IMG/VR virus record: IMGVR_UViG_3300014656_000031
Location: 1 to 59,708 of that record
From: a virus
Lineage: Duplodnaviria > Caudoviricetes
Reading direction: 5' to 3' (one strand)
DNA length: 59,708 bases
Shown here: one piece after another, positions 1 to 59,708 of the stretch
Layout of the letters: every line of letters starts with the position of its first letter
Position numbering within the stretch: the stretch's first letter is position 1
Notes under the pieces: model-generated
The model's database searches: none
What the model was told of the DNA's origin: nothing
Seen by the model: the letters and a program-made list of their open reading frames with translations, nothing else
Position numbers and translations under genes: made by a program

Positions 1-12
1 CCAATTTTCTTA

Positions 13-41
13 TTGACATTATACATAGTATTTCATATAAT
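13..41 (+). promoter_or_regulatory. sigma70-type early promoter
   Basis: TTGACA (13-18), 17-bp spacer, TATAAT (36-41); perfect consensus upstream of ORF 63. Confidence 0.85.
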
Positions 42-62
42 AATAAAAATGAAAGGATACCT

Positions 63-347
63 ATGAAGAAAGCAGCCGTTTATTATGTTACAGCAACAGA
101 TATGACACATTTAGGTGGACCAATGGGATCTGAATATACTGTAGATATGTGGACCAAGTATTTTCCTACTGAAGCAAAAGCAAAGAAATTTGCTGAAGAT
201 GATTATAAAAAGCTAACGCGTGCAGGTGTAAAAAAAAGAAAAATTAAATGGGTGTGGGATGAAGAGGTGGAATATTGGTACTCTGGTGATTTGAGTTTTA
301 TTTCCTATTCTGTCGGTAAAATTAAATTAGAAAATGAAAGGAATTAA
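63..347 (+). CDS. hypothetical protein
   Basis: 94-aa ORF with AAGGA RBS behind consensus promoter. Confidence 0.75.
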   Translation: MKKAAVYYVTATDMTHLGGPMGSEYTVDMWTKYFPTEAKAKKFAEDDYKKLTRAGVKKRKIKWVWDEEVEYWYSGDLSFISYSVGKIKLENERN

Positions 348-560
348 ATGAAAATATCTACTATACCTATTTCAATACTTTTCAGTGGGCTTATCTCGAC
401 ATTATTACTTGTCGTATATAAGTCATTTATGTATATTACATCAAAGATGTTTACCCTTGATAATCTGTCTGATGGTAGATTATTCACACTAATGTTAATT
501 AATATAATCATACTTATGCCTATTATAGATAAATTCAACGAAGATAGGTCTTGCAAATGA
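348..560 (+). CDS. small membrane protein
   Basis: 70 aa, two hydrophobic stretches, abuts neighbours. Confidence 0.6.
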   Translation: MKISTIPISILFSGLISTLLLVVYKSFMYITSKMFTLDNLSDGRLFTLMLINIIILMPIIDKFNEDRSCK

Positions 561-883
561 CTAGATTCATAATTGGAAATGTGGTTAAGAACAAAAAACT
601 AAAAAACGATTTATACGTAATTAGTGAAGAAAATGATCTCCACTATACATTGATTTCATTTGATGCAAGTAATGTTACATGTAATGCAAACAATAATAAG
701 ACATTCCGAAAGGATATGTGTGGATGTTTTGTTCATCAAAGATGTCCAAATCCAGACTGTGAAGACTGTAAAGGAACAGGATATATTAAAGTTCAAAACA
801 ATTGGATTGGTGATTACAAGTATGTTGCTGATAATATCAAAGAATATATTATAGATGGGTTATCAAAACCTTTTGATTTGTAA
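557..883 (+). CDS. hypothetical protein with DnaJ-type Cys motif
   Basis: CEDCKGTG motif; ATGA overlap with upstream stop. Confidence 0.65.
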   Translation: MTRFIIGNVVKNKKLKNDLYVISEENDLHYTLISFDASNVTCNANNNKTFRKDMCGCFVHQRCPNPDCEDCKGTGYIKVQNNWIGDYKYVADNIKEYIIDGLSKPFDL

Positions 884-1125
884 TGAAATATCTTGTTCTT
901 AAATTAAATGATAGTATGGCGGTATACGAAGCTATGGAATACGGTAAACTAATACATCATAATGAAATCCACCCTGAACCAAACATTTGTTGGTGGGATC
1001 GATTGTATGGTACTCCAACTTCAATAATTATGTGGTACAATCATAACAAAAAATTCGGATATACGTGGGCATTATACGATTCTATAGAAGAGCTTGGAGA
1101 AAAAGAGTTTGTAAATCTATTATGA
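883..1125 (+). CDS. FVDLL-tail family small protein
   Basis: MKYLV...YDSIEELGEKEFVNLL*. Confidence 0.8.
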   Translation: MKYLVLKLNDSMAVYEAMEYGKLIHHNEIHPEPNICWWDRLYGTPTSIIMWYNHNKKFGYTWALYDSIEELGEKEFVNLL

Positions 1126-1355
1126 AATACGTATTTATTAAATGTCGTAATACTATGTTTATATTACAAAGTAAAACACCACAATCTAAACTAATATGTG
1201 TATATAATGGTTTAGATGTATGTAATAAAAAAACAAAATGGGTACACACTTTAAAACAACTGAAAACAAAAGAAACATGGTTTACATATCTAAAAGAATA
1301 TGATACTATTGAAAATTTAATCACTGAAGAAAATATATTCGCGGAGTTGCTATGA
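1122..1355 (+). CDS. FVDLL-tail family small protein
   Basis: ATGA-coupled start MKYVF...YDTIENLITEENIFAELL*. Confidence 0.8.
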   Translation: MKYVFIKCRNTMFILQSKTPQSKLICVYNGLDVCNKKTKWVHTLKQLKTKETWFTYLKEYDTIENLITEENIFAELL

Positions 1356-1654
1356 AATACTTATTTGTAAGAACACCAAATAATTGGAGGGTATATTCTT
1401 CTAAGATTATTATTTTTAAATCTTCATATCCACGTTCTCATTTGACAATAGTTTGGTCAGAAATAAAATCAGCTTATAGCTATAGACCAGGAACGAAACG
1501 GCATTACACATCTATTGTAAATTCTTCAGACGAATCAGTACAACAAATTGTTGACAATTGGAAATCAAATTTTAGTGACAATGGAATAATTGTTGTTGTT
1601 GAAGCGAAGTCTTTAGAAGAATTGTTAGAAAAATGTTTTGTGGATTTACTATGA
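1352..1654 (+). CDS. FVDLL-tail family small protein
   Basis: MKYLF...KSLEELLEKCFVDLL*. Confidence 0.8.
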   Translation: MKYLFVRTPNNWRVYSSKIIIFKSSYPRSHLTIVWSEIKSAYSYRPGTKRHYTSIVNSSDESVQQIVDNWKSNFSDNGIIVVVEAKSLEELLEKCFVDLL

Positions 1655-1908
1655 AATATATAGTTATAGAATTTGACAATAATCCAAAGCGTAGAAATTT
1701 TTATAAGTATGATAATGAGCAAAATGTTTGTATTATTTTTGAAATGACAGGAGTAAAAGATAGCCGAAAACGTATTGGATCTAAACATCACTGGGATTAT
1801 ACTCGACAAATCAAATACTGGTCAGACCCAGCAGGTCCATGGAAGATAATTGGTATTTATAACACATTTGAAGAATTTATAGAAACACATTTTGTAGATC
1901 TATTATAA
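1651..1908 (+). CDS. FVDLL-tail family small protein
   Basis: MKYIV...YNTFEEFIETHFVDLL*. Confidence 0.8.
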   Translation: MKYIVIEFDNNPKRRNFYKYDNEQNVCIIFEMTGVKDSRKRIGSKHHWDYTRQIKYWSDPAGPWKIIGIYNTFEEFIETHFVDLL

Positions 1909-1909
1909 T

Positions 1910-1985
1910 GCCGTGATAGCACAATTGGTACTGCACGTCTTTCGTAAAGACAAGATTGTCGATTCGAATTCGGCTCACGGCTCCA
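1910..1985 (+). tRNA. tRNA-Thr(CGT)
   Basis: acceptor GCCGTGA/TCACGGC, loop TT-CGT-AA, TTCGAAT T-loop, encoded CCA. Confidence 0.9.
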
Positions 1986-1987
1986 AT

Positions 1988-2061
1988 ACGGGATTAACAT
2001 AATGGAAGTGTGACAGGCCTACACCCTGTTAGTGGGGGTTCAATTCCCTCATCCCGTACCA
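1988..2061 (+). tRNA. tRNA-Val(TAC)
   Basis: acceptor ACGGGAT/ATCCCGT, stem ACAGG/CCTGT, loop CC-TAC-AC, CCA. Confidence 0.85.
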
Positions 2062-2075
2062 TTTTAGTTTTCAAT

Positions 2076-2150
2076 GCCTCTATAATGTAATGTATAGCAT
2101 AATACGCTTCGAACGTATTAGTGTGGGTTAGATTCCTACTAGAGGCACCA
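2076..2150 (+). tRNA. tRNA-Arg(TCG)
   Basis: acceptor GCCTCTA/TAGAGGC, loop CT-TCG-AA, CCA. Confidence 0.88.
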
Positions 2151-2156
2151 TTTTAT

Positions 2157-2229
2157 GTGTTATTGGTGTTCAACGGCAGCACGTCAGGTTTCCACCCTGA
2201 AGGTAGGGATTCAATTTCCCTATAACACT
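2157..2229 (+). tRNA. tRNA-Gly(TCC), no encoded CCA
   Basis: acceptor GTGTTAT/ATAACAC, stem TCAGG/CCTGA, loop TT-TCC-AC. Confidence 0.85.
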
Positions 2230-2238
2230 CTGTTTAAT

Positions 2239-2313
2239 GTGTCTATGGTGATAATAGTAACACGTCTGATTGCCTATCAGAAGATTCCGGGGCAGTTTCG
2301 GATAGACACTCCA
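2239..2313 (+). tRNA. tRNA-Gly(GCC)
   Basis: acceptor GTGTCTA/TAGACAC, loop TT-GCC-TA, atypical T-loop GGCAGTT, CCA. Confidence 0.82.
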
Positions 2314-2320
2314 TTCTATT

Positions 2321-2397
2321 GCCTCCATCGTCTAACGGCTTAGGATATCTGGTTCTCAACCAGAAGATTGCCAGTTCAAACCTGACTGGAGGCACCA
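2321..2397 (+). tRNA. tRNA-Glu(CTC)
   Basis: acceptor GCCTCCA/TGGAGGC, loop TT-CTC-AA, CCA. Confidence 0.88.
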
Positions 2398-2406
2398 TTT
2401 ATTTTA

Positions 2407-2435
2407 TTGCCTTATTAATTAGTTTCCTATATAAT
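2407..2435 (+). promoter_or_regulatory. sigma70-type early promoter
   Basis: TTGCCT-17 bp-TATAAT. Confidence 0.75.
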
Positions 2436-2462
2436 TTTAAAAAATGAAGGATAATAAAAATT

Positions 2463-2734
2463 ATGCCAAATTCTTTAAATAAACCAATTAATTTCAATGA
2501 TATATTTAGTGAAATGTTTGGTGGGGACAATTCTAAATCAAAAGACAATCCAAAGGAAACTATTATTATTGTAAAAGCAAAGAAATTGATGATTATCTTC
2601 GTTCTAAATATCGTGATAAATTAGTAGTTGGTGTATTAGAACCTGATGGTAGTATTCGTGTTATCAAAAACGATATTTCTGAAACTATGACAACTGATGA
2701 ATTTAAAGAAAAGTACTTTGTGGACCTATTATGA
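2463..2734 (+). pseudogene. FVDLL-tail family gene split by a -1 frameshift
   Basis: frame 0 stops at 2624 (53 aa); -1 frame open 2537-2734 reads EIDDYLRSKY...TTDEFKEKYFVDLL*; join near GTA AAA GCA AAG (2571-2582). Confidence 0.75.
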
Positions 2735-2985
2735 ATTATGCAGTTTTTATAAACAATCACAACATGTGTATTGAAATATGGGCTAAAGATGGTCCAAATG
2801 CATGTAAATTGATTGGTCATAATTATTCCTCAAAGATGTACTGGGACTCTAAAAAACAATCACTGGAAGATTGGGTTGATCATATTGAAAAAAATTTTCC
2901 AGGTCGGGATAAAAATGGATTTAAATGTACACGTTATAATACTTTAGAGGAAGTGATGGAACAACACTTTGTGGACCTGTTATAA
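2731..2985 (+). CDS. FVDLL-tail family small protein
   Basis: MNYAVF...YNTLEEVMEQHFVDLL*. Confidence 0.8.
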   Translation: MNYAVFINNHNMCIEIWAKDGPNACKLIGHNYSSKMYWDSKKQSLEDWVDHIEKNFPGRDKNGFKCTRYNTLEEVMEQHFVDLL

Positions 2986-3432
2986 GTTTCTTATAATCCA
3001 TATTTTATATGTTCTTCCAACTGGAATATCATGTAGTCTAGTGTGAATATAGGTTACCTCAACATTATGTTCCTTGAAAAAATTATAAATGTTCCAAGCT
3101 TGCTTCTTTAAGTGATCTTTACTGAATACTTCAATATCACCACTATTATCTCTTTTATCAATACCTAATCTTACAGCGCCATTCTTGAGTGCTAAAGTGT
3201 GTAGCATAAAATTTGGTGAATCTTTTTCACTTTCAGATAATCCGAACTGATCTAAATGATCTCTGATATATTGATCGTGCTTTGCATATTGAACAGGAAT
3301 AATTTGTCCAAACGGAAGCAACCAATAAACAATTTGAGGGGCTGCTCGATATATAGCCTGTTTATACAGATCATTGAATTTGTTAGATATTTCTTCAATA
3401 ATCAATTTGAATAATTTAGTAAAAGAATCCAT
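2980..3432 (-). CDS. hypothetical, putative internal head protein (W-x-x-P-x-G...H...G-x-x-R family)
   Basis: ATAAATA late motif just upstream; N-term MDSFTKLFKLIIEE; paralogous to 4421 and 16363 ORFs. Confidence 0.7.
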   Translation of the reverse strand: MDSFTKLFKLIIEEISNKFNDLYKQAIYRAAPQIVYWLLPFGQIIPVQYAKHDQYIRDHLDQFGLSESEKDSPNFMLHTLALKNGAVRLGIDKRDNSGDIEVFSKDHLKKQAWNIYNFFKEHNVEVTYIHTRLHDIPVGRTYKIWIIRNL

Positions 3433-3484
3433 ATTAATATTTATGCTTTTATGCCGCAGGTTTCGGTAAACACAGGAGTTTAAA

Positions 3485-3560
3485 CGCTAGGAAGTCAAAC
3501 GGCTGAGACTGCTCCCTCATAAGGAGAAAACAGCAAGTTCAATTCTTGCCCTAGCGACCA
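3485..3560 (+). tRNA. tRNA-Met(CAT), elongator or Ile2 type
   Basis: acceptor CGCTAGG/CCTAGCG fully paired, loop CT-CAT-AA, CCA. Confidence 0.85.
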
Positions 3561-3565
3561 ATTTT

Positions 3566-3640
3566 GTCTCTGTAGTGAAATGGATATCACAATAGGCTAC
3601 GAACCTGTAATTCCAGATTCGAATTCTGGCAGAGACGCCA
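3566..3640 (+). tRNA. tRNA-Arg(ACG)
   Basis: acceptor GTCTCTG/CAGAGAC, loop CT-ACG-AA, CCA. Confidence 0.9.
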
Positions 3641-3643
3641 TTT

Positions 3644-3698
3644 AGCCACTCCAACATCTTGACCCGTATGTTGGGGAAGAGGCTTAAATAAACGGGTC
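3644..3698 (+). ncRNA. candidate H-type pseudoknot RNA between tRNAs
   Basis: stem CTCCAACAT/ATGTTGGGG; loop GACCCGT (3661-3667) complementary to ACGGGTC (3692-3698). Confidence 0.55.
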
Positions 3699-3703
3699 CT
3701 TTT

Positions 3704-3778
3704 GCTCTTATGATGTAATGGATAGCATAAAAGTTTCCTGAACTTTTTGTACAGGTTCAAATCCTGTTTGGAGCACCA
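3704..3778 (+). tRNA. tRNA-Arg(CCT)
   Basis: stem AAAGT/ACTTT, loop TT-CCT-GA, GGTTCAAATCC T-arm, CCA. Confidence 0.85.
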
Positions 3779-3781
3779 ATC

Positions 3782-3855
3782 GCCCGTTTCGTTTAAAAGT
3801 AGGACGAGTCCTTGGTGAGGATTAAATTTGGGAGCGTTACCCAAAACGGGCTCCA
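3782..3855 (+). tRNA. tRNA-Thr(GGT)
   Basis: acceptor GCCCGTT/AACGGGC, loop TT-GGT-GA, atypical T-loop AGCGTTA, CCA. Confidence 0.8.
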
Positions 3856-3903
3856 TTTTAGATAAATATTTTAAAAGATATCATTTTAGATAAATATTTA
3901 AAA
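3855..3903 (+). repeat. tandem duplication of a late-promoter motif
   Basis: two near-identical copies of TTTTAGATAAATATTT(T)AAAA. Confidence 0.6.
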
Positions 3904-4094
3904 TGACATCTTTTAAAGAATATTTTGAAACACCAAACGATTTATGGATTGATTCAATACCAGAAGAACCCTATGATCCGTGTCCTTGTGGTTGTGGAAT
4001 GAAATGGAGATTCGTAGTTAAAGGTGGGGAAAAAGTTATTGCAGATCATGAAAAAAGATTTATTGAAAAAATGAAGGAACAATCACATGAATAA
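3903..4094 (+). CDS. small protein with SEC-C-like motif
   Basis: DPCPCGCGMKW; N-term MTSFKEYFE. Confidence 0.7.
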   Translation: MTSFKEYFETPNDLWIDSIPEEPYDPCPCGCGMKWRFVVKGGEKVIADHEKRFIEKMKEQSHE

Positions 4095-4434
4095 AGATGA
4101 CAAACTAATATTCGAATCATATTTTAATAAAAACAATGGTATTCCTGTGCACGTGGAATTAAACAAAATTTTACAAATTTTACAAAATTCAAAAACTGAA
4201 AGAGAAGCTAATGAATCAATGTTAACTGTGATACACGATGGCAAGCTTAGCGAAGATGCATTTTTAGAATATTTAGAAATAACACAAGTGACTGCTTATG
4301 ATGCCATGAAGGAGGCACTTACAGAAGAAGAAGAACCTAGTTTAGAAAATGAACCAGAGAAAATGTCTACTGTGGATAAAGAAATAGACCAATTATCTAT
4401 ACGTTCGTTTGAGAAAAATAATGCCAACATTTAA
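4087..4434 (+). CDS. acidic hypothetical, putative internal head protein
   Basis: N-term DDKLIFESY shared with 7528, 51917 and 52809 ORFs. Confidence 0.7.
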   Translation: MNKDDKLIFESYFNKNNGIPVHVELNKILQILQNSKTEREANESMLTVIHDGKLSEDAFLEYLEITQVTAYDAMKEALTEEEEPSLENEPEKMSTVDKEIDQLSIRSFEKNNANI

Positions 4435-4825
4435 GGACTATTTTAAAATGCATTTTGGCAAAATTGACAGAGCAGGATATTTTTGGATTATGCCAAACGG
4501 CGAAGTTATTGATGTGTCAGCTTCTACACATATGAATTATGCTAGGGCACACCCAGAAAAATTTAGAGTTCCAGCAAGCTATTTTGACGGAACAGAACCT
4601 CAACTTACAGCATTATTAAAATCTGGAGCTATTCGAGTAGGTACTCTTGATTATAAACTGTCTGCAGATGTTTCTTATTATACTTTCACTGATTTAAAAA
4701 GACAAGCTAGAAAAATATACGAACTTTTTTCCCATACTAAATTTGAAAAAATTCATTTACATAGATTTGAAGAACCTGTCAAAAATCTTGAAATTTCACT
4801 TGACAGGATTAAAGAATTATATTAA
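4421..4825 (+). CDS. hypothetical, W-x-x-P-x-G...H...G-x-x-R family
   Basis: MPTFKDYFK start; FWIMPNGEVI..H..LLKSGAIRVG. Confidence 0.7.
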   Translation: MPTFKDYFKMHFGKIDRAGYFWIMPNGEVIDVSASTHMNYARAHPEKFRVPASYFDGTEPQLTALLKSGAIRVGTLDYKLSADVSYYTFTDLKRQARKIYELFSHTKFEKIHLHRFEEPVKNLEISLDRIKELY

Positions 4826-4838
4826 TATATATAAAGAT

Positions 4839-4913
4839 AGCGGGGTACACTGGAGAGTCCAGGGATGGTCTCATAAGCCATCGACGCTGATTGCAAAACA
4901 GCTCCCGCCACCA
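4839..4913 (+). tRNA. atypical initiator-like tRNA-Met(CAT)
   Basis: A1:C72 mismatch, GCGGGG/TCCCGC acceptor, loop CT-CAT-AA, degenerate T-arm, CCA. Confidence 0.75.
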
Positions 4914-4939
4914 ATTTCAAAAGGATATTAAACAACTAT

Positions 4940-5017
4940 TGGCGCATAGAGTAATGGTAGCTCCCCAGACTTTGAATCTGGATGGTTGTGTTGGTTCAAC
5001 TCCAACTGCGCCAACCA
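4940..5017 (+). tRNA. tRNA-Gln(TTG)
   Basis: acceptor TGGCGCA/TGCGCCA, loop CT-TTG-AA, CCA. Confidence 0.88.
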
Positions 5018-5035
5018 TTTCCTTTTAATTTTAAT

Positions 5036-5124
5036 GCCAACGTCGGTTAGTGGCTATACCAGCAGATTTGTAATCTGCCATGTCGAAAGACATACCGGGA
5101 GTTCAAGTCTCTCCGTTGGCTCCA
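5036..5124 (+). tRNA. tRNA-Thr(TGT) with long variable arm
   Basis: acceptor GCCAACG/CGTTGGC + T73, loop TT-TGT-AA, V-arm ATGTC-GAAA-GACAT, CCA. Confidence 0.8.
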
Positions 5125-5136
5125 TTTAGTTTCTTC

Positions 5137-5165
5137 TTGACTTTCTCAAAGGTTTCATATATAAT
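5137..5165 (+). promoter_or_regulatory. sigma70-type early promoter
   Basis: TTGACT-17 bp-TATAAT. Confidence 0.8.
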
Positions 5166-5209
5166 TTAATTATAATAATTAAAAGCCATTACATGTTTGT
5201 AGGTTTACT

Positions 5210-5569
5210 ATGAAAATCTGTGTTTTATCACAAGAGCAACTTAAAACTTTTATTGAGATAAGAGATGATCATAAATATGGAAAATCATTTGAATATACAC
5301 ATTTTGCAGGACCTTTTCCACCAATAAACAACACTCCTTCTTGTTCTACTACACCAGAAAATATAAAAATGATGGAATTATATTATAAAGTTAAAAATGC
5401 AGATTTGGTTGTTGTTGATTGGGATGGAAAGAATTTTAGAGTTTTTAAAGATTGGGGTATATGTACAGTAGTAGAAGATACACGAGGACGGGTTCCGAAT
5501 GTGTGGAACCATGGAGATTTGATTAAAAAAGAAGAACTAGTAGAACAATATTTTGAAGAATTTTTATGA
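5210..5569 (+). CDS. FVDLL-tail family protein (variant)
   Basis: ends KKEELVEQYFEEFL*. Confidence 0.75.
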   Translation: MKICVLSQEQLKTFIEIRDDHKYGKSFEYTHFAGPFPPINNTPSCSTTPENIKMMELYYKVKNADLVVVDWDGKNFRVFKDWGICTVVEDTRGRVPNVWNHGDLIKKEELVEQYFEEFL

Positions 5570-6102
5570 AAAAAACTAAAGATATAACTAAGTACAACAT
5601 TAAATGGCAAATTTTACGGGCTAAAATTAAAGGCCCTGGTTATTCACTAAATGAGAAACTAACTGCTGTAGAAAAATATTTCAGAGAAGAACAGACCATA
5701 GATGCTTATGAAAGAGTATTAAACTTCTTAGAAGGTCTACAAAAAGGATATATAGGCAAAAATCCAAAGGCAGCAGAAATCGTAGAAAGCGAAATCAGTG
5801 AATGGCGACATTTTGATTCCACTAGAATGAAAAAAGAATCATCTATAATTCCTACCACAGATGAAATATTAGAATATTCATTTGGTGAAAGATTTCTTCT
5901 TTGGAAAGACTTATTTAAACGCAATCAAAAATGGTTAGAAAAAGGATATAACCAAAAAGAATTAAACAATTTCATGGATTTGTTATATAAAGCCTTTCAA
6001 GATAACAAAGAAGACGTGGGAGAAAATTATTCCTACAAAAAATTACAACAACTTCGAAAAAGTGCAGAATCTATAGAAAATACACATAAATTTTTCTTTT
6101 AA
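5566..6102 (+). CDS. hypothetical protein
   Basis: 178-aa ORF, ATGA-coupled. Confidence 0.75.
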   Translation: MKKTKDITKYNIKWQILRAKIKGPGYSLNEKLTAVEKYFREEQTIDAYERVLNFLEGLQKGYIGKNPKAAEIVESEISEWRHFDSTRMKKESSIIPTTDEILEYSFGERFLLWKDLFKRNQKWLEKGYNQKELNNFMDLLYKAFQDNKEDVGENYSYKKLQQLRKSAESIENTHKFFF

Positions 6103-6109
6103 TTAATCA

Positions 6110-6138
6110 TTGCCTTATAATAAATTTTATGGTAATAT
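6110..6138 (+). promoter_or_regulatory. sigma70-type promoter for the ncRNA
   Basis: TTGCCT-17 bp-TAATAT with TG extension. Confidence 0.6.
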
Positions 6139-6174
6139 ATTAAAAGATAAGTAAACGTTCTTTAAAAATAAAAT

Positions 6175-6460
6175 AACAGTGACTGAATAAGAGGTAGCCA
6201 GCCTCTAAGGTGTTAGCGACGATGAAGAATCTAGCTAGCTAGTAGGCCTGTGAAGCGTAAACCTGAAAAAGCGAGAGTTGGTCAACTCTTAGCTTCGTAA
6301 GAACGGGACAAATCGTAATATAAATCATTATGATGGCTGTATCCTGTTGAAGGTAAACAATCCTTCCATTCGTTAAGCGTTTGTCTGATCAACAACGTGA
6401 ATGTGGGTGAATGAACGTGTACAGAACTGAATTTATGGGTAGTCATGAATCCCATCTATT
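6175..6460 (+). ncRNA. large structured ncRNA candidate (ROOL/GOLLD-like context, class unassigned)
   Basis: ORF-free, GC-richer than flanks, at least six hairpins, long-range GTGACT/AGTCAT pairing, own promoter and terminator, within a tRNA cluster. Confidence 0.7.
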
Positions 6461-6468
6461 ATTTTTTT

Positions 6469-6502
6469 ACCCAGGATAATTAAACTTTATCCTGGGTTTT
6501 TT
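6469..6502 (+). terminator. rho-independent terminator
   Basis: ACCCAGGATAA/TTATCCTGGGT stem followed by T-run. Confidence 0.85.
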
Positions 6503-6509
6503 GTTTAAT

Positions 6510-6593
6510 GCCCTCGTAGCCGACCCGAGCTTCTAACTCGCGGAACCGTAATTGGAGCTGAAATTGCAGGTTCGAATCCTGCTGAGGGCGCCA
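6510..6593 (+). tRNA. rearranged tRNA-Arg(TCT)-like gene lacking a normal D-arm
   Basis: acceptor GCCCTCG/TGAGGGC+GCCA, perfect T-arm GCAGG-TTCGAAT-CCTGC, loop CT-TCT-AA, only 8 nt between acceptor and anticodon stem. Confidence 0.7.
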
Positions 6594-6602
6594 TTGTTTT
6601 CC

Positions 6603-6630
6603 TTGTCTTCTCCCTTGGTTCATATATAAT
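6603..6630 (+). promoter_or_regulatory. sigma70-type early promoter
   Basis: TTGTCT-16 bp-TATAAT, ATG at 6637. Confidence 0.6.
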
Positions 6631-6636
6631 TATAAT

Positions 6637-7281
6637 ATGAAAAACTTAAAATTCTATGTACAGCAACATTCGACAAGAATATCTCCTGGAAATTATCAAC
6701 TAGGTACAAAAATTCAAATACCCTATAGAGACTTTTGTGGGTATATTAAAACCTCTGCAAAATTAATGGGGTCTGATTGGATAAAACAAATTACGCAAAC
6801 TGAATTGCAAATACAACAAGTTATTAAGCGATGGTGTAATGCTTATGTTTCTACAGAAATTAAAGGGCAGCATATTCCTGTGATTGATTGGGATGGGGCA
6901 TTACACGATAAAAACCTCCCAGTATTAAAACATTTAGATGAAAATAATATTGGATATGTAATTTTTCACAGTACAACTGATTTAAGATACTGGATATTTA
7001 TTGACCAATTAGGAACTCATACACAATGCATTAAACTTATGGGCGATTGCCGAAATAAATACTCTGCTGGAGATCCATCCTATATCCATTATCAATCTCA
7101 AACTAAAAATATCGTAGTTAGAGCCTACCCCAAATTTATGGATATCCCTTCTCTTTTCATGTCCAGCGATCCCACAAAATACACCAAAAATTTCAAATTA
7201 TGGATAGACAGTTTTAATCAGTATTGGAAAGAACCACATATTCAAGAAGTAGTAGATCATTTCTTTGTGGAAAGCTTATGA
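6637..7281 (+). CDS. hypothetical, possible primase-polymerase-like fold, with FVDLL-type tail
   Basis: PVIDWD (DxD) and YVIFHST motifs; ends QEVVDHFFVESL*. Confidence 0.6.
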   Translation: MKNLKFYVQQHSTRISPGNYQLGTKIQIPYRDFCGYIKTSAKLMGSDWIKQITQTELQIQQVIKRWCNAYVSTEIKGQHIPVIDWDGALHDKNLPVLKHLDENNIGYVIFHSTTDLRYWIFIDQLGTHTQCIKLMGDCRNKYSAGDPSYIHYQSQTKNIVVRAYPKFMDIPSLFMSSDPTKYTKNFKLWIDSFNQYWKEPHIQEVVDHFFVESL

Positions 7282-7505
7282 AATTTCTCTTTATGCAATT
7301 TAAACATGCGCCAGAGATTGTTTATATAGCTAAAGCAGATACTCTAGACAGTCCTGCTACATATATACATTGTCCTGCCGGTATGGATAATTATCGTAAT
7401 ATAACAATTAAAAGTGAAATGCGCATAGACTCTTCATCATGGATCTATAAACTATATGACTCTTTAGAAGAATTAATGGAAGCTCATCTAGTCGATCTTT
7501 TATAA
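7278..7505 (+). CDS. FVDLL-tail family small protein
   Basis: MKFLF...YDSLEELMEAHLVDLL*. Confidence 0.8.
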   Translation: MKFLFMQFKHAPEIVYIAKADTLDSPATYIHCPAGMDNYRNITIKSEMRIDSSSWIYKLYDSLEELMEAHLVDLL

Positions 7506-7527
7506 CATAAAATGATAAATATTTAAT

Positions 7528-9111
7528 ATGAATACAGAAACTAAGCTGATTTATGAAGCGTATCAAACTATTTATGAATCTTGGTGGGACGATGTAGAAC
7601 AAGAAGGTCCTGAAAAAGATGTAAAAGCAGATGCAGAAAAAATAATTGCTTCAGAAAACGAAGAAGAAATATCAGCTATTGCACAAAAAGCTGCACATGA
7701 AATTCCTCCAGAACAGACAGAAGAAACTGCGGATAAAGAATGGGAAATCTCTGCCAGGTTTATGCCGTACTTGCAAGAAAAAATAAACAAGCTAAACAGA
7801 AAATCAGCAAAATTAGGCACTCCTCCAATTACTCTTACTAAAACCGGTGAGGAAATTCGTAAAATTACAAGTGAAGTAAATGGTGAAGAATTACTAGTAC
7901 AAATCATTAAAATTAAACTGCAAGGATCTGCTCCAGTATTGGACGGTTGGCAATTTGTGGCAACTATTGAACATATACCAGGCGGCAATATGATTTATAA
8001 AGTTCCTGGTTTAGATCTAAAAACTCCACTTACTACAATTTTTAAAAATCAACCACCTACTTGTGATTGGTGTAAAATTAATAGAAGCCGTTTAGAAACC
8101 TTTCTAATTCGCAAATTGGTTAATGGTGTTCCTGTAGAAGGAAAATGTGTAGGGCGAACATGTCTAAAGGATTTCTTGGGTGGCAATGATCCACAAAAGT
8201 ATTTAGCCTATGCAAAAAGTTTAACAGACATTATTGGAATGCTAGCTGAATTTGAAGCGGCTGGAGCAGAAAGCCCTCATCCCCGAGCTGCACATGCAGA
8301 TCAATATGTTGAGGCTTTTGGATTTCTATGTAGAGTAGCAACAAACATTCGTAATTTTGGTTGGATAAGTGCAGCTAAGGCTCGTGAGCAAGGAAGATCT
8401 TCTACAACTTCTGATGCCCTGATAGATATTAGCAATGCACAAAAAGGCAATCAACCTAAAAAATCAATTGAACAAGAAGACAAAGAACTAGCCCAAAAAA
8501 CTATAGATTGGGCTCAGAATGGTCTTCCTAAAAAAATTGAAGAAATTACAAATAAAATTGCTGCAGGAACTGCTTCTTCCTTCGAACAACAAAGCGTAGA
8601 TTATTTAAACAATTTACACACAGCATTACAATCAAATTATTTAACTTGGAAGCAAGCACGAATTGCAGGGTCTGCTATTATAGCATATAAAAAAGAAACA
8701 GAATGGAAAGATAAACAAAAAGAACAAGCATCTAAATCCAATGAATGGGTGGGACAATTAGGTGGTAAAATTAGTAAATTACACGTAACCCTAAAAGGGA
8801 AAAACACTTTTCAAACTGATTATGGTATGTCTACTTTGGTGAGATTTGAAGATGACGTAGGAAATAAGCTAGCCTGGTTTGCTACAAATACAGATTCCTT
8901 AGGAGATTGGGATATCGGTACCTCCATGAATATTGATGGTACCGTTAAAGCCCATCAATTCTATCCACGAGGATCACAGAATAAACAAACTCTTCTAACA
9001 CGTGTTAAAAATTCTGATTTCATTAAGCCTCGAAAGGCACGACAACCAAAATTTGTTGTTCCTCCTGTTCCACCGAAAACAACAGGGCTAGATGCTTCTC
9101 CAGGATGGTAA
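7528..9111 (+). CDS. conserved phage protein, Zn-binding centre and probable C-terminal OB-fold
   Basis: CDWC...CVGRTCLKDFLG; C-term WVG...RFEDDVGNKLAWF...GTVKAH...QTLLTRVK; N-term KLIYEAY. Confidence 0.7.
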   Translation: MNTETKLIYEAYQTIYESWWDDVEQEGPEKDVKADAEKIIASENEEEISAIAQKAAHEIPPEQTEETADKEWEISARFMPYLQEKINKLNRKSAKLGTPPITLTKTGEEIRKITSEVNGEELLVQIIKIKLQGSAPVLDGWQFVATIEHIPGGNMIYKVPGLDLKTPLTTIFKNQPPTCDWCKINRSRLETFLIRKLVNGVPVEGKCVGRTCLKDFLGGNDPQKYLAYAKSLTDIIGMLAEFEAAGAESPHPRAAHADQYVEAFGFLCRVATNIRNFGWISAAKAREQGRSSTTSDALIDISNAQKGNQPKKSIEQEDKELAQKTIDWAQNGLPKKIEEITNKIAAGTASSFEQQSVDYLNNLHTALQSNYLTWKQARIAGSAIIAYKKETEWKDKQKEQASKSNEWVGQLGGKISKLHVTLKGKNTFQTDYGMSTLVRFEDDVGNKLAWFATNTDSLGDWDIGTSMNIDGTVKAHQFYPRGSQNKQTLLTRVKNSDFIKPRKARQPKFVVPPVPPKTTGLDASPGW

Positions 9112-9112
9112 T

Positions 9113-9580
9113 ATGAAATTTAAATCTATATTTTTAGAAGCTTTAGATTCGATTGAAATTAAAGCAATCCCATCTAAAAACAGACCATCTGATGTAGATA
9201 TTATTGGTGCATATCAAAATAATGAATTAATTGGAAAAGCCTCTATTAATAAAACAACAGATCCATACCATTTTTTGCTATCTTATATTCACGTAAATCC
9301 TGAATTTAGAAATCAAGGAATAGCAAAAAAACTAGTAGAATATATACAGTCTAAATATACATCTAGACCAATTATACTTCAACCAGAATCTTTTGGATTT
9401 AAATTCAAAGGAAAAACAAACGAAGAACTTCGAGCTATGTATTCACATTTAGGTTTTAAAACTTTAGTCAATCAACCAAATTATATGATTTGGAGACCTA
9501 CAGTAAGTGAATCGGCTATTCAACAATCTCCAGCTTTACCATCAGCACAAACTCATATGTTAGCACCACCAAAAATTTAA
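9113..9580 (+). CDS. GNAT family acetyltransferase
   Basis: IHVNPEFRNQGIAKKLV acetyl-CoA motif, YSHLGF. Confidence 0.85.
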   Translation: MKFKSIFLEALDSIEIKAIPSKNRPSDVDIIGAYQNNELIGKASINKTTDPYHFLLSYIHVNPEFRNQGIAKKLVEYIQSKYTSRPIILQPESFGFKFKGKTNEELRAMYSHLGFKTLVNQPNYMIWRPTVSESAIQQSPALPSAQTHMLAPPKI

Positions 9581-9651
9581 ATAATTTTCTTGATTTTTTC
9601 TATATTTATAATATAATTAACTTAGTGGGGATGGCATACAACAGCAACTTC

Positions 9652-10587
9652 ATGAAATTTCTAACATATGCATTGTTAATATTATTAACTGTTCAGTCAC
9701 CTGCAAATATATTAACTCTTGAATTAGAAAACGATATATTCTTCGATAGTGATAAATTTTATACGCATGGAACTAAGATTTGTTATTACTTCACCTATCT
9801 GCAAACTTTTGATAAATACTTTGAATTTCTTTTCAAAAAAGATAGAGCCCATAACATTGGATTAACTATTGGGCAGAATATGTATACTCCTTCAGATATC
9901 AGCATATCTACTCCTATTACGGACGACAGACCTTATGCTGGCTGGCTCTATGGTGGAATTATATTTAAATCTATTGGATCTAATGATACTAGTTTTATTG
10001 AAATAGATGTTGGTACAACTGGCCCAGATTCCTATGCAGAAGAAGTTCAAAAACAAGTACATGAGTGGACAGGCAGTACAACTCCAATGGGTTGGAGTAA
10101 TCAGATTAAAAATGTAGTTGGCATAAATGTAATCTTTAAAGAAAAATGGAAACTGTGGGATGCATATTATAAGGACCTTGGTGTACAATTTAATCCATTT
10201 GTAAATGCTTCTCTAGGAAATATTTGTACATATTTTGGAGGAGGTGTAGAACTTCGAACAGGATATAAATTACCTCCAGACCTGTTTATAGTTTCTCCTA
10301 TAGAACCCACTGTTATTGAAATTAATCCTAAAGAATGGTTCTTCTTTTTATTTGCATCAATTGGAGGCAAATATGTTGCTCGAAATATTTTATTAGATGC
10401 AGAATTATGTCCTATTCCATATTATTTAGAAAAAGAAGATTGGATAGGCGAATTCAAATATGGAGCCGCAACAGGATTAAAATACATTCGAATTGAACTA
10501 GCTAACATTATTCGTACTAAAGAATTCACCATTCAAAATCAGGATTATATAGAATATACTTCCTTGGCGGCATCAATTGTTTTTTAG
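9652..10587 (+). CDS. lpxR: LpxR-family (DUF2219) lipid A deacylase, outer-membrane beta-barrel
   Basis: signal peptide, ENDIFFDSDKFYTHG, GQNMYTP, DRPYAGWLY, C-terminal Phe. Confidence 0.8.
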   Translation: MKFLTYALLILLTVQSPANILTLELENDIFFDSDKFYTHGTKICYYFTYLQTFDKYFEFLFKKDRAHNIGLTIGQNMYTPSDISISTPITDDRPYAGWLYGGIIFKSIGSNDTSFIEIDVGTTGPDSYAEEVQKQVHEWTGSTTPMGWSNQIKNVVGINVIFKEKWKLWDAYYKDLGVQFNPFVNASLGNICTYFGGGVELRTGYKLPPDLFIVSPIEPTVIEINPKEWFFFLFASIGGKYVARNILLDAELCPIPYYLEKEDWIGEFKYGAATGLKYIRIELANIIRTKEFTIQNQDYIEYTSLAASIVF

Positions 10588-10595
10588 GAGAAACT

Positions 10596-10784
10596 ATGGC
10601 AAACTATATTGAAATCAAAGCAGAATATTGGTCTGATCGAACTAAAAATAAAGATAAGCCTATTGCATTAACATTTAAGGAAGGTGGAAGAAATTCTTTT
10701 AGTGATGTCAAATGGTTATCTGTTAACGAATGTAAAAAACTAAAAGAATCCTTGCAGAAAATATTGGATGATATAAAATTATAA
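10596..10784 (+). CDS. hypothetical protein
   Basis: AGGAG RBS, 62 aa. Confidence 0.7.
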   Translation: MANYIEIKAEYWSDRTKNKDKPIALTFKEGGRNSFSDVKWLSVNECKKLKESLQKILDDIKL

Positions 10785-10849
10785 TATAAAAGAAATGAAA
10801 TTTCGATTACAAAATTATCCGGAACTATTAAAAAAAGAAAGACATTAAA

Positions 10850-11056
10850 ATGAAACTTGTATGTCCAAATAATCCTAAACATAAAAGGTTTAGTACTTAT
10901 GCTGCTATATCACGAGAATGGATAGTAGATGAAGATGGGAAATTTATTAGAGAAGGAAAAAATAGCGATATAATAAACTATCCGGATGAACACGATTGTT
11001 TTTGGTGTGTAGAATGTGCTACAGAAGCAGATAAAATAAAGGCAGATGAAAAATGA
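10850..11056 (+). CDS. small zinc-ribbon protein
   Basis: CP...H and WCVECA motifs. Confidence 0.65.
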   Translation: MKLVCPNNPKHKRFSTYAAISREWIVDEDGKFIREGKNSDIINYPDEHDCFWCVECATEADKIKADEK

Positions 11057-11598
11057 TTACAACAAAACAAAATGGTAATAAGTTAACAGTTACAATTGAA
11101 CATCAATGTGATTCTTGTGAAGGAACAGGACTATATCAAGGTATGGCTGAAAGAAACGGAGCTGGTGTAGTCTGTTCTACTTGTAAGGGAACAGGTAAAT
11201 TTGTTTCTGTTGAAACTTTTACGAAATTTGAAGGTCGTAAAAACAAAAAAGGTGTTGAACGAGTTTATCAAACAGCAGGGGGCTATGGAATCACATCTAA
11301 AGATTTTACAGATAAAAATGGCAAACTTTTTAAATTTTCAGAAGCAGGATGCTCCTATAAAGATTGGAAGAATGATGTAATTCCAAAACCTATAGAAGAT
11401 CTGCATTGTCCGTATATGCATAGTAATCAAAACATGCAAAACTCTAAACACAAAGCCTATAAGATGTATAAAACTGTATGTAGAAATGGGTTACATTGGG
11501 GCTTGATTACCGAATGTAAGAATTTTAAATGTAAAGAGAAGTGTTGGAAGAAATACTATGAATTAGTTGGTGATAATTATAATGAAATCAAAGCCTAA
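11053..11598 (+). CDS. DnaJ-type zinc-finger protein
   Basis: CDSCEGTG and CSTCKGTG repeats. Confidence 0.75.
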   Translation: MITTKQNGNKLTVTIEHQCDSCEGTGLYQGMAERNGAGVVCSTCKGTGKFVSVETFTKFEGRKNKKGVERVYQTAGGYGITSKDFTDKNGKLFKFSEAGCSYKDWKNDVIPKPIEDLHCPYMHSNQNMQNSKHKAYKMYKTVCRNGLHWGLITECKNFKCKEKCWKKYYELVGDNYNEIKA

Positions 11599-11731
11599 TA
11601 AGTGTTACATTAAAAAATGTAAATGGGCTCCTTCTATAGTTTATTTAAATAGAGAACTATGTGACTATCATTGGGAAATGTTATGTAAATTAGATACTGC
11701 TGACATGAAAAGAAAATTGAACTTAAAATGA
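11582..11731 (+). CDS. 49-aa Cys/His protein (below ORF-track cutoff)
   Basis: MKSKPNKCYIKKC...LCDYHW...; fills gap, ATGA-coupled to HNH gene. Confidence 0.6.
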   Translation: MKSKPNKCYIKKCKWAPSIVYLNRELCDYHWEMLCKLDTADMKRKLNLK

Positions 11732-12330
11732 ATGTAAAGAAGCCAGATGTACTTGTACTTAATCGTGTTTTTGTACCTATACACATTGTAGACCATCAAA
11801 CTGCAATGACTCTAATTTATACTGAAAAATGCCGACCTTTAGATAGAGATTATTTGGCATATACATTTAATGATTGGTTAAATTTTTCTTCTCAAGAAAC
11901 TAATAATTATCCAAAATTACACACTATAAATTATCCTATTGCTATACCAGAAATTATAGTATCTACTACCTTTGATAAACTCCCACAGAGGCAAGTAAAA
12001 TATTCTAGAACCAATGTAATGGCCCGAGACAAATATCGTTGCGGTTATTGTGGTAAACAGTTTAATAGAAAGGATCTTACTATTGATCATATTCATCCAA
12101 GATGCAAAGGTGGTAAGACTACATGGGATAATGTAATCTCTTGTTGTTTCCCTTGCAATCAAAAGAAAGACAACAAAACTATGGCAGAAGCTGGAATGAA
12201 GCTAAGATTTTTACCTAAAGCACCAAAATGGATGTCTCCATTAACTCATATAAGTATGAAGGAACATCCTTGTAAAAGTTGGTCTCATTTTATGTATAAG
12301 GTCTCTACGGAAATAGAGAATGAAGACTAA
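11728..12330 (+). CDS. HNH endonuclease (McrA-like)
   Basis: RDKYRCGYCG...LTIDHIHPRCKGGKTTWDNVISCCFPCNQKK. Confidence 0.9.
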   Translation: MNVKKPDVLVLNRVFVPIHIVDHQTAMTLIYTEKCRPLDRDYLAYTFNDWLNFSSQETNNYPKLHTINYPIAIPEIIVSTTFDKLPQRQVKYSRTNVMARDKYRCGYCGKQFNRKDLTIDHIHPRCKGGKTTWDNVISCCFPCNQKKDNKTMAEAGMKLRFLPKAPKWMSPLTHISMKEHPCKSWSHFMYKVSTEIENED

Positions 12331-12585
12331 AGAATATTGGTTAGCAGAACGCAACTTGTCACGCGGATCATTAACACCAATACTTGGTGATTTTTGGTAT
12401 CTTTTAGTTAATAAACGTAATGGTGTATGGTATACTTTAATAAACACAAATGACTATACGCTCGATTCTATTAAAAATATTTTGGTAAATCAAATATTAC
12501 AGATATTGAAGGCCCATGGTGTTTCACTGATAGTTATAAAATAAGGCAATTACAAGACGGTGAAGAGTTTATTTACATGTTATGA
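12320..12585 (+). pseudogene. FIYML-tail paralog split by a -1 frameshift
   Basis: frame 0 stops at 12544; -1 frame open from 12475 reads KYFGKSN...QDGEEFIYML* and ends in ATGA overlap with its paralog; A5 run at 12473-12477. Confidence 0.75.
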
Positions 12586-12836
12586 AAAATAAAGAATACT
12601 GGTTATGTGGAAGTACTGATGAAAAGGATTTTTGGTTTCTTGTAACAGACCTTGAGCCTTGTGTTGATAATAAATATCCTAAAGGATTTCTTGAAGGAAA
12701 ATTGATTAATGGGGGTCCACATGAAATGGCGAGAGCATGGCGCCCCAATAATTCCAACTTTATATGGAACCCTAAGGCCCCAGGTTATTATCTAAAAAAG
12801 GTTCCTCCAGATGAAGTTTTTATTTATATGTTGTAG
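12582..12836 (+). CDS. small protein, FIYML-tail variant
   Basis: MKNKEYWL..DFWFLV..PDEVFIYML*; paralog of 12320 gene. Confidence 0.75.
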   Translation: MKNKEYWLCGSTDEKDFWFLVTDLEPCVDNKYPKGFLEGKLINGGPHEMARAWRPNNSNFIWNPKAPGYYLKKVPPDEVFIYML

Positions 12837-13272
12837 TTTATTGATGTTATGTGGATGTGTTAATAGTGCAAAACGCAACTATCTTGGTACATACTCTATA
12901 GCAAATGATACTATTAATTTGTATCTCGTTCATCAACAAGAACTTAGCAAAACTAATATAGCCTGCGCAATCCACACAATCAGGGATAGTTTATTACTAT
13001 GTGAGAGTAAAGAGCGATTTTTTATGCATAAGGCATACATCGACACATTAAAATCATTAGAACTCAATTCTAATGAGAAATACATAGTGAATTACTTCTA
13101 TACTCAATACCTTAATTTTATATATTTTGATATAAAAGTCCCTATGCAACATATATCTCAGGCACTATTTAATGGAACTGAATTGGTGCTAGATTGGTTC
13201 GATGACACTTATCGGTTTTTTTCATATAAAGAAACTTTTAATATGAATACGGGCCTATCTGAGTTACGTTAA
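12811..13272 (+). CDS. putative lipoprotein
   Basis: MKFLFICCSLLMLCGC lipobox-like signal. Confidence 0.6.
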   Translation: MKFLFICCSLLMLCGCVNSAKRNYLGTYSIANDTINLYLVHQQELSKTNIACAIHTIRDSLLLCESKERFFMHKAYIDTLKSLELNSNEKYIVNYFYTQYLNFIYFDIKVPMQHISQALFNGTELVLDWFDDTYRFFSYKETFNMNTGLSELR

Positions 13273-13816
13273 ACCATAAAATATAATGAAATCCGTTTTT
13301 ATCTTCTACGTTCAATATTTTATATTTTTCTCTTGTTTTTCTATCTGTCCACAGAGCTTCATTTTGCACAAAATAATCTCCATCTAACTTTCCATATAGA
13401 GACTCTAAAATATGAGCTATTTCGTCCTGTCTTCTTAGAATTACATAAGCATTATGGTGATCATATCCTTTTGATAATTGTATAGGCTTTGGTTTAGAAT
13501 CTTTTTCTTTTTGGCGAGCTCTTATAGCTTCTTTATGTTTCCACGGCTTTTTTCGTGCATTTTGTATTTTATCTAATACCGTCTCTTCATCTTTGGCTAA
13601 TATAGAAGGTTCTAATACAGAAATATCAGCTTCTTCACTATAAACTTCTTCGCTTGGAGGTGAATCTGGTATATCAGGAGCTAACACAACATCAGCCAAC
13701 TGTCTAACATTTTTAGCTATCCTACGATTTTCTAAATATCTGTTTTTATTCTTTCTAGAATATCGAAGTTTAGACTTCTTCTTTTTAGGTGCAGGATCTA
13801 TATTTTCTGTTGTCAT
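13238..13816 (-). CDS. basic hypothetical protein
   Basis: likely start MTTENIDPAPKKKK behind palindromic late motif. Confidence 0.7.
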   Translation of the reverse strand: MTTENIDPAPKKKKSKLRYSRKNKNRYLENRRIAKNVRQLADVVLAPDIPDSPPSEEVYSEEADISVLEPSILAKDEETVLDKIQNARKKPWKHKEAIRARQKEKDSKPKPIQLSKGYDHHNAYVILRRQDEIAHILESLYGKLDGDYFVQNEALWTDRKTREKYKILNVEDKNGFHYILWFNVTQIGPYSY

Positions 13817-13818
13817 AT

Positions 13819-13832
13819 CATAAATATTTATG
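13819..13832. promoter_or_regulatory. palindromic T4-like late promoter between divergent genes
   Basis: CATAAATATTTATG perfect palindrome; motif recurs at 17161, 27716, 51875, 55370 and others. Confidence 0.65.
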
Positions 13833-13850
13833 TTACTATAGAATATTGCA

Positions 13851-14158
13851 ATGAACAAATTTAAACACTTTTTTAAAGAAGCGTCTGTCCAATATGAAGA
13901 TTGGACTAGTGCTATAGAAGGCAATTCTATGCTTAGGACTGGGCGGGATTTGCTTATAGAATTTGATAGAATCTGGCCTGGTAAAGAATCTCTGATTGTT
14001 GGTGGTACAATTAGAGACTTGTTATTGGTAAAATTCTTAGTGACACAGAACAATGGATTGTAGATAATTCTAAATTTAATGCCACGGAAGAAGAAATTAA
14101 AAAGTTTGCCAATATGAAATATAAAGAATCTTTAAAAAAACCTGGCCAAATAAATTGA
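13851..14158 (+). pseudogene. CCA-adding enzyme / poly(A) polymerase family gene with large internal deletion
   Basis: N-terminal LIVGGTIRDLLL motif joined out of frame to IGKILSDTEQWIVDN...EEEIKKF C-terminal-like segment. Confidence 0.7.
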
Positions 14159-14177
14159 TTTCATATATAATTATAAT

Positions 14178-14408
14178 ATGAAATTTAAAAAATATGTTTT
14201 AGTCAGTTTAGATAATGGCACCACAGGATTTATTGTTCATGATATAGAACCAATAAACATAAATATAGATGGTATAGAGTTACAAATATATCAACCATTT
14301 TTAGGATATACAGAATCAAAGCTTACATGTTTTATAAGAGACAATATTATAGATTCAGCAAATACAGTTCAAGAACTAGTAGAACGATATTTTGAAATGT
14401 TTTTATGA
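14178..14408 (+). CDS. FVDLL-tail family protein (variant)
   Basis: ends NTVQELVERYFEMFL*; TATAAT at 14166-14171. Confidence 0.75.
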   Translation: MKFKKYVLVSLDNGTTGFIVHDIEPININIDGIELQIYQPFLGYTESKLTCFIRDNIIDSANTVQELVERYFEMFL

Positions 14409-14658
14409 TTAAATTTAATATACATGATATCGTATGTCTTAATAATTATAGTATGTACCATGAAGATGAATTTAAAACTACATTTTTAAGATTGTTGAGA
14501 TTTCAGAATATGAGTATAAATGTTTTATAGATGTTGTTCCTTTAAACAAAAATCCATTACATATAGATAAATATTGTTTTTATGATTATGAATTAAGGAA
14601 AATTAGTGAGAAAGAATTGGACATTTATGGTTCTGAATTGTTTGTGGATTTACTTTAA
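14405..14658 (+). pseudogene. FVDLL-tail family gene split by a -1 frameshift
   Basis: frame 0 stops at 14530; -1 frame open from 14476 reads NYIFKIVEI...YGSELFVDLL*; A4 (14474-14477) and T5 (14483-14487) runs. Confidence 0.75.
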
Positions 14659-14918
14659 TGTATCAATTATTCAAAACCTTTGATAAATTTGAACACAGAT
14701 GTACATATAGCATCTGCAATGATTATTTTATAAAATTTGAATGGGCTGAAAAACAAGGAAAAGTAGTATCTGCTTGTGAAATACCATTTGAGTGTCGAAT
14801 ACACTTAAATGAAAGTCCCTATGAAACAACTAATCTAATGTGTGAATTATCCTCTACAGAAGAAGTGTGGTATTATATAGGGGAAAATTTTCCCGAGCTG
14901 TTTACGTTTTTACTGTAG
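14658..14918 (+). CDS. FVDLL-tail family protein (variant)
   Basis: ends STEEVWYYIGENFPELFTFLL*. Confidence 0.7.
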   Translation: MYQLFKTFDKFEHRCTYSICNDYFIKFEWAEKQGKVVSACEIPFECRIHLNESPYETTNLMCELSSTEEVWYYIGENFPELFTFLL

Positions 14919-15195
14919 TTTCAGAAACATTAAACCCGTTACCTACGAAAAAGTTTTTAATAATCCCTGTAACTATAGACTGATCTGTTTCTGGCACATT
15001 TTTAAATTCAATGTAGATATCTTCTTCGCCTAAAAATGCGTAGTTAGTAAAATAATCATTCTTAGTTAAAACATAATTACTGTTTAAAAATGTTAAAAAA
15101 TGTTTAAATAAATCATACTCTAATATTTTTGAATAAGTTAATTCAGGTGCTTCAAAACCAATACTATCCTGTTCATATGATAAAACTATTTTCAT
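14902..15195 (-). CDS. hypothetical protein
   Basis: 97-aa ORF, ATGA-coupled. Confidence 0.7.
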   Translation of the reverse strand: MKIVLSYEQDSIGFEAPELTYSKILEYDLFKHFLTFLNSNYVLTKNDYFTNYAFLGEEDIYIEFKNVPETDQSIVTGIIKNFFVGNGFNVSETTVKT

Positions 15196-15455
15196 AATAA
15201 TATTTCAAAACTTTCATTTTTGAGTTGTTGTTCTGTTAACCGTTGCACAATATTATCTTCTTTAATAAACATTTCCTGATCATATTTTTTATAATTAGTT
15301 TGAGGAGAGGTCATTGATCTACTCCAATAAGGCCCCACCAATACTAATTTTTTATTCTTTACTAAAGATTCTTCCGCCCCTGAATATGATTCTTTTACCT
15401 TCCCAATAATTTGTTGATTATTAATTTCTGCTATAATATAATTATCTTGTTGCAT
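15192..15455 (-). CDS. small protein, possible FVDLL-tail variant
   Basis: likely start MQQDNY; ends EQQLKNESFEILL*. Confidence 0.65.
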   Translation of the reverse strand: MQQDNYIIAEINNQQIIGKVKESYSGAEESLVKNKKLVLVGPYWSRSMTSPQTNYKKYDQEMFIKEDNIVQRLTEQQLKNESFEILL

Positions 15456-16104
15456 GATAATACTCAGTTTGGATTTTGTCATACGTTACTCCATGATCAC
15501 TAAGATATTGAACATTATCAATGATCATAGAATCTGCACCACAAATATAATATTTAATTTTTGAATCATTAGTAGGAAGTTCAGAAAACCATTCAGTAAT
15601 CTTTTTAGGAAATCGAGTTTCCTCTTGTGAAACTGCAAATTTACAATTGTAATCGGTTTTTAATCTCCATCCTTCAATACAATCTGCTTGAGTCTTGCCG
15701 CCATGAAGTATCATTAAAGGATTATGTGAATAATATCCTAATGCAGATAAAAACGGAGATATTCCTGCACCAGTGGCAATATATACGTATTTTTGATCTT
15801 CACAATCCTTGCCTGGTGTAAAATCTCCATGCGGCTCAGATAATTCAATTTCATTTCCAATTACAACATTTGATAGAGCTTTTGAAACACCACCCTTTTC
15901 ATTTTCGAATATTTTAATATAAAATTCCAAGTGTTTATTATTCCTGGGTGAGGATGCTATATTATATACACCACTACTAGAAGAATTATCAGGATGTGTA
16001 ATAGTTATACACTGCCCTGGTATATATTCTACACCATTTCTATTACAGGCAATATAAAAAACTGTAGGGGATGCAAATCCGCAAAATGCTACTCTATGTT
16101 TCAT
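15442..16104 (-). CDS. ferredoxin-NADP reductase-like FAD/NAD(P) oxidoreductase
   Basis: YIPGQ, YNIASSP, GGVS, IATGAGISPF, YYICG motifs. Confidence 0.88.
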   Translation of the reverse strand: MKHRVAFCGFASPTVFYIACNRNGVEYIPGQCITITHPDNSSSSGVYNIASSPRNNKHLEFYIKIFENEKGGVSKALSNVVIGNEIELSEPHGDFTPGKDCEDQKYVYIATGAGISPFLSALGYYSHNPLMILHGGKTQADCIEGWRLKTDYNCKFAVSQEETRFPKKITEWFSELPTNDSKIKYYICGADSMIIDNVQYLSDHGVTYDKIQTEYYHATR

Positions 16105-16319
16105 AATACATTGTCTTCTAGCCAGGCCCATAATTTTCGCTTGGCTTTAATATTTAATTTATCAATTGCTTTATGAAGATCTTGTGTTAGCTTAATATCA
16201 GCTGGAGCAGGGCCTGTAGGTGTTACTGATTCATTCTTAGTACCACACCAAGAACATTTATCTTTCCTGTCCCCATTCCACGTTTTACATTTAGTACAGA
16301 ACCATTCTTGTGTATTCAT
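16101..16319 (-). CDS. RanBP2-type zinc-finger protein
   Basis: WFCTKCKTWNGDRKDKCSWCG fits W-x-C-x2-C-x3-N-x6-C-x2-C. Confidence 0.75.
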   Translation of the reverse strand: MNTQEWFCTKCKTWNGDRKDKCSWCGTKNESVTPTGPAPADIKLTQDLHKAIDKLNIKAKRKLWAWLEDNVL

Positions 16320-16362
16320 ATATAATATATTATAATATCATAATAAAAAGGCAAGGGAAATA

Positions 16363-17160
16363 TTAGTAAACTTTACGTCTAAATTTGTCTATATCAATCA
16401 CTGGAATGGCATAACCAGAAGGAGATAAATCAACCCATACTCTACTTACACCCTTTTTAATAAATGAATCATAGGCAACATTTTTCAGTCGGTTGATTAA
16501 TGCTGGTAATCCTTCTATATATCCATCTAATTGTCGTGTATTAAAAACCATTGGTTCATCATCATCTAAAACATTATAATCTACTGTGCTTGGTTGAGTG
16601 CCACATCTTAATCCAATACCATTGTCTAATATATAATCCATTACAAATCTTTCAAAGGAAGTTCTATAAGATTCTGAATGTTTTTGGCGTAATACATCTT
16701 CATCTAATTCAAACAAATCAAGATTAGTAGCGGCGAATTCAGCATGAACTAAATCAGCAAAATGTAAAATTTTACCACTTTTTAATATCCACCAAGAATC
16801 GTATTTTGGCTTACTAATAATTCTTGGCCGAGTTTTAATATTTTGTGACCAATAATCTTCAAAATTATCTTTTATGGGAGTTAAATAAATGGTTAAATTA
16901 AATGGTATAATATTCTTTAATTGTTGTTGATCTTGTATACTCAATTTTTCAGGAATTTTAGCAATATTGTTCCAATCAAATAACGATATCCCTTGACACA
17001 TTTCACATTGATAGGGTAATTTGTTAAAATTGTATTTAGTTATTAAAAACTGTTTAACATTATCTGGATAGTCTTCTACTTGAAAATTTACAGCGGCTCG
17101 ATGGTCACAATAAGGACAATCAATAATAGCATGCGGTTTCTCTATTAATAACTCTGTCAT
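16363..17160 (-). CDS. zinc ribbon fused to W-x-x-x-x-G...H family domain
   Basis: CPYC/CEMC; WWILKSGKIL..H..ILDNGIGLR. Confidence 0.65.
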   Translation of the reverse strand: MTELLIEKPHAIIDCPYCDHRAAVNFQVEDYPDNVKQFLITKYNFNKLPYQCEMCQGISLFDWNNIAKIPEKLSIQDQQQLKNIIPFNLTIYLTPIKDNFEDYWSQNIKTRPRIISKPKYDSWWILKSGKILHFADLVHAEFAATNLDLFELDEDVLRQKHSESYRTSFERFVMDYILDNGIGLRCGTQPSTVDYNVLDDDEPMVFNTRQLDGYIEGLPALINRLKNVAYDSFIKKGVSRVWVDLSPSGYAIPVIDIDKFRRKVY

Positions 17161-17214
17161 ATAAATATTTATGAAAGATGTTGATATTTTAGAATAAGAG
17201 TATAAATACTTTTA

Positions 17215-17658
17215 ATGAAAAAAGCCATATTATTTTTAAGTTTATGTATGTTATTATACTGTTCTGGATGTTCTGTATTATCTTATAAATCAAATGAAAG
17301 GTGTGTTTATAGAAAATACGCTTATACACGAAACACTGAACAATCAATTCGTGCTTTTACTACAGGCCAATATCATGAGTTAGGGCTTAATTTAGGAGCA
17401 CTAGATATTATATTTGACAGTTGGCAAACACTAAGCAAACAAGTAGCTGGAGCGGCTGCTGATGCAGGTGTAGCATATTTGTGTTATTTAGGAGTTCAAA
17501 AAATTAATAACGGTAATGGTAATGGTGATTACAGTAATAATTCTGTTGTTATTAATATTGATTCTACAAATAACGTTGGAGATATAACCATTATCTATAC
17601 TGTTGGAGACAAAAACAGACCCCAGTATTCAGAAAAATTTGAAGAGATAGCAAAATAG
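17215..17658 (+). CDS. putative lipoprotein, late
   Basis: signal peptide ending CSGC; TATAAATA at 17201-17208. Confidence 0.65.
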   Translation: MKKAILFLSLCMLLYCSGCSVLSYKSNERCVYRKYAYTRNTEQSIRAFTTGQYHELGLNLGALDIIFDSWQTLSKQVAGAAADAGVAYLCYLGVQKINNGNGNGDYSNNSVVINIDSTNNVGDITIIYTVGDKNRPQYSEKFEEIAK

Positions 17659-17667
17659 GAGAAATAT

Positions 17668-17997
17668 ATGTTTACATTCATAAAAAGAATTATAGCACTG
17701 TTTAAGTTTACATGGCTTTGTACAATAGTAAATAAAGGCATACAATCTTTAGCAGAAGCTGTTAATGCATTAGAAGAAATTAGAAAATTAGTAGAAGGTT
17801 CCCCACTAGGCGAAAAGGTGCTTCCTTATATTAATGCTCTATTGAATTTTGTAAGTTCATTAAAAATGGCTTTAGATTCAATTGCTCTATTAGTGTGTGA
17901 TGTCGCTATAGTTATACCTGAAGCAAAAACAACCAAGTCTACAATAGATACACTTAACAAATTATCTAAAGAGCTTCGTGAAATATCAGCCGCCTAA
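17668..17997 (+). CDS. helical hypothetical protein
   Basis: AGGAG RBS, 109 aa. Confidence 0.7.
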   Translation: MFTFIKRIIALFKFTWLCTIVNKGIQSLAEAVNALEEIRKLVEGSPLGEKVLPYINALLNFVSSLKMALDSIALLVCDVAIVIPEAKTTKSTIDTLNKLSKELREISAA

Positions 17998-18174
17998 TGA
18001 CCATGTGCTTGAACTGGGAGCATCTCCCTTTTTTGCACGCATGAAATAGGCGCCGCGAGCATCAGATTTAATTGAACCAGAAGGGTCTTTTTTTAATTGA
18101 CCCTTATTTTTTCCCTTTTTCTTGCGAGTGTTTTTTACTTTTTGAGCGTGTTTAAAAAATTTTCCAAAGTTCAT
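17986..18174 (-). CDS. small basic protein
   Basis: Lys-rich 62 aa, ATGA-coupled. Confidence 0.6.
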   Translation of the reverse strand: MNFGKFFKHAQKVKNTRKKKGKNKGQLKKDPSGSIKSDARGAYFMRAKKGDAPSSSTWSLGG

Positions 18175-18695
18175 AAATTAATAGCCCTCCCAATAAGAGA
18201 GTCTTGATATTTTGAACTAGCTTCTTTACCAATCTCATTAATCATAATACCGCGGACAATCTTAATTATTCTATCTCTGTTAGGTTTACCTTTACTATCA
18301 AAAAGATATAAAGGATCGGTTTCTCCAAATCCTGTATACTCTACCATATTCCTTATATACTTTTCAGTATCATTTTCTTCAGGAGGTGCCCAACGAGTTA
18401 TAATACCTCTAATAGTATTTAATCCATATTTTTGCTTATAAGTTTTTAACAGTTTTGTAACAGCCCGAATACCATAAACAGGTTGATCAAATTTAACAAA
18501 TTCTCTATTATCTCTAGAAGAACCTTTCCAATGATCACTAGTAGTTCTGATATTTCCTGGGTTGTTTAAGGAAGCACCAAGTGGTTCAGCTGAAGATTGC
18601 CCAGGAGATAGTGCAAGAGCACCAGCAAGAGCTAATGGAAGAAAGCGTCTTTCACTAATACACTGTAAATAAAGACTATCGAATCTGTTTGTCAT
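18171..18695 (-). CDS. virion-associated lysozyme-like protein (NNPGNIR family)
   Basis: NNPGNIR...YGIRA...TIRGIITRWAPPEENDT motifs. Confidence 0.75.
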   Translation of the reverse strand: MTNRFDSLYLQCISERRFLPLALAGALALSPGQSSAEPLGASLNNPGNIRTTSDHWKGSSRDNREFVKFDQPVYGIRAVTKLLKTYKQKYGLNTIRGIITRWAPPEENDTEKYIRNMVEYTGFGETDPLYLFDSKGKPNRDRIIKIVRGIMINEIGKEASSKYQDSLIGRAINL

Positions 18696-18831
18696 CAATA
18701 ATATTTATTGATTTATCAACAACTTCTGAAGCATTTTTATCAGGTTCTTTTTTAGTCCAATCGATTTTATCAAAATTATCAAACCATTTTCTAAAACTTG
18801 CAATTCGTGATTTATCACCTTTTCCGGCCAT
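18676..18831 (-). CDS. 51-aa phage protein (below cutoff)
   Basis: AGGAG RBS; MAGKGDKSR...FDNFDKIDW. Confidence 0.65.
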   Translation of the reverse strand: MAGKGDKSRIASFRKWFDNFDKIDWTKKEPDKNASEVVDKSINIIDDKQIR

Positions 18832-19453
18832 AAATTCTCCTATCATCATTCAAGTAATAACTTTCATAGGCCTTTAAAATCTTATGGGGCATTTTAGTAA
18901 ATGATCCATTAAGAGTTTTTGGCATCAGAGCCATAATATTTTTTGATTTGTTTGGTGGACATTCTGGTTTATACCACACTCTATATTTTCTAGCAAAATT
19001 ATAAAAGTATACATAGGCCGCTGCTGTTTTAATATATTGTTCTAAATTAATAGGAAGACCATTCTTTTTAATCATTTGAACTGTCATTCTTTCACATTCT
19101 AATTCTACATTACGAACTAATTCATGTGTTTTAGATAGTGTTTGTTCATTATATTTCTTGCCTAATATCCAATCAAAGAAAAAATCATCCTTTGGATAAT
19201 TCATATATTTTTTCCAATGCGGAGTTTTAAGTAAATATTGTATAAAATGATTATATTCGTGTAAAAATATTTCCCCCCATTTTTCTGCCTTTGATGCACA
19301 TTTTAATAATTTCTTTTGAACATCTAAAAATCCTTCTGCCATAGTTCCATCTCCATACATAATTTTCTTATGTGGGGAAAAAATACATTCAAAATCATTT
19401 TGAATAATTTCTTTTTTAGCGAGCTGTACAAACTTCCATAGTATTTTGTGCAT
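18815..19453 (-). CDS. putative zinc metallopeptidase
   Basis: FLHEYNH (HExxH) with downstream ELECE. Confidence 0.7.
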   Translation of the reverse strand: MHKILWKFVQLAKKEIIQNDFECIFSPHKKIMYGDGTMAEGFLDVQKKLLKCASKAEKWGEIFLHEYNHFIQYLLKTPHWKKYMNYPKDDFFFDWILGKKYNEQTLSKTHELVRNVELECERMTVQMIKKNGLPINLEQYIKTAAAYVYFYNFARKYRVWYKPECPPNKSKNIMALMPKTLNGSFTKMPHKILKAYESYYLNDDRRIYGRKR

Positions 19454-19455
19454 GA

Positions 19456-19917
19456 TTATTCTCCATCATAAGGAAATTTTACCCATACATCAGCTGAAAT
19501 TTCACGAACATAGTATTCTGGTTTAAATTTGCTACATGGTTTATAATAAATTGAAGCTGTATGAACATCCTTACAACCTCTTTTTTTAAGTTCATTTTCA
19601 ACAAAAGCAAATGTTTTCCCAGAGTCTGCAATATCATCAATAACCAAAACGTTTATATTTTGAACCGATCCGTCTAGTGGTTGATACATGATTGTATCTT
19701 TCTGCTGCTCTGTATTATCATACGTAGATATACCAATAGTGTAAATTCTAAGGATGTTTAGTGCGTATGAAACTATCTGTGCAGGAATTAATCCGCCACG
19801 AGCAATAGCAACAATAGCATCAGGAAAATCTAATACAGAAACCTTTTCTTTTATTTTATCAATTAATAGAGTACAATCTTTTATATAGGTGTCCCAATTT
19901 ATATTTTTATTTTTCAT
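19456..19917 (-). CDS. purine phosphoribosyltransferase (type I PRT)
   Basis: IARGGLIPA and VLVIDDIADSGKT PRPP loop. Confidence 0.9.
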   Translation of the reverse strand: MKNKNINWDTYIKDCTLLIDKIKEKVSVLDFPDAIVAIARGGLIPAQIVSYALNILRIYTIGISTYDNTEQQKDTIMYQPLDGSVQNINVLVIDDIADSGKTFAFVENELKKRGCKDVHTASIYYKPCSKFKPEYYVREISADVWVKFPYDGE

Positions 19918-19958
19918 ATTATAATGATATGAAATTTTTAGATAAATTCAAGATAATA

Positions 19959-20543
19959 CTAATTTAAATAATGTTTTATCTTCTCCGTGATTTTTTCTAT
20001 AACTGTTTTATTGCTCCAGTATGTTAGGTGGGCAGAAATAGGCCCAAACCCACCTTTAAAATAATAATTTTCAGCCGAGTCGATGTGATATGCCAGTAGA
20101 TCTTTTTTATTTATAATATTTAAAACAGGATAATTTCGGTGCTCGACGAGCATTTTAATTGTATCAAAACTGTTTTCTGTTCTTAAATATAAATCCCTTA
20201 TTAATGAATAAGGAGAGCCAAACACTATAGCCGGTTTATTTCTTATTATAGCTAGAATTGATCCGGCACTATGGCCTATATAAATATCAGCTTCTGGAAC
20301 AAATATATCTAATGGTTTAGTACAAACCGCATCAAAATCTTTTATTACTTCTATTATAAAAGCGCGAGCTTTTTTAATTAACCAATTATCTTTAAGAGGG
20401 GGGGTGGGGACATGTTGATTATCCCAATTAAAATAGTCTATTGAACATTGTGGAAATGCTTTTTTTAAATGTTTGATTAATTGTATTTTATTCGGATTGG
20501 TATGTATATGAAAACCAACTCCAGGTAAAATTACAATTTTCAT
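19959..20543 (-). CDS. alpha/beta hydrolase
   Basis: GHSAG nucleophile elbow, FGSP, D and C-terminal H. Confidence 0.75.
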   Translation of the reverse strand: MKIVILPGVGFHIHTNPNKIQLIKHLKKAFPQCSIDYFNWDNQHVPTPPLKDNWLIKKARAFIIEVIKDFDAVCTKPLDIFVPEADIYIGHSAGSILAIIRNKPAIVFGSPYSLIRDLYLRTENSFDTIKMLVEHRNYPVLNIINKKDLLAYHIDSAENYYFKGGFGPISAHLTYWSNKTVIEKITEKIKHYLN

Positions 20544-23500
20544 TATTTTGTACCAAAAAACCAAGCAATTATATAAAACCACCATTTCTTTTTAGGAACA
20601 GGTGGAGGAGGTGGTTCTGGATTTGGAGGATTATCTACAGCATCTTCTCTAATTAATTTAGCTACATCTGAAACTACACCATATCCCCACACATCATCTT
20701 TTCCGGTTACACCTTTATCATTTGCATACTTTTTAAGATGTTCGCGAACTTGCTCAACTGTTTTACAATCATTCTGACCTGTTACTGCTTCTTGATCACG
20801 GTGTTTAGCTAAAAGCAATGCTATAACACCTGACATGAATGGAGTGCTCATTGAATTATGTACAATTAATCCTTCAGCAACAAAATTATGATTGTCTTCA
20901 ATAGTCAAATCATATACCACGTCTTCTTTGTTCACATTAATTTCCTTAATTCTCTCGAAAATTATATCTGTAGTTCTTAAATATTTTTCAAAAGAATTAA
21001 TATACTTCTCATTTTTTTCAATACATGGTATACGATTCATTAAAAACTTTTTATATTTATCATCAAAAATTGTAATAGAGTCTTCAAAATTTTTAATCTG
21101 TGAGGAAACTGAAGCATATGAATTATATGTTTTTCCATTATTTGGATTTAAATTAAATTTAGTAGTTTCTCTTTCGATAAAATTGGCAAATTTCAATCCA
21201 ATCATATTACACAAACAAATAATGTCTAATAATAAGTTTTTGTTGCAAAGCTCAAATCCAAGATTTCCGTTACTGCCTATCCATCCATCAGTATCTATTA
21301 ATCCAGATAAAAATCTGATCTTTTGTTGTTTTGGAAGTGCATATACCCAATACGGTATTCTTTTAGTATGTGACGTTTCAAACAAATCTAATTCTTTAAA
21401 AATGTTTGCCAAATACTCAGAATATATAAACAAATCTCCCGACTCTCTTATAGAAATTGGTAAATTGAAAGCTTTTTCAAATAAATTAGCATAATTTAAA
21501 GGCAGATCCTTATTTTGCTGTTTATATCCGTATCTAACACATAATCCTAATCCCGCAAGCCCTGTTGCAGCAAATTTATTTGTATGAATATACCCATCAC
21601 CCAAAAATGCTCCAATAAATTGACAAAACTCATCTGTAATTTTAATAGAATTTAATGGTATATTAGATTGTGAGGTTTGTTTTAAATAATTGGTCAATTC
21701 TATATGTTTATATTCAAGCGCTTTGTTAATACTATTAATTGTATTTTGTGAAGTATAATTAATTTGTTTAACAGTTGCAATCTTGTCATTATCTGTTAAT
21801 TCTGCAACAGTTTTCCATTTTAACTCATTTTTATCTTTTACCAAAAACGGGTGATTATCTGTTGCTTTGATAGTAGAGTGGTCTGTTATTATTTCAAAAA
21901 GTTGTTTAATTCCGTTGTTTTTAGTTTCAATTACTTTTTTATTCTCTATTTTGTGTGTTTGTTCATTAAGACAAAAAACTTCTTCCCCTACTACAACATC
22001 TTCTATATTTTTTAAGCCGGTAACAGTATAAACTTTAGTTCCTTTAGCTAAACACGTACCGCTCAATACAGCATACTCATGATTCAACCAGGTAGAATAA
22101 ATATCTACACCAGGTGCACTAAATTCAGCTTCATTTCCTGTTGAGTTAAATGACGCCGGGTTATCATTTTTATCAAATGCTGTAACACAAATAGTTTCAG
22201 GATATTTGGCTGGATAATTTATAGAATTTCCTCTTCCATCATTACCGGCGGCGCAGACTAAAGAAATATTAGCCTCGTATAATTTCTTTATAATATTGTG
22301 CATTCGAGTTGTACCAGAAGGTGCACCTAAACTCATTGAAATTATATGTGGTTTAATTTGAAGAGCATATTCAAGTGCGTCACAAATACCTTCCATATCA
22401 CCAGAACCTTCAGTGTCTAGCACCTTCACCGCAATCAATTTACACTGTGGAGCAACACCCACACAGCCAATTTCATTATTGCGAGCACCTATAATTCCCT
22501 GACAGTGTGTATTGCTAGCTATTATACCATTTGCAATATAATTATTACTATTTTCAACAGTAAAATCATATAGATATCCTTTGTAATATTCTTTTTGAAT
22601 ATCTAGTATTTTATACACTTTATGAATTTTTGTGTGGCCTTTATTAAGTGCTTCTTTTTTTCTTGTTATTGTGATATATTTTTTTAATAAATCAGATCCG
22701 TCTTTAAATTTTACTTGCCACATTTCACAACCAACATCACAAAATTTATTTGGATGAGCTTTATTATGTATTATTGATACTGATGGCATACCAATTGTAA
22801 CTAAAAACAATCTTAAATTTTCTATAAATTCTTTACAACTAGATACAATCTTGATTCTGCCGTCTGCTTTAGAAACATAACCATCCCCATCTATTAATCC
22901 AGCAATAAATGACATACAAACTGTAAGCGGTGATTTTGTAATTAATTGTGGGATTTGGATTCTTTTTGTTTTATTGCCTGATGGAATTAATTGTGTTATA
23001 ATAGACCACCATTTTTTATTGTTAAAATATACTCTCGTTTTATTATTTTTGAAGGAATATGTTAAACAATTAATTCCTAGTTTATTACATATCTTTTCAA
23101 ATCTAACAATCACTTCTTTATTTTCATTGCATTGATCTAGATCTATTCGATACTGAGCATTTTTTCCAGTCCATATATGTCCATCTGTTAAAATAATTCC
23201 TAAAAACCAAGCAAAATCTTCATCTAAAATTATTTTTTCATTATCATATTCTATATATCTGTATTCTGTTGCGGGAGTCATGCATGTTGAATTTCTTATT
23301 AAATTATCTCCAATTTTGAGTTGATCCGCATTAATTTTCTTAACTGTAAATCCTGATCCTCTAGATGTGTTGATATACATAGGATGCCATGGTGTTAATG
23401 CAATAGATAGTGGAAATTTTTTATTTGCACCATATAACACTCTAATTAATTCACCATTATATTTAATTCGATGTACAGCTTGAATTTTTTGTAATGTGTG

Positions 23501-23926
23501 TTGTTTATTATAATAAGATATTGTTTTTATGTTTTTGTCTGAAATATCTTTTATTACAGAATCGTTTGTGACTCCAATATTATTAGAATCTATATTGTCA
23601 AATAACGTTTCTATTTTTTGTAATCCACAAAAATTTGTAAATATTTTAGTATCAGCAGTTACACAACTATGCCCGTTATAATCTGTAACAATTGGTTCAT
23701 AACTTACAAAAGATCTACAAGAATCTTTAATTACAGCATTGCCTAGATCTGGATGATCTGAATACCCCGTATCAATAACCATTACAACAATATTGTCACC
23801 TTGTGTAATAGTCCATGTTTGTGGTACATTTAGTTGAGAAATTCCCCAGCCCATACTCTGTGATAAAGTATGAACTACTTTTAAAACTTTATAAGGCGGT
23901 AATCGAACAGGATTGTTTCTATTCAT
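20543..23926 (-). CDS. subtilisin (S8) serine peptidase with two inteins
   Basis: VIDTG, NGHS|TH, AAGN, SGT|SMSTP; spliced product about 342 aa. Confidence 0.92.
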   Translation of the reverse strand: MNRNNPVRLPPYKVLKVVHTLSQSMGWGISQLNVPQTWTITQGDNIVVMVIDTGYSDHPDLGNAVIKDSCRSFVSYEPIVTDYNGHSCVTADTKIFTNFCGLQKIETLFDNIDSNNIGVTNDSVIKDISDKNIKTISYYNKQHTLQKIQAVHRIKYNGELIRVLYGANKKFPLSIALTPWHPMYINTSRGSGFTVKKINADQLKIGDNLIRNSTCMTPATEYRYIEYDNEKIILDEDFAWFLGIILTDGHIWTGKNAQYRIDLDQCNENKEVIVRFEKICNKLGINCLTYSFKNNKTRVYFNNKKWWSIITQLIPSGNKTKRIQIPQLITKSPLTVCMSFIAGLIDGDGYVSKADGRIKIVSSCKEFIENLRLFLVTIGMPSVSIIHNKAHPNKFCDVGCEMWQVKFKDGSDLLKKYITITRKKEALNKGHTKIHKVYKILDIQKEYYKGYLYDFTVENSNNYIANGIIASNTHCQGIIGARNNEIGCVGVAPQCKLIAVKVLDTEGSGDMEGICDALEYALQIKPHIISMSLGAPSGTTRMHNIIKKLYEANISLVCAAGNDGRGNSINYPAKYPETICVTAFDKNDNPASFNSTGNEAEFSAPGVDIYSTWLNHEYAVLSGTCLAKGTKVYTVTGLKNIEDVVVGEEVFCLNEQTHKIENKKVIETKNNGIKQLFEIITDHSTIKATDNHPFLVKDKNELKWKTVAELTDNDKIATVKQINYTSQNTINSINKALEYKHIELTNYLKQTSQSNIPLNSIKITDEFCQFIGAFLGDGYIHTNKFAATGLAGLGLCVRYGYKQQNKDLPLNYANLFEKAFNLPISIRESGDLFIYSEYLANIFKELDLFETSHTKRIPYWVYALPKQQKIRFLSGLIDTDGWIGSNGNLGFELCNKNLLLDIICLCNMIGLKFANFIERETTKFNLNPNNGKTYNSYASVSSQIKNFEDSITIFDDKYKKFLMNRIPCIEKNEKYINSFEKYLRTTDIIFERIKEINVNKEDVVYDLTIEDNHNFVAEGLIVHNSMSTPFMSGVIALLLAKHRDQEAVTGQNDCKTVEQVREHLKKYANDKGVTGKDDVWGYGVVSDVAKLIREDAVDNPPNPEPPPPPVPKKKWWFYIIAWFFGTK
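20855..22054 (-). mobile_element. intein 2 with LAGLIDADG endonuclease (400 aa)
   Basis: CLAKGT...TDNHPF...LSGLIDTDG...VYDLTI..NHNF..IVHN/S. Confidence 0.92.
22511..23665 (-). mobile_element. intein 1 with LAGLIDADG endonuclease (385 aa)
   Basis: CVTADT...TPWHP...IAGLIDGDG...LYDFTV..NNYIANGIIASN/T. Confidence 0.9.
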
Positions 23927-24582
23927 TATTTGTATGTCCCTACAACCGATTCTATTATTAAACTGGCAGAATTTAATTGTTTTTTAGCAATTTCTATAAT
24001 TTCTTCAGATGGTGGATCTATATAGCTTACTGTAATAAATCCCCATACTAACTTACGATCTAAATCTAATAATGGTCGAGTAACCATAACTTTAATTGCC
24101 TGTCTTTCCAATAATCCTCTAAAAGCACTATATTCAAGATCATCAGTATGAATAACAATGGAATCATTACTGTTTAACATAAGACCGATGAATACAGGAA
24201 CTGCAGCAATAGGAATATTTTGACAATTTAATAATTCTTTTGAAACGCCTGGCTGTGTAACTTCTTGAATATTACTATATTTCTTAAATGGAACAGATCC
24301 TGAAAACATTCCTGAATTATGAAATCTAAATAATCTTACTCGAGCTGCATCTGATTTAATTAATACTGAAAATAATAATTCCATAGTGTATTGATCTGTA
24401 TTTACATCAGATTTTAATGTAGACATATTAAATTCGTTATTTTTCATTCTATTATTTGTATATTGTTGAACAAAGGTGCTTCCTACTATAACAACACCAA
24501 TAAAAAACCATATTAAATGGGATGCGAAAAGCGCTTTAAACTCATCTTTAAATCGCGGTTTGTGCTTTGCTTGTGTCATCAT
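23926..24582 (-). CDS. single-TM protein with GAF-like domain, putative holin
   Basis: one N-terminal TM, then FRFHNSG...EVTQPGVS; architecture like T4 holin T. Confidence 0.5.
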   Translation of the reverse strand: MMTQAKHKPRFKDEFKALFASHLIWFFIGVVIVGSTFVQQYTNNRMKNNEFNMSTLKSDVNTDQYTMELLFSVLIKSDAARVRLFRFHNSGMFSGSVPFKKYSNIQEVTQPGVSKELLNCQNIPIAAVPVFIGLMLNSNDSIVIHTDDLEYSAFRGLLERQAIKVMVTRPLLDLDRKLVWGFITVSYIDPPSEEIIEIAKKQLNSASLIIESVVGTYK

Positions 24583-24613
24583 AATAGCCTCATTATTAAA
24601 TATTTATGAAAAT

Positions 24614-26389
24614 TTATTGTAATTTTTCTCCAAATATACGATTGCCTCTATTGGAATTTATTAACGCTACATCTGTATTATTAGCTATATTAGTCATAAG
24701 CATATATATTTCATACGTGTTAGTAGCATTAGAAGGCTTGAATGGATAATTTATAGACAAAGTATATACTTCAGTATTTTGTGCAATTTTATTAACGAAT
24801 GTATTTATTGGCGCAAACGATGTTCCATTTTCATATAATATTACCTGTATTCCTACAATAGATCCCGGAGCTCCACCAATCAATTCTAGTGTTAAGGTTA
24901 CTGTTAATTTTTGAAGATCAACTGATCCAGGGTGCCACTTATAATCACTAGAAGAATTGTATATATTATACGCATCATCAAGTTCATTTGAAAAAACTAT
25001 TTTAAGAGGAGTATTGGTAGGCAAGTGCACTATAGTACTAGGAGAAAGTGTTGCTAAAAACTTCCAGTAAAAACTTTGCAGTGTGCTCTCTGTAAGTGGA
25101 TAATCATGAATATAAGTTTCACCTTTAGCATCAATATAGAATGCAGAAATTAAATCAGAATGCGCTTCATATACAGCAAATCTTGTTGATCCGTGAGAAG
25201 AAACTGTGTGAGCAACAGGCTTCAATATACCAGGATCAGTTGTACTATATGCTCTAATCCAATAATATTCATCTACGTAAGAACCTACAGTAATATTAGT
25301 CTTCGTCCATCCAGCCATTAATGTATTATTGAAATATATATCCCCTGAAGTTGTAAAATTTGTTGTATGATCTGTTAAATCATGATCAGCTGTGGTTATA
25401 GTTGTCCAGGCTTCACCATTCCAGTATTCATACACCATTGTTAAACTAATACCATTAGTTATTAAATTGAAATAAAAAGTATTTGCCTTAGTTGCAGTAC
25501 CAATATAAAATGCACTATTTGTTGTTACAATTAATGGAATATTTCCAAAATCATGTGAATTAGCTGAAAAAGTTACATCATTAAATCCTGACGATGTTCC
25601 ACCAATTGCTCTGTTTGTCTGTGTTAAAAATTCATTTATTTTTCTAGGTGCAACTGTAAGAGAACTTTGTGGTAATTGTGCAGAAGCCAACATATACCAT
25701 GTGTCATTACTGCTATGGCCTCTTACTTCACCAAAAGAAATACCATATCCATATTTGTCAACATTAGTAACAGCTGTACCCACCATACCATGTTCTAAAT
25801 TTGTTATAAAAGTATTATTATCAAACGATGATTCAACTCTAAAAGTGTCAGTTGTTACAATAGGAGGCCCTGCATTAGTAACATAAATTCCATCTATTAC
25901 AATTCTGTATACACGAGATCGTTTAGCTGTATATTCACCGTGTGATTCCATTTCATCTGTGCCTATTGCTGTATAGGTATGATAATCTGCAATATTAATT
26001 CGTTTATTTATACCAAACCTGTCACTTTCAGAAACAACTAACATTGGATTTTTAGCTTCATAATTATACAAATATATGTACTGTGCTGCTTCTCCGGGGA
26101 ATATCAACCAATCCCAATGTGGAACTCCATCAATACCTAATGTATACCCAGCTTTACCAACATCTGTACTATCAATAAACAGTCCATTGTTATCATAAGC
26201 AAAAATATTTTCTCCGATAACATTTGTTCCAGATGTTATTCGGCCGGCAGGAACATTTGTTAGCCCTGCTGCATTGCCATAAAACATATTAGCGCGGATA
26301 TCACCAGGAAATACCCATTCTAGTGCTGTAGCCGACAAAGGCAATACACACATCATCAAAGCAGTTAAAAATAAAAGTATCTTGTTCAT
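24614..26389 (-). CDS. fibre-like beta-rich protein with signal peptide
   Basis: AGGAG RBS; MNKILLFLTALMMCVLPLSATA; YEYWNGEAW motif; Thr/Asn-rich. Confidence 0.65.
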   Translation of the reverse strand: MNKILLFLTALMMCVLPLSATALEWVFPGDIRANMFYGNAAGLTNVPAGRITSGTNVIGENIFAYDNNGLFIDSTDVGKAGYTLGIDGVPHWDWLIFPGEAAQYIYLYNYEAKNPMLVVSESDRFGINKRINIADYHTYTAIGTDEMESHGEYTAKRSRVYRIVIDGIYVTNAGPPIVTTDTFRVESSFDNNTFITNLEHGMVGTAVTNVDKYGYGISFGEVRGHSSNDTWYMLASAQLPQSSLTVAPRKINEFLTQTNRAIGGTSSGFNDVTFSANSHDFGNIPLIVTTNSAFYIGTATKANTFYFNLITNGISLTMVYEYWNGEAWTTITTADHDLTDHTTNFTTSGDIYFNNTLMAGWTKTNITVGSYVDEYYWIRAYSTTDPGILKPVAHTVSSHGSTRFAVYEAHSDLISAFYIDAKGETYIHDYPLTESTLQSFYWKFLATLSPSTIVHLPTNTPLKIVFSNELDDAYNIYNSSSDYKWHPGSVDLQKLTVTLTLELIGGAPGSIVGIQVILYENGTSFAPINTFVNKIAQNTEVYTLSINYPFKPSNATNTYEIYMLMTNIANNTDVALINSNRGNRIFGEKLQ

Positions 26390-26399
26390 ACATTTCTCC

Positions 26400-27644
26400 T
26401 TATGGTAAATTCCACAGCAACAGGCCAAATCCTGTTCCTGCTACATTAACTGTTAAAAATTCTCCGCTTGCAGTAGCTGGACTCGTTGGTGTTGTGTGCA
26501 TTTGTGGACCAAAATCAAATTGGCTTATATTTCCTAATATTACTCCATTCTCAGCGCTTACAGTAAATGTATCTGAACTTGTTGAAGAAACAAATGTACT
26601 ATAAGAAGACCACACAAACGATTCATCATGAGCTGCGTATGCCCCAACACCTGCGGCATGAGAATTAGTACCTATTGCATGTGTACTGCTACCTTCAGCA
26701 TGTGAGTAGTTACCTACAGCATTAGTACTACCACCTTCAGCATGAGAAGCAGCACCAGAAGCTATAACATCTTCTCCTTCTGCATGTGAGCATTGACCTG
26801 TAGCATGAGTACTATTACCCTCAGCATGAGATCCAGAGTCTCCTGTAGCTTGTGTTTGATTTCCTTCAGCATGAGATCCGTCTCCTGTAGCTTGTGTTTG
26901 ATTTCCTTCAGCATGAGATCCGTCTCCTGTAGCTTGTGTTTGATTTCCTTCGGCATGAGAATTAACTCCACTAGCTGTAGTACCACCTCCTTCTGCATGA
27001 GAATTTTCACCGAATGCACTAGTGCCTGTAGTGATACTTTCAGCATAACTGTAAGAATTTATTTTAATTTTACTTGCATCATCAGCTGAATGAATTCGCA
27101 ATCCACTCTGAAAGGCTAAACTGTCATTCCCAATACCGCTAATAGAATAACCATTCATGTCTATATTAGACCAAACACTAATAGGAGTATTTTGAGTATA
27201 TGAATCTATGCAATCAGCACTAATGCACCCAATAGTTGCAAAATTTCTACATTTTATATCACCTACAAAAGACGCCCAATTAGTTCCTGTTAATCCTACA
27301 CCTGATAATAGAAGTAAATCATATCCAGGTGTTACAGTATCAGGTACGGTTAATACATCAGAATTTCCTACTATATTAAATCCACTTACTTCAGACATAA
27401 TAACATCAATAATATCAAAAACTGCAGAAGTTGCACTAATTTGTGTAGATATCACAATATTGGCATATATATTATTGTCTACTATGACATTTTGCATTGC
27501 GCTAAGTTGCCCACTTAAAACAAAAGTGCCTGTAAATGGATCACTTGGAGATGCTATTGGATCTAATGCAGAATCAGGCTCGTTAGTGCGAGGTGCCGTA
27601 TGATGTGAATGTCTGTGATACTTGTTGTGAAAACGATTTGACAT
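26400..27644 (-). CDS. tail fibre/adhesin with YadA-head-like repeats
   Basis: about nine 14-aa SHAEGxxTxAxG repeats. Confidence 0.8.
   Translation of the reverse strand: MSNRFHNKYHRHSHHTAPRTNEPDSALDPIASPSDPFTGTFVLSGQLSAMQNVIVDNNIYANIVISTQISATSAVFDIIDVIMSEVSGFNIVGNSDVLTVPDTVTPGYDLLLLSGVGLTGTNWASFVGDIKCRNFATIGCISADCIDSYTQNTPISVWSNIDMNGYSISGIGNDSLAFQSGLRIHSADDASKIKINSYSYAESITTGTSAFGENSHAEGGGTTASGVNSHAEGNQTQATGDGSHAEGNQTQATGDGSHAEGNQTQATGDSGSHAEGNSTHATGQCSHAEGEDVIASGAASHAEGGSTNAVGNYSHAEGSSTHAIGTNSHAAGVGAYAAHDESFVWSSYSTFVSSTSSDTFTVSAENGVILGNISQFDFGPQMHTTPTSPATASGEFLTVNVAGTGFGLLLWNLP
26838..26960. repeat. 42-bp coding tandem repeat, about 3 copies
   Basis: GTCTCCTGTAGCTTGTGTTTGATTTCCTTCAGCATGAGATCC at 26838, 26880, 26922. 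Confidence 0.9.
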
Positions 27645-27742
27645 ATTTTATTCTCCTAAAAGCCTCTGATTACCAGGACAACATCTTCCATAGATGCGCT
27701 GCTAATTTAAGAGTCATAAATATTTATCAAAACAGGTAGGAT

Positions 27743-28747
27743 TTATAGAAGAGACAACAAACTTATTGTAAAGATAATTAAACACAATCCTCCAATAATC
27801 CATGTAAATTGCTTTATAGAGGTGTTAAAATACTTGATAGCTATTGGTACACATTTATGTGTTGGAGATATCAAGTATCCAATATATTCAATCCCGAAGA
27901 AATAAGCAAAATATGGTAGTCCAAAAATAGTTGAAAGCATTACAACAATACCTGCAAATTTTGCAGAACTGCCTAATATAAAAGAAATTAATAATGCTAC
28001 TACAGAGGTTAACACAAAGTGATTTTGAATAGTTTTTATATATTCTATTAAGTTAGCAGAATAAGTTTGAATATAAAAAGAAACTGTTATTATTCCAATT
28101 AAGAGTAGTACCAATTTCCAATCTACATAACTTACAATTTTCTTAATATTAAAAGTTTTAGTTAATAACATATAAATTGCAGCAATAATTAAAAATATAT
28201 ACCATGGATTAAAACCACAAATGACAGCACCTATACCAGCTAATAAAGGTACGATATTTAACCAATGCATTTTATTACCATTTTCAATTTTAACAATTTG
28301 AATATCCTCTTGTTTTATTTTAAATGTTAAAAACCATGTAAAATAAAGTAAATATCCAATTAAAAAAGGAAAAGTGAATTGAAAAACTTGCCAGTAGGTA
28401 AGAGAGAGTGCAGCCATAGGTATTAAAATTGTTTTTTCTATAGGAGACCATAAATACCAGTGATGAGTTGCCAAATAATTAATTAACCCAAACTTACTTC
28501 TCTTTTTAGGATCTTCACCTGCACAAGTATCTAACAATCCTGCTGAAACAATATTTCTACCCGGAATAGGAAGTACACCTGAAATAGCTGAAATAAGAGC
28601 AACAACTATTTTCTTATTTTTTACTTTTGAAATGATTGAATTGTATATGCCAGAAAAAAGATTAAATTCTTTAATAATTCCTGTACATATCATTATACCT
28701 ATGAGATAAAAAACATATAGGTTTTGTTGTAACAGTTCTAATAACAT
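27743..28747 (-). CDS. multi-pass membrane protein (DUF401 / ion-transporter-like)
   Basis: about 10 TM segments; GVLPIPG..VSA and GYLISPTHKC motifs. Confidence 0.7.
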   Translation of the reverse strand: MLLELLQQNLYVFYLIGIMICTGIIKEFNLFSGIYNSIISKVKNKKIVVALISAISGVLPIPGRNIVSAGLLDTCAGEDPKKRSKFGLINYLATHHWYLWSPIEKTILIPMAALSLTYWQVFQFTFPFLIGYLLYFTWFLTFKIKQEDIQIVKIENGNKMHWLNIVPLLAGIGAVICGFNPWYIFLIIAAIYMLLTKTFNIKKIVSYVDWKLVLLLIGIITVSFYIQTYSANLIEYIKTIQNHFVLTSVVALLISFILGSSAKFAGIVVMLSTIFGLPYFAYFFGIEYIGYLISPTHKCVPIAIKYFNTSIKQFTWIIGGLCLIIFTISLLSLL

Positions 28748-28751
28748 AAGA

Positions 28752-31700
28752 CTATTCTGATATCATATCTAGAATTGTTTCTTGACAATCATACAATTTT
28801 GAAACACATCTATTGATGACTGGTGAGGAAACAAATTCATTCATTCCAATATAAATGTTTTCTTTATTGTACGGCAGTATTTTATATTCATCCGGAGCAA
28901 AGGTTTTTACAAATGGAACAGTGATGCCATTTTCTACTATAGATCCAGGTTTTCCATTTATGCTTCTTCTAAATATTTCAATATTATCCCACATGCGTGC
29001 AAAGCTTCTATTTAATACCCAATCTTGATTATATTCATCTGCTTCAACATAAATAGCTGACATCGGCCATTGATATGTTGAATACTCCATTTTAACATCA
29101 AATAACATTAACTTATCTATATATTTTATAATACAATTATTAGAAATCAAATACAAATTTCTGAATGCATCATGTTTAATATTGACATAATTTAATCTAT
29201 TTTCTACAGCAAAATTTCCTACTATATTTCCATTATCTTGTAATATTTTTAATACTCTATTTTTTGTTAGTATATAAAAAAATCCACCATCTTTACAATC
29301 TTCAATTTTTAACAATTCTGCTGAACTGCTTAATTGTGACAATATTGGATATCTCTTAATATATTCACCAGTGGTTGGATCAAAAACGACTATATTATTT
29401 GTAGTCAATACATGAACTTCATCTTCAGCATCATTAACTGCCATGCTCAGTGGTTTTTCAGAATCAGAAAAGTAAACAGATTTTATTGTTAATAACCAAC
29501 TGCCCGTCTTTGTATACTTCTTTACAACTTTATTATTTGTATCTGCAATCCATATATTATTTGATGCATCTACATACAAATCATTTGGATTGTAGAATTT
29601 ACTAATAGCATTAGGCCCACCTAGTCCACCCCAATCATACAACAGTTTCCAAAAATTATTACTAAAATCATATGAATATACCAATACTCTGTTTTTAGGA
29701 CTGTCTAATATATATATACGATTATCTGCATCTGTATCTACTGCAACAATATCAATAAAATCATCTCCAATACCTTTATAAGATATTTCACTAATTTCTG
29801 TGGCAAAAAAATCAGAAGATAAAATATGGACTCCTGTAGTATCTGAAACAAACATAATACTCTGTCCTACACCAGTAACTTGTGAAACACAGCAATCTCT
29901 AAATGAACTGAACGGCCCAGGTTCCGCGCTTAAATAATTATTGTAGGCATAATCAATTCCAGGTATATTAACATGCCAATGTAATCTATTTCCTTGTGAT
30001 GTATTTAAAGATCCAAACCATCCATATAATTCTGTTGGTGGATCATTGTAAAATCTGGTATTATTATCTAAATAAACTAAATTATCTTGCAACTTGTCAA
30101 AAATTGCATTTATATTATCATATATTATCCATTCGTTTGGAGCTATTTCCACATCTATTAATTGATGAGGTAATACAAGATTAGTTTGATTAAGAATGCG
30201 GGTAATATAGGTATTATACAAAATATATTCCGGATATACAGTTACAATATAAGGCACCGTTCTTACATTTGATATTGAGACATAATCGGTTTGTAATGAA
30301 ATGGAATAATTTCCTTTATTATTATACGATGTTGTATATGGTGAATTCGATGTTGTAATACGATAATTGTCTCTATCTTCCCATCGGTACACTATTGAAT
30401 CAAATTCTGGGACAAGATTTTCAAAAGCAACATATTGTCCTGACAATATATATTTATTAGCAGTATATATTAATGGTTCAATAGGATATGCTGTCAATTC
30501 TACTATGTCAGAATCAAAAGATATCATAGAATTACACCAATCATTTACCCCATCTACCTTAGAAGTAAAGGATGCTTGCGGTGTTAATTTAACGGATATC
30601 CGAGTTGGTTCATATTTTAATATATGACCAATTTGTCCAACATCATTTGACTTTAATGTGAAATTGTATTCTGAATCTAAATCAATATTAGACATAGACC
30701 ATCCATCAGTAGATATTTCCCACACCACTGAAGAATTATCATTAAGTCTTACAGGTAAATAATCGGGAAATTTAATTCTTGCAGATAAGGATATTGATTC
30801 TGCTGTTGTGCCAATATACATTTGCATTGGAGACTCTTGTCCATCTTGTGAAGTAATAATGGCATATCCTGTTCCATTAAAACTGTACATAGTAATAGGG
30901 CCTCTACTACCCGCCGGACTTATTATTTCTGTATTATCATAATTTGCATAATAGCCTGTTATGTTTTCAGTGTCGCTAGAACAAATCGCAGGCATATCAG
31001 ATGATAATTGTGCATTAAAAATTCGTAACGTAATCGGATATATAACAGTTTCTGATGATGATCGTATAGGTATTTTTGTTTTTGTTGATGATGATATTAC
31101 TGGATATGGCTCATGACCACCAATATACCAATAAAACAAATCATTTGGATGAGTTGTAAATAAACTATTTTGATTTGCAGAAAAATCTTGTGTATGACAA
31201 AACCCCCATGCCGAAACAGCTACCATCTGTGTAAGTGGGTTAGTTATCTCATTAAATCTATCAGTAGTTGGATTCCACGCAGATACAGGAAACACTTGCA
31301 TAAAGGCTGTTGGTATTCTGTCTACAAATCTAATATACTTAAGGCTGCCAACTTTAGTAATCTCATCAGGCCAATTTGGTGCAAAAATATTTAATGCTGT
31401 AACACTAATTGCACACAATGGTCCTGTAGATGATTCAAATTCAAAAGGTATGCTGGGCGTATCATAGTTTATCGTCTGGGCACTATTGCCAATAGTAATT
31501 ATTAGAGAGCCTCTTTCTATATTAGGTGGGAATATTGAAGTATTCGAAATTGTAGCTATAAAATTTGTGGTTGAAGAAGGTCTATACATATATGTTTCGT
31601 TATCTGAAGTATAATTTATTCTGACTTTAGGATAAAAGAATGCATCATCAAACCATTCTAATACATTTATATTAATCGAAGTGGACCATGGTGTAGAAGT

Positions 31701-33407
31701 ATATACTGTACCATCTTCTACATAATTTGTTGAAAGGCCAATAACCTCTATACTATATGAACTAATAGCAGGAGTAGAAGAACATAGTACTGTTGTGATA
31801 TCTAATGCCAATGGATTTACTTCTATACTTGGCAAATAATCTTCAGTAGGATACCAATCATATACATTTGTTCTATTATTATAATATGCAACTAATCCTT
31901 CATTGACAGAATTGTTTTTGAAAAGCAGTTGTTGAGCGAGGGAAAGATTATGACGAGTCATTTCAGATCCATCAGGTTTATATGAATAACCGTAAACCTT
32001 TAAATTATATTTTCTAGTTTGTGTAGTATTGTCTGTCTGTGTTACTACTGGGACCAATTTAGAATCCTCTGTTAAAGTGATATAAGGCTCAAATAAAATA
32101 TCGTTAGTCCATTCTCCATATTTTGAACTTACAGTAATATAATAGGTTTCATCATAGTCAGTTGCAACTATATGCATTTGACCTATATATTCAGCAGGCG
32201 CTGCTGATATCCAACCAGAATCTAAATTTATATATGCATTGTCCCCAGAGAGCGCAGATATAGATATTCCACTTGTTGGCCACACTTTCCACTGCAATGT
32301 TTCAGAGGCAGATAAATCTTGTAATTCAGATCTGTCATAAAAAGATTTAACAGTAATGCTGTTTGGTGTATTATCTATAACATCATAATGTATTCCATAA
32401 TTGGTATCAAATGTAAATGGTAAAATTGTTCTAATTGCTTCGAGTTCATCTATAATATTACAACTCAATGAATATGTAAACTTGTTTGAAACATGCTCAG
32501 ATGCAGATAACCTGATATATGTGCCTGTTAATGGATCTAATGTTTCCCCATTAAATAAATATGTACTATCATCTTCCAAAATTCCTTCTATATATGTAGT
32601 TGGATGTATATCCCACGTAATATATGTACCTGGAGCTGATCTTAAACTGTTTATTGAAACTTCATTATTTTCAGGATCGTAAAAACTTGCACTTACTGCA
32701 ATATTTTTTGATGTATATGATCCTCGAGAAATAGTGTACACAACTCTGTATGGTCTAAAATCATATTCTATAGAGCATGTTTGATAACTATTTGTAAATG
32801 ACCCTACAATTTTATAAGTTTCTGTAGGTTCTAATGCTGTTATTTGTAAAGCAGATGCAGGATAGATAGTTGTCCATATTGCAGGAAATCCTTCTCTTGA
32901 ATCTGCTGTAATATCTGCATATATACTTGTATCATCATATGTATAATTTTCATCATAGCTACTATAGGTATACGGACTCCATACAATTTGTGGATTTTGT
33001 GCAGTTATAGGAACTAAATATGATTCATTACTAGATACTGCACATATTAATGACGTAATATCTGTTCTATTTAATTCAATACAATATACACCCGCTGGTA
33101 AAGAAGTATTGCTTCCTGCAGGGGCTTCAGGTCCAGCACCAGCATATTGAAGAGTAAAATTTGCATTATATGTTGTGGTTCCATCTGCAGGTACATATTT
33201 AGAAATTGTTGTTGTAATATAACCTGTGCCAACATCAGTAAAAGCAACAACACCATATCCTACATTGTTTAAAGCCCATATTCCTTTTGAATTTGTCTGC
33301 GCACTAAAATATGTTCCATAATGATCTTTACATGAAACTGTAATATTAGGTATACCAGTTCCCACAGTATTTCGAGCAAACCCTGTTATATTACCATATC
33401 TTGCCAT
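28752..33407 (-). CDS. large tail/baseplate protein with Ig-like and NHL-repeat domains
   Basis: 1551 aa; FYNPNDLYVDASNNIWIADTNN NHL repeat. Confidence 0.75.
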   Translation of the reverse strand: MARYGNITGFARNTVGTGIPNITVSCKDHYGTYFSAQTNSKGIWALNNVGYGVVAFTDVGTGYITTTISKYVPADGTTTYNANFTLQYAGAGPEAPAGSNTSLPAGVYCIELNRTDITSLICAVSSNESYLVPITAQNPQIVWSPYTYSSYDENYTYDDTSIYADITADSREGFPAIWTTIYPASALQITALEPTETYKIVGSFTNSYQTCSIEYDFRPYRVVYTISRGSYTSKNIAVSASFYDPENNEVSINSLRSAPGTYITWDIHPTTYIEGILEDDSTYLFNGETLDPLTGTYIRLSASEHVSNKFTYSLSCNIIDELEAIRTILPFTFDTNYGIHYDVIDNTPNSITVKSFYDRSELQDLSASETLQWKVWPTSGISISALSGDNAYINLDSGWISAAPAEYIGQMHIVATDYDETYYITVSSKYGEWTNDILFEPYITLTEDSKLVPVVTQTDNTTQTRKYNLKVYGYSYKPDGSEMTRHNLSLAQQLLFKNNSVNEGLVAYYNNRTNVYDWYPTEDYLPSIEVNPLALDITTVLCSSTPAISSYSIEVIGLSTNYVEDGTVYTSTPWSTSININVLEWFDDAFFYPKVRINYTSDNETYMYRPSSTTNFIATISNTSIFPPNIERGSLIITIGNSAQTINYDTPSIPFEFESSTGPLCAISVTALNIFAPNWPDEITKVGSLKYIRFVDRIPTAFMQVFPVSAWNPTTDRFNEITNPLTQMVAVSAWGFCHTQDFSANQNSLFTTHPNDLFYWYIGGHEPYPVISSSTKTKIPIRSSSETVIYPITLRIFNAQLSSDMPAICSSDTENITGYYANYDNTEIISPAGSRGPITMYSFNGTGYAIITSQDGQESPMQMYIGTTAESISLSARIKFPDYLPVRLNDNSSVVWEISTDGWSMSNIDLDSEYNFTLKSNDVGQIGHILKYEPTRISVKLTPQASFTSKVDGVNDWCNSMISFDSDIVELTAYPIEPLIYTANKYILSGQYVAFENLVPEFDSIVYRWEDRDNYRITTSNSPYTTSYNNKGNYSISLQTDYVSISNVRTVPYIVTVYPEYILYNTYITRILNQTNLVLPHQLIDVEIAPNEWIIYDNINAIFDKLQDNLVYLDNNTRFYNDPPTELYGWFGSLNTSQGNRLHWHVNIPGIDYAYNNYLSAEPGPFSSFRDCCVSQVTGVGQSIMFVSDTTGVHILSSDFFATEISEISYKGIGDDFIDIVAVDTDADNRIYILDSPKNRVLVYSYDFSNNFWKLLYDWGGLGGPNAISKFYNPNDLYVDASNNIWIADTNNKVVKKYTKTGSWLLTIKSVYFSDSEKPLSMAVNDAEDEVHVLTTNNIVVFDPTTGEYIKRYPILSQLSSSAELLKIEDCKDGGFFYILTKNRVLKILQDNGNIVGNFAVENRLNYVNIKHDAFRNLYLISNNCIIKYIDKLMLFDVKMEYSTYQWPMSAIYVEADEYNQDWVLNRSFARMWDNIEIFRRSINGKPGSIVENGITVPFVKTFAPDEYKILPYNKENIYIGMNEFVSSPVINRCVSKLYDCQETILDMISE

Positions 33408-33410
33408 AAA

Positions 33411-35762
33411 TTATTCCCACACAATATTATACAATTCTGTATAAGCTGGTGCTATTTTTTTAACTGTATCTTTAATGATATCTTCAATCATTTCTCTAAT
33501 GGATTCATCTGTTATCTGTAAACCAACCAATTTAATATTATAATACTGTGATTTTTGTCCAGGCAATTTAAATTTGAAGAATCTTTCAATCTCTTCAATA
33601 TAATTTTGTATACCTGTTGGCATGTTCCACTGTATATCTTTAAAATCAAATTTAGTCATATATAAATTTCGAATATCACTATTATTTAAGGCATGACTAT
33701 ATATTCTGATATCATCAATTTTGCCAATAAAGCTAGAATTTCTATATTCTAATTCTTCTCTTAAATTAGTTATCTTCCCCGCCTCAGACCCAATAAATAA
33801 CGGATTTTCATAGTTATAAAATATTTTATAAGGCGAAGGGATAGTAATACTATCACATAGAATTGCATCAATATAAAAACGCATTTCTTGTGCTGTATTG
33901 TTATATGTAAATGTAAACATATGCCATTTTTGATTTGCAATTGCAGTAGAGTGCTGTGACAAAGTGTATATGCTAGATGGAATAGCTACTCCTGTGTACA
34001 ACTGAAACTCTATTACAGGCTGTTTATTTAATCTGTTTGACATGTAATTAAATTTTTTATTCCATTGATAACTAGTGGATTCACCAGCTTTAGGGGCTGT
34101 ATTATATATAGTTGTATCAATACTTTTTATCAACCTAAACTTGTCATTGTATTTATTAACTATTTCATTATCTTTACAGGTGATCCAGCAATAATCTTCA
34201 TATTCTTTAGTGACCTCATTTAGTTCATTGATTAAACTAATACTATATTCTGTTTCATTATCATTAAGAACTAAAATACTAGAGGTTACAATTTGGCCGG
34301 TATTGTCAATTTTATATATTTCTTTTGCAGAAGCAATAATCCATAAATTATCATACCGATCAGATGTAAATGCTTGCACATTCATATTAGTTATATATGG
34401 TGTGTTTGTTTCTTTAAAGATTTTATTACCAGATAAGATGAATTGATTATTAGAAGTATCAAAAACACTAATCCCATCCACTACGTGCAAATCACCATTC
34501 AAGTCAAACGCTACAGCAGAAACATTATCTGTAATTGCACTCAGTCCAATACAACTTGTATCATATGGATGAAATCCTGACACTGTATTTGTAGTCGAAT
34601 CTAATATCCACACATTACCAGACATGTCTAATGTTATCGACATTAAATCTGTAGTGGACGGAAATTCTTTTTGTAAAATAATATTTCCATCAAAGTCCAT
34701 TTTATATAAATGCTTATACGAATTGTAATTACTATTGTCTATAACCCATACATATAAATCATTATCAATAGTTAATGCGCGAGGCCATCCGGAATTGTTG
34801 GGAAGGGTTCTAGTAAAATATATTTGTCCGTTATTGTTACCAATTAATATTTTATTGTTTGTACCAATTAAAGCAAATATAGGCGTATAAAATCCATTAT
34901 TAAATCTGAACTTCCACCCACCTCTAAAATTTTTACTTAATATAGAATATGAATTATAGATATTGCACCAATCTTCTGCATATGCCCAAAAAGAACAGGT
35001 CATTTTATCTGTTAGTGCAAATGTGTCATTGTGTAAAACCTTTGCATATTGACCATTCGTATATAAATTTAAAGAAGTATCTTTATTGTTAGGGTTTACA
35101 CTTGTTTCTGAAATCATGTTAGGAGAATAATTTAGTAATACAATTTGATTATCATATGTAGACAAATCTTTTGTTGGTTGGTCCCAATCATCTACATGAA
35201 GTCTTAAAACACTAGATAAACTATTTACAAATGTATCATTGGTTATTTCTCCTACATGAAAATATTTGTACCACACCCCAGGATCAAATGTTAATATAGA
35301 AGGAGCATCATATACAGCTGGAGTATTGGTTACAAAAGAGGCCGTAACTTCATCTATATATCCTGGATTATACCATCTATCTAACCAAATTGGTTCTTGT
35401 GCAGGATCAGCAACATTCCCCGAAAGCCATGCACATAACCATGTTCCAGGTGTAGGATATGTAGAATTTCCCCACCAAATGTATTTTTTATAATCTGCCT
35501 GTTTTTTCCATACTTTATCTGCTCGATGAGGTGTAGGTCCTGCAATAGCACCAGCCTGGATCAAATCTGTAGCTGATAAACTTATTTCATCAGCAGAAAA
35601 TGGATAATGAAAATATGTTAATTCATCTGCAACAAATGTTTGTCTAATTGTATCTGATCTAAACCCCAAGCACGGAGACTCATATCCCTCTTCTTGATTA
35701 GAACCTGTAAAAATTCTATCGTATTCTCTAAGTTTTACTGCACTAGTGGTATATGTAATCAT
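33411..35762 (-). CDS. tail/baseplate protein with LamG (ConA-like) and beta-propeller domains
   Basis: WHMFTFTY...FIGKIDDIRIYSHAL. Confidence 0.75.
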   Translation of the reverse strand: MITYTTSAVKLREYDRIFTGSNQEEGYESPCLGFRSDTIRQTFVADELTYFHYPFSADEISLSATDLIQAGAIAGPTPHRADKVWKKQADYKKYIWWGNSTYPTPGTWLCAWLSGNVADPAQEPIWLDRWYNPGYIDEVTASFVTNTPAVYDAPSILTFDPGVWYKYFHVGEITNDTFVNSLSSVLRLHVDDWDQPTKDLSTYDNQIVLLNYSPNMISETSVNPNNKDTSLNLYTNGQYAKVLHNDTFALTDKMTCSFWAYAEDWCNIYNSYSILSKNFRGGWKFRFNNGFYTPIFALIGTNNKILIGNNNGQIYFTRTLPNNSGWPRALTIDNDLYVWVIDNSNYNSYKHLYKMDFDGNIILQKEFPSTTDLMSITLDMSGNVWILDSTTNTVSGFHPYDTSCIGLSAITDNVSAVAFDLNGDLHVVDGISVFDTSNNQFILSGNKIFKETNTPYITNMNVQAFTSDRYDNLWIIASAKEIYKIDNTGQIVTSSILVLNDNETEYSISLINELNEVTKEYEDYCWITCKDNEIVNKYNDKFRLIKSIDTTIYNTAPKAGESTSYQWNKKFNYMSNRLNKQPVIEFQLYTGVAIPSSIYTLSQHSTAIANQKWHMFTFTYNNTAQEMRFYIDAILCDSITIPSPYKIFYNYENPLFIGSEAGKITNLREELEYRNSSFIGKIDDIRIYSHALNNSDIRNLYMTKFDFKDIQWNMPTGIQNYIEEIERFFKFKLPGQKSQYYNIKLVGLQITDESIREMIEDIIKDTVKKIAPAYTELYNIVWE

Positions 35763-35783
35763 TATAAATATTTAGTTTTCTAA

Positions 35784-36749
35784 TTAATTTACTCCCGGTT
35801 GTTCAGTAGATTTAATGTTGTATTCATATTCTGGAGTTTCTATATTTTTCAAATTGGCAAAATTGATTTCCATAGTAGTTTGTGCTGGAGTAACAACTAT
35901 TTTACTATAATATGGCAAATCAACCAATCTATTAGATTTAATACCTGTTATACATTTAGTTGTGTTTAATTCAACATTATCATTATTTTCAGTGTCTGAT
36001 AATTGATTATAATATTGAACCCATGCTTGATCTATTACTAATCCTTTAACATTAAAGGATGCATCAAATCCGGTTGCTTTAAATATGTATTCATTTTCAT
36101 ATCCATAATCATCATCGGGAGCCATTCCAATAGCTCTCACAATATATGAAGTCTTGTTATAACTCACAAATCTTTCTATATAGGTCGGCTCATAAATACC
36201 TTCTGTGACAGATGCAAATTTTGTAGTAATATACAAATACTCATTATCGTGTGTCGTAAATATAAATTTTTGTAAATCGCTTTCTTCTTCATTTAATTGT
36301 GCAGAGGCATATAGATTAAATGGAAGGGTTTCTTGTACAGTAACATATAATGAATCGCCATTTATTAATGAATATGTTCCATCTGTATTAGCAATTAATC
36401 TAAACATATTTTCTTGGCGCAAATATGTTGCACTTAAATATAAATTTTGATCATCAGGATTTACTGTAACATATTTGCCATCCATTTCTAATGTTAAATA
36501 TGACCCCAAATCAGCATCATCACGTGCGGTCTCTTTAAAGAATTCAAAAAAAGATCCAGCAGATGTTAAATATAAAATTGATTGTTTATTTAATGCAACG
36601 TCTTTAGAATTTTTAAACAGTGGATGAGAAAACATTTTATATCCATCTCTCCACCTAATTAAGGTAGGTTGAAGATCAATATTTTCATCGTATGAATAGA
36701 CTGCTGATAATGATATTAACGGGGCTGCACTTATGATATATTCATTCAT
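35784..36749 (-). CDS. structural protein, possible beta-trefoil
   Basis: GKYVTV / DGTYSL / YVTV repeats; in tail operon. Confidence 0.6.
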   Translation of the reverse strand: MNEYIISAAPLISLSAVYSYDENIDLQPTLIRWRDGYKMFSHPLFKNSKDVALNKQSILYLTSAGSFFEFFKETARDDADLGSYLTLEMDGKYVTVNPDDQNLYLSATYLRQENMFRLIANTDGTYSLINGDSLYVTVQETLPFNLYASAQLNEEESDLQKFIFTTHDNEYLYITTKFASVTEGIYEPTYIERFVSYNKTSYIVRAIGMAPDDDYGYENEYIFKATGFDASFNVKGLVIDQAWVQYYNQLSDTENNDNVELNTTKCITGIKSNRLVDLPYYSKIVVTPAQTTMEINFANLKNIETPEYEYNIKSTEQPGVN

Positions 36750-39700
36750 TGGCTTGTAGATAATACAACGGTAAATGTTGTTTTACTTTCTTCTCCTTCA
36801 AATAAATAAACTAAATCTTCTGTGTTCATAAATCTATTAGCAATTAAATGACGTTTGTCTAAAGGCAGTTCTGCATCTGTACTATAAATTGGTCCCATTA
36901 ATGCTGAGCACGGCCCGGCCATGGTATTAGTATTGCAAGCATACACACTGACCTGTGCAATAAATGTATCGTATTCTTGTCCTGTGACTGTATAAATATG
37001 TGGTATTAACCAATTGCGCGGATCATGAGCAGATAGTGGATAATATCCTCCATCTACTAATATAGACCCGTCACTTAATGCTGTAGTATATGGAATCCTT
37101 GTTATGGTTTCCACTTCTGAATCATCGCCAAAATCAAAATCTAATCTGCAAATTGGAAACGATCCAGGGACAGAACAAGATGTTGTAAAATATGCAGTAA
37201 ATGGAGATATTCCAGTTGCCGATACTGCCGACAAGCAACAGGTAGGAGGTATTTCTTTAACATAAACATAAAATTCAGTATCGCTAGTACTACGAGCGCA
37301 TACATCTTGTGTACTTGTATTACTTGCTTCTACTGTTAATGTAACATCATAAATACCTGGCATTACATAGGTATGAACTGCTGTATGACATGTTACATCT
37401 GTTCGCCAACAACCACTCTTAAATGTTCCCACTAAAGATGCTTCCGTTGCTTCTACTACATATTCATTATCAGTATCCTCAGTATAATAATCCCCAAAAT
37501 TCCAATGATATGAACTAATAGGAAATGTATGTGGTTCAGATGAATCCATAAAATATACAGTCACATTAGGAGCATACCCAGATACATAATTATATACACC
37601 ATTTGGTATTTGTGCATATTCATATGAAATCAAGTCTGATGCTTTATTGTTTAATGTTTCATCTGAATAATCCGAAGGAACTGTGAAAGCAGATATCGCC
37701 CAGAAATTAGCAAACGGTTCAAATTCTTTGACACATAGATATTGTGTAAATGATGACATAGATGGAGTTCCACTATCTTTAGGAGAGGCTGCACATACAT
37801 TCACTGTAAATACATATGGCCCATATCTATACTCATTTAATTTAAGTAATAAAGCATCACTTCCTCTATTTTCAGAATTGGCAGTATCTGAAGGCAATTT
37901 GGTTAAAAGATCTGTTTCTATATATACCGCACTAATATGTGTCCAATTTGATCCAACAGGTGCGGCCGTCCAACCAGCAAAATTTTCACTGTTCCAAATA
38001 TTACTTGCGCTAATTTCTAATAGCCATCCTGTTACTGCATATGATCGCGCTAATGAAGTATCATAAATAGTAGCACTAAGCATGTCTGTACCATATGCAA
38101 TATTATTTCGAGTATATATATTTGTAGGAATCGTATAATCTAAATCTTTATCGAAACGAGAAGTTGGTTTCCATCGAAGCATAGGACATCCAAACCAATC
38201 TAATCTTTCAGCCAAACTGTCTTCATGTTTGATTACCAATCCAGCCTCAGGCCATCTTTCAGACACAACAATTTCTGTGTTGTTACTTACTACATTAATA
38301 CTACTACATGCATATGGATTAAAATTTCCATGTGCAGATACTATAGGCGCAAATATTCCAGATGCAGTAAACCATTGTATATCCCCTGATATACCAAATC
38401 TATTAGGATCATGATATGTGTGCGCGGCGGATACCGTTGTTATATAATTATTTGCTACAACATATTGTTGATTATTATTAACACTATATGTATTTATATT
38501 TATTGTTTCATCAACATCTGAATAATAATCATTGTAATCAAAATCCCACGAAGACAAAACATAGGTTCCAGGATTTGCGACCGCTCTATATACTACACTT
38601 AAATCATCATACCCTGATGCCTGTGTATAATTAGTGTTATATTGAGTATCTTGCCATTGTGATATAGCAGGCTCTTGTAAAGGTGAATCTTGGGTTGCTT
38701 CAGATATGATTAATTCAACAGATGGGTCTGTTGGACTTGGATGTGTATAAGTATACGATGTGGATGCAATAGATTTGCCTAATAACAAATTGCCTGTAAA
38801 ATCAGAATATTCATACGAATAACTTAGTGTTGCTCCGCTTTCATTATTAACATAATATCTTTTTGGAAAATAAACCAATTGATTTTGATTAGTGTAATTT
38901 GGATATACTCTTTTACCACTGATATTAAAATTGTCCCCACCGTGGTCAGTATACCAATCTTCAATATCTGTTACAGTATTTGCTGAATTTAAAGCAGAAC
39001 CATATACTGTGTTTGTTGATCCCTCAATTCCATACTCTACGGTTTCAAAATCTTTTACTAATGCATGCCATTCTGCTAAAGGTGTCGCTGCCATACAAGA
39101 TGTTTCTCTTGTTAAAAACCATTCAATTTCGCGTGTATTAGTATTTGATGAGGGCCAATCATTTATTCCCACTGTTGGATATCTACAAAAACCGCCATAT
39201 GGATATATATCATCAGCAGATAACTGATAAAATTTTACAATATTACCTGAACTGTTTTTTGCTCCTCCAATGACCCAAATATTATTTTCCGAATCACATC
39301 CTATACCATTTGGTTGAAATGATAGATCAACCTTTCCTTGCCCACCCTCAAAGTTTTTTGTGGTAACATTAAACAAACTGTACCCCATGTTTTTATTTTC
39401 ACAGCCGGCAACAAACACTTTATAATTGTCAGAATTGGTATTTGGATATAGATTAGGAAAATCTACAGTAATTCCCTTGCACCCTTTATTAGGAACTGTA
39501 GATGGAAACACCTGTCCTCTTTTTGTAATATATGTTGATCCGCTTTTATATGCATAGTCTACAATTCTATCATCTTGTTGTGGTGTCTGACGGTTGCCAT
39601 AAAATCTTGAGGTAAACAATGTGCCATCTTTACCAACCGCTAATCCATAGGATGTATAATTGTTGTATAACAATTGACACGACCACGATGTCCCATTATT

Positions 39701-40783
39701 TTTAATAACATTTACACTTCTGCGACTTCCCGATCCGCCAGAAGGTGCTCTTTGTGTAGGCCCAATAACACAGAAATATGTATTAGGATCATCTGGTGCT
39801 GTTGCTAATCCATAATTTGCTCCGTGATAATTATATACAAGAGTTTTTGGTGCAGTATACGTTCCTGTTGTTGATTCAGATATACATGAATATAAATGAG
39901 CATTGTTTTTATATGCCCCATAAAATGTTCCTACATAAGCATCGCCTGTATTATAATTAATTGCAATTCCGCATCCGTGTGGTGGATCAGCTGGTAATTC
40001 ATCAGGAGGATAATCTGATATTTTATTTTGTCCAGGAGTACAATTAAAAGCATTTAATTCTTGGCCGTTTTTCAAAGAACATTTAAAAGCATATACCTTA
40101 CTATCTTTATATAAATGATACCTATCAGTTATCCATACCCATCCACCATATCCTGCTGCTCCTGCATGTGTTGTTGGATCATTAGTGATTCGTGTAACAT
40201 CTACTGCTGTTCTCGATATATTTCTAGCAATACCCTCAGGAGAACGTAATTGTGTAATCCATATCCTATCTCCTTCGGAATGAAGCATGTCATGTTTTAC
40301 TTGTGTCTTGGTTGATACACATTGAACTTTGCCATTAGAAGTATGTACAATTAAAACATATGGAAGGCCATCATATCCACTATCTGATTCTTCTTTTAGT
40401 ATGTAATATAGTGGTCTTTGTGTGGCATACACTTCATCTAATATTTGTTTATCTGATTTAGAAGGATCGTTGTATATATTTTTTAAAAGTGCTCCTGGAG
40501 GCGCACCATAATAATATCCTGATAAATTGTCTATATAGCTTATTGTAGTACTAAAATTAGACGTTATTTGTTTTATTATATATTTGTCTGCAAAATCAAA
40601 ATTTCTAGGAAATCCACACGAACCAACAGCACCAATATATCTATAAATATTGATTTTTTTAAAGTTACCCAGTGCTCCTGGTGAATAAGACCACGATAAT
40701 CTAAATCTATGTTCATATCCTCCGCCTGGGCCAGAAGAAATCAACGGTGTGCAGCTCGTAAATTGTATTGTATTGCTTGACAT
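36746..40783 (-). CDS. large PKD-domain tail protein
   Basis: SYHWNFGD..HTYVMPGIYDVTLTV, FDFGDD PKD motifs. Confidence 0.78.
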   Translation of the reverse strand: MSSNTIQFTSCTPLISSGPGGGYEHRFRLSWSYSPGALGNFKKINIYRYIGAVGSCGFPRNFDFADKYIIKQITSNFSTTISYIDNLSGYYYGAPPGALLKNIYNDPSKSDKQILDEVYATQRPLYYILKEESDSGYDGLPYVLIVHTSNGKVQCVSTKTQVKHDMLHSEGDRIWITQLRSPEGIARNISRTAVDVTRITNDPTTHAGAAGYGGWVWITDRYHLYKDSKVYAFKCSLKNGQELNAFNCTPGQNKISDYPPDELPADPPHGCGIAINYNTGDAYVGTFYGAYKNNAHLYSCISESTTGTYTAPKTLVYNYHGANYGLATAPDDPNTYFCVIGPTQRAPSGGSGSRRSVNVIKNNGTSWSCQLLYNNYTSYGLAVGKDGTLFTSRFYGNRQTPQQDDRIVDYAYKSGSTYITKRGQVFPSTVPNKGCKGITVDFPNLYPNTNSDNYKVFVAGCENKNMGYSLFNVTTKNFEGGQGKVDLSFQPNGIGCDSENNIWVIGGAKNSSGNIVKFYQLSADDIYPYGGFCRYPTVGINDWPSSNTNTREIEWFLTRETSCMAATPLAEWHALVKDFETVEYGIEGSTNTVYGSALNSANTVTDIEDWYTDHGGDNFNISGKRVYPNYTNQNQLVYFPKRYYVNNESGATLSYSYEYSDFTGNLLLGKSIASTSYTYTHPSPTDPSVELIISEATQDSPLQEPAISQWQDTQYNTNYTQASGYDDLSVVYRAVANPGTYVLSSWDFDYNDYYSDVDETININTYSVNNNQQYVVANNYITTVSAAHTYHDPNRFGISGDIQWFTASGIFAPIVSAHGNFNPYACSSINVVSNNTEIVVSERWPEAGLVIKHEDSLAERLDWFGCPMLRWKPTSRFDKDLDYTIPTNIYTRNNIAYGTDMLSATIYDTSLARSYAVTGWLLEISASNIWNSENFAGWTAAPVGSNWTHISAVYIETDLLTKLPSDTANSENRGSDALLLKLNEYRYGPYVFTVNVCAASPKDSGTPSMSSFTQYLCVKEFEPFANFWAISAFTVPSDYSDETLNNKASDLISYEYAQIPNGVYNYVSGYAPNVTVYFMDSSEPHTFPISSYHWNFGDYYTEDTDNEYVVEATEASLVGTFKSGCWRTDVTCHTAVHTYVMPGIYDVTLTVEASNTSTQDVCARSTSDTEFYVYVKEIPPTCCLSAVSATGISPFTAYFTTSCSVPGSFPICRLDFDFGDDSEVETITRIPYTTALSDGSILVDGGYYPLSAHDPRNWLIPHIYTVTGQEYDTFIAQVSVYACNTNTMAGPCSALMGPIYSTDAELPLDKRHLIANRFMNTEDLVYLFEGEESKTTFTVVLSTSQ

Positions 40784-40820
40784 ATTTCTAAATACTTATA
40801 CCCATTCTCTCATTCTTCAA

Positions 40821-43800
40821 TTATATTGTAGGTGTTAAAACTGTTACGTTATCGATAAAGTAGTCTCCGCCTCTAATTAAAATGTCTATAGAGTTAACAT
40901 ACATCCCCTGTTTCAATTCACCATATCCCACAAATGATACATTATATTTGTTATATTCTTTGTTATATGTAAATACAGGATCTTCAATGGCCGACAATTG
41001 TATAGAAGCAATGGATGTTATAATTGTGCCAGTGCTATCATTTAAAACCTTTTCTAATATATTAGTTTCAAGATCTAGCGAATATAGCACCGGATAATAT
41101 ACATAATCACTACTATTTACCATACAAATGATAACAGATTTTTCTTCTTCATGAAACCACGTTCCACCAAAATGACCATCACAAATTGGAATACGATGTA
41201 TATTATCCGCAATAGTGTATATCTCATTTGTATCATAATCAAAAGATATTTTTGCGAACAATAAATAAGCTGTTGTATTTAACATTATTGTATCATACCA
41301 AATATCAAAATCCTTTAAATACGAACTTAATTGTGTTTCAAATGAGGTATTTAAAATATAGAAATTATCATAAACGCTTGCCAAAGATTCTTGGGCAATT
41401 TTAATTGTATTTCGAGCATCTCGTGTCCACAATTCTCCAGGCAACTGGCGCTTTTCATATATTGTCAACCCCGCTGTATCTTTAAACAGTGCATATTGGT
41501 TTCCAAATATATCGGTTTTCCATTGATATAATTGTTTATCTGTGTCATAGAATTGTTCATACCAGCTCTCAATAGGATATTGTTTTCTGAAATTGGTATT
41601 CCAATCTATTGTATTTTCCCACACATTATCTTCATCTCCATACCATGGATCATATGCATCACCTTGTCTCCTGATACCATTATCATTTTTACTAGTGGTT
41701 TCATATTTAGTTTGATATGGTATAAATTCTTGATGCTTTTGTGCATTTGTAATATATCCAGATTTACCCCATTCAGTTATATTTGATTTCATCCAATTAG
41801 AATTTATTGTTGTTGTTGTTATAGGTGTTGTTTGATCTTTTTTAGACAATCCTCTATCCGTTGCATATATATCAACATTTCTGAAAATTGTCTGATATCC
41901 TCTATTTTCCATTACTAATAAACCATTGCCTACTGTATCAATTATGTTATGTATATTTTTACATACTGCAGTAGATATGCCTAGCATTCTTGGAATAAAG
42001 TATCCTCCACGGTCTTTCAAGCTATACATATTACCAATATATGGTACAGCAGCATATGTTGGATAATGTCTATTGGTCAAATAGGCATATGGGGTTAAAG
42101 GAGTTATAAGATCACCACTAGTAGCAACATTCCAACTTCCGCCTGTTGGTGGTATTCCTTGAGTTGAGCTACTTACTTCTTGCATCCAGGTAAAAGAATT
42201 TCTCGCATAATAGTTTACTAATAGAGGAACATTCTCAATATATTTGAATTCGATATCAGATGAAATATTTGTTGCAGTGACTGTCAAGTCTCTAACATTG
42301 TTTAATGAGTTGGCTGTTAAATTAGATACTGCATTAGTATCAAACAATAACTGGCGCCATTGATATATAGGTGTAGCAGCTGTATATACTAGTGGCTGTT
42401 CCCATACTATTGCTGTATCATCTATTCTCTTATATTCTACATACGTATCACTGTCTAAAATCATATTAGACATTTTGCCACCATATATAAAATTATAATC
42501 ATCTACCAATTCCGGTATACCATCCCAAATAGCAATTCCTTTATATTTTGTACTTTCCGTATCAGAGTCTAATGCTTGTAACCATACAGGTCGTGCACCA
42601 CTAGTAATACCATCAAACAAATTTGTAGAATAATTCCACCCAGACAGTGGCACACTTAAAATATAATTTATATTGTCTGAATTAAAACAATCCATTCGAG
42701 CTACATAACTAGACACAGATGACACTCCTGTAGATACAGAGTATTGCTGTATATTGTTTATATGTGCTATAGATGTCATTGGCAATCCTAATGTCATATC
42801 AGGATAGGGTATATTAAAAGATTCCAAAATATTACCGTATGCATCAAAAGTAGAGATAGGCACGTGACGAATGCTGTTAGGATCCGAAACAGATGTTAAT
42901 GAACTCGATATTGTAATATCATCTAAAGTTGGGTATATTTTTACGGTTTCTTGTGTAACATTTATTTCTACTGAACTTATAGGTATTATTTTTGTAGATA
43001 TATGATCATAATATAAATAATCCCCTGGACCAAAAGTTAATGTTGTTGGTTCATCTACTGATATCCAATCTTCGGTATCTTTATCATACCTCATTTTTAT
43101 CCACTGCTGTGCTGAATTTGTATACTTGTATTTTAAAATTAAATATGGAGCATTTTCTTCAGGAGTTGTTCTATTTAATCCAGAACGATAATACGCATAC
43201 ATCATATTATTTTTTAATATAAATGGTTGACCAGTATATGTAATCCACGAACCTGGTCCCCATCCAACATCAGGTTCATTTTGTTGTCCATTATTTAATT
43301 TGAACCATCCAAATTCTGTACTACTCTTGTATCCTAGTCCATCAGAACCTCTCCATAAATCAAAATCAAATGCTTCAGTTGGATTTGTTATTGATATAAT
43401 ATAATCTGACAGTTTATTAAAATCATCAAATTTATTGCCCGGATGACCTAAAGGAGAATAATAAAGAGCTTTACAATCACACTTTAACCATTGATTATAG
43501 TCTAAATCTTTTTTCTGGGCAGGAATTTCTTTATGCAATGATATTAAATCTTCAGCTATATATTCACAATCCGTTTGATGGGCATAATTTTTAATAACTT
43601 CATTTGCATTTTTATCTTCATCTTGCCAAATAAATGTACATCGTTTTCCGGGTGTAACAAAATGTGTTAATCCTGGCTGTGCAGCTGCACTAATAGGCGA
43701 AACATCAGTATCCATACCTTCTATATATGTTATAGGTGCACCACTTAACCATGCGGCATCTATAGCTATACTATCATTAATTGTTTCCCGTTCTGTATAT

Positions 43801-45554
43801 AATGGGGCTAATAATTTATAAATTATATCACTAGTTTGTGGAGAAGGCCCTGCGCACGCGCCTAAAAAGTATTTCATATTAATAGAACTTAATGTCATAA
43901 CCGTACATTGACTAGATAATGCAACAACAGGAATATCTTTAGTGTATCTTATAAATGGCCAATATATTGAATTACCTCCTAACGCAAGAGGTATTTCTGT
44001 GTGCGTCATTTTATGTAACCATGCATACTGTTGATGTCCATTATAAACACCATTAGGATTAGTATCAAAAGGTCCACCAACTCTAATTGTAATCGAATCG
44101 GAATCATCGTATTTTATTCCTGCAAGTGCTCCATTTTCAACTAATGGTGTGTCATAAATGTATATTGGTTTTAATGTACTCAATGTACTAGATGTCGTTG
44201 CCCAATACAATGACTTGATATCTATTTGTGTCTGTTTATCTAAATAATAATGGCTATAATCTAAATTGTTATATTGTTTTCCGGACCAATCTAAATCCTC
44301 CCCACTTACACCAAATCCTGGTGTAGGAAAACTAAATACAGTTTTTCCTTTTGGAAGTCGAGCAGACATGATATGATTGATAGTTGTTGTGCCATCCTTT
44401 CTAAGCCAAGCACCTTTATAGTCATCTCCCTGCCAAGTAAAAATAATATCAGATTGAGTATATTTTGCTGCTCCTGTTGCACCACTTTCTACTAAATTAG
44501 ATTCTAATATATTTGTTGCATCATATTGACTATAAGGATCTGCATAATAATGTTCGCCGGATAGCCAATAAAACCAATTATTACCAACCTCAAGAGGTAT
44601 TGAAAATTCAGCCTGTACAGGAGTATAATACCCTCCATCAATAACATATTGTGTTTCACCAAGATATTTTTCAGTTAAGGCCTTACGATAATATAAATCA
44701 AACATCCCATCACTAATTAATAACTCTGCGGCAGTTAATGGCATTCCATTATTGTACAGAATCATTATATTGCTTAATCCACTTAATAAAGGATTGTCTG
44801 TATATATAGGTGAGGTGCCTATTTTATATAGCCAATCAAAATCGTTTGTGTTTAACATTTTCCCTGTTAAATATGTTCCCACTGTAGTTGAAGTTAAGTC
44901 GTAATAATCAGTAACATTTACTGTAGGATCTTTATCATAATATTCTGTATCATCATATAATTCTTCTACTATAATTTGAAAAGATGGAGATACAGCGGAT
45001 AATTCCGGCAAAGCATTTAATACGGAAAGATCTGTAACATTAGTTAAATATTCATTACCGGGAAAACGCCTTCTTGTAAATGCTTTTAATAGATACTCAT
45101 AAAACAACCTTTCTAATGCCGGGCGCGAGCCTGAAGTGTTATATTTTAATTTAGCCTTTTTAACAGCTTCTCGTTTATTAATAATATAAATAGCTATTTC
45201 TTTTAACTTACGTGCATAGAATGGTATGGCTTGTTCTAATTCTATTGGATCGTCAAAATTTATATCTGACATCCATTCTCGGTCAGCTTCTGATTTAAAC
45301 ACAATCGCTAATTGTTTTATTAATTGTTTATAATCTTCTTTTAATTGTTCAGAGGTGTCCTGTTTGCTTGCGTTATGTGTAATATACCATTGAGATAGAT
45401 AACCATCATACTGTTCCTTTTCTTTACCAGGAATTACTCCTATATTTCTTTTAATCCATTCAATAAAACTATAAGGAGAATTAACATCCTTAGACACTCC
45501 GGATTGTTGTGTTAAATCTATTGCCTTTGAATATTTGCTTAAAACATTACTCAT
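40821..45554 (-). CDS. large baseplate/tail protein
   Basis: 1577-aa ORF in baseplate operon. Confidence 0.7.
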   Translation of the reverse strand: MSNVLSKYSKAIDLTQQSGVSKDVNSPYSFIEWIKRNIGVIPGKEKEQYDGYLSQWYITHNASKQDTSEQLKEDYKQLIKQLAIVFKSEADREWMSDINFDDPIELEQAIPFYARKLKEIAIYIINKREAVKKAKLKYNTSGSRPALERLFYEYLLKAFTRRRFPGNEYLTNVTDLSVLNALPELSAVSPSFQIIVEELYDDTEYYDKDPTVNVTDYYDLTSTTVGTYLTGKMLNTNDFDWLYKIGTSPIYTDNPLLSGLSNIMILYNNGMPLTAAELLISDGMFDLYYRKALTEKYLGETQYVIDGGYYTPVQAEFSIPLEVGNNWFYWLSGEHYYADPYSQYDATNILESNLVESGATGAAKYTQSDIIFTWQGDDYKGAWLRKDGTTTINHIMSARLPKGKTVFSFPTPGFGVSGEDLDWSGKQYNNLDYSHYYLDKQTQIDIKSLYWATTSSTLSTLKPIYIYDTPLVENGALAGIKYDDSDSITIRVGGPFDTNPNGVYNGHQQYAWLHKMTHTEIPLALGGNSIYWPFIRYTKDIPVVALSSQCTVMTLSSINMKYFLGACAGPSPQTSDIIYKLLAPLYTERETINDSIAIDAAWLSGAPITYIEGMDTDVSPISAAAQPGLTHFVTPGKRCTFIWQDEDKNANEVIKNYAHQTDCEYIAEDLISLHKEIPAQKKDLDYNQWLKCDCKALYYSPLGHPGNKFDDFNKLSDYIISITNPTEAFDFDLWRGSDGLGYKSSTEFGWFKLNNGQQNEPDVGWGPGSWITYTGQPFILKNNMMYAYYRSGLNRTTPEENAPYLILKYKYTNSAQQWIKMRYDKDTEDWISVDEPTTLTFGPGDYLYYDHISTKIIPISSVEINVTQETVKIYPTLDDITISSSLTSVSDPNSIRHVPISTFDAYGNILESFNIPYPDMTLGLPMTSIAHINNIQQYSVSTGVSSVSSYVARMDCFNSDNINYILSVPLSGWNYSTNLFDGITSGARPVWLQALDSDTESTKYKGIAIWDGIPELVDDYNFIYGGKMSNMILDSDTYVEYKRIDDTAIVWEQPLVYTAATPIYQWRQLLFDTNAVSNLTANSLNNVRDLTVTATNISSDIEFKYIENVPLLVNYYARNSFTWMQEVSSSTQGIPPTGGSWNVATSGDLITPLTPYAYLTNRHYPTYAAVPYIGNMYSLKDRGGYFIPRMLGISTAVCKNIHNIIDTVGNGLLVMENRGYQTIFRNVDIYATDRGLSKKDQTTPITTTTINSNWMKSNITEWGKSGYITNAQKHQEFIPYQTKYETTSKNDNGIRRQGDAYDPWYGDEDNVWENTIDWNTNFRKQYPIESWYEQFYDTDKQLYQWKTDIFGNQYALFKDTAGLTIYEKRQLPGELWTRDARNTIKIAQESLASVYDNFYILNTSFETQLSSYLKDFDIWYDTIMLNTTAYLLFAKISFDYDTNEIYTIADNIHRIPICDGHFGGTWFHEEEKSVIICMVNSSDYVYYPVLYSLDLETNILEKVLNDSTGTIITSIASIQLSAIEDPVFTYNKEYNKYNVSFVGYGELKQGMYVNSIDILIRGGDYFIDNVTVLTPTI

Positions 45555-48500
45555 CTATTAACCCTAAACCTTTATGCAGTGTATAATTAATTATTTTTTC
45601 AACAGTTTTTTCACTTCCAAGCCAATCTTCAATGCCTGATATAGTTTCATCTAAAGTAGTGTATGAATCGTCCCAATTAATATCCCCTGCTATTTGTGTA
45701 TCACATTGAACTGGAATGTATTCATAAAAACAATATCTGTCACTAATTATATTAAACTCTTCTTCATTGGCTGTTGTTCCTACTGTATATGAATGAGGCA
45801 AAAGCCAATAATAAGACTCTGAAAGCGGATATGTGGATATACAAGAAGTGGCCGATTGAAAGACGTCACAAAGGTTTTGATTGACATTTATTTTTTCTCT
45901 TAAATAATTACCAATAAATATATTTCCAATAGCGCCATTTAAAATAAACAATCCATTATATGAAGGAGATTTAGCCGGAGGGTACGATCCATTTACAGCT
46001 ACATCATACAACTTCCACCTGTCCCCATTTGAAAATGATGTATAAAATCCATTAGAATTGTAAAAAAGTCTACTCATATAAAAAATTGTATCGTTCATTG
46101 CCATTTTTAATGGAACAGTATATAAAGGCAGTGAAGTGATGGATGTCCATGTAGTACCACCATTTAATGTTATTTGTGGGTGATCCGCCCATCTGCCCAC
46201 TAATATTGTTTGACCATCATTAGATATAGTAATTGACTGCCAATTATCTGTACTATTTGTAATTTGTGTCCATGCAGGTGTCCCAATAGAATATGTTGAT
46301 ATATAATTTCCAAATGTACAAAATGTTAAATTTTCCCCATTTTCAGACACCCCAACCCCATTAATAAAAACTCCAAAAGATAAATATTTTTCGTACCAAT
46401 TATCACCAATATCAAAGGTATACTGTATTTTTGTAAGAGTTGACGCTATTGCTGTATGTCCATTAGAAGATGCTTCTAAATATACCCATTCGTATGGTAA
46501 TATAGGAGGACAATAATTCCACGTTACTCCACCGTCTAATGATCTATACATATACCCGCCTGTCCCGCCTGAAGATTTTTCACACGCATATATAATTTGT
46601 CCATCTGATGATAATGTTAATCCTCTCCAATCAACCTGTCCAATTCCATCTATTACATTTTTAATAGAGCTTGATCTCCACGTAATACCACCATTATCTG
46701 ATATATACATTTTTCCATTAGTGTTTACATCTATGGATGCAATAACTACCAATTTTAATCCACTATCTGAAATAGCTACATATTTAAAATATTTTTCTGG
46801 ATATGGAAATGATCGAGTTATATCACTCCATATATATGACTGGTTATATATATCTTCACAAGATAATGGAGGTGTTATTAACTCATAGCCTAAATTTAAA
46901 TAAGCGTCTCTAACTATAAAAGGCTGATAAGCCGTAACTATATATGATGACGGATTAAACAATGATCCTCTATTTCCAGGATGTAAATGATTACATTTGT
47001 CACATAAATAATCTACTTCAATAAGTTCTGATCCTGATAAATATGTTCGGTATTCATTTCTAATATTTTTATTGCATCCACAACGAGATCCCCACAAATA
47101 TTGTTGATTAACGGATATGATATCCATAATTCTTTTTAATTCTGGAGGATACACCAATCCATAATCATCAATAGACACATCTGTTTCGTGTGCCATGCTA
47201 TATACTGAATCTATATTTGCATGACTAATATCTGCGTGATTTTTAGTATAATTTGCTGCCTTCTCGTACACCGTCCGACCAAACATTCCTCCACCATCTC
47301 CCTCTATTCCAGAATATGGTTGATCTGTTCCTATTGCCGATTCCATTATTCCGTTCCATAAAACAGGATTGTCTTTAATATGAGGCTGAACATATAAATT
47401 GCTCATCCATTCATTTGCATTCCAACTTTCATTATATCTACGAATGTCGTATCCAGTGTAATCTTCAATATCAAACAAATCACTACTTCCATATAATGTC
47501 ATTGAATCGCCAGAAATTATATGACTTAATACTCCATATTTTATTTGCCACCTAACTCCTGTCCAATCTCCAAAGGCCTGAGCAGATTTAAAATAATGAT
47601 TTAAAGGACCAGCAGAATATAATAATGTTACAGTGCTTACATTACTATCACTGATTTGATACAATGTGTTTTCTACTGAATTTATTACATAAATTTTATC
47701 ATCTGTGATACTTGCAATACCTTCCAATGCATTATATTCTAACAAAGGTCCTGCAGTAACCCATGGCATAGCACCTTGACCTATTTTAAAATCTGTTGTA
47801 GTACTATTTTCAACTGTAATTCGTGTAACTGTATTATAATCTTGCGTAAACCATATATTTTCACTCTCATCTATAGCAATATACTCAGGATGTACAGCAT
47901 TAAAGGACGACACCTGTATTGCATTAGAATATTTTACAACTTCACCGGAATAACTTAATGCGGAGACAACAGAATGATCCGTTAATGTAACCCACACATC
48001 ATTATTTGCATCTATTAAAATGTCCATAGGACACGAACAAAGTGGAAGTGTAATAATTGAGCACGGGCCCATACCATTAGTATCATATTTATATAAACAA
48101 CTGCATAAAGGATTACTATATGAAACCCAAATATTATCTTCTTTATCAGTTTCAGCTAATGGTGGTTTTCGTAAAGGATCAAAACTCTCTTCAATAGGCA
48201 AATCATAATTACAATCTACTGTAATTAAATGTGTGCCGTACTTGTCAAACTTTAATAAACTAGGCGAATCAAATAATGTAACCCAAAAATCATAATTACT
48301 ATCTAATGATATGCCTGCCGGTGTAAGAGCACTTACCGATATACTAGACACCATAATAGTGCACAGCCGTGTTCCAAATGTATCATATTTATATATAGCA
48401 TCCATTTCAGAATCAGTACACCATATACTAAAATCTGAATTTGTTGCTATTCCGAAAATACCTCCAAACCCAGACAACCCCATAGGATTATCAATTGGTA

Positions 48501-49545
48501 TTGTAGTTATTATAGGAGCTTCATATGATAACATTTCATAATAGTATCCTTTAAATTTTTCCTTTTCAATAAAGGATGTTACACTATCAATTAAAGTACT
48601 AGATATACATGGTGTGTAAATCAAATGCAGTTTGCCGTATTCAGGGTTTGACACCCACAAATACGGCATCGTTATACTAGCATCTGAAATTGTTACTGTT
48701 ACTGTAGCAGATATACATGCATTCTCCACAGCTTCAGAAGATTTTACTATACTACGAATATATCCACCAACTTTAAAATCTTGATAATCGTGTGCAGATA
48801 AATATGAATCTAATGTTGAAGGATCCCATGTTACAGCTGTTAACTCAACACCTTCTAATGTTCTATTTACAATACCATCTCTAAATCCAAAATAATTTGT
48901 ATAAGGAATGTAATACATTATTCCATTGCTGTCATTATCATATAATATTGTTTGATTGCTATTAACAGTTATTACATGAGGAATCTGAGTATTCTTCCAA
49001 TATGTTGTTTGTAAATCTAAGATACCATCTTTAGTGATTTTTAAGTCTGTGGGCACTACACTATTAACGAAATAAGGAATACATTGACCCACTTTACTAT
49101 TCGAATAACCTGATACCTCATGCAATTCTGTAGTATTATCATACCATACTGAATTCTCTTGATAGTCTACTATAAACCATAATAACACAGGCAAACAATT
49201 AGATGTTGGCAGATCATCTATATAATAAACTTGTGCGGACGCTGTATATACATCGGAAAATAATCCTGTAGCAGGGTACATAATTAAATCATTAATATAA
49301 TTCCCACTTAAATCTGTAAATCTCCACTCAGGTATTAAATGGGACCATTTATTCTGTGGAGATTGATACGGCTCAGATTTTGAATTTTGAGCGTATAAAT
49401 GGACCGTCTTGGGAATATTATCTTCCGCACTTAAATATACTGTAAAAGGAATCGAACTTTTACATGTTGCATAGCTTGGAGGGGCATTAACAACATTTAG
49501 TGCAACGGGATTCGCCGCTGAATTTTGTAAGGTATAAAGTGACAT
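45547..49545 (-). CDS. large baseplate protein with beta-propeller and BNR/Asp-box repeats
   Basis: SDNGGITW, SLDGGVTW, LNGGTTW; DxxxxIWV propeller repeats; follows gp6. Confidence 0.75.
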   Translation of the reverse strand: MSLYTLQNSAANPVALNVVNAPPSYATCKSSIPFTVYLSAEDNIPKTVHLYAQNSKSEPYQSPQNKWSHLIPEWRFTDLSGNYINDLIMYPATGLFSDVYTASAQVYYIDDLPTSNCLPVLLWFIVDYQENSVWYDNTTELHEVSGYSNSKVGQCIPYFVNSVVPTDLKITKDGILDLQTTYWKNTQIPHVITVNSNQTILYDNDSNGIMYYIPYTNYFGFRDGIVNRTLEGVELTAVTWDPSTLDSYLSAHDYQDFKVGGYIRSIVKSSEAVENACISATVTVTISDASITMPYLWVSNPEYGKLHLIYTPCISSTLIDSVTSFIEKEKFKGYYYEMLSYEAPIITTIPIDNPMGLSGFGGIFGIATNSDFSIWCTDSEMDAIYKYDTFGTRLCTIMVSSISVSALTPAGISLDSNYDFWVTLFDSPSLLKFDKYGTHLITVDCNYDLPIEESFDPLRKPPLAETDKEDNIWVSYSNPLCSCLYKYDTNGMGPCSIITLPLCSCPMDILIDANNDVWVTLTDHSVVSALSYSGEVVKYSNAIQVSSFNAVHPEYIAIDESENIWFTQDYNTVTRITVENSTTTDFKIGQGAMPWVTAGPLLEYNALEGIASITDDKIYVINSVENTLYQISDSNVSTVTLLYSAGPLNHYFKSAQAFGDWTGVRWQIKYGVLSHIISGDSMTLYGSSDLFDIEDYTGYDIRRYNESWNANEWMSNLYVQPHIKDNPVLWNGIMESAIGTDQPYSGIEGDGGGMFGRTVYEKAANYTKNHADISHANIDSVYSMAHETDVSIDDYGLVYPPELKRIMDIISVNQQYLWGSRCGCNKNIRNEYRTYLSGSELIEVDYLCDKCNHLHPGNRGSLFNPSSYIVTAYQPFIVRDAYLNLGYELITPPLSCEDIYNQSYIWSDITRSFPYPEKYFKYVAISDSGLKLVVIASIDVNTNGKMYISDNGGITWRSSSIKNVIDGIGQVDWRGLTLSSDGQIIYACEKSSGGTGGYMYRSLDGGVTWNYCPPILPYEWVYLEASSNGHTAIASTLTKIQYTFDIGDNWYEKYLSFGVFINGVGVSENGENLTFCTFGNYISTYSIGTPAWTQITNSTDNWQSITISNDGQTILVGRWADHPQITLNGGTTWTSITSLPLYTVPLKMAMNDTIFYMSRLFYNSNGFYTSFSNGDRWKLYDVAVNGSYPPAKSPSYNGLFILNGAIGNIFIGNYLREKINVNQNLCDVFQSATSCISTYPLSESYYWLLPHSYTVGTTANEEEFNIISDRYCFYEYIPVQCDTQIAGDINWDDSYTTLDETISGIEDWLGSEKTVEKIINYTLHKGLGLIDE

Positions 49546-49546
49546 T

Positions 49547-51382
49547 TTAATATTCTATCGATTCGTATACTTTGGTTATAGACTTAACTACAATTTTATT
49601 GACAAACGATTCTCTATTATTTAAATACAGATATTTAAAGTAGTTCATACTTAAATTCTTAGCTGTCAATTGTTTATCTGTTGGATACACGGGATTCCAC
49701 ACTAATATAGATAATCCATTATACATCATTGATGGATCATCCTTTCTACGAGTGTAAAAAGTTTTAACTCCTTGAATACCCAATATTTCGTTTGTCAAAT
49801 AATTAACATCCAGCTCTTTGCCTAATAACATATTAGTTCTACTGAAATATTCATCAAATTTATTATATATATCCAATTTTATTGAACTGTCGTCTCTTCT
49901 TGAATTTTCATTTTTTATAATATATAATTCGGTATAATTAACATCATTAGTATTAGCTATACCTCCTAATTCTGTAGGTAAACATACATCCGCGGCTATA
50001 TATACAGGATCTAGTACAATAAATTCAGACGTTAATGTTTTTACTCCTTTAATAGATGATATAATTAATTCTTTTTGAGCGGGAGTTAAAGTTGATGTAG
50101 GATTTTTAGTATCATTTATTGTTTTAGGAATAATTGTGCCGTATACATTATTAAAATTACACCCATCAGCAAATGCAATTTGATTGTATAATATGTTTGA
50201 AACATTATTAGGATCCTTTAATCCTAAATCATAATAATATTTTAACTGTTCAGTTATATATGTCCAATTGTTAACAACTTTTGTGTCATGTATTAAATTA
50301 GCAAAATTTGTTTTAATATAATTTTCATAATCCTGTTCAGTTACTAATCTATATTGTGATCTAAATATACCGGGAGCAGAAAGTTTAATAGCATCAGCGG
50401 ATTCTTCATTTTGATAATAAGTAGAGGGAGATATATTTTCAAATAACAAAAACTGTGATTGAGAAGTACTCATATATAATATTTCATTGTTTTGTTGTGC
50501 ATTTATATCTGCTAATATCTCATCAAAAGTTGTTGTCGAAAAGATCGCTAGTTTTCTACCACCAATAGCACCCGGACCCACTTCACCATTAACACCACTA
50601 GATTTTAAATAATAAATAGCTACCGTATCTCCACTACTTATTTTTTTACCATTAATATCATTTCCAAATTTAATTTCATAAATTTTTGATTCATTAAATC
50701 TTATTTCATATGTCTTACTACTTGAGTTTTCCATGTATAGAGTAGGGGCCCTTTTCCATTGTGTCCAAGTACCTTCATGCTTAACATAAACATCTATATT
50801 AAAATGGTCTACAATAAGATCTTTACCAGCTGAAAAGAATATAATTTCATTTTCATTTCCCACAGCTGTATAAAGAGCGTATTCTTGCCACTTGCCTTGA
50901 TACAACAATTTCTGTGTTGATACATCTGTTAATGGTTGTGCTGAACCAAAAGGTGTAGTTTTAGCCCACGTAATATCTTCATTGAAAGAATAAGGAGCTG
51001 CATCATTTTGAATATACGAATATCTTGGTATTGTATACAGTCCTGGTGTATAATTTTCTAGCGCAGATAGCCCAAAAGACAATGTTGCTGATTGACGTCC
51101 CACAGGTTTATAATCTAGTAAAGACACTATACGGCTCATGTTTTCATATAATTGTGCCTCTGAAAACAATGTTTCTGTAGATGTTCTATTTAAATAATAC
51201 ATTAATGCATGAAAAGTATATGCAATAACTTCGATAATAGTGGAAAGATAACTGCCTTCATAATTTTGATCTGTAAAGACATTGTTTTCAGTTAGTCTAT
51301 CTTTAATAAACTGTTTAAGGTTTAAAGCATCGAATACTAAATATCCGTCTCGAGGTATCGTAAAATTTGTGTTGTCTGCCAT
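49547..51382 (-). CDS. gp6: baseplate wedge subunit (T4 gp6-like)
   Basis: FTDQNYEGSYLS, YEIKFGNDINGK, SQYRLVTEQDYE. Confidence 0.88.
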   Translation of the reverse strand: MADNTNFTIPRDGYLVFDALNLKQFIKDRLTENNVFTDQNYEGSYLSTIIEVIAYTFHALMYYLNRTSTETLFSEAQLYENMSRIVSLLDYKPVGRQSATLSFGLSALENYTPGLYTIPRYSYIQNDAAPYSFNEDITWAKTTPFGSAQPLTDVSTQKLLYQGKWQEYALYTAVGNENEIIFFSAGKDLIVDHFNIDVYVKHEGTWTQWKRAPTLYMENSSSKTYEIRFNESKIYEIKFGNDINGKKISSGDTVAIYYLKSSGVNGEVGPGAIGGRKLAIFSTTTFDEILADINAQQNNEILYMSTSQSQFLLFENISPSTYYQNEESADAIKLSAPGIFRSQYRLVTEQDYENYIKTNFANLIHDTKVVNNWTYITEQLKYYYDLGLKDPNNVSNILYNQIAFADGCNFNNVYGTIIPKTINDTKNPTSTLTPAQKELIISSIKGVKTLTSEFIVLDPVYIAADVCLPTELGGIANTNDVNYTELYIIKNENSRRDDSSIKLDIYNKFDEYFSRTNMLLGKELDVNYLTNEILGIQGVKTFYTRRKDDPSMMYNGLSILVWNPVYPTDKQLTAKNLSMNYFKYLYLNNRESFVNKIVVKSITKVYESIEY

Positions 51383-51385
51383 ATA

Positions 51386-51856
51386 TTACTCCCTAATCAA
51401 ATATCCTTCTTTTGTAAAAATGCCCTTTATAGAAAACGTTTGTTTATTATATCCAGGTATACGTACATTAATAGTTACCTCATATTCTTGTGTATCTATA
51501 AATGCATCTACATTAATATTTACTACTTGTATTCTAGGCTCCCATGTTTCTATCGAATCTTTAATTGAGCTGCCAAGGGCCTTGGCATGAATTTCATCAA
51601 TTGGTTCGAACAAAAACCTTCTTAAATCCTCGCCATAATTCGGTAACAGAAACCTTTCACCTGGAGCTGTATTAAACAAATTTTTAAGCGAATTGTGAAT
51701 TGCGCGTAAATCAAAAGCCACTTTAATGTCCCTATTAGTTGTATTTATACCAGAACCTATGATCTTTTCCTCAATATCTAAAAACAAATCGACATAAGTA
51801 TAGTCTTCTACATTTAATTGCGTGTTTTTTAAACTATCAAATTTAATAGATGCCAT
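51386..51856 (-). CDS. gp25: baseplate wedge subunit (T4 gp25-like)
   Basis: NLFNTAPGERFLLPNYG..LFEP..IETWEPRI. Confidence 0.9.
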   Translation of the reverse strand: MASIKFDSLKNTQLNVEDYTYVDLFLDIEEKIIGSGINTTNRDIKVAFDLRAIHNSLKNLFNTAPGERFLLPNYGEDLRRFLFEPIDEIHAKALGSSIKDSIETWEPRIQVVNINVDAFIDTQEYEVTINVRIPGYNKQTFSIKGIFTKEGYLIRE

Positions 51857-51916
51857 TTTTTCTTTCCAGTTTACATAAATATTTATAAAGATATTCATAT
51901 TTTAAAGGAGCATTTT

Positions 51917-52807
51917 ATGAACAATTTCCGTGGGAAGTACGAACAAATACATGAAGATACATTATACCGTTTCCAACAAGGCGGCTTTTTGGCGGGTGAT
52001 TATGTAGCTATAAAGAAAGATGCATTGCAAAGTGAAATGGTCGACAAACTAACTAATACCACTAAAGAGATGTTGAAAGCATTAATTAAACAACAAATAC
52101 CTCTGCGTATTAGTTATATCAAGTCAGCCACTTCAGAGGCAATGTCCGGGCCAGTTGGTGCAGCTAATGTTCCTGGTTGTTTATGGGCAGATGTTGTTAT
52201 TGAATATGCTCCTGGTATGTGGAAAAATCCAATGACACTTCCGTTAGCTGTTCTAGAAAAATTAACCCCTGAAAATGAAGCAGAGGGATATAGACCGTAT
52301 TCTAAAGAACTAAAAAGAAAAAACAGAAACGATAGCAGCGAAGCATCTCCTGACAAATTTAGAGATGAACAAACAAAGGGCAAAGATAAAGAACGCCAAT
52401 TAACCACTAAAAACACTAAGCTAGCACACACTAAAGATCCTAGAGACGGCCGCGAGGGATTAAAAGTTAAAGAATCTAATGAAAAAATTCGTACAAATGA
52501 ATATGAATTAATTGCTGAAGCATACGGTCAAGTTTCTGTATTAGAAGCTTTGCAAAGTAAACTAGTAGATTTCTATAATAACATTTCTGGTTCCTATCAA
52601 ACCATAAGCTCAGATGAATTGTTTAAACTTATTACCGATACTGTTTCAGGACTAGAAATTAAACCCAGCAGCAAAAATATCATAATACAAAATGCTACCA
52701 AAATTTACAAATTAGGCAAAGCTCGTGGAATACCAGATGGTAAAATTAATTTTGAATTCATTAAATATCTAGGCAATTCAATTAATAAATTTGAAACAAT
52801 GAGGTAA
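51917..52807 (+). CDS. hypothetical, putative head-associated protein
   Basis: AAGGAG RBS, late motif at 51875, internal ELIAEAY. Confidence 0.7.
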   Translation: MNNFRGKYEQIHEDTLYRFQQGGFLAGDYVAIKKDALQSEMVDKLTNTTKEMLKALIKQQIPLRISYIKSATSEAMSGPVGAANVPGCLWADVVIEYAPGMWKNPMTLPLAVLEKLTPENEAEGYRPYSKELKRKNRNDSSEASPDKFRDEQTKGKDKERQLTTKNTKLAHTKDPRDGREGLKVKESNEKIRTNEYELIAEAYGQVSVLEALQSKLVDFYNNISGSYQTISSDELFKLITDTVSGLEIKPSSKNIIIQNATKIYKLGKARGIPDGKINFEFIKYLGNSINKFETMR

Positions 52808-52808
52808 T

Positions 52809-53327
52809 ATGAACAAAGAACGCCATTCAGATTATAAATTGCTTGCTGAAGCTTATTCCCAAGTTAATAATATGGAATCTGCTGTTTGGGAAGTAGAGGA
52901 TTATATTGAACAATATAACACAAAAAAGGCTGATAGGACTTGGCAAGATCCAACTAAAAGCAAATCCTTTATGGTCCAAATACAACATATTGCTCAAAAA
53001 TACGGAGTTGATCCTAACGAATTATACAAACAATTTGTTGAGGTTGATGAAGGTGATATAATGGAAACAGAATCTTTTGATAATGTAACCCATCAGCAAG
53101 GTATGGGAAATGAACAAATTAGAAAATTAAATGATTGCTTAAAAATTCCTGGCATGAAGGATTTGGGCTGGGTAAATAGTTGGGCCAGAATTCCTGAAAT
53201 CGTAAAATATTGTAATGATCACAATCATAAAAGAGTGGGTGGAACTAAAGGTCATAAATTTAGTGGTATAACTATCACATGTTGTCCACTATGCAAATTC
53301 TTCTACCAAACCGATGCTGGGGACTAA
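52809..53327 (+). CDS. hypothetical, putative internal head protein with C-terminal Zn motif
   Basis: DYKLLAEAY; C..H..CPLC. Confidence 0.7.
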   Translation: MNKERHSDYKLLAEAYSQVNNMESAVWEVEDYIEQYNTKKADRTWQDPTKSKSFMVQIQHIAQKYGVDPNELYKQFVEVDEGDIMETESFDNVTHQQGMGNEQIRKLNDCLKIPGMKDLGWVNSWARIPEIVKYCNDHNHKRVGGTKGHKFSGITITCCPLCKFFYQTDAGD

Positions 53328-54256
53328 AGAACACTTACCAGTTCTAATAAACAACAATATGCATTAATTTCAAAATCTAATACAAATTGATGTTTGTATA
53401 ATGCACTTCCAATTATTAATAATGCCTTTTTCTTTGTATCTATTTTTATTTCTGAATTATACACTGCTTCAAATAAACACTTTAGAAAAACATGATAATC
53501 GTTATTAAATTCTGTTTCATTATCTATAACATATTTTCTAATATCGTCCGTGTGCTCTTTATTATCGATCATTTTTAAAACAGTAGAAACAATACTATTA
53601 TCTAGTGCTTCATTTTGTATGTGTAATATACCGTTCTTAGTATTCTTTTGAACAATATTGATCATTTTACGCAAATCAGGATAACACGATGTTAATAAAT
53701 CGCGCAGTTTTTCTTTTTGATCTGGAGGAACTTGTATATTTTCACTTTTTATCACATGTACTACCCGTTTAATGCAAGATCGCAAAGGGGGTAGCATGTC
53801 AAACGATTGAACGCGCGATAAAAGAGGCTTGCATATTCTATTTTTATAATTGGCAGTTAAGACAAATCTAATATTAGCACTATATTCTTCCATAATGTTT
53901 CGTAGTGCCCGCTGACTATCAGATGTTAACCCATCTGCTTCATCTAATATGATAACTTTAATCTTTCCATCTAGTGATTTTGTTTGTGCAAAAGGAACAA
54001 CTTTTTCTCGAATAGAGTCAATTCCTCTTTCATCACTAGCATTAATATATCTGTACATTAAATCTAATTCTTTTACTAATATTTTAGCTAACGATGTTTT
54101 TCCTAAACCAGCAGGACCACATAATAAAACGTGTGGAATTTCTCCTGATTTAACAATATTCTCCGCCCAGTCCCTAACTTCAGCCGATAACACTATTTCA
54201 GACAATATCTGAGGTCTATATTTTTCAACTAAAAGATTATTAAACATTTCTGACAT
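53324..54256 (-). CDS. gp44: sliding-clamp loader ATPase (T4 gp44 / RFC small subunit)
   Basis: VEKYRP, GPAGLGKT, INASDERGID, ILDEAD. Confidence 0.92.
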   Translation of the reverse strand: MSEMFNNLLVEKYRPQILSEIVLSAEVRDWAENIVKSGEIPHVLLCGPAGLGKTSLAKILVKELDLMYRYINASDERGIDSIREKVVPFAQTKSLDGKIKVIILDEADGLTSDSQRALRNIMEEYSANIRFVLTANYKNRICKPLLSRVQSFDMLPPLRSCIKRVVHVIKSENIQVPPDQKEKLRDLLTSCYPDLRKMINIVQKNTKNGILHIQNEALDNSIVSTVLKMIDNKEHTDDIRKYVIDNETEFNNDYHVFLKCLFEAVYNSEIKIDTKKKALLIIGSALYKHQFVLDFEINAYCCLLELVSVL

Positions 54257-54259
54257 ATT

Positions 54260-54553
54260 TTACTTTCCAGAGGAACCAAAGCCTTTTTCTCCTCTTTGGG
54301 TTTCATGAATTTCTTCTGCCCATTCTATTTTTACATCAACTAATGGATAAAATACCAATTGTGCAATTCGTTCGCCTTTCTTAACTTCATAATCATTATC
54401 TGAAAGATTATAAAGCTTAATGCCGCAATTGCCACGATAACAGTTATGTACACACATATTATTTGCAAAAAAATTATGATTCTTTTTAACTTCAAGGTGA
54501 TAAATATCCGCATTCTTAGCTTTTTTTATTGTTTTGATTTTTATATATTTCAT
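54260..54553 (-). CDS. dut: split intein C-fragment (37 aa) + dUTPase C-extein
   Basis: IYHLEVKKNHNFFANNMCVHN/CYRG...GERIAQL...RGEKGFGSSG. Confidence 0.9.
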   Translation of the reverse strand: MKYIKIKTIKKAKNADIYHLEVKKNHNFFANNMCVHNCYRGNCGIKLYNLSDNDYEVKKGERIAQLVFYPLVDVKIEWAEEIHETQRGEKGFGSSGK

Positions 54554-55364
54554 TTTTTATCCTTATTAACACGTCTTCTCTTTTATCTTTCCATTCAGAT
54601 TCCCAAATAATTATTATATTATAATGATAACGATTATAAATATCAAGTTTAAACTTATCTCTTTCCCATATATCTTTTGCAAATTTTTGCAACTTTGGAT
54701 TATAATATTCTGCACTAAAATATTCAGGATTACAATGAAAAAAATCACCATTACATTCTATTACCACATTGCTATTTGCTACAATATCAGGATAAATATA
54801 TTTTCCTTTGTCATACTCAATCCGTTGATTGCTTTTTATCCTATCTGGACCAAAAATATCTATTAAACAATTTTTAATATGAATTTCAAATGCCGACGTA
54901 CTGTTTAAGTTTCTACAATTTGTACAAAATAATTCAATATTTAAATTTTTATTTATTTCATTTATCTGTTCTTCATGAAATGTTCCACATTTGGTACACT
55001 GTAAAATCTTTTGGCCTGCTTTATAATGGCATTTTTTAGAACAATATCTGGCGTTTTTTCTATAATTCCAAACCTTAAATTCTTTTTTACAGAATTCGCA
55101 TACTTTTGTTACTTTAGCTTTTTTATCTTCACTGTATTTTGTTCTTCCTGTTTTTTGTGCATGTTCACTACTACATTTGCGTGAACAGAATATAGTTTTA
55201 AGATATCCCATAACTTCAAATGAAGTACCACAATTAAGACATGTCTTTTGTTTGCGGTTTTTATTAAAATTAGCACTACACTGTCTTGAACAAAATTTAG
55301 CATTACGCCACGATTTCACTAAAAATCTCTTTTTACAAAATTTACAAATTACATCTTTATTCAT
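54516..55364 (-). CDS. free-standing endonuclease, Zn-finger repeats + Vsr/DUF559-like domain
   Basis: repeated CxxC..F..FCSxxC; YPD..VIECNGDFFH..IIWESEW. Confidence 0.82.
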   Translation of the reverse strand: MNKDVICKFCKKRFLVKSWRNAKFCSRQCSANFNKNRKQKTCLNCGTSFEVMGYLKTIFCSRKCSSEHAQKTGRTKYSEDKKAKVTKVCEFCKKEFKVWNYRKNARYCSKKCHYKAGQKILQCTKCGTFHEEQINEINKNLNIELFCTNCRNLNSTSAFEIHIKNCLIDIFGPDRIKSNQRIEYDKGKYIYPDIVANSNVVIECNGDFFHCNPEYFSAEYYNPKLQKFAKDIWERDKFKLDIYNRYHYNIIIIWESEWKDKREDVLIRIKNEIYKNQNNKKS

Positions 55365-55413
55365 AATCTATAAATATTTATCATTATTGACAACATTTAT
55401 CGGGGCTATTTTG

Positions 55414-56013
55414 TTAAAAGGTTAAAACATAGTCTGTATCACGCAAATCTTGTGCTTTTTTCCAACCAGTCTTTGTTAATATCAATTTTGTTGGAGGAAG
55501 TTGTAGAATATCTCCATTTTCAGTTTCAATTTCTAACATTTCTTGATTTTGCACAGTCCACATTTCTTTTATAGAATCGATTTCTTTATCACATTTCTCT
55601 TCATTATATGAAAATATATATGGAACATTGTTTTTTGAATATAAATCTTCGACTAAAATATCCCCCTCAACAGTTTTGATAATAGTGCCTTTTGGAACAC
55701 AATTATCCACAATTCCTGGGTGAGGTTGAATTCCATGTTTAAAGCCGAGGCCAGAACGAGCTTCTATTTTAAACCAATAGCCCGGTTGTATATACGCAAT
55801 ATCTATACCAGTATCTACTACCTTAGAACCTTTTGCAGGAATAATAACATCTTCTACTGAACACACATCATAACCTGTATCTCCACTAGACTCTATCCAT
55901 AATGGAGTCCAAGGATTGCCGTCTTTATCTTTTATACCATTATAAACAGGCTCATGTTTTCTAACAGGCAGACGAGCATCAGGATGCTTTTTAAGAAATT
56001 TTACTTCTATCAT
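55414..56013 (-). CDS. dut: dUTPase N-extein + split intein N-fragment (95 aa)
   Basis: DTGYDV, ARSGLG, PGIVDN/CVPKGT...GWKKAQDL. Confidence 0.9.
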   Translation of the reverse strand: MIEVKFLKKHPDARLPVRKHEPVYNGIKDKDGNPWTPLWIESSGDTGYDVCSVEDVIIPAKGSKVVDTGIDIAYIQPGYWFKIEARSGLGFKHGIQPHPGIVDNCVPKGTIIKTVEGDILVEDLYSKNNVPYIFSYNEEKCDKEIDSIKEMWTVQNQEMLEIETENGDILQLPPTKLILTKTGWKKAQDLRDTDYVLTF

Positions 56014-56014
56014 A

Positions 56015-56185
56015 TTATTCTACCAATAGTTGACGAGGATCTGTATTGTCGCCTGTAACTTCACGAATTTCTTGTTTAGGTTGATTAGGGGTTATTGCAT
56101 TATTCACTAGCCAATTTACTAGCTCGCCTATTTTGTTTCCTGGTACTAACCACGTTTTTCCGTTTACTACTATTCTTATTTCCAT
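56015..56185 (-). CDS. 56-aa hypothetical (below cutoff)
   Basis: AAGGAG RBS; MEIRIVVNGKTW...DPRQLLVE*. Confidence 0.65.
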   Translation of the reverse strand: MEIRIVVNGKTWLVPGNKIGELVNWLVNNAITPNQPKQEIREVTGDNTDPRQLLVE

Positions 56186-56396
56186 TTATATTCTCCTTAT
56201 TTTCTATTTCCGTCAATTTTTCTACTTGACAATCAATATACTGTTTTAATAAACTATTCACAGCATAATTAACCAATTCTGCTTTATCTTCTTTAATTCT
56301 TTTAAGTCCTTCTTTAGCTAATATATTATATTCCTTATCTGAAATGTCTAGATCATATTTATAATATTCTTCTTTTCGTTCATTTATAAGATTCAT
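56100..56396 (-). CDS. hypothetical protein
   Basis: AAGGAGG RBS; TTGATT-16 bp-TATTAT upstream. Confidence 0.7.
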   Translation of the reverse strand: MNLINERKEEYYKYDLDISDKEYNILAKEGLKRIKEDKAELVNYAVNSLLKQYIDCQVEKLTEIENKENINGNKNSSKRKNVVSTRKQNRRASKLASE

Positions 56397-56462
56397 ATTA
56401 CCTCCTTATTAATATAATATATTGAAATTTGAAAAAATCAATGATCAACATAAATATTTTTA

Positions 56463-56999
56463 ATGAAAGACAATGAATTAGACGAAATTAATGATTTGGT
56501 TGACCAATTAAAAGAAACTAAAAAGCTGGGAAATTTTATAGCTAATAATATTCCCCCTCCTGATACAACAAAAGATCCTGTAGTTACTGAAGACACGATT
56601 AATGATTTTATTTTAAACACAGCTTCCAAGTTAATACAACAAGGATTAGATTCTGCAGAATTTGTAAAAACACAAGCACTAGGTAGTGGATCTGCAGAAG
56701 AAATAGAAGCATATGCTAAACTAATTACATCAGTCGCTAGTGCTATTGATACACTAAATAAAGTCAACATCCAAAATAAAAAAGCTAAAGCATCCAAAGA
56801 AATCAAACAAATGGAATTGGATAATTCTAAAAATCTATTAGATAAATACGAAGTTAAAAATCAAACTAATAATATTCTAATAGCAACTCGAGATGAAATT
56901 ATGAAACAATTAATAGAGGTTGCCACTAAAGAAGAGGAACCTGCTATTGATGTTGATTATGATGTTATAGGCGAAAAAAATCCCTCACCTGAAAAATGA
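56463..56999 (+). CDS. probable terminase small subunit (gp16-like)
   Basis: helical body, C-terminal TNNILIATRDEIMKQL recalling T4-like gp16; late motif upstream. Confidence 0.5.
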   Translation: MKDNELDEINDLVDQLKETKKLGNFIANNIPPPDTTKDPVVTEDTINDFILNTASKLIQQGLDSAEFVKTQALGSGSAEEIEAYAKLITSVASAIDTLNKVNIQNKKAKASKEIKQMELDNSKNLLDKYEVKNQTNNILIATRDEIMKQLIEVATKEEEPAIDVDYDVIGEKNPSPEK

Positions 57000-57012
57000 G
57001 GGATTTAATTTT
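56974..57012. terminator. hairpin between convergent genes
   Basis: AAATCCCTCA/TGAGGGATTT with A- and T-rich flanks. Confidence 0.65.
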
Positions 57013-57026
57013 ATTTTAAACTGCTT

Positions 57027-57818
57027 TTACAAACAAGCTTCTACTTCATACAATCTTGTGTGTTCCGCTTGTGATGTCCAGGAGTTCCACATAGGATTGC
57101 CATCTATAGACACTCCTGATGAATACTTGCCTGATGTGTCATATAAATATGCTGAGTAGTAATAATCTGTTTGATCATCTAATCCTGTGTCAGTATATGA
57201 TACTCCACAAGCCATATATACTGTTGATGCATGCCATGTATTATATGCTGATGGATATGTTACAGTTGATCGTGCAATTCTACAGCCTGAAATATCTGTA
57301 TCGCCTGGATATGTCCATGTTAGCTCTATTTGATTTATGCCTTCTGTATTAGCAGCAAAATTATTAGCACCGCTTGGCGATCGTTGATCTCCCAAAGCTG
57401 ATAAATAATAACTCCACTCAACCCCATCATAATCACTTAATGTAAATCCAGGATCTCCTGCTGATAATTGAGCATATGTTACTGCAGATAATGCAATTAA
57501 TGATTCAGCACTATCAGCATGATAATATGTATTATATACAGTTACTGTATAAAACAGTGCATCTGTTGCTCCACCAACACCAATACCATCAAGATCTGTT
57601 GTTAATATTAAAGGTATTGTTGCTGTAGTTTCAAATGCTATTGTAACAGACGGATTATGACTTGATATCATAACACCAAAAACTTGTACACCGCTTACAC
57701 TTGAAACTGCATCAGTAGCACATTCAAATTCTAAACTGGTATGATATACTGTATTTAAACCGTATGCTTGAGTTACTTCAAAAATCGACCCATTAGTCGT
57801 CATTAGTGGATTTGACAT
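57027..57818 (-). CDS. fibronectin type III protein, possible capsid decoration protein
   Basis: IELTWTYP...SYTDTGL..TDYYYSAY; downstream of capsid gene. Confidence 0.72.
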   Translation of the reverse strand: MSNPLMTTNGSIFEVTQAYGLNTVYHTSLEFECATDAVSSVSGVQVFGVMISSHNPSVTIAFETTATIPLILTTDLDGIGVGGATDALFYTVTVYNTYYHADSAESLIALSAVTYAQLSAGDPGFTLSDYDGVEWSYYLSALGDQRSPSGANNFAANTEGINQIELTWTYPGDTDISGCRIARSTVTYPSAYNTWHASTVYMACGVSYTDTGLDDQTDYYYSAYLYDTSGKYSSGVSIDGNPMWNSWTSQAEHTRLYEVEACL

Positions 57819-57848
57819 ATATAATTCTCCTATTATTCTTTTAAATAT

Positions 57849-58217
57849 TTATGGTTTCTTTATAAATATTTTTTTATTTTCACACAGTGTTTTTATATCT
57901 TCTGTGTATCTTTTACTAAAATTTCCATTATGACCTACAGTGAAGTGACATTTCCTACAAAGAGATATAAAATTATTAGGATCAGCGCCTAATAATATAT
58001 TAGACCAGAGCGGCACTATATGGTGAACCTCAATTTTCTTATTAGTATCACACCAAGCACATGTTGGATGTTCTTTGCGATAAAGATTTAATGCTTTGGT
58101 TATTTCATAACTGCGTTTAATTAAAGCAAAAAAAGAAGGGCTATCTTGTTCAGACAGCCCTTTAATTATATTAGTATTTTGTCTTAATAAAAATACTAAT
58201 TGAATAAATTTAAACAT
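57849..58217 (-). CDS. HNH endonuclease
   Basis: CAWC...EVHHIVP...NFISLCRKCH. Confidence 0.85.
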   Translation of the reverse strand: MFKFIQLVFLLRQNTNIIKGLSEQDSPSFFALIKRSYEITKALNLYRKEHPTCAWCDTNKKIEVHHIVPLWSNILLGADPNNFISLCRKCHFTVGHNGNFSKRYTEDIKTLCENKKIFIKKP

Positions 58218-58450
58218 TATAGTGCTGAAACTACAAAGGTTAGTGCTTCTGCCATAGCTGAAACATTAACAGTTGAACCAAGGGGTACAAACGAACTAAG
58301 TTCGGTTATTAATGAAAAGGCTGAAGCAGCAGTTGTAAGATTAAATATGTCTGCTGCACTAACAGGATTTCCTCCAGACCATTCTCCTGGATATTCATCT
58401 GCGGCCACTTCAACTGCACAACAAACGGCGGTAATTGTATCTACTTTCAT
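58217..58450 (-). CDS. small hypothetical, possibly structural
   Basis: AGGAG RBS, late motif at 58474. Confidence 0.65.
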   Translation of the reverse strand: MKVDTITAVCCAVEVAADEYPGEWSGGNPVSAADIFNLTTAASAFSLITELSSFVPLGSTVNVSAMAEALTFVVSAL

Positions 58451-58512
58451 AATATTCTCCTATACTATTGTTTTAAATATTTATTGTTTTTCGGTAACTT
58501 TTTTCGTTATTC

Positions 58513-58548
58513 AAAAAAAATACCTCATCATTACTGATGAGGTATTTT
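58513..58548 (-). terminator. rho-independent terminator after capsid gene
   Basis: AATACCTCATCA/TGATGAGGTATT stem with T-run on minus strand. Confidence 0.85.
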
Positions 58549-58568
58549 CAATTATTTTAACACATCAC

Positions 58569-59708
58569 TTACATATACATATGTGAGCTACCAGGGATGA
58601 AGGCCTGTCCCAAGCTCTTTACAATGATCAAGTGATAATACAGTGATGCACCAAATAGGTGATCGACAACGCCATAACGTGTTAGCAAGCCAACACGAGG
58701 ACTGAAGTCGTTAGGACCAATAGTGCGCTGTACCATTACAGGAATGTAAGGACAATATACAATACCGGTGTCATAATACTCAGAACCCTTATATCCAAGC
58801 AAGCAATACTCTAGACGAGTACGTGCTGCACGAACCCAAGGCTGTTGAGCTTCTGTACGTGTGTCACGGTAAACCGTGAAACGTCCGGCTAGCGTTCCAA
58901 CTTTAGAAATACCAACTTGCTGTGTGCTTACCGTGCTATTGATTGGCATGAATTTGAATTCAGGCAATACTTCCATCATTGTGCAAACTGTTGGGGTTGC
59001 AATAATGAAGTTAGCAGGGCCACGACGGTTACGGACTGCAACACGGTTAGCTTCAATCAACACCTTCTGATAGAAGTCCCTGTTACGTTCACCCAACCAA
59101 CGGGCGTCAGCTGATATTGGCGACCACGAAGAATAACCAATATTGTTTCCAGCATTTACGCAGATCTGAATCATACGCATAACCATTTCACGGTCGATTT
59201 CGGCTTGAATTTCATAGCTCATCGCATTTGTCAATTCATTGTCTACATCAATACCGTTCATGTTCTTAAGGTCTTGCTCTAACTCAACCGACCATTTAGC
59301 TGCTAGTCTACGAGTACCAGCTTCTACAGCTGTCTTCTCGAACTCAAGTGTAACCTGAGGGATTTGACCAGTCATTTCATAGTTGCCAAGCAATTCAGCA
59401 ATACCCATATCTTCAGGCAACATAGTAAAATCAGTACCGCCAGACAAGCTAGCAGATGATGTACCAGTATAACCTGTTTGTAGATAGTTGTAACCAAGTT
59501 CCTTTTCATTAGCGTTGATCTGTGGACCACCGCGGAACTGTGTAGGATTGGTTGCATCGTATGTTCTACGAGAAGGATCCTGCCAATCTAAGCTTGAACC
59601 ATCATAACGATAGCGCAAAGCAAATGCTAGACCTACAGGGCCGCTCATAGGCTGAACACCAACGATTTCGTTAGTAATCAGCTCAGGGAATGTACGGCGA
59701 ATCATAGG
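58569..59708 (-). CDS. gp23: major capsid protein (T4 gp23-like), 5' part outside window
   Basis: GVQPMSGPVGLAFALR, ELEQDLKNMNGID, EIQAEIDRE, YCPYIP, F.PR.G..TRYG. Confidence 0.96.
   Translation of the reverse strand, partial: PMIRRTFPELITNEIVGVQPMSGPVGLAFALRYRYDGSSLDWQDPSRRTYDATNPTQFRGGPQINANEKELGYNYLQTGYTGTSSASLSGGTDFTMLPEDMGIAELLGNYEMTGQIPQVTLEFEKTAVEAGTRRLAAKWSVELEQDLKNMNGIDVDNELTNAMSYEIQAEIDREMVMRMIQICVNAGNNIGYSSWSPISADARWLGERNRDFYQKVLIEANRVAVRNRRGPANFIIATPTVCTMMEVLPEFKFMPINSTVSTQQVGISKVGTLAGRFTVYRDTRTEAQQPWVRAARTRLEYCLLGYKGSEYYDTGIVYCPYIPVMVQRTIGPNDFSPRVGLLTRYGVVDHLFGASLYYHLIIVKSLGQAFIPGSSHMYM

Follow-up and report, generated by a model that had tools for sequence, protein, structure and literature searches.

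The small genes that share a C-terminal ending in the first 15.5 kb of the window (the whole stretch of 59,708 nucleotides analysed here) constitute a new gene family of about ten members that is lineage-restricted and fast-diverging and belongs to a variable region of early type in the genome of an uncultured T4-like myovirus. Six of them, which we name, like all genes here, by start coordinate (883, 1122, 1352, 1651, 2731 and 7278, Table 1), are full-length paralogs, i.e., diverged copies of one gene, and not the unrelated proteins with a common tail that a preliminary description of this DNA had proposed. In the reading that we consider best, and in which we have about even confidence, the family evolves by birth and death of paralogs whose ends stay constant and whose middle varies.

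The shared ending and its carriers

The consensus ending comprises 12 residues of acidic and hydrophobic character (EE-h-x-E-x-x-FVDLL-COOH) and has diverged far less than the bodies have. The regular expression E[ELFV]x(1-3)Exx[FL][VAE][DENM][LFS]L matches eight distinct ORF ends in the window, each directly 5' of a stop codon, with no internal match there and none in 200 mononucleotide shuffles; the earlier statement that the motif always stands at the extreme C-terminus was borne out. The shorter pattern F[VA][DNE]LL occurs ten times in the six frames, seven times before a stop (shuffle mean 0.035 terminal). In 23 of 23 carriers the ending sits at the exact C-terminus without ragged extension, and exact FVDLL-COOH is found on nine proteins, five in the window and two each on the contigs L001 and G001.

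All 15 C-termini listed in the preliminary description are present, but those of 2463, 12320 and 14405 are encoded in the -1 frame and not in the frame of the start. Ten of the "about 15" members are well supported, while five listed genes have only F-x-x-h-L-COOH in common. A PSSM trained on eight core endings (background, 19,376 internal 12-mers) gave p<=1.5e-4 for the endings of 2537fs, 5210, 14178 and 14476fs, and chance-level values (p=0.0025-0.04) for 14658, 15192 and the 12320/12582 pair. Of the 122 ORFs with 60 aa or more, 10 end in the looser pattern F-x-x-[LFM]-L-COOH, which was defined post hoc after the list had been seen; the expected number is 0.054, and none of the ten lies beyond position 15,500.

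Table 1. Genes with the shared or a loosely matching ending, and neighboring tRNA genes
Coordinates	Strand	Feature	Ending	Remarks
883..1125	+	core member, 80 aa	YDSIEELGEKEFVNLL	stop overlaps next start (TTATGA)
1122..1355	+	core member, 77 aa	YDTIENLITEENIFAELL	2-residue insertion within ending
1352..1654	+	core member, 100 aa	KSLEELLEKCFVDLL	left-out body rank 1
1651..1908	+	core member, 85 aa	YNTFEEFIETHFVDLL	stop TAA, then tRNA-Thr at 1910; member modelled
1910..5124	+	ten tRNA genes		interspersed among the family; context, outside it
2463..2734	+	carrier with -1 frame change	DEFKEKYFVDLL	ATG frame 2463-2624; ending frame 2537-2734
2731..2985	+	core member, 84 aa	YNTLEEVMEQHFVDLL	stop TAA, then convergent gene; left-out body rank 1
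5210..5569	+	119-aa protein, second-type ending	EELVEQYFEEFL	PSSM 18.5
6637..7281	+	214-aa protein, marginal ending	QEVVDHFFVESL	PSSM 5.9, p=5e-4 (345 termini scored)
7278..7505	+	core member, 75 aa (shortest)	YDSLEELMEAHLVDLL	stop TAA; next gene 7528
12320..12585	+	F-I/A-Y-M-L family copy, -1 frame change	EEFIYML	ending frame 12475-12585; PSSM p=0.038
12582..12836	+	intact F-I-Y-M-L copy, 84 aa	PPDEVFIYML	last 26 nt overlap next gene's start
14178..14408	+	76-aa protein, second-type ending, starts MKFKKYVLV	NTVQELVERYFEMFL	PSSM 9.4, p=1e-4
14405..14658	+	carrier with -1 frame change	YGSELFVDLL	ATG frame 14405-14530; ending frame 14476-14658
14658..14918	+	86-aa protein, loose match (P-E-L-F-x-x-L-L)	STEEVWYYIGENFPELFTFLL	PSSM p=0.0025
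15192..15482	-	96-aa protein, loose match	NESFEILL	PSSM p=0.0039

Outside the core, 2463/2537, 5210, 14178 and 14405/14476 have significantly similar endings on bodies that cannot be aligned, and for these, as for two genes of G001, the earlier description of unalignable bodies was accurate, though not for the core. The ending of 2463/2537 scores 21.6 in the PSSM, and its sequence recurs, identical and gap-free, in contigs from both run X1 and run X2; the sequence of 14405/14476 (PSSM 8.7, p=1.5e-4, also a match to the DNA pattern) is likewise the same in both runs. The body of 5210 gave no match to the core profile, and its homolog search returned only itself. A V-V/I-D-W-D-G stretch occurs in both 5210 and 6637, and the body of 6637 looks similar to an AEP/RepB-type primase fold in the predicted structure (ESM Atlas features score 0.96; structure neighbors with PF24387/PF16793); these are leads only, and tblastn of 6637 among isolated phages gave zero matches. 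With just 3.4 bits to the core HMM, 14178 is a possible distant relative of the core. Of the bodies for which structure prediction had been proposed, 1651 yielded a usable model, but not 14178 (AF2 pLDDT 51, too poor for use) or 5210 (ESM Atlas, low confidence, pLDDT 0.53). The genes 12320 and 12582 are homologous to each other, again contrary to the claim of unrelated bodies; 12320 belongs to a separate small family (MK-x-KEYWL ... F-I/A-Y-M-L) outside the main motif, and 12582 has a homolog in L001 at 5569/5586. As to the sigma70-type promoters ascribed to most of these genes, good matches lie 5' of 2463, 5210, 6637 and 14178, but overall the scan did not exceed shuffles (101 found vs. 86.4 +/- 9.5).

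Beyond the window the family was seen only on L001 and G001. Among 1.84 billion representatives searched, the sole credible non-self match was a full-length relative of 83 aa (E=8e-8), and its contig, L001, is tRNA-rich and carries three family members in tandem; on the second contig carriers occur singly. Two genes of G001 bear the ending on bodies that are not alignable, including an independent new FVDLL-COOH gene, and G1_56234 had no BLAST match to any family member. The L002 body scored 1.5 bits. Neither the family profile nor the FVDLL-stop pattern (five matches in the window, two in G001) was found in any of 12 large relatives of the same T4-like clade, three of them complete genomes, and the ending is absent from these. 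Only four DNA segments are alignable between the window and L001, and a promoter-bearing segment of 54 nt is common to both, with different flanking genes there. Searches of the family against Pfam, PHROG, PDB and BFVD gave zero matches, and no defence-related match was obtained either.

Core paralogs and a proposed family model

The core members are paralogs because their bodies still retrieve the family first when the ending is removed. In leave-one-out profiles, in which the last 16 residues were cut and the left-out body was ranked among 186 non-member ORF bodies, seven of eight bodies ranked first without the ending (E from 1e-9 to 0.02; for example 2.7e-7 for 1122 and 2.8e-6 for 7278), the sole miss being 883, which ranked fourth. 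Colinear full-length BLAST alignments connect 1651 with 2731 (33% identity, 84 aa), 2731 with 883 (29%, 91 aa) and 1651 with 7278 (24%, 85 aa). The common plan consists of a first strand at the N-terminus (MK[YF] and hydrophobic residues), an indel-rich beta middle and a last strand, which adjoins the ending without a gap in eight of nine aligned members, and the conserved block also takes in h-Y-[DN]-[ST] on the N-terminal side of the listed ending.

In the core and in the AF2 model of 1651 (nine sequences, pLDDT 75, pTM 0.65) the [DN]-[ST] cap is followed by an acidic and hydrophobic helix of 12-13 residues that stops exactly at the C-terminus. The model places strands at residues 2-8, 11-20 and 28-32, a helix at 50-58, a strand at 64-70 and the ending as helix 73-84 immediately thereafter, without linker and with a block pLDDT of 89-90. 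For the core, the confident prediction is a tail helix directly after the last strand, the kind of result that the preliminary description had named as speaking against its proposal. The 75-aa member 7278 has an alignment gap where 1651, the sole modelled member, has helix 50-58, and its terminal helix may therefore be its only one.

We suggest that these are accessory early proteins built on one small scaffold, whose function, which is wholly inferred, is probably in host takeover or counter-defence. The first strand and the terminal helix would be the constant part, closing the fold and exposing a conserved acidic face, and the middle would be the diversifying, target-specific part. Copies would arise in tandem and disappear by frameshift, with three copies broken; that 3 of 12 small genes are frameshifted, with the same sequence in contigs from two runs, counts for the birth-and-death reading. 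Against it, the ending is conserved well beyond the needs of a structural helix, and on a helical wheel E-11, E-10, E-7, D-2 and V-3/L0 are, by our reasoning, not all on one buried face. Moreover, two genes of G001 and no fewer than four of the window bear the ending on bodies that searches did not connect to the core. The constant helix may also contact a common partner.

Alternative explanations of the ending

That the shared ends are an accident of an AT-rich genome, in which short hydrophobic ends are common, or of a list picked by eye, is refuted for the ten well-supported members, and the chance of it is negligible. Of the 15 listed ends, those of 12320, 12582, 14658 and 15192 indeed score no better than chance in the core PSSM, and the looser pattern covering these four was formulated afterwards, but the full motif is missing from the shuffles, a reversed control pattern had two matches in 14 records against seven real ones, all within two records, and an independent FVDLL-COOH gene turned up in G001. 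A cause at the DNA level, in which ending, stop/start overlap and MKY form a junction for translational coupling or a recombination joint, would agree with the overlap, in the form ATGA or TAATG, of 9 of 14 endings with the start that follows and with a stretch of 52 nt over an ending and the next start that is one of the segments alignable with L001 (79% identity). The synonymous changes within the ending largely refute this reading, which appears very improbable: pairs of endings differ on average by 0.33/0.16/0.50 at codon positions 1/2/3, with Val as GTA/GTG/GTC, Asp as GAT/GAC and Leu as CTA/TTA/CTG/CTT. In addition, the ending is intact in 1651, 2731 and 7278, where no coupled gene follows, neighboring endings share exact words of at most ~11 nt, and the last codons contain no consistent Shine-Dalgarno-like word and are not the ribosome-binding site of the next gene. 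Because synonymous codons vary, selection on the ending acts at the protein level, as the preliminary description had suggested from the varying codons and from the tails that no coupled gene follows. AAA+ proteases recognise short C-terminal tags, and the ending might be such a degron, through which a protease of host or phage removes early proteins at a set time so that their functions stop later in infection. The exactly terminal position, the non-polar last residues and the restriction of all ten F-x-x-h-L ends to the early-type region are compatible with this; we nevertheless regard it as improbable, with no protease or adaptor gene linked to the family and the core ending predicted as a helix packed after a strand.

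A portable docking handle is a possibility that we hold only tentatively. The last 8-12 residues with the free FVDLL carboxylate would be a recognition peptide for one hub, for which the phage sliding clamp, the host clamp, a chaperone or a protease adaptor are conceivable candidates, and the small bodies would supply specificity. The invariant terminal position, the recurrence of the ending on bodies that are not mutually alignable and its acidic and hydrophobic character, as in T4 gp43, gp55 and gp33, speak for such a handle. So does a Pro or Gly just before the final octapeptide in four carriers (14405/14476, with Gly-Ser at this place, 14658, G1_56234 and L001_169), an arrangement more suggestive of an added peptide than of a single unbroken helix. 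On the other hand, the six core endings abut the last strand as a confidently predicted helix without linker, whereas the T4 gp55 epitope, in the accessible part of PMC2988020, is on a divergent flexible linker. The shared hub proposed earlier did not emerge: no hub gene was identified, and a clamp gene is absent in both the window and G001. A universal clamp handle is unlikely because the ending is missing from the 12 relatives, which presumably encode clamps.

Comparison with known phage systems

The capsid-targeting sequence of T4 internal proteins, an N-terminal, cleaved signal on late or packaged proteins, directs these to one structure. By analogy only, it resembles the ending in being a short terminal peptide common to dissimilar proteins; it differs in that the ending is C-terminal and on genes of an early-type region.

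The likeness to T4 clamp tails raised in the preliminary description holds for the short, acidic and hydrophobic C-terminus in a T4-type phage, but not for the linker. In the accessible part of PMC2988020, the clamp-binding C-termini of T4 gp43, gp55 and gp33 are acidic and hydrophobic, stand on otherwise unrelated proteins and are interchangeable between carriers; in the T4 record gp43 ends ...SLDFLFG and gp55 ...SLDFLYEAND. The window motif is instead predicted as a 12-16-residue helix joined directly to the last strand, its carriers are small, function-unassigned and mostly paralogs, with clamp binding a candidate role only, and in the related contig G001 the polymerase gp43 (...CDLFEFFKV) and the gp55-like protein (...DDRGLINEAN) end without the motif.

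The other parallel is with T4-like genomes whose variable, hyperplastic regions contain ORFan genes together with promoter-stem-loop (PeSL) cassettes (PMC2839356, PMC4122927, in the parts accessible): here too small lineage-specific early genes are clustered, with conserved blocks on either side, and content differs among relatives, as with the absence of the window family from the 12. Unlike the intergenic DNA cassettes described in the accessible parts of the PeSL papers, however, the element in the window is a coding peptide under selection at the protein level.

Conservation and position of the ending

All C-termini quoted in the preliminary description, which had reported some 15 unrelated small proteins with a shared C-terminal tail, are present in the window sequence. 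The full 12-residue ending (E-E-h-x-E-x-x-F-V-D-L-L-COOH) closes eight distinct ORFs, each time directly before the stop codon, as against no internal occurrence in six frames, and it gave no match in 200 shuffles. Eight core endings served to train a matrix, with 19,376 internal 12-mers as the background for its scores; it was applied to 345 termini. Outside the training set (genes are named by their start positions in the window), 2537 (21.6) and 14476 (8.7), both reached after a frame change, as well as 5210 (18.5) and 14178 (9.4) carried significant endings (each p<=1.5e-4); that of 6637 was marginal, and 14658, 15192 and the pair 12320/12582, which belongs to a separate small family ending in F-I-Y-M-L, were at chance level among the 345 termini. 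The looser pattern F-x-x-[LFM]-L-COOH, defined after the list had been seen, closes 10 of 122 ORFs (0.054 expected), all of them below position 15,500.

Selection on the ending acts at the protein level, as had been surmised: differences per codon position are 0.33, 0.16 and 0.50, several codons each are used for Val, Asp and Leu, and the tail is intact in 1651, 2731 and 7278, where no coupled gene follows downstream. A role of the terminal codons as a ribosome-binding site was rejected, as no consistent purine-rich word occurs in them.

A paralog family and further carriers of the ending

The bodies bearing the ending, formerly described as unrelated, are so only in part. Those of 883, 1122, 1352, 1651, 2731 and 7278 (the core) are full-length paralogs in a colinear alignment at 24-33% identity, whereas the bodies of 2463/2537, 5210, 14178 and 14405/14476 could be tied neither to the core nor to each other by the core profile or BLAST. 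In leave-one-out profiles with the last 16 residues cut, seven of eight trials placed the left-out body ahead of all 186 other ORF bodies, the single miss being 883 at rank 4. Whole-length homology is detectable among six window genes and three genes of L001, a tRNA-rich metagenome contig. Across 1.84 billion representatives, a profile search returned the six window proteins, one full-length relative of 83 aa (E=8e-8), which sits in L001 as one of three tandem members, and two long proteins. Both long matches were discarded as spurious: in P0010, a repeat protein of the Calx-beta type, the ending is mimicked by D-E-L-D-E-T-F-F-V-N-L repeats, and P0011 reached an hhalign probability of just 6%. 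In the window as in L001, tandem overlapping family genes lie among non-core phage genes (see table).

The conserved block exceeds the motif first noticed and comprises a hydrophobic strand that is followed by Y-[DN]-[ST] and a helix; in the alignment, a gap between strand and ending is absent from eight of nine core sequences. Structure prediction of a core body, as proposed in the preliminary description, gave a usable AlphaFold2 model of 1651 (nine-row alignment, pLDDT 75, pTM 0.65), in which three strands are followed by a loop of low confidence, a helix and a fourth strand (64-70); directly after the latter, the ending is modelled as a helix (73-84, pLDDT near 89). A two-copy complex prediction of the same protein (score 0.02, mark 0.42) carries no weight for or against a dimer. 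The AlphaFold2 model had no match in PDB or BFVD (best Foldseek E 0.7 and 0.1, respectively). Likewise, the best E in Pfam and PHROGs was above 0.01 for ten members, Pfam gave nothing above cut-off for seven further proteins, PADLOC matched none of 11 proteins, the PDB searched by sequence gave a non-significant E=0.66, and word-indexed homolog searches with 2731, 5210 and the member from L002 (a locus of the IMG/VR record G001) returned the queries themselves only. In the main-text literature searched, no report of such a family was found, the papers listed for FVDLL all being on plant proteomics. The core constitutes a new paralog family of small alpha/beta proteins, orphan and restricted to one lineage, in which the first strand and the terminal helix are nearly invariant and the middle is hypervariable.

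Among the other carriers, no homolog is on record for 5210, whose ESM Atlas model is of poor quality, and AlphaFold gave no usable model of 14178 (11-row alignment, pLDDT 51, pTM 0.32). The 214-aa product of 6637 had no Pfam or PHROG match and no tblastn match in isolated phages; its ESM Atlas features (0.96) and structure neighbours with PF24387 and PF16793 are leads that hint at a primase fold of the AEP/RepB type. A V-[IV]-D-W-D-G stretch is common to 5210 and 6637. In four carriers outside the core the last eight residues follow a Pro or Gly, namely in 14405/14476, 14658, L001_169 and a 70-aa protein of G001 ending in ...TTRPDLFVDLL, which has no BLAST similarity to any member; in a 97-aa FVDLL-COOH protein of G001 the core profile assigns 21 bits to the ending and 1.5 bits to the body. 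L001 further contains a copy of the F-I-Y-M-L family and a gene with the variant, second-type ending found on 5210 and 14178.

In three window genes (2463, 12320 and 14405) the ending is reached by way of a -1 frame change, most simply explained by the loss of a single base from an A or T run. Logan contigs from two runs, both possible sources of the window DNA, contain the identical gapless sequence, so that a mistake in one assembly is an improbable cause of the breaks. The breaks affect three of 71 A/T runs in small genes versus none of 580 in large ORFs (Fisher p about 0.001, a biased comparison, the large ORFs having been chosen as intact). Programmed frameshifting was judged unlikely; the canonical X-XXY-YYZ slippery heptamer was not seen. 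The three genes are probably decaying copies, consistent with a relaxation of selection on individual members within a redundant set. On L001, the reading frame of the second-type-ending gene breaks off at ...QELVERHF past a run of five T and the next frame reads E-K-F-L-stop, a copy broken at a homopolymer in this relative too; the copy of the F-I-Y-M-L family on the same contig, which reads F-A-Y-M-L, is split over two frames.

Coordinates of the features discussed
Feature	Sequence	Position	Strand
54-nt segment	window	1-54	
54-nt segment	L001	16839-16892	
Promoter match	window	13-41	
Tandem overlapping family genes	window	883-1908	
Tandem overlapping family genes	L001	10001-10643	
tRNA genes	window	1910-5124	
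tRNA genes	L001	7891-16824	
2463, frame change	window	2463-2734	
12320, frame change	window	12320-12585	
14405, frame change	window	14405-14658	
6637	window	6637-7281	
Second-type-ending gene, broken	L001	7435-7660	
F-A-Y-M-L family gene, split	L001	5569/5586	
Second paralog family, 2980	window	2980-3432	-
Second paralog family, 4409	window	4409-4825	+
Second paralog family, 16363	window	16363-17160	-
Second paralog family, relative	G001	near 6830-7140	
Family-B DNA polymerase	G001	49089-53075 (L004 1420-4482)	-
gp6- and gp25-type baseplate proteins	window	49547-51898	
gp44-type clamp loader	window	53324-54256	-
gp23-type capsid protein	window	58569-59705	

Genomic setting and distribution among relatives

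The window is a fragment of a T4-like myovirus, its 59.7 kb amounting to 25% of the genome by CheckV estimate, with a G+C content of ~31%. Its capsid protein shares at most 34% identity with those of isolated phages and 62-81% with the best 80 of 598 IMG/VR stretches, which places the phage in a widespread uncultured clade. Within the first 15.5 kb there are small plus-strand genes along with ten tRNA genes, an HNH endonuclease gene and further accessory genes, a make-up usual for a variable early region. None of the anticodons is shared with the eleven tRNA genes of L001, and the tRNA genes of phages in this lineage probably number more than 20, spread over several clusters. Window and L001 also have in common a 54-nt segment (89% identity) that in the window includes a perfect TTGACA-17-TATAAT promoter match (12/12); its flanking genes differ. 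By its promoter and its differing flanks, the parts compared, the segment is a candidate joint of promoter-cassette shuffling, for which PeSL cassettes (promoter plus stem-loop) flanking the shuffled genes would be expected. A second paralog family without a match in Pfam is present in the window, 2980 and 4409 sharing 29% identity over 119 aa (E=1e-15) and the link to 16363 being weaker; a relative is found in G001.

When IMG/VR was scanned with two degenerate DNA patterns of the ending, one other record matched, the 110.9-kb G001, and a pattern for the second-type ending matched none; the window's own record was perhaps outside both scans. The capsid search supplied twelve large relatives, including three complete genomes (211-230 kb). 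The family profile matched none of the twelve, and neither did the FVDLL-stop DNA pattern, compared with five matches in the window and two in G001; the reversed control pattern gave two over all 14 records. Family and ending are thus confined to a narrow sublineage. The 527-aa neighbour and P0009, used as queries, had no relative in viral_contigs.

G001 and the window do not overlap, are complementary in gene content and correlate at 0.976 in tetranucleotide composition; the two may be parts of one phage genome of about 210-230 kb, as in the complete relatives, or G001 may belong to a very close phage. The insert in the family-B DNA polymerase gene of G001 (1,328-aa ORF within a 1,333-aa open frame) includes a LIDGDGN-type (LAGLIDADG-like) stretch and probably represents an intein or homing endonuclease. 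A distinct relative is L001, the DNA of which can be aligned with the window in four short segments only, among them the 54-nt segment and, at 79% identity, the junction of ending and next start.

Possible roles of the ending: fold clasp or docking peptide

The preliminary description had regarded the proteins as candidate adaptors for one hub (clamp, protease or scaffold). We see about an even chance for a plainer reading, by which the constant ends are the clasp of one scaffold and the carriers that cannot be aligned have diverged from the other members past the point of recognition. The first strand and the terminal helix would then form the constant clasp, and copies would come and go by birth and death. 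This reading has to answer for an ending that is kept far better than the rest, is exactly terminal and is present on non-alignable bodies. That the ending is instead a true docking peptide is possible but doubtful: its chemical character is that of the T4 clamp-binding C-termini, but three points speak against a clamp as the partner: the core is without a linker, the polymerase and gp55-like ends of G001 are not close to FVDLL, and the ending is missing from T4-like relatives presumed to encode clamps. Rather unlikely, in our estimate, is the specific form in which the last ~eight residues (an acid and F-V-D-L-L with free carboxylate) are portable, being kept on or moved among at least five different small-protein bodies in this phage sublineage and tying an early-effector library to one hub, such as the sliding clamp or a host machine; if true, the T4 clamp 'toolbelt' would have an equivalent at the C-terminus, used in host takeover. 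A degron function appears very improbable, and little room is left for DNA-level causes or chance.

Large phages have many small early genes of unassigned role, often fast-changing paralog sets, and the constant/variable split is unusually clear here, with nearly invariant ends and middles of 20-33% identity that carry many insertions and deletions. As a fold clasp only, the ending would mark one more orphan expansion, of use as a compact scaffold with a variable middle marking phage-host conflict. As a docking handle, it would reveal a hub through which many effectors are routed in one phage lineage, and the 16-residue peptide would be a bait for that hub. Either answer is within reach of simple experiments, the proteins being 75-100 residues long.

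Clamp models PF09116 and PF02916 match nothing in the window or G001, and the window gp44 as query had no match in G001. The clamp loader of the window itself ends in ...CCLLELVSVL and is one of three non-family ORFs with h-h-acid-h-h in the last nine residues, probably by chance. Bacterial beta-clamp-binding peptides follow the consensus QL[SD]LF, from which the ending differs, reading F-V-D-L-L without Gln at the first position.

According to passages of PMC2988020, the T4 clamp is bound by gp43, gp55 and gp33 through highly similar, interchangeable hydrophobic/acidic C-termini, and the linker that bears the epitope in gp55 is flexible and divergent. In the T4 record, gp43 ends in ...SLDFLFG and gp55 in ...SLDFLYEAND. 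Like these epitopes, as defined there, the window ending is short, hydrophobic and acidic, and C-terminal. Unlike gp55, the core ending is predicted to lack a linker, its helix following directly on the last strand in the model. The likeness within one phage also fails: in G001 (the window has no gp43, gp55 or gp33), gp43 ends in ...CDLFEFFKV and the gp55-like protein in ...DDRGLINEAN, whereas the carriers end in ...NFVDLL and ...LFVDLL, with the h-h-acid-h-h pattern alone in common. The T4 clamp-binding ends are thus among the closest known counterparts, alike in chemistry and position and different in two of the defining features tested; the other is the ORFan-rich variable regions of T4-like genomes, as portrayed in parts of PMC2839356 and PMC4122927.

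Follow-up and report, generated by a model that had tools for sequence, protein, structure and literature searches.

Three members of a family of small overlapping genes in a large, uncultured T4-like groundwater phage each carry a single −1 break, which leaves the conserved C-terminal tail of the product in a start-less frame. The window, that is, the whole stretch of DNA analysed here, is a 59.7-kb fragment of this phage. The three breaks are real DNA and are confined to the redundant family, and recoding signals are absent from them. The pattern is probably best read as the recent loss of one base from each of three redundant accessory genes, which has inactivated them.

A family of small genes with a conserved tail

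The family comprises 15 small genes between positions 883 and 15482, with products of 75–119 residues, conserved ExxFVDLL-like tails and stop codons that usually overlap the ATG of the next gene (Table 1). The block also contains tRNA genes, and the genome around it is of the T4-like myovirus type, as judged from a baseplate wedge protein (phrog_219) and from TATAAATA-like words ahead of genes. An identical 20-nt leader precedes the genes at 6637 and 14178. Among 1548 stop-to-stop frames of at least 20 residues, FVDLL ends five, all of them family members and including the tails of genes 1 and 3 (see below), and FIYML ends two, the tail of gene 2 and that of its neighbour. Taken together, the shared endings go beyond chance, which by itself yields three unrelated pentapeptide pairs.

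In the family proteins, a variable middle part lies between a beta-hairpin and a strand that leads into the conserved C-terminal helix. In two AlphaFold2 models, the tail forms this C-terminal helix after the conserved strand (residues 68–79 in model 1 and 73–84 in model 2), with a mean pLDDT of 78–90 over 10-residue blocks of the tail region. The tail is thus predicted to be a structural element, one that truncated products would lack. For 10 family proteins and the six fragments that make up the broken genes, Pfam and PHROGs give nothing under E 0.01, a Foldseek search of a family model with a mean pLDDT of only 66 gives 0 matches at E 0.001 or better among viral models and the PDB, and the ESM Atlas gives no usable feature match, with all structural neighbours below the naming bar. 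The family is uncharacterised, matching no Pfam or PHROG entry, yet it is recognisable in a distant relative of 236 kb.

Table 1 Genes of the tail family and the frames of its three broken members, in window coordinates
Feature	Position	Strand	Remarks
Four intact tandem family genes	883–1125, 1122–1355, 1352–1654, 1651–1908	+	Stop/next-start overlap in each
Gene 1, zero frame	2463–2624	+	53 codons; ATG 2463; stop TAG 2622–2624; AAGGA 11 nt before ATG
Gene 1, start-less −1 frame, family core and tail	2537–2734	+	Ends ...DEFKEKYFVDLL; TGA 2732–2734; open 65 codons
Intact family gene directly 3′ of gene 1	2731–2985	+	
Intact family gene	5210–5569	+	119 residues; tail EQYFEEFL
214-residue protein, then intact family gene	6637–7505	+	Protein 6637–7281 with family-like tail FFVESL; family gene 7278–7505
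Gene 2, zero frame	12320–12544	+	74 codons; ATG 12320; stop 12542–12544
Gene 2, start-less −1 frame	12475–12585	+	Open 36 codons; ends EEFIYML*; TGA 12583–12585
Intact paralogue directly 3′ of gene 2	12582–12836	+	Tail EVFIYML
Intact family gene directly 5′ of gene 3	14178–14408	+	
Gene 3, zero frame	14405–14530	+	41 codons; ATG 14405 overlaps stop of 14178–14408; stop 14528–14530
Gene 3, start-less −1 frame	14476–14658	+	Open 60 codons; ends SELFVDLL*; TAA 14656–14658
Intact family gene directly 3′ of gene 3	14658–14918	+	
Intact family gene, opposite strand	15192–15482	−	Tail ESFEILL

Three tails in a start-less −1 frame

In three of the 15 family genes (2463–2734, 12320–12585 and 14405–14658, hereafter genes 1–3), the tail lies in a −1 frame with no ATG, GTG or TTG before its last third. 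Each gene has exactly one lesion, and the downstream frame is open to a stop/start overlap, at the ATGs at 2731, 12582 and 14658, respectively. An earlier, sequence-only reading of this DNA had described the single −1 breaks, the lost tails and the overlapping stops as they are found here, and its candidate sites (GTA AAA GCA AAG at 2571–2582, A5 at 12473–12477 and A4/T5 at 14474–14487) lie where it placed them.

The shift in gene 1 is obligatory within 2537–2624, and its likeliest site is the A-rich stretch 2571–2582. The tail frame ends ...KLVVGVLEPDGSIRVIKNDISETMTTDEFKEKYFVDLL*, with the extended tail motif present, and its tail is the top non-training match to a 28-residue tail profile that was trained without the broken genes and run with hmmsearch (E 3.5e-4). 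Because the upstream ORF has no family-like N-terminus, the assignment of gene 1 to the family comes from the tail frame alone. In gene 2, the shift is obligatory within 12475–12544, likeliest at the A5/T4 runs at 12473–12484. Its first ~31 residues resemble the neighbour at 12582–12836 (BLASTP E 1e-4); its tail gives no BLASTP alignment, sharing the last five residues alone with intact paralogues, and is not among the 32 tail-profile matches listed. The truncated 74-residue product of gene 2 is on record from two contigs. The shift in gene 3 is obligatory within 14476–14530, with A4 at 14474–14477 or T5 at 14483–14487 as its likeliest site; the tail has the exact FVDLL ending, yet a profile E of only 1.1, and the N-terminus is family-like by eye only.

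The breaks recur in independent contigs and spare other genes

Over 2400–6251, 12070–13301 and 13327–14950, and so at all three sites, contigs obtained in another study from another sample align to the window with neither a gap nor a difference. Depth is ~6–8 in these second-study contigs and 12 in a possible source run, all agreeing. X1 and X2 differ from the window at a single position over 12.5 kb, 8522, which is outside the three genes. The alleles were compared as contigs, in which minority alleles are invisible; runs X3 and X4 hold small shares only, with none of their listed pieces spanning the three sites, and 0 RNA runs are listed as holding the phage.

Broken genes make up 3 of the 15 family genes and 0 of 55 others (gene map and gap analysis; Fisher p 0.008), and ~43 kb of equally AT-rich large genes contains no break. 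In the reality of the breaks and in their confinement to the family, the sequence-only reading is supported. Scanning codon usage for coding frames that lack a start had no discriminating power, as minus-strand gene shadows scored equally.

Probable recent inactivation of redundant copies

In the reading that we favour, each gene would have lost one base, most likely an A or T of a short run (2571–2582, 12473–12484 and 14474–14487), and the deletion would have become fixed in the sampled phage population. Translation from the normal start would then end 106, 37 and 127 nt before the old stop in genes 1, 2 and 3, respectively, yielding a truncated product without the last beta-strand and the C-terminal helix, and the alleles would be loss-of-function alleles, that is, young pseudogenes. 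The broken genes could be tolerated because about a dozen paralogues remain, and the downstream frames could still be open because the lesions are recent and phages tend to delete broken genes before further lesions arise. We infer how the bases were deleted, that function was lost with them and that the lesions are recent. Ordinary frameshift pseudogenes in paralogous families likewise show a single indel at a short homopolymer, adjoining intact paralogues and no recoding signal; here, as opposed to such cases, about one-fifth of the family is broken and a distant relative has the same pattern. In phages, pseudogenes are generally regarded as uncommon.

That relative, a complete genome of 236 kb, carries the family with one or two further −1 breaks. 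Its clearest broken member (G001 184221–184699, minus strand) has its −1 break at an A4 run within ACT AAA ACC CTA TAA, where no cognate tRNA re-pairing is possible; one A lost from an A5 run explains the break. Other searches returned the phage itself or nothing: megablast of positions 1–15000 against 50,697 phage records gives no match, the gene 1 tail finds no orthologue in viral contigs, the gene 3 tail finds none either and the gene 2 N-terminal part finds nothing but the truncated ORF of gene 2 itself. When viral contigs are searched with a gapped DNA pattern in which the gene 2 run may be 4–7 bases long, no match results. The family profile has 5 matches among 5.8 billion clustered proteins, all its own, and HMMER has 9 among 1.84 billion representative proteins, again all its own, with none outside this phage.

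A metagenome scan with the neighbouring HNH-type gene finds relatives at no more than 56% identity, and those at 53–56% have different small genes beside it. This setting recalls the hyperplastic regions of T4-type phages, in which small ORFan genes are shuffled, gained and lost, and for which promoter-stem-loop cassettes (PeSLs) have been described, according to two reports (PMC2839356, PMC4122927). The likeness lies in a block of small, fast-evolving genes among tRNA genes, with content that differs between relatives beside a conserved HNH-type gene; the difference is that the small genes here are all paralogues, which have the C-terminal helix in common and are joined by overlapping stops and starts.

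The sequence-only reading had offered selective inactivation and neutral decay among its options. Inactivation or decay, be it selected or neutral, is favoured by the family-only breaks, the absence of recoding signals and the relative's break without a slippery motif. Some observations run against decay: all breaks seen, three here and one or two in the relative, are in the −1 direction; each gene has one lesion with the downstream frame intact up to the stop/start overlap; gene 1 has two A_AAG and two A_AAA tetramers; and the regions in which the three shifts must fall are about twice as dense in tetramers as intact genes. If decay is the true cause, birth-and-death turnover of an accessory family would here be caught cleanly in a natural phage, with about one-fifth of the copies just inactivated. 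Such ORFs should then be annotated as disrupted and not as programmed frameshifts, and the case would bear on gene shedding by giant phages.

Possible recurrent selected silencing

A less likely reading, though one that we keep in view, is that the family consists of early accessory proteins engaged in an arms race and that the −1 lesions are recurrent selected silencing of individual members, for example, as a way past a host defence by which these are sensed; residual −1 decoding might still supply a trickle of full-length protein. Consistent with this, up to five of ~25 copies (three here and one or two in the relative) are broken in two phages that are only ~56% identical in a conserved gene nearby, in every case through a single −1 lesion that leaves the sequence downstream intact. 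Were selection or decoding to lie behind the breaks, the family members would be candidates for triggers of defence or for counter-defence proteins, and single-base lesions a simple genetic means of turning them off.

Programmed or low-level frameshifting as an improbable alternative

It is improbable, in our view, that −1 shifting by ribosomes in the overlap, whether programmed or infrequent, lets each gene make a short tail-less product together with some full-length tailed protein. As in the programmed −1 sites of bacteria, insertion sequences and phages, a C-terminal part in the −1 frame overlaps the end of the zero frame. Also in favour of this reading, every break is −1 and each tail frame runs without interruption to its stop/start overlap. 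Known sites consist of X_XXZ_ZZN heptamers or Z_ZZN tetramers plus a stimulator, according to an E. coli study and a review (PMC4066793; PMC5009743). In contrast, the three regions of obligatory shift, hereafter shift windows, have neither a heptamer nor downstream structure, a well-spaced SD-like stimulator or a common motif, and two of the three are without an efficient-class motif in a useful place.

X_XXY_YYZ heptamers in the zero frame occur in 0 of the 3 shift windows, whereas intact genes hold 144 in 18,721 codons, a density at which ~0.5 would be expected in the ~68 shift-window codons. The absence of a perfect heptamer, as well as the shortness of the runs (five bases at most), bears out what had been read from the sequence. 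Six folds of the shift windows and downstream parts give z values of −1.13, +0.80, +0.60, +0.76, +1.15 and +0.97, with 29–178 of 200 shuffles folding at least as well, depending on the case. The longest word common to the three shift windows is 5 nt, a length also reached by 1747 of 2000 random triples, and the sole SD-like word near any shift site is AAGGA at 2553–2557, 15–21 nt upstream.

Tetramers speak in part for the reading. The shift windows hold 13 Z_ZZN tetramers in ~68 codons against 6.6 expected from intact genes, and gene 1 has A_AAG at 2552–2555 and 2579–2582 (2 observed against 0.14 expected per 28 codons from intact genes) and A_AAA at 2540–2543 and 2573–2576, like known sites. 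In the E. coli study (PMC4066793), A_AAG is the best −1 tetramer, reaching up to 5.6% with a pseudoknot, and the efficient ones are A_AAG, U_UUY, C_CCY and A_AAA; Z_ZZN without a pseudoknot, however, shifts at 0.147% against a background of 0.112%, so that tetramers alone stay at background level. In gene 2, a single A_AAA lies two codons ahead of the stop and the other tetramers are A_AAT and T_TTG, and gene 3 has T_TTA and A_AAT only, which makes the efficient-class tetramers essentially a property of gene 1. The break in the relative, moreover, has no usable slip site. Programmed −1 frameshifting, an option of the sequence-only reading, thus finds little in the shift windows to sustain it.

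Two other decoding schemes were rejected: all 10 tRNAs have ordinary 7-base anticodon loops, as opposed to those of a frameshift-suppressor tRNA, and stop-codon reassignment would not reach tails that lie in another frame and not behind an in-frame stop.

Gene 1 as two possibly separate reading frames

Gene 1, at least, might not be a frameshift at all: 2463–2624 could be a small, unrelated gene, in which case the tail frame would be a mini member, of hairpin and helix, that has lost its start codon; or the truncated products could themselves be functional. An SD-like AAGGA precedes the upstream ORF, whose N-terminus does not resemble that of the family, and an intact 34-residue mini member of the relative (G001 139728–139862, MNAWVIELEGGSIIVFDDKMNFDEYFESHFEEFL) aligns by eye with the gene 1 tail frame. 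We nevertheless doubt this explanation about as strongly as ribosomal frameshifting, given that the joined length of ~90 residues is typical of the family, that the tail frame is open for 30 codons upstream of the hairpin and that the N-terminal ORFs of genes 2 and 3 look family-like, measurably so for gene 2.

Phase variation and sequence errors as improbable alternatives

Slipped-strand switching, in which short A/T runs would let members flip ON and OFF in the population as contingency loci do, is very improbable. The indels probably sit in homopolymer runs, and no genes outside a variable multigene family are broken, as in contingency genes with simple-sequence tracts. Known phase-variable tracts, however, are longer than 4–5 bases, and the runs here are A4–A5 and T4–T5 (the longest being A5 at 12473–12477 and T5 at 14483–14487), with no length change between the two samples. 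The same OFF allele appears at three loci in two samples from two studies (six of six observations, in contigs that hide minority alleles), and numerous runs at least as long, in-frame A7 and T7 heptamers among them, occur in intact genes with no break. The earlier proposal of slipped-strand ON/OFF switching is therefore not borne out.

Least probable of all is that the genes are intact in the real phage and the breaks are assembly or sequencing errors at homopolymers: although the three sites lie at or beside short homopolymers, each needs one more base and the library type of the runs is not recorded, the independent second-study contigs are identical base for base, the truncated gene 2 ORF is recorded twice, the AT-rich large genes are unbroken, as the sequence-only reading had argued against uniform error, and uniform errors over coding bases would place all three in the family with a chance of 4.4e-4.

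Tail family and predicted fold

Fifteen small genes at 883–15482, hereafter the tail family, encode products that end in E-x-x-F-V-D-L-L or a close variant (FVNLL, FAELL, FEEFL, FEMFL, FIYML, FTFLL, FEILL, LVDLL or FVESL). The N-termini are also alike, with MKY followed by hydrophobic residues, and the middles are unalignable. Synonymous codons differ among the tails, which places their conservation in the protein sequence. The final codons are TTATGA or CTATGA in 10 genes of the 15, whose stop therefore overlaps the ATG of the next gene. Two AlphaFold2 models of modest confidence (mean pLDDT 62 and 66) agree in predicting an N-terminal β-hairpin followed, after a middle part of poor prediction quality, by a strand and a tail-bearing C-terminal helix; 10-residue blocks over the strand and helix reach mean pLDDT values of 78–90. 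The family is uncharacterised: Pfam, PHROG, Atlas and fold searches gave no match that would name it, family-profile searches of two very large protein sets returned this phage's own proteins only, and 1.84 billion representative proteins held no match from outside this phage.

Three members carry the tail in the −1 frame

Three family members (genes 1, 2 and 3) have their tail in the −1 frame relative to their start. As the sequence-only reading had described, and as the frame coordinates bear out (see table), none of the three tail frames has a start codon, and all three of their stops overlap the ATG of the following gene. The candidate slip sites which that reading had proposed are present at 2571–2582, 12473–12477 and 14474–14487.

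The occurrence of family tails in −1 frames is not chance. FVDLL terminates 5 of 1,548 frames; all five belong to the family, the gene 1 and gene 3 tails among them. Only two frames have FIYML at their end, that of the gene 2 tail and that of the adjacent gene. An identical closing pentapeptide also occurs in three pairs of frames that are unrelated; on its own, therefore, such a match is weak evidence. A longer, 12-residue tail motif occurs nine times across all six reading frames, in each case immediately 5′ of a stop, and one of these is the gene 1 tail. With a tail profile trained on 20 intact members (12 from the window and 8 from a relative), the gene 1 tail is the top non-training match (E = 3.5e-4), the gene 3 tail reaches an E value of only 1.1, and the best 32 matches listed do not include the gene 2 tail. 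BLASTP gave no alignment for the gene 2 tail; the N-terminus of gene 2 resembles that of its neighbour (E = 1e-4). No family likeness was seen in the upstream ORF of gene 1.

Coordinates of frames, breaks and other features in the window and in G001, a complete distant relative
Feature	Sequence	Position	Strand	Remarks
Gene 1	Window	2463–2624 (zero frame)		−1 tail frame open 2537–2734
Gene 2	Window	12320–12544 (zero frame)		−1 tail frame open 12475–12585
Gene 3	Window	14405–14530 (zero frame)		−1 tail frame open 14476–14658
Coding gaps remaining in 70-ORF map	Window	6103–6636 (structured-RNA region)		also the three tails, tRNA regions and one divergent intergenic region
manA RNA motif, weak match	Window	6158–6465		26.4 bits (gathering score 55.2), E = 8.7e-5
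Terminator-like hairpin	Window	~6464–6503		
tRNA-like element	Window	6510–6590		28.6 bits, just under the threshold of 29; no ARAGORN call
Starts with ATAAATATTTA-like word just upstream	Window	2980(−), 3903, 7528, 16363(−), 17215, 18171(−), 23926(−), 33411(−), 54516(−), 56463		
Tail-family examples (loci L017–L028)	G001	89646–89909, 127843–128151, 139728–140248, 179048–179652, 185597–186180		
Clear family break	G001	184221–184699	minus	−1, at A4 run
Second family break, probable	G001	~103750–103960	minus	C-terminal half in −1 frame of upstream ORF, near G5 run

Breaks in the window are confined to the family

The 70-ORF gene map of the window leaves few coding gaps without explanation. Outside the family, no start-less open stretch indicating a break was found in that map; five other genes have 25–38 open codons upstream, explained by overlap with a neighbour or by a later true start. 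Broken genes thus number 3 of 15 in the family versus 0 of 55 elsewhere (Fisher P = 0.008). Three hits distributed uniformly by length would all fall inside the family with a chance of 0.029 within the 1–16 kb block and of 4.4e-4 over all coding sequence. The sequence-only reading had reported no breaks in ~30 kb of equally AT-rich structural ORFs, which holds for the window; equally common indels in non-family accessory genes, which would have told against it, were not seen there.

Breaks in a distant relative

The HNH-type gene that adjoins gene 2 has relatives at 53–56% identity, next to which lie other small genes. One of these relatives belongs to G001, whose 236-kb record is complete and carries terminal repeats; we examined its full sequence, as given by one assembly. 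In G001 the family tail closes at least eight intact frames, among them ...YNSLEQLVERHLVTLL and ...FDTFKRFMEQNFVRFL; a 34-amino-acid mini family member is also present, and the family numbers ~10 copies there as against ~15 in the window.

One G001 family member is clearly broken. Its ORF at 184337–184699 (minus strand) stops, and a 41-codon start-less −1 frame continues to ...FTSRWFEYLL. The shift window consists of ACT AAA ACC CTA TAA only, in which cognate re-pairing is impossible; an A5 run that lost one A would explain the shift. A second locus, at ~103.75–103.96 kb, is probably another −1 break in the family, less sure because its C-terminal piece has its own ATG. Outside the family, a start-less-gap test yields one candidate at ~166990–167110 (minus strand), in the +1 direction and with an A8 run near 167.05 kb, where a 126-amino-acid ORF leads into a frame of 364 codons that has no start in its first 75. 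This candidate may reflect a genuine break, slippage during transcription or a mistake in the assembly, and its presence means that breaks in G001 are not exclusive to the family. They are far commoner in the family than outside it, with 1 or 2 of ~10 family genes broken versus 1 of ~356 others (P = 0.054 or 0.002).

Fixed deletion as the simplest account

The simplest account is that each of genes 1–3 lost one base at a short A/T run and that the loss became fixed. The product would then end without the last strand and the helix, and the three genes are most simply read as young pseudogenes in a redundant, fast-turnover family. Readings other than a fixed deletion are kept alive by the −1 direction of all five breaks (three in the window plus the two family cases of G001), the single lesion per broken gene, the intact downstream frames and the clustering of A_AAG and A_AAA tetramers in gene 1. 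A possible bias of short runs towards one-base deletion, together with a rapid removal of dead genes from phage genomes, would account for the −1 direction, the single lesions and the intact downstream frames.

Recoding signals

Programmed −1 frameshifting, one option of the sequence-only reading, is unsupported. As that reading had noted of its candidate runs, the three shift windows are free of X_XXY_YYZ slippery heptamers; these are frequent in intact genes (144 in 18,721 codons, 5 of them A_AAA_AAG). Slippery tetramers of the form Z_ZZN number 6, 4 and 3 in the windows of genes 1, 2 and 3, compared with 6.6 expected in the ~68 codons of all three together. The efficient A_AAG is found only in gene 1, in 2 copies versus 0.14 expected, by efficiency rules from E. 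coli that may not be those of the host. A systematic E. coli study gives 0.147% shifting for tetramers without a pseudoknot against a background of 0.112%, up to 5.6% for A_AAG with a pseudoknot, and only 1.8–3.6 times background for U_UUA and U_UUG with one (PMC4066793). Six folds of the shift windows and downstream parts are no stabler than shuffles (z from −1.13 to +1.15). Words common to all three windows are at most 5 nt long, a length attained by 1,747 of 2,000 random triples as well.

Breaks in assembled DNA from a second sample

Assembly error, the weakest alternative, is not borne out by contigs from four public runs compared with 2400–14950: in a possible source run a single contig spans the whole region with no gaps, and a further run, made on a different sample in a different study, has contigs (depths 6.3–7.6) that cover 2400–6251, 12070–13301 and 13327–14950, all three sites included, with no differences and no gaps. 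The two studies may belong to one campaign, because they share year and habitat. No indels are listed at the sites of genes 1, 2 and 3 in this comparison of contigs, in which minority alleles are invisible. Two contigs, 59,708 and 107,511 bases long, have the truncated 74-amino-acid ORF of gene 2 among their recorded genes. At 8522, the window has G and the contigs of both well-covering runs have A, the sole such difference in 12.5 kb.

Genome context, RNA elements and promoter-like words

The window, 59,708 bases long, is an entire IMG/VR virus record with a completeness of ~25% (CheckV) and a GC content of ~0.28–0.37 along its whole length. Groundwater metagenome runs contain near-identical DNA, and GenBank phage records show no likeness at the DNA level. 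Small genes and 10 tRNA genes make up the left 16 kb; large genes, mainly on the minus strand, fill the right-hand 43 kb, one of them matching the baseplate wedge family phrog_219 (E = 3.6e-35). The CCA end is gene-encoded in 9 of the 10 tRNA genes, and all 10 tRNAs have ordinary anticodon loops of 7 bases, unlike frameshift suppressors. The tRNA at 5036–5124 has 89 bases and the long variable arm of Ser, Leu or Tyr tRNAs, yet a TGT (Thr) anticodon. The structured-RNA region is gene-free and holds three features, listed in the table.

A ATAAATATTTA-like word, which we take to be reminiscent of the T4 late promoter TATAAATA, recurs immediately 5′ of many start codons. A 20-nt leader, TCATATATAATTATAATATG, is identical at 6617–6639 and 14158–14180, ahead of genes 6637 and 14178, each the first in a run of family genes; 19456(−) and 16101(−) have similar words ahead of them. 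The 1,127-amino-acid protein encoded at 20546–23926 (minus strand) matches the phage protease family phrog_3677 over residues 446–627 (E = 8e-54), and the 527-amino-acid protein encoded at 7528–9108 (plus strand) matches phrog_2319, a family of unknown function (E = 9e-60).

Follow-up and report, generated by a model that had tools for sequence, protein, structure and literature searches.

The tRNA gene clusters of phages T4 (species 1 and 2) and T5 encode small stable non-tRNA RNAs of unknown function that are presumably released by tRNA-processing enzymes. ROOL (Rfam family RF03087) is an RNA of about 500-600 nt, and GOLLD is family RF01998. A preprint describes many GOLLD members of more than 800 nt, and describes ROOL and GOLLD as lying near tRNA islands and forming RNA-only multimeric cages (10.1101/2024.12.08.627333). 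T4-like cyanophages and marine bacteria carry a further RNA, manA (RF01745), for the most part in the 5' UTRs of metabolic genes; it was classed as a riboswitch candidate (PMC2864571). According to an unreviewed cryo-EM preprint on RNA refolded in vitro, manA assembles into 60-mers, decamers and octamers, with kissing loops and a GNRA-receptor contact holding the copies together (10.64898/2026.07.01.735769).

We analyzed a stretch of 59,708 nt of viral DNA (the window), in which a first-pass annotation had proposed an independently transcribed structured noncoding RNA near tRNA genes, with either a class of its own or a compact ROOL or GOLLD relative in mind. The pointer to tRNA genes was apt: the RNA, like ROOL and GOLLD, adjoins phage tRNA genes. 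No Rfam family matched it at its curated threshold, as would be the case for a new class, and we found no relation to ROOL or GOLLD.

The RNA gene and its fold

The window contains a structured RNA gene of about 300 nt at 6166-6468 on the plus strand. The covariance model R1 matched 6162-6475 (+) with 243 bits (E 3e-76), its sole match in the window; this match and the covariation among 28 sequences bear out the annotated structured RNA. G+C was 0.34-0.42 across the RNA and 0.25-0.33 in the adjoining coding DNA. The annotation had seen no ORF here, and the only two that overlap are short and on the minus strand (57 and 29 aa). None of the five ORFs nearest the RNA matched a Pfam family. In PHROG a 527-aa ORF alone had a match, of unknown function, and the four nearest flanking ORFs had none. 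There was no megablast match between window positions 4000-12000 and the phage collection.

The nested fold was supported by covariation. We used a 28-sequence alignment (A2) to measure covariation and a larger alignment of 113 rows, both made with MAFFT. The 85 nested pairs were 91.0% paired in A2, compared with 70.8% after shuffling, and the observed value was reached by 0 of 500 shuffles. The covariation score was 0.577, in comparison with 0.197 for shuffles and 0.10-0.14 when the partners were slid. Alignment of homologs with a covariation check, which the annotation had suggested, thus found compensatory changes (changes on both sides) at 66 of the 85 pairs. Folding the window's sequence by itself was weakly informative (z = -1.74), yet the MFE structure forms helices 6 and 7, and it supplied the register of hairpin 5 in the window. 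The fold comprises two multi-helix junctions and is closed by a helix, P1. The features are listed below, with the percentage paired and the covarying pairs taken from A2.

6110-6138 (+): putative promoter of the first-pass annotation; TTGCCT, 17-nt spacer, TGgTAATAT
6169-6179 (+): 5' strand of closing helix P1, TAAAATAACAG; pairs with 6456-6466
6180-6211 (+): manA-like 5' module; junction TGACTGAATA, helices 2 and 3, then TAAGGTG
6182-6184 with 6209-6211 (+): helix 2; 100% paired, 3 of 3 pairs covary
6190-6195 with 6201-6206 (+): helix 3 (AGAGG/CCTCT); 96% paired, double changes at 4 of 6 pairs; 5-nt loop AGCCA, 6196-6200
6197-6200 with 6334-6337 (+): long-range pairing PK1, GCCA (hairpin 3 loop) with TGGC; from covariation
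6213-6216 with 6235-6238 (+): helix 4, enclosing hairpin 5; 80% paired
6221-6223 with 6229-6231 (+): hairpin 5, GAT with ATC; 94% paired
6255-6258 with 6415-6418 (+): helix 6, long-range, 5' strand GCGT; 95% paired, 3 covarying pairs
6261-6265 with 6404-6408 (+): helix 7, long-range, 5' strand ACCTG; 99% paired, 3 covarying pairs
6271-6293 (+): hairpin 8 (AGAGTT/AACTCT); 95% paired
6296-6303 (+): invariant CGTAAGAA; its last two bases overlap hairpin 10
6302-6310 with 6338-6348 (+): hairpin 10 (AACGGGA/TCCTGTT); 99% paired, 5 covarying pairs; its interior holds CAAATCG and the strand ATGA-TGGC (6330-6337)
6330-6333 with 6443-6446 (+): long-range pairing PK2, ATGA with TCAT (hairpin 16 loop); from covariation
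6349-6353 with 6362-6366 (+): hairpin 12 (GAAGG/CCTTC); 100% paired, 4 of 5 pairs covary
6367-6371 with 6399-6403 (+): helix 13 (CATTC/GAATG); 100% paired, 5 of 5 pairs covary
6377-6383 with 6393-6398 (+): hairpin 15, inside helix 13; 83% paired, 7 of 7 pairs covary
6404-6418 (+): second GUG...GAAUAA-type junction, TGGGTGAATGAACGT, with the 3' strands of helices 7 and 6
6435-6455 (+): terminal hairpin 16 (ATGGG/CCCAT); 99% paired, 5 of 5 pairs covary; 11-nt loop TAGTCATGAAT
6456-6466 (+): 3' strand of P1, CTATTATTTTT; pairs with 6169-6179
6469-6497 (+): intrinsic terminator; 11-pair stem, 7-nt loop, then TTTTTT, with the T run to 6503

Six of the eight nested helices in the first-pass annotation (helices 3, 8, 10, 12, 13 and 16) were confirmed by covariation on A2. 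The other two did not hold up across the family: GAAGC/GCTTC was 62% paired, no better than shuffles, and the extended ATCGTAAT/ATTATGAT likewise reached 62%, with no variation at its first four pairs and with a 3' strand that takes part in the covarying long-range pairings instead. Helices 2, 4, 5, 6, 7 and 15, both long-range pairings, and the A/U-rich closing helix (6169-6179/6456-6466) had not been described in that annotation.

P1 had compensatory changes at 11 of 11 pairs. Just 69% of its cells were paired in A2 because MAFFT misaligns the ends; in individual sequences the P1 duplexes form from quite different sequences. In the window, 9 of the 11 positions pair when read by eye, all as A-U, with two mismatches. 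A reading by eye also placed the 3' strand of helix 6 in the window one base off the A2 register. The loop of hairpin 5 is a GNRA tetraloop in the family (GAAA in 94, GCAA in 7, GUGA in 3 and GUAA in 2 of 113 rows), and the window departs from this with the pentaloop GAAGA. The hairpin 16 loop is UAGUCAGGAAU in 59 of 113 rows. The invariant unpaired nucleotides are CGUAAGAA, CAAAUCG, CUGUA and GAAUAA. One group of relatives (the L001 subgroup) has a variable insertion of up to ~40 nt in the region 6349-6403.

PK1 and PK2 clamp the loops of hairpins 3 and 16 onto one central strand (6330-6337). PK1 was 97.3% paired in A2 with covariation at 4 of 4 pairs, and the observed values were reached by 0 of 500 shuffles. 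In the 113-row alignment its four pairs formed in 112/113, 112/113, 113/113 and 102/113 rows, and three of the four had at least 10-20 state changes on the tree. PK2 was 100% paired in A2, with one compensatory change, and its pairs formed in 94/110, 112/112, 113/113 and 112/113 of the rows in the larger alignment. The covariation of both fits pairing within one molecule as well as between molecules. The pseudoknot that had been annotated, GTGACT 6179-6184 with AGTCAT 6441-6446, was not upheld: it was 63.7% paired versus 63.2% in shuffles, with individual pairs ranging from 38/112 to 104/112 (113 sequences), and the same loop pairs instead with ATGA 6330-6333. A kissing interaction of the hairpin 3 loop with the hairpin 8 apex (GCCA with UGGC) was considered and rejected on inspection, as the loop varies and the apex does not follow; the true partner of GCCA is 6334-6337.

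Similarity to manA

The sole Rfam family that recurred on the RNA was manA, with matches of 17-29 bits in nine of the 17 members searched. The window scored 26.4 bits (E 1.2e-4) over the full manA model, less than half of the curated gathering cut-off of 55.2 bits. Among the other members, eight scored 17.3-28.7 bits and eight had no match. A true manA RNA, that of P-SSM2, scored 181.6 bits with the same model. In the reciprocal search, R1 recovered seven of ten true manA RNAs from cyanophages and missed three; the matches scored 19-29 bits (E 7e-9 to 1e-5) and covered the full span of the model. The likeness to manA had not been noticed in the first-pass annotation.

The Rfam comparison that the annotation had suggested gave no match to ROOL, GOLLD, tmRNA, RNase P or group I introns, leaving sub-threshold manA as the only recurrent family. 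ROOL and GOLLD matched neither at the gathering threshold nor at E up to 10 (searched at 5900-6800). No tmRNA was found by ARAGORN or by Rfam at E up to 10, and RNase P, RNase MRP, group I and II introns and small-ribozyme families had no match at E up to 10. A likeness to RNase P (GGGUGAA, GUAAGA) was considered and dropped, there being no match to an RNase P model.

The family and manA share an outer set of modules. Both occur in phages, and both have a closing helix that joins the 5' and 3' ends, then GUGACUGAAUAA, a 6-bp hairpin with a 5-nt loop, and UAAGGUG. The manA model aligns to the 5' module of the RNA, with the same geometry in P-SSM2 and nine other manA RNAs. In both, the terminal hairpin has 5 bp, and its 11-nt loop, of nearly identical sequence (UAGUCAGGAAU in the family, UAUACAGGAAU in manA), pairs with an upstream CUG-strand. 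Nine of ten manA sequences pair CUGUA with UACAG, and the remaining one has the compensated pair GAGUA/UACUC. Among most relatives the second junction reads GUGACUGAAUAA, which explains why manA alignments sometimes fall on the 3' half of the RNA.

The two RNAs differ in size and in their cores. Family members are ~300-360 nt long, whereas manA is ~190 nt. The central domain takes up ~205 model positions in the family and ~73 nt in manA (73-76 nt when R1 was aligned to manA), and the manA model aligned to the window with insertions of 70, 76 and 47 nt. The central multi-stem domain of manA is absent from the RNA, and the central 200 nt of the RNA are without a manA counterpart. The invariant core motifs, the second GUG...GAAUAA junction and PK1 are the family's own; we found no counterpart of PK1 when manA sequences were inspected by eye in an alignment (A4). 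Based on the reciprocal model matches and the common modules, we infer that the RNA is a distant, enlarged relative of manA that shares its outer shell and has a larger core of another kind, although the likeness may be a convergent reuse of modules.

Distribution and tRNA-array setting

The RNA belongs to a previously undescribed family that is widespread in megaphages. We found at least 173 homologous loci with nhmmer, 123-124 of them unique, in metagenomes of gut, groundwater and other origin. Each of the 15 Prevotella Lak megaphage records matched, as did LR756501 and LR756503, and R1 found exactly one copy in each of the five megaphage genomes searched (332-735 kb); one of the carriers is a 735-kb phage. 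In a pattern scan of metagenomes, 116 of the 117 matches listed were family members. Three loose sequence patterns returned mostly unrelated DNA, and for one of them 7 of 114 new loci were family members. The pattern TGTGGGTGAATN{20,50}TATGGGTAGTCA had no matches in viral contigs. We found no published description of this RNA family, and the main texts of two Lak phage papers do not contain the words non-coding, ncRNA, structured or riboswitch.

The usual genomic setting is an array of tRNAs on the strand of the RNA, and not a 5' UTR. A tRNA gene was within 2 kb at 75 of the 123 unique loci, with 304 of these 307 tRNAs on the strand of the RNA, and was within 100 nt at 28 of the 123. The other 48 had no tRNA within 2 kb; many of those loci are short, and the L001 subgroup is truly without tRNAs within 1.3-6.8 kb. 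In Lak-B1 and two further loci (L017 and L040), tRNA-Thr(UGU) is directly upstream of the RNA and tRNA-Met(CAU) is 11-17 nt downstream. Counting Lak-A1 and L067 with these three, a tRNA lies 10-17 nt downstream of the RNA in five loci, and among relatives the spacers to a same-strand tRNA go down to 6-17 nt. In contrast to most manA RNAs, the RNA is not in the 5' UTR of a metabolic gene. Among the loci examined we saw no conserved neighboring protein gene, and by a crude ORF call the next downstream ORF was on the opposite strand in 14 of the 28 loci that have one. We conclude that Lak-type megaphages and other jumbo phages have one copy of this gene per genome, in most cases within same-strand tRNA arrays.

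Independent transcription, as annotated, is at best local to the window. The strong terminator is there (6469-6497), and the 3' strand of P1 leads directly into it; it is a feature of this window alone and is not conserved in relatives. The putative promoter at 6110-6138 fared less well: a promoter scan listed no site in 6100-6160 at its threshold, and by eye its hexamers match at 8 of 12 positions, with an upstream TG. It is not a family feature because relatives adjoin tRNAs, and their spacers of just 6-17 nt leave no room for a promoter or terminator of their own. Upstream of the L001 subgroup we saw by eye no convincing promoter of the Bacteroidota or sigma-70 type, and a conserved GTTCTTTGAAAG at that place belongs to an extended closing helix. 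The RNA would be excised from tRNA-array transcripts by the nucleases that mature the adjacent tRNAs; in the window it might alternatively come from its own transcription unit ending at the terminator. The transcript ends and the stability of the RNA are, like this processing, predictions.

Proposed self-association and comparison with known systems

The apex of hairpin 8 points to self-association of the RNA. The apical tetranucleotide (GGTC, 6280-6283 in the window) is self-complementary in 100% of cells in A2 and in 108 of 112 rows of the larger alignment, whereas 2000 shuffles averaged 59 such rows and never exceeded 73. Its variants are GGCC (54 of 112 rows), GUAC (24), GGCU (9), GGUC (8), GAUC (7) and GCGC (6), that is, four Watson-Crick palindromes and two wobble variants; the window's GGUC is unlike most of the family in needing two G-U pairs. 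The adjacent apex columns (154 and 155) covary, with at least 30 state changes on the tree. Because adjacent bases cannot pair within one loop, this covariation suggests pairing between RNA molecules. The palindromic loop is the sole sequence evidence for self-association, and its basis is MAFFT alignments of related sequences. The palindrome may instead act at the level of DNA, for example as a protein site.

We think that the RNA is probably a stable, trans-acting, self-assembling, enlarged manA relative from megaphage tRNA arrays. It would act in trans as a folded particle and would not be a riboswitch for a downstream gene. Self-association would occur through the symmetric hairpin 8 loop, with PK1, PK2 and the GNRA loop as possible further intermolecular contacts. 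The product would be a dimer or a bigger assembly made of RNA alone, comparable to what has been reported for manA, ROOL and GOLLD. Our leading guess is that the role of the assembly is tied to phage tRNAs or translation.

Other explanations account for parts of these data. The many invariant unpaired nucleotides, the conservation as a single copy in megaphages and the location among translation-related genes would also suit a scaffold or decoy, with the conserved loops and junctions as binding sites for a protein of the phage or its host, such as a translation factor, a tRNA enzyme or a defense nuclease. We consider this unlikely: there is no conserved neighboring protein gene among the loci, the ORFs flanking the RNA in the window are without Pfam matches and the four nearest without PHROG matches, and the palindromic covariation of the hairpin 8 apex is better explained by RNA-RNA pairing. 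Protein binding is compatible with a self-assembling RNA and does not exclude it. A cis-regulator like a riboswitch, in which metabolite binding controls the terminator at 6469-6497 and readthrough into a tRNA-like gene and the ORF at 6637, would make sense of the direct passage of P1 into the terminator in the window, of the highly conserved junction nucleotides, and of the classification of manA as a riboswitch candidate (PMC2864571). It appears quite improbable, given that the terminator is not conserved, that relatives have tRNAs 6-17 nt away and lack a conserved downstream expression platform, and that in half of the loci with a downstream ORF (14 of 28) this ORF runs on the other strand. 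Moreover, a reading of the window by eye revealed no convincing anti-terminator, just a 5-bp A-U pairing, and the canonical manA of P-TIM68 itself precedes an opposite-strand gene.

A catalytic role in the tRNA array, whether as a self-cleaving ribozyme or through an RNase P-like contribution to maturation of the adjacent tRNAs, would fit an RNA embedded between same-strand tRNAs with a complex pseudoknotted fold and invariant junction bases. This is very doubtful, with no RNase P, RNase MRP, intron or small-ribozyme match at E up to 10 and a closing helix that joins both ends, unlike what a self-cleaving element freeing its neighbors would need; in addition, the accessible parts of two papers on manA, the nearest relative, report no catalysis (PMC2864571, 10.64898/2026.07.01.735769). 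Membership in ROOL or GOLLD, as a compact form, is suggested by the same genomic habit (phages and tRNA islands) and is extremely improbable for an RNA of ~300 nt that is far shorter, does not match those models even at E up to 10, and has its recurrent similarity to manA instead.

Returning to the self-assembling manA relative, we put forward tentatively a more specific form of it, in which a near-universal single-copy gene of Lak-type megaphages encodes an enlarged manA-class RNA that is freed from tRNA-array transcripts and assembles with itself into an RNA-only multimer or cage. The contacts would be the symmetric kissing loop, intermolecular loop-strand pairing and GNRA contacts. If this is true, three structurally distinct classes of cage-forming phage RNA (ROOL, GOLLD and the manA type) converge on tRNA islands, which would suggest that all of them act on phage tRNAs or on the translation apparatus while infection proceeds. 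In any case, the RNA is a new fixed point in the biology of megaphages, whose genomes otherwise encode mostly hypothetical proteins, and a handy marker for finding them (15 of 15 Lak records and relatives of 332-735 kb).

The proposed self-association resembles that of known dimerization sites. The HIV-1 DIS is a palindromic kissing-loop dimerization site, with a self-complementary center at the apex of a hairpin. As in the DIS, the apex of hairpin 8 stays self-complementary while the identity of its bases changes; the setting is unrelated, and the palindrome here is 4-6 nt, with dimerization predicted from sequence. Palindromic-loop covariation in this way predicts self-association from sequence alone, and an RNA of 300 nt suits cryo-EM.

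Among phage RNAs, the stable RNAs of T4 and T5 likewise lie in a tRNA cluster and are much smaller than the RNA described here. ROOL and GOLLD are large structured phage RNAs that are often beside tRNA islands, as this RNA is, and also occur in prophages. They are 2-3 times larger and without a match in sequence or structure, and multimerization of this RNA is presumed from its loops. The cages of manA, as reported in the preprint, use kissing loops and a GNRA contact; the family has GNRA and palindromic loops through which it would assemble. If the kinship holds, the manA fold extends beyond the 5' UTRs of marine cyanophages to the tRNA arrays of gut and groundwater megaphages, an occurrence that argues against the old reading of manA as a riboswitch. 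It would also tie manA, with its recently reported cages, to ROOL and GOLLD, whose habit of residing at tRNA islands is found in this family as well.

A conserved pseudoknotted fold

The RNA gene (window 6166-6468, +) lies in DNA with little coding capacity. The longest ORF in window 6100-6600 is 57 aa and all ORFs there are on the minus strand; the first-pass annotation had noted no ORF in the RNA and had correctly placed a terminator after it. The G+C content of the RNA is 0.34-0.42, compared to 0.25-0.33 in adjoining coding DNA. R1, a covariance model of the family whose E-values are rough by design, matched the window once (6162-6475, 243 bits), and ARAGORN and Rfam at curated thresholds found nothing in the window beyond ten tRNAs.

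Features of the window
1910-5124 (+), ten tRNA genes in three groups, all upstream of the RNA
5036-5124 (+), tRNA-Thr(UGU), the directly upstream neighbour of the RNA in relatives
6197-6200 (GCCA, hairpin-3 loop) with 6334-6337 (TGGC) (+), long-range pairing PK1, from covariation
6255-6258 with 6415-6418 (+), helix 6, with a one-base shift required in the window
6330-6333 (ATGA) with 6443-6446 (TCAT, hairpin-16 loop) (+), long-range pairing PK2, from pairing and one compensated change
6469-6497 (+), the single intrinsic terminator found by a terminator scan

Homologues were found well beyond the window. A blastn search of a phage collection matched part of the RNA in an uncultured phage of 735 kb, where inspection showed the homologue to be full-length, with clear compensatory changes. 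Further loci came from pattern scans of viral contigs, species-representative genomes and metagenomes, screened with nhmmer profiles of our own alignments. The family comprises at least 173 loci (at least 123-124 unique), with at least 113 distinct full-length sequences.

We determined a secondary structure of 85 pairs in 16 helices from A2, a MAFFT alignment of 28 mutually related sequences, by adding a closing helix to the RNAalifold structure. In this alignment, 91.0% of cells were paired, compared to 70.8% in shuffles (0 of 500 reached the observed value) and 36-42% with partners slid. The covariation score was 0.577, versus 0.197 in shuffles and 0.10-0.14 with partners slid, and both sides changed in 66 of the 85 pairs. 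This was the homologue and covariation check proposed for the locus, and we regard it as virtually certain that these sequences are a real structured-RNA family. The closing helix, P1, is rich in A and U, and MAFFT aligned it poorly (69% of cells paired); double changes occurred at 11 of 11 pairs, and the duplexes of individual sequences differ widely in sequence.

The fold has two junctions. From the one closed by P1 emerge helix 2, bearing hairpin 3, helix 4, bearing hairpin 5, the long-range helices 6 and 7, and the terminal hairpin 16; from the one closed by helix 7 emerge hairpins 8, 10 and 12 as well as helix 13, bearing hairpin 15. The hairpin-5 loop is GNRA in 106 of 113 sequences (GAAA 94, GCAA 7, GUGA 3, GUAA 2); the window, with GAAGA, is an exception. 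Six of the eight nested helices drawn from the window alone were recovered (AGAGG/CCTCT, AGAGTT/AACTCT, AACGGGA/TCCTGTT, GAAGG/CCTTC, CATTC/GAATG and ATGGG/CCCAT). Neither GAAGC/GCTTC nor the eight-pair ATCGTAAT/ATTATGAT was retained: each was 62% paired, equal to or below shuffles.

The conserved fold is pseudoknotted. The terminal loop does pair over a long range, as first proposed, but with a different partner: 5' GTGACT with the loop AGTCAT was 63.7% paired, versus 63.2% in shuffles. Our own scan for covarying antiparallel runs found PK1 and PK2. PK1 was 97.3% paired on A2, with four of four pairs covarying. Across 113 sequences its pairs formed in 112, 112, 113 and 102, using CG, AU, UA and GC types, and three of the four had at least 10-20 state changes on a tree made without PK1 columns. 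PK2 has three near-invariant pairs and one compensated change; its fourth pair is CG in 78 sequences, AU in 14, GC in 1 and GU in 1, with mismatches in 16 of 110. From these partner sites, the loops of hairpins 3 and 16 are predicted to dock next to each other on a single central strand.

One copy per genome, embedded in same-strand tRNA arrays

A single copy was found by R1 in each of the five genomes searched. These were the Prevotella megaphages Lak-A1 and Lak-B1, the 735-kb phage, and two genomes from IMG/VR, 554 and 332 kb long and both rated complete by CheckV. All 15 Prevotella Lak megaphage records were matched using other family members as queries. The window's record is rated 25% complete, and therefore its source genome is probably above 200 kb. 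Among the matches listed, 116 of 117 metagenome pattern matches were family members. In the genome collection 8 of 16 were, all on MAG contigs (labelled Bacteroidales, Alistipes or Muribaculaceae, 6; Bryobacterales, 1; Saccharibacteria, 1), and none of the eight was on a complete isolate chromosome. The pattern CGTAAGAA...CAAATCG...CTGTAT also matches about 107 unrelated loci in prophage-like contigs of isolate genomes (L188-L301, viral contigs; L172, L176 and L182, Edwardsiella and Shigella); many share an identical 45-base match, and this looks like some different conserved element.

The RNA is embedded in tRNA arrays on its own strand. At least one tRNA lies within 2 kb at 75 of 123 unique loci (within 100 nt at 28), and 304 of the 307 tRNAs near the 75 loci are on the strand of the RNA. 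Of the 56 loci flanked by 1 kb or more of sequence on each side, 38 have a tRNA within 2 kb. The order tRNA-Thr(UGU), RNA, tRNA-Met(CAU) recurs in Lak-B1 and two other loci (L017, L040) with spacers of 0-17 nt, and the most frequent downstream tRNA neighbours are Met(CAU) (18 loci) and Ile(UAU) (14 loci). Crude ORF calling placed the nearest downstream ORF on the opposite strand at 14 of 28 loci. The Lak discovery paper describes about 35 tRNAs clustered in certain regions and discusses the tRNA-Thr(UGU) region; a word search of the main texts of that paper and the 2021 Lak paper found no mention of an ncRNA.

A subgroup without nearby tRNAs (L001, L004, L006, L008, L035, L100, L110) has a longer closing helix and, in most members, an extra insertion. 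About 800 nt of ORF-free DNA lies upstream of the RNA in this subgroup (L001, ~600-1390; L008, ~630-1440) and could hold another non-coding element.

In the window, a tRNA-like gene lies directly 3' of the terminator (6510-6594, +), the position held by tRNA-Met(CAU) or tRNA-Ile(UAU) in relatives. It scored 28.6 bits with the Rfam tRNA model (cut-off 29) and was uncalled by ARAGORN. By inspection, the acceptor stem is 7 bp long, a T arm and a terminal CCA are present, and the anticodon loop reads CUUCUAA (UCU); the D region is very short and the variable region spans ~23 nt. Unannotated DNA in Microbacterium phage Pumpernickel (NC_073468, 100465-100534) is ~81% identical to this gene, and changes in the acceptor stem are compensated. 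The four ORFs closest to the RNA had no match in Pfam or PHROGs; the 527-aa ORF at 7528-9111 (+) had a hit to phrog_2319 (E 9e-60; function unknown).

At two other loci, the tRNA arrays that hold the RNA contain sub-threshold matches to the Y-RNA-like YrlA (L005, 7966-8080, 35.4 bits; L056, 3627-3743, 38.9 bits; cut-off 69). Both loci also have sub-threshold tRNA-Sec-like matches (L005, 7555-7636; L056, 3000-3081). Several loci have tRNAs near the RNA whose anticodons are of suppressor type, either CUA (called 'Pyl') or UUA (called 'Stop') (L003, 3716-3788; L088; L181). These fit with stop-codon recoding in its host phages; TAG recoding is described in the Lak discovery paper.

A self-complementary loop in hairpin 8

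At the apex of hairpin 8 lies a tetranucleotide (window 6280-6283, GGTC) that is self-complementary in 108 of 112 sequences; 2000 column shuffles averaged 59 and never exceeded 73.

Self-complementary apices of hairpin 8
GGCC, 54 sequences
GUAC, 24 sequences
GGCU, 9 sequences
GGUC, 8 sequences
GAUC, 7 sequences
GCGC, 6 sequences

On A2, 56 of 56 apex cells pair. The middle, adjacent columns covary (GC 63, UA 24, GU 9, AU 7, CG 6), and on the tree they change state at least 30 times. Because neighbouring bases in one loop cannot pair together, the simplest reading of this covariation is that the apex would form a symmetric loop-loop duplex joining two copies of the RNA.

We suggest that tRNA-maturation nucleases would free the RNA, which would then act in trans and self-associate via hairpin 8. 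We lean slightly toward self-association in vitro; that the RNA builds a larger cage is a tentative idea that we consider rather doubtful. Our leading guess is that its biological role is tied to phage tRNAs or translation.

Relation to manA and to cage-forming RNAs

The first-pass annotation had suggested a new class or a compact relative of ROOL or GOLLD, large ncRNAs that often adjoin phage tRNA genes. Kinship with ROOL or GOLLD was not borne out: a permissive Rfam scan of window 5900-6800 gave no match to either, or to tmRNA, RNase P or introns, and the RNA is not captured at curated thresholds. The sole meaningful match was manA (RF01745; 26.4 bits, E 1.2e-4), with the full model (1-192) aligned over 6158-6465 and insertions of 70, 76 and 47 nt. 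It was also the only Rfam family recurring on the RNA, in 9 of 17 members tested (17.3-28.7 bits), with no match for L001, L004, L006, L008, L056, L038, L078 or L085. The window's score is far under the 55.2-bit cut-off, a true manA in P-SSM2 scores 181.6 bits, and by Rfam's criterion the RNA is outside manA.

In the reverse direction, R1 detected 7 of ten cyanophage manA RNAs (19-29 bits, E 7e-9 to 1e-5), aligning the 5' module and terminal hairpin and skipping the middle. The family and manA share the closing helix and the junction GUGACUGAAUAA. Both also have a 5-nt loop on a 6-bp hairpin, the sequence UAAGGUG, and a terminal hairpin of 5 bp whose 11-nt loop (UAGUCAGGAAU in the family, UAUACAGGAAU in manA) pairs with a CUG-strand upstream. 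In manA this loop pairing is CUGUA/UACAG in 9 of 10 sequences and a compensated GAGUA/UACUC in the tenth. The middle, however, is unlike in size and sequence. We think that the RNA is probably a distant, enlarged manA relative.

The genomic settings also differ. In T4-like cyanophages, canonical manA precedes metabolic genes or follows gp23, whereas the family RNA mostly has tRNA neighbours. The gene following manA in P-TIM68 (L309; NC_028955, 152815-152989) is on the opposite strand, and in several cyanophages manA is just past the major head gene; therefore, even classical manA can lie outside a 5' UTR.

ROOL and GOLLD, found near tRNA islands, form cages that might enclose phage tRNAs (preprint 10.1101/2024.12.08.627333). 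Refolded in vitro, manA builds 60-mers, decamers and octamers out of pentamers, which a GNRA-receptor contact and the kissing loops L5-L7', L8-L9' and L3-L8' hold together (preprint 10.64898/2026.07.01.735769). By analogy, PK1 and PK2 may be counterparts of the L3-L8' and L8-L9' contacts of manA and, if so, may form between molecules.

What the first reader, a model, noticed from the sequence alone, without database searches (positions are those of the whole stretch)
6510..6593. tRNA-Arg(TCT) with the D-loop apparently relocated 3' of the anticodon arm
Seen: only TAGCCGAC separates acceptor and anticodon stems, while a 24-nt segment after the anticodon arm (GGAACCGTAATTGGAGCTGAAATT) contains the D-loop-like TAATTGGA. 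Acceptor, T-arm and CCA are intact, unlike a decaying pseudogene. Inference: a topologically rearranged tRNA that may rebuild the elbow from the variable region, or a tRNA mimic acting as a decoy.
Basis: partly seen in the sequence, partly recalled or inferred. Interest (0 to 1): 0.72.

Follow-up and report, generated by a model that had tools for sequence, protein, structure and literature searches.

The report
Rearranged arginine tRNA in phages
This is a real gene for an arginine tRNA whose D-loop sits after the anticodon arm instead of before it, one member of a large, overlooked family carried by many phages, so it looks like a natural tRNA that does not follow the textbook cloverleaf.

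Summary
Window 6510-6593 has a 7-bp acceptor stem, an 8-nt connector, an anticodon arm (UCU), a 24-nt segment holding a D-loop-like UAAUUGGA, a canonical T arm and CCA. ARAGORN misses it, and Rfam tRNA scores 28.6 bits against a cut-off of 29.

It is not a one-off. I collected 107 distinct sequences with the same order of parts from phage contigs, named phages and a few bacterial MAGs.

Covariation shows that connector nt 10-13 pair with two split segments that flank the D-loop-like motif. The anticodon arm is therefore nested inside the D-stem, and the "D-loop" is an 8-nt bulge.

Anticodons are Arg in 96 of 107 sequences, Ile in 10 and CAU in 1. Arg members keep an A at the place of identity nucleotide A20.

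AGA makes up 53% of this phage's Arg codons, and this is the only UCU tRNA in the window.

The most likely reading is a working tRNA-Arg(UCU) with a rearranged core. Expression, charging and 3D fold are untested. Eight literature searches found no description.

The parts
6510..6516 (+). acceptor stem, 5' strand (nt 1-7)
   Evidence: Pairs 7 of 7 with 6583-6589. In alignment A1 all 7 acceptor pairs show changes on both sides.
6517..6518 (+). U8 A9, invariant dinucleotide after the acceptor stem
   Evidence: UA follows the acceptor stem in 107 of 107 family members. It could pair with U-G at 6559-6560. Both sides are invariant or nearly so, so this cannot be tested.
6519..6520 (+). outer D-stem pairs, 5' strand (G10 C11), called H3 here
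   Evidence: Pairs with 6557-6558. Columns 10-48 (GC 16, AU 15, CG 3, none unpaired) and 11-47 (33 of 34 paired) covary in A1. By mutual information they rank 5th and 17th of 3160 column pairs. Among all members with an 8-nt connector, 50 of 52 and 48 of 52 are paired.
6521..6522 (+). inner D-stem pairs, 5' strand (C12 G13), called H2 here
   Evidence: Pairs with 6547-6548. A positional test on 107 members gives 284 of 321 cells paired in register, against 24-222 in shifted registers. The middle pair is GC 95, AU 6, CG 2, UA 2. Coliphages Antha and EC6 have CUC/GAG, Yaboi CGC/GCG and Mildred21 CCG/CGG.
6523..6524 (+). A14 C15, joint between the D-stem and the anticodon stem
   Evidence: In A1 position 15 pairs with position 33 in 29 of 34 sequences. 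In the window C15 can pair with G6542.
6525..6541 (+). anticodon arm: stem 6525-6529 with 6537-6541, loop 6530-6536, anticodon UCU at 6532-6534
   Evidence: The stem has 4 Watson-Crick pairs plus a C-C mismatch, or 6 pairs with C6541 bulged. U33 and A37 are present, as in 104 of 107 members.
6542..6546 (+). spacer GGAAC between the anticodon stem and the 3' strand of H2
   Evidence: It is one nt longer than in the 80-nt class.
6547..6548 (+). inner D-stem pairs, 3' strand (C G)
   Evidence: Lies directly 5' of the D-loop-like motif in all members. Pairing evidence as given for 6521-6522.
6549..6556 (+). D-loop-like motif UAAUUGGA, an 8-nt bulge between H2 and H3
   Evidence: The motif is UAAUUGGA in 56 and UAACUGGA in 31 of 107 members. 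Its last base is A in 95 of 96 Arg members; the exception is a misplaced regular-expression match.
6557..6558 (+). outer D-stem pairs, 3' strand (G C)
6559..6565 (+). A-rich joint UGAAAUU leading to the T stem
   Evidence: The family consensus is UGAAAAU.
6566..6582 (+). T arm: stem 6566-6570 with 6578-6582, loop UUCGAAU
   Evidence: 5 of 5 pairs. This is the part the Rfam tRNA model aligns with high posterior probability.
6583..6589 (+). acceptor stem, 3' strand
6590..6593 (+). discriminator G and encoded CCA
   Evidence: CCA is encoded in 31 of the 65 unique sequences parsed.

Best explanation
Window 6510-6593 encodes a tRNA-Arg with anticodon UCU, which reads AGA. It belongs to a widespread family of tRNAs with a rearranged core, carried in the tRNA gene arrays of phages and of a few bacteria.

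Structure supported by comparison:
- The acceptor stem, T arm and anticodon stem-loop are ordinary.
- There is no D hairpin between the acceptor and anticodon stems.
- Connector nt 10-13 instead form a 4-bp D-stem with a split partner strand: two nt just before the D-loop-like UAAYUGGA and two nt just after it.
- The anticodon arm therefore sits where the D-loop normally sits, as a coaxial extension of the D-stem.
- The D-loop-like motif is an 8-nt bulge, and the molecule is a three-way junction.

Inferred, not shown:
- The bulge presents its GG to the unchanged T-loop and rebuilds the elbow.
- Its final A serves as identity nucleotide A20 for the host arginyl-tRNA synthetase, together with C35 and U36.
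- The RNA is cut out, charged and used on the ribosome to supply AGA decoding for this AT-rich phage.

Why the fold is rearranged is unknown.
For: Family:
- 98 viral contigs match an architecture-specific pattern.
- In one search, 61 of 65 parsed unique sequences have the same part order and an Arg anticodon.
- A model built without the window scores it 84.8 bits.
- 107 distinct members were collected in all.

Structure:
- On an ungapped alignment of 34 sequences, 94.8% of cells pair against 67.1% in shuffles (0 of 500 shuffles reach it) and 39-51% in slid registers.
- Pairs 10-48 and 11-47 covary.
- The inner pairs covary across the wider set.

Decoding features:
- The 7-nt loop has U33 and A37 in 104 of 107 members.
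- Anticodons are UCU 67, ACG 15, UCG 7, CCU 7, UAU 7, GAU 3 and CAU 1.
- The last base of the D-like motif is A in 95 of 96 Arg members and U in 10 of 11 Ile/CAU members.
- The discriminator is A in 11 of 11 Ile/CAU members.
- A20, C35 and position 36 are the main arginine identity elements in E. coli (PMC9976931, passages of section 9).

Use:
- 73 of 83 loci hold the gene among canonical tRNAs.
- Several arrays of 20-26 canonical tRNAs (L047, L094, L020, L050) have no canonical Arg tRNA, only the rearranged one.
- The window holds canonical Arg UCG, ACG and CCU but no other UCU.
- AGA is 257 of 483 Arg codons in the window's 37 long ORFs.

Feasibility: E. coli's translation apparatus accepted a synthetic tRNA lacking the whole D-arm (PMC11551756, abstract and passages).
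Against: - There are no data on expression, processing, charging or 3D fold. No RNA run holds this phage.
- The window copy has a C-C mismatch or a bulged C in the anticodon stem, which is rare in the family (1 of 34 unpaired at that pair).
- It lies 13 nt after a terminator-like hairpin, and no convincing promoter lies in between.
- RNAalifold predicts only the three long helices, not the short D-stem pairs.
- The single-sequence minimum-energy fold differs from the proposed fold: -29.9 against -26.0 kcal/mol.
- The discriminator is U or C in 29 of 96 Arg members, whereas A/G73 is cited for arginine identity.
- 11 of 83 loci also carry a canonical Arg tRNA with the same anticodon. All 5 bacterial MAGs examined have a canonical tRNA-Arg(UCU) elsewhere. 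The rearranged form is therefore not always needed for plain decoding.
- The window is about a quarter of the phage genome, so a canonical UCU tRNA may lie outside it.
Confidence: 0.7

Rival explanations
1. It is a working tRNA whose rearranged core was selected because it escapes something that recognises the normal D-arm or core. That could be a host tRNA-targeting defence nuclease or modifier, or the phage's own attack on host tRNAs. This extends the best explanation rather than excluding it.
For: - The rearranged form sits beside a canonical tRNA with the same anticodon in 11 of 83 loci.
- It rides in accessory tRNA arrays of bacteria that already own a canonical tRNA-Arg(UCU). This suggests a role beyond plain supply.
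- Phage tRNAs that evade tRNA-targeting defences are documented. I saw only the search listings and abstracts of PMC10264068, PMC11555353 and PMC11464382.
Against: - No defence system aimed at tRNA-Arg or tRNA-Ile, and none that reads the D-arm, was tied to these loci in any call.
- The anticodon loop is ordinary (CUUCUAA), so cleavage in the loop would not be avoided by sequence.
- The neighbouring genes in the window have no known function.
Confidence: 0.25
2. It is a tRNA-like decoy that is not used in translation. It would bind and divert a host protein that recognises tRNA-Arg, such as a nuclease, the synthetase or a modification enzyme.
For: - Its shape deviates from every tRNA the ribosome is known to use in bacteria.
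- It duplicates canonical isoacceptors in some genomes.
- Conservation of the anticodon loop would also be expected of a nuclease decoy.
Against: - The acceptor stem, discriminator, T arm and often CCA are fully conserved, and all three helices covary. A decoy for an anticodon nuclease would not need them.
- In four arrays of 20-26 tRNAs it is the only Arg tRNA.
- Anticodon, base at the A20 place and discriminator change together between Arg and Ile members, as identity rules demand.
Confidence: 0.1
3. It is a decaying tRNA pseudogene or a chance look-alike.
For: - Standard finders miss it.
- There is a flaw in the anticodon stem.
- It lies directly after a terminator-like hairpin.
Against: - 107 distinct homologues from phages of Proteobacteria and Actinobacteria, plus metagenomes, keep the same arrangement.
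- Compensatory changes occur in all helices.
- The model score is 84.8 bits.
Confidence: 0.02
4. It is a charged tRNA dedicated to a use outside the ribosome, for example as an aminoacyl donor for a transferase.
For: Some cellular tRNAs with deviant cores serve such roles (recalled, no call). The duplication of canonical isoacceptors would fit.
Against: - No transferase gene was found beside it.
- The same architecture serves two amino acids and six or seven anticodons. That fits decoding better than a single donor role.
Confidence: 0.04

Closest known systems
Canonical bacterial and phage tRNA-Arg (Rfam RF00005 cloverleaf)
   Same: - 7-bp acceptor stem, discriminator and CCA.
- 5-bp T stem with a UUCGAAU loop.
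- 7-nt anticodon loop with U33 and A37.
- Arg anticodon with C35.
- A GGA motif like G18 G19 A20.
- Location in a phage tRNA array.
   Different: - The order of parts differs. The D-stem encloses the anticodon arm instead of the D-loop, and the D-loop-like motif is a bulge in the 3' strand of the D-stem.
- It is a three-way rather than a four-way junction.
- It scores below the Rfam cut-off and ARAGORN misses it.
D-arm-lacking mitochondrial tRNAs (such as metazoan mt tRNA-Ser) and the synthetic 'mini HisT' of E. coli
   Same: Only a short connector lies between the acceptor and anticodon stems. Such RNAs can still be charged and used in translation (PMC7609411 passages; PMC11551756 abstract and passages).
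   Different: - Those RNAs are shortened and have lost the D-loop/T-loop contact.
- This one is full length (81 nt plus CCA).
- It keeps a canonical T-loop and a conserved D-loop-like motif.
- It has a covariation-supported D-stem made with the connector.
Class II tRNAs with a long variable arm (Leu, Ser, Tyr)
   Same: Extra sequence lies between the anticodon and T arms. A few family variants carry a self-contained hairpin there (L047, L119, L057, L078).
   Different: - Class II tRNAs keep a normal D-arm, and their extra arm pairs with itself.
- Here the extra segment pairs with the 5' connector.
- Ordinary class II tRNA-Leu genes that matched the search pattern are clearly distinct (L088 group).
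Viral tRNA-like structures, the tRNA-like domain of tmRNA, and bacterial Y-RNA-like tRNA mimics
   Same: These RNAs rebuild a tRNA-like acceptor and elbow with a non-standard strand order (recalled, no call).
   Different: - They do not decode.
- This RNA has a complete anticodon arm with synonymous anticodon variation.
- No such Rfam family matched the window stretch.
Circularly permuted and split tRNA genes of some algae and archaea
   Same: The order of tRNA parts in the DNA departs from the standard (recalled, no call).
   Different: In those cases processing restores a normal cloverleaf. Here the 5' and 3' acceptor strands are at the gene's ends, and nothing suggests rejoining.

Membership tests
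tRNA (canonical cloverleaf, Rfam RF00005) | 7-bp acceptor stem with discriminator; 3' CCA encoded or added | tested here: met
   7 of 7 pairs, discriminator G, CCA encoded.
tRNA (canonical cloverleaf, Rfam RF00005) | T arm: 5-bp stem and 7-nt loop with the UUCRA consensus | tested here: met
   5 of 5 pairs, loop UUCGAAU.
tRNA (canonical cloverleaf, Rfam RF00005) | Anticodon arm with a 7-nt loop, U33 and a purine at 37 | tested here: met
   Loop CUUCUAA. The stem has 4 pairs plus a C-C mismatch, or a bulged C.
tRNA (canonical cloverleaf, Rfam RF00005) | D-arm hairpin between the acceptor and anticodon stems | tested here: not met
   Only 8 nt lie there. The Rfam alignment skips the region.
tRNA (canonical cloverleaf, Rfam RF00005) | Score at or above the curated gathering threshold of 29 bits | tested here: not met
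   28.6 bits. Not listed at gathering thresholds. Not called by ARAGORN.
tRNA (functional definition) | Aminoacylation and decoding on the ribosome | not testable with these tools
   No RNA run holds the phage. No biochemical data exist.
Rearranged-core phage tRNA family defined here (model R1) | Significant match over the full length of the family covariance model | tested here: met
   84.8 bits, E 8.4e-20, model positions 1-80 of 80. The window was not in the training set.
Rearranged-core phage tRNA family defined here (model R1) | Connector nt 10-11 pair with the two nt after the D-like motif; nt 12-13 pair with the two nt before it | tested here: met
   Window pairs are G-C, C-G, C-G, G-C. 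Family covariation is shown.
Rearranged-core phage tRNA family defined here (model R1) | D-loop-like UAAYUGGA directly 3' of the inner pairs, ending in A in Arg members | tested here: met
   UAAUUGGA at 6549-6556. 95 of 96 Arg members end in A.
D-arm-lacking (mitochondrial-type) tRNA | Loss of the D-arm together with loss of D-loop/T-loop elements, and reduced size | tested here: not met
   Full length. The canonical T-loop and the GG-containing motif are conserved.
Class II tRNA | Normal D-arm plus a self-pairing variable arm | tested here: not met
   There is no D-arm hairpin. The extra segment covaries with the connector, not with itself.

The most novel reading that the evidence does not exclude
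Phages, and the mobile tRNA arrays of some bacteria, carry a previously unrecognised class of translation-competent tRNAs for Arg and Ile. These abandon the cloverleaf order: the anticodon arm is nested in the D-stem and the D-loop is displaced to a bulge, yet host synthetases still charge them. That would make them the first natural non-cloverleaf tRNAs working in the bacterial cytoplasm. The fold may have been kept because it resists host or phage factors that act on normal tRNA cores.
Probability: 0.5. Interest if true: 0.92.

Novelty: new variant of a known kind. Interest (0 to 1): 0.85.

Why it matters
[quoted passage not shown] If these RNAs are charged and decode, that rule has a natural exception, and it sits in easily grown coliphages.
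- **Identity recognition.** It would show how much of the tRNA core can be rewired while ArgRS and IleRS identity, EF-Tu binding and ribosome use are kept. It offers a natural test of how ArgRS reads A20 in a different structural setting.
- **Annotation.** The genes are missing or mislabelled in public records. Labels seen were 'none', tRNA-OTHER, tRNA-Val(aac), tRNA-Phe(gaa), or an overlapping HNH endonuclease CDS. Counts of phage tRNAs therefore miss decoders of AGA and related codons, which biases codon-usage and tRNA-function studies.
- **Applications and biology.** The scaffold may be useful as an orthogonal tRNA. Its spread in accessory tRNA arrays raises the question of what selects for it.

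Tried and rejected
**Searches that gave nothing or could not run**
- RNA evidence: no RNA holder is listed for window 5000-8000.
- Relatives cannot be drawn for a virus record. One call was sent with a wrong handle type and corrected through handles.
- Eight literature searches and passages of four papers gave no description of this architecture. Subscription journals and supplementary files were not visible.

**Folding methods that do not recover the proposed structure**
- Single-sequence folding gives an MFE that breaks the T arm and is not informative.
- RNAalifold on A1 gives only the acceptor stem, a 6-bp anticodon stem and the T arm. The short D-stem pairs rest on covariation counts, not on energy.

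**Structural readings considered and dropped**
- A small hairpin CCG-UAAU-UGG within the extra segment. The nucleotides before CG vary without compensation towards UGG and instead covary with the connector.
- Reading the extra segment as a class II variable arm.
- A third inner pair, 14-36. Only 15 of 34 are paired in A1, nearly all failures having A14, so it is left open.
- An outer helix in members with a 7-nt connector. No consistent partner for nt 10 was found at any of 10 offsets.

**Claims about distribution and use that had to be softened**
- 'Arg only': by-catch in the same loci includes Ile (UAU, GAU) and one CAU member.
- 'Virus only': arrays in Blastocatellia-type MAGs are flanked by cellular genes.
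- 'Always fills a missing anticodon': 11 of 83 loci carry a canonical tRNA with the same anticodon.

**Context**
- The neighbouring proteins of the window have no Pfam match and one PHROG family of unknown function.

Full report
**1. The observation**

In order it contains:
- a 7-bp acceptor stem (6510-6516 with 6583-6589);
- the 8-nt connector UAGCCGAC;
- an anticodon arm with loop CUUCUAA and anticodon UCU (6532-6534);
- a 24-nt segment that contains UAAUUGGA (6549-6556);
- a T arm with 5 pairs and loop UUCGAAU;
- discriminator G and an encoded CCA.

The outermost anticodon-stem pair is a C-C mismatch. Read the other way, a C is bulged and two further C-G pairs form.

Standard tools do not call this gene. 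ARAGORN finds 10 tRNAs at 1910-5124 but nothing here. Rfam at gathering thresholds finds 9 tRNAs and nothing here. With relaxed thresholds the tRNA model reaches 28.6 bits against a cut-off of 29 and aligns only the acceptor and T arm. No other Rfam family comes near its own threshold.

**2. It is one of many**

A blastn search of named phages found a 72-nt match at 80.6% identity in Microbacterium phage Pumpernickel. The match is unannotated, lies inside that phage's tRNA region and has the same order of parts.

I then searched for the D-loop-like motif placed 4-14 nt before the T-loop. No normal tRNA can have that spacing.
- The pattern hit 98 stretches of IMG/VR contigs.
- It hit 22 stretches in one genome each of 185,579 prokaryote species, all in MAG records.
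- Of 65 unique viral sequences of 70-85 nt that I parsed, 61 had the window's architecture. All 61 carried an arginine anticodon (UCU 46, ACG 8, UCG 4, CCU 3). The other 4 were different things.
- A group of ordinary class II tRNA-Leu genes also matched the pattern and is clearly distinct.
- 19 of the 22 MAG hits have the architecture.

**3. Secondary structure from covariation**

Thirty-four distinct members are exactly 80 nt long and align without gaps (A1). I tested this structure on A1:
- acceptor, 1-7 with 73-79;
- outer D-stem, 8-11 with 47-50;
- inner D-stem and anticodon stem, 12-20 with 28-38;
- T stem, 56-60 with 68-72.

On A1, 94.8% of cells pair. Shuffles give 67.1% and 0 of 500 reach the observed value. 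Registers slid by 1-3 columns give 38.6-50.9%.

The key pairs are the new ones.
- Pair 10-48 is G-C in 16 sequences, A-U in 15 and C-G in 3, with none unpaired.
- Pair 11-47 is paired in 33 of 34, with four pair types.
- In an unsupervised mutual-information ranking of all 3160 column pairs, 10-48 ranks 5th, among the classical stems, and 11-47 ranks 17th.
- Among all 52 members with an 8-nt connector, a set that includes the window, these pairs hold in 50 and 48 sequences.

The inner pairs, 12-38 and 13-37, are invariant C-G and G-C in A1, so A1 cannot test them. In the wider set they change together:
- CUC/GAG in the coliphages Antha and EC6;
- CGC/GCG in Streptomyces phage Yaboi;
- CCG/CGG in Mildred21;
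- CAG/CUG, CCC/GGG and others.

I also ran a positional test that does not use pairing to choose the columns. The 5' strand is the three nt ending one nt before the anticodon stem. The 3' strand is the three nt before the D-like motif. This gives 284 of 321 paired cells in register, against 24-222 in shifted registers.

RNAalifold alone predicts only the acceptor stem, a 6-bp anticodon stem and the T arm. The short helices therefore rest on covariation, not on energy. For the window, the proposed fold has -26.0 kcal/mol and the uninformative MFE has -29.9 kcal/mol.

**4. What the structure means**

In standard numbering, nt 10-13 still form a 4-bp D-stem, but its partner strand is split. Partners 22-23 lie just before the D-loop-like motif and partners 24-25 lie just after it.
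- The D-stem closes over the anticodon arm instead of the D-loop.
- The anticodon stem continues the D-stem coaxially from its 13-22 end.
- The D-loop-like UAAYUGGA is an 8-nt bulge.
- An A-rich joint (UGAAAAU) leads to the T stem.
- The molecule is a three-way junction.

In the 55 members with a 7-nt connector only the inner helix is supported. There the motif lies in the junction strand.

The following is inference: the bulge's GG contacts the unchanged T-loop, as G18 and G19 do, and an L shape results.

**5. A wider census with a covariance model**

Model R1 was built from A1, which does not include the window. It scores the window at 84.8 bits, E 8.4e-20. The window's canonical tRNAs reach at most 31.9 bits.

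R1 also found extra copies in the held loci that the exact pattern had missed, including non-Arg members. After removing 4 misparsed or truncated rows I had 107 distinct members.

| Feature | Count |
|---|---|
| Anticodons | UCU 67, ACG 15, UCG 7, CCU 7, UAU 7, GAU 3, CAU 1 |
| U33 and A37 present | 104 of 107 |
| Last base of D-like motif, Arg members | A in 95 of 96 (the exception is a misplaced regular-expression match) |
| Last base of D-like motif, Ile/CAU members | U in 10 of 11 |
| Discriminator, Ile/CAU members | A in 11 of 11 |
| Discriminator, Arg members | G 39, A 28, U 28, C 1 |

A20, C35 and position 36, with A/G73, are given as the arginine identity set, and A20 as the main determinant for E. 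coli ArgRS (PMC9976931, passages of section 9).

A motif-free structural descriptor run over the 1.16 Mb of held loci returned 59 Arg and 9 Ile candidates, plus 8 misparsed canonical tRNAs. The loci were chosen through an Arg-type motif, so the Arg to Ile ratio is biased.

**6. Who carries it**

The EC6-type sequence occurs in 263 named phage records, 259 of them at 80% coverage or more. By first word of the organism name they are Escherichia 138, Salmonella 54 and Klebsiella 40. They include Felix O1-like phages, phi92 and a 355-kb coliphage.

Other queries reach Vibrio phages, Pseudomonas phages, Mycobacterium phage Wildcat, Streptomyces phages, a Limnohabitans phage and a Maribacter phage. 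I verified these by reading the sequence: Pumpernickel, Antha, EC6, Wildcat, Vibrio phage D419, Yaboi, Mildred21, Limnohabitans DC31 and heid.

Annotation is poor.
- Of the 60 rows listed, 47 show no feature, 2 tRNA-OTHER, 2 tRNA-Val, 2 tRNA-Phe, 4 an HNH endonuclease CDS and 1 a hypothetical protein. Two records have no annotation.
- Of the 30 spread rows, 21 show no feature and 2 show tRNA-OTHER.
- Not every row was checked by eye.
- No match exists in 5,426 complete E. coli genomes.

**7. Not strictly viral**

Seven of the MAG hits are Blastocatellia records. In two that I examined, the tRNA array holding the gene is flanked by cellular genes: chlorite-dismutase-like, cytochrome c, lactate racemase, sirohaem synthase and globin. 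One HNH endonuclease lies nearby.

Seven of 121 sampled genomes of that class have a model match at E of 1e-8 or better. All five MAG genomes I tested also hold a canonical tRNA-Arg(UCU) on another contig. In bacteria the gene is therefore an accessory that rides in tRNA arrays.

**8. Use in phages**

- 73 of 83 loci with a rearranged Arg gene hold at least one canonical tRNA in the stretch I held.
- 47 of the 83 have no canonical Arg tRNA there, 25 have only other Arg anticodons, and 11 have the same anticodon.
- In four arrays of 20-26 canonical tRNAs (L047, L094, L020, L050) the rearranged genes are the only Arg tRNAs.
- The loci are partial, so absences are not proof.

In the window the canonical Arg tRNAs carry UCG, ACG and CCU, and the rearranged one supplies UCU. 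AGA is 257 of 483 Arg codons (53%) in 37 ORFs of 150 codons or more. The window is about 25% of the phage genome, so a canonical UCU tRNA elsewhere cannot be excluded.

**9. Context in the window**

The gene lies 13 nt after a strong terminator-like hairpin with a U tract (6469-6497). It lies just before a promoter-like site (6603-6630) and an ORF at 6637-7281. No convincing promoter lies between the hairpin and the gene. It may be read through or processed from a longer transcript, but that is not known. The neighbouring proteins have no Pfam match and one PHROG family of unknown function. The contig comes from groundwater metagenomes and no RNA run is listed for it.

**10. Reading and novelty**

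The best reading is a functional tRNA-Arg(UCU) with a rearranged core (confidence 0.7).
- Shown: the family, the order of parts, the helices, and the co-variation of identity positions with the anticodon.
- Inferred: elbow formation, charging and decoding.
- Feasibility: E. coli's translation apparatus accepted a synthetic tRNA without a D-arm (PMC11551756, abstract and passages).
- Rivals: selection of the fold for escape from tRNA-targeting factors (an extension, not an exclusive alternative), a decoy, a non-ribosomal donor, and a pseudogene. The pseudogene reading is effectively excluded for the family.

Eight full-text searches and passages of four papers gave no description of this architecture. 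Rfam 15 has no family for it. Subscription journals and supplementary files were not visible, so prior description cannot be ruled out.

I rate it a new variant of a known kind, a tRNA with a new core topology. It is of high interest because it can be tested directly in common coliphages.

Noticed in passing
window 6469-6507: A strong terminator-like hairpin (11 pairs, loop of 7) followed by a U tract ends 13 nt before the rearranged tRNA. Rfam weakly aligns it to terminator parts of several leaders. How the tRNA is transcribed past it is unclear.
   Followed up: partly
window 6103-6468: About 366 nt have no + strand ORF of 40 codons or more. They lie between the ORF ending at 6102 and the hairpin. 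Only a 57-codon ORF lies on the minus strand, and it has no family match.
   Followed up: no
window 5036-5124: The canonical tRNA-Thr(UGU) is 89 nt long and has a 14-nt hairpin insertion in the variable region. A long extra arm is unusual for Thr. tRNA-Gln at 4940-5017 also has 5 extra nt there.
   Followed up: no
L021 13660-13751, L036 4973-5064, L011 8315-8405, L027 3334-3427 and others: Many phage loci hold a 90-94-nt tRNA-Ile(UAU). It has a 3-bp D-stem, a 6-bp anticodon stem and a long extra arm, and ARAGORN places the anticodon at position 31. This is a second odd tRNA type, distinct from the family reported here.
   Followed up: partly
L021, L032, L043, L044, L049, L053, L055: ARAGORN calls permuted tmRNA genes with tags such as ANDNFAPRLALAA right next to the rearranged tRNA-Arg in several phage contigs.
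   Followed up: no
L058 430-457 and 733-760, L019, L056: A repeated element has an acceptor-like stem, a CGUAACUGGA motif and a T arm, but no anticodon arm. It looks like a tRNA-like mini-element and occurs twice in L058.
   Followed up: no
L063 4709-4780, L079 3308-3379: A 66-72-nt tRNA-like sequence carries the same D-like motif and T arm but has a different 5' half and no clear anticodon arm.
   Followed up: no
L064 11904-11979: ARAGORN calls a tRNA with anticodon CUA, labelled Pyl, in a 362-kb viral contig. That contig also holds four rearranged tRNAs. This may be an amber suppressor.
   Followed up: no
L101 5172-5765; L128 1-59; L130 92-177; L001 770-1195: HNH or homing endonuclease genes lie directly beside the rearranged tRNA in a Blastocatellia MAG array, in Mildred21, in heid and in Pumpernickel. 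In Pumpernickel an RtcB-like RNA ligase gene lies upstream.
   Followed up: no
L126 (Vibrio phage D419): The record's tRNA locus tags jump from 0009 to 0011 exactly where the unannotated rearranged tRNA-Arg(ACG) lies. A prediction may have been dropped during annotation.
   Followed up: no
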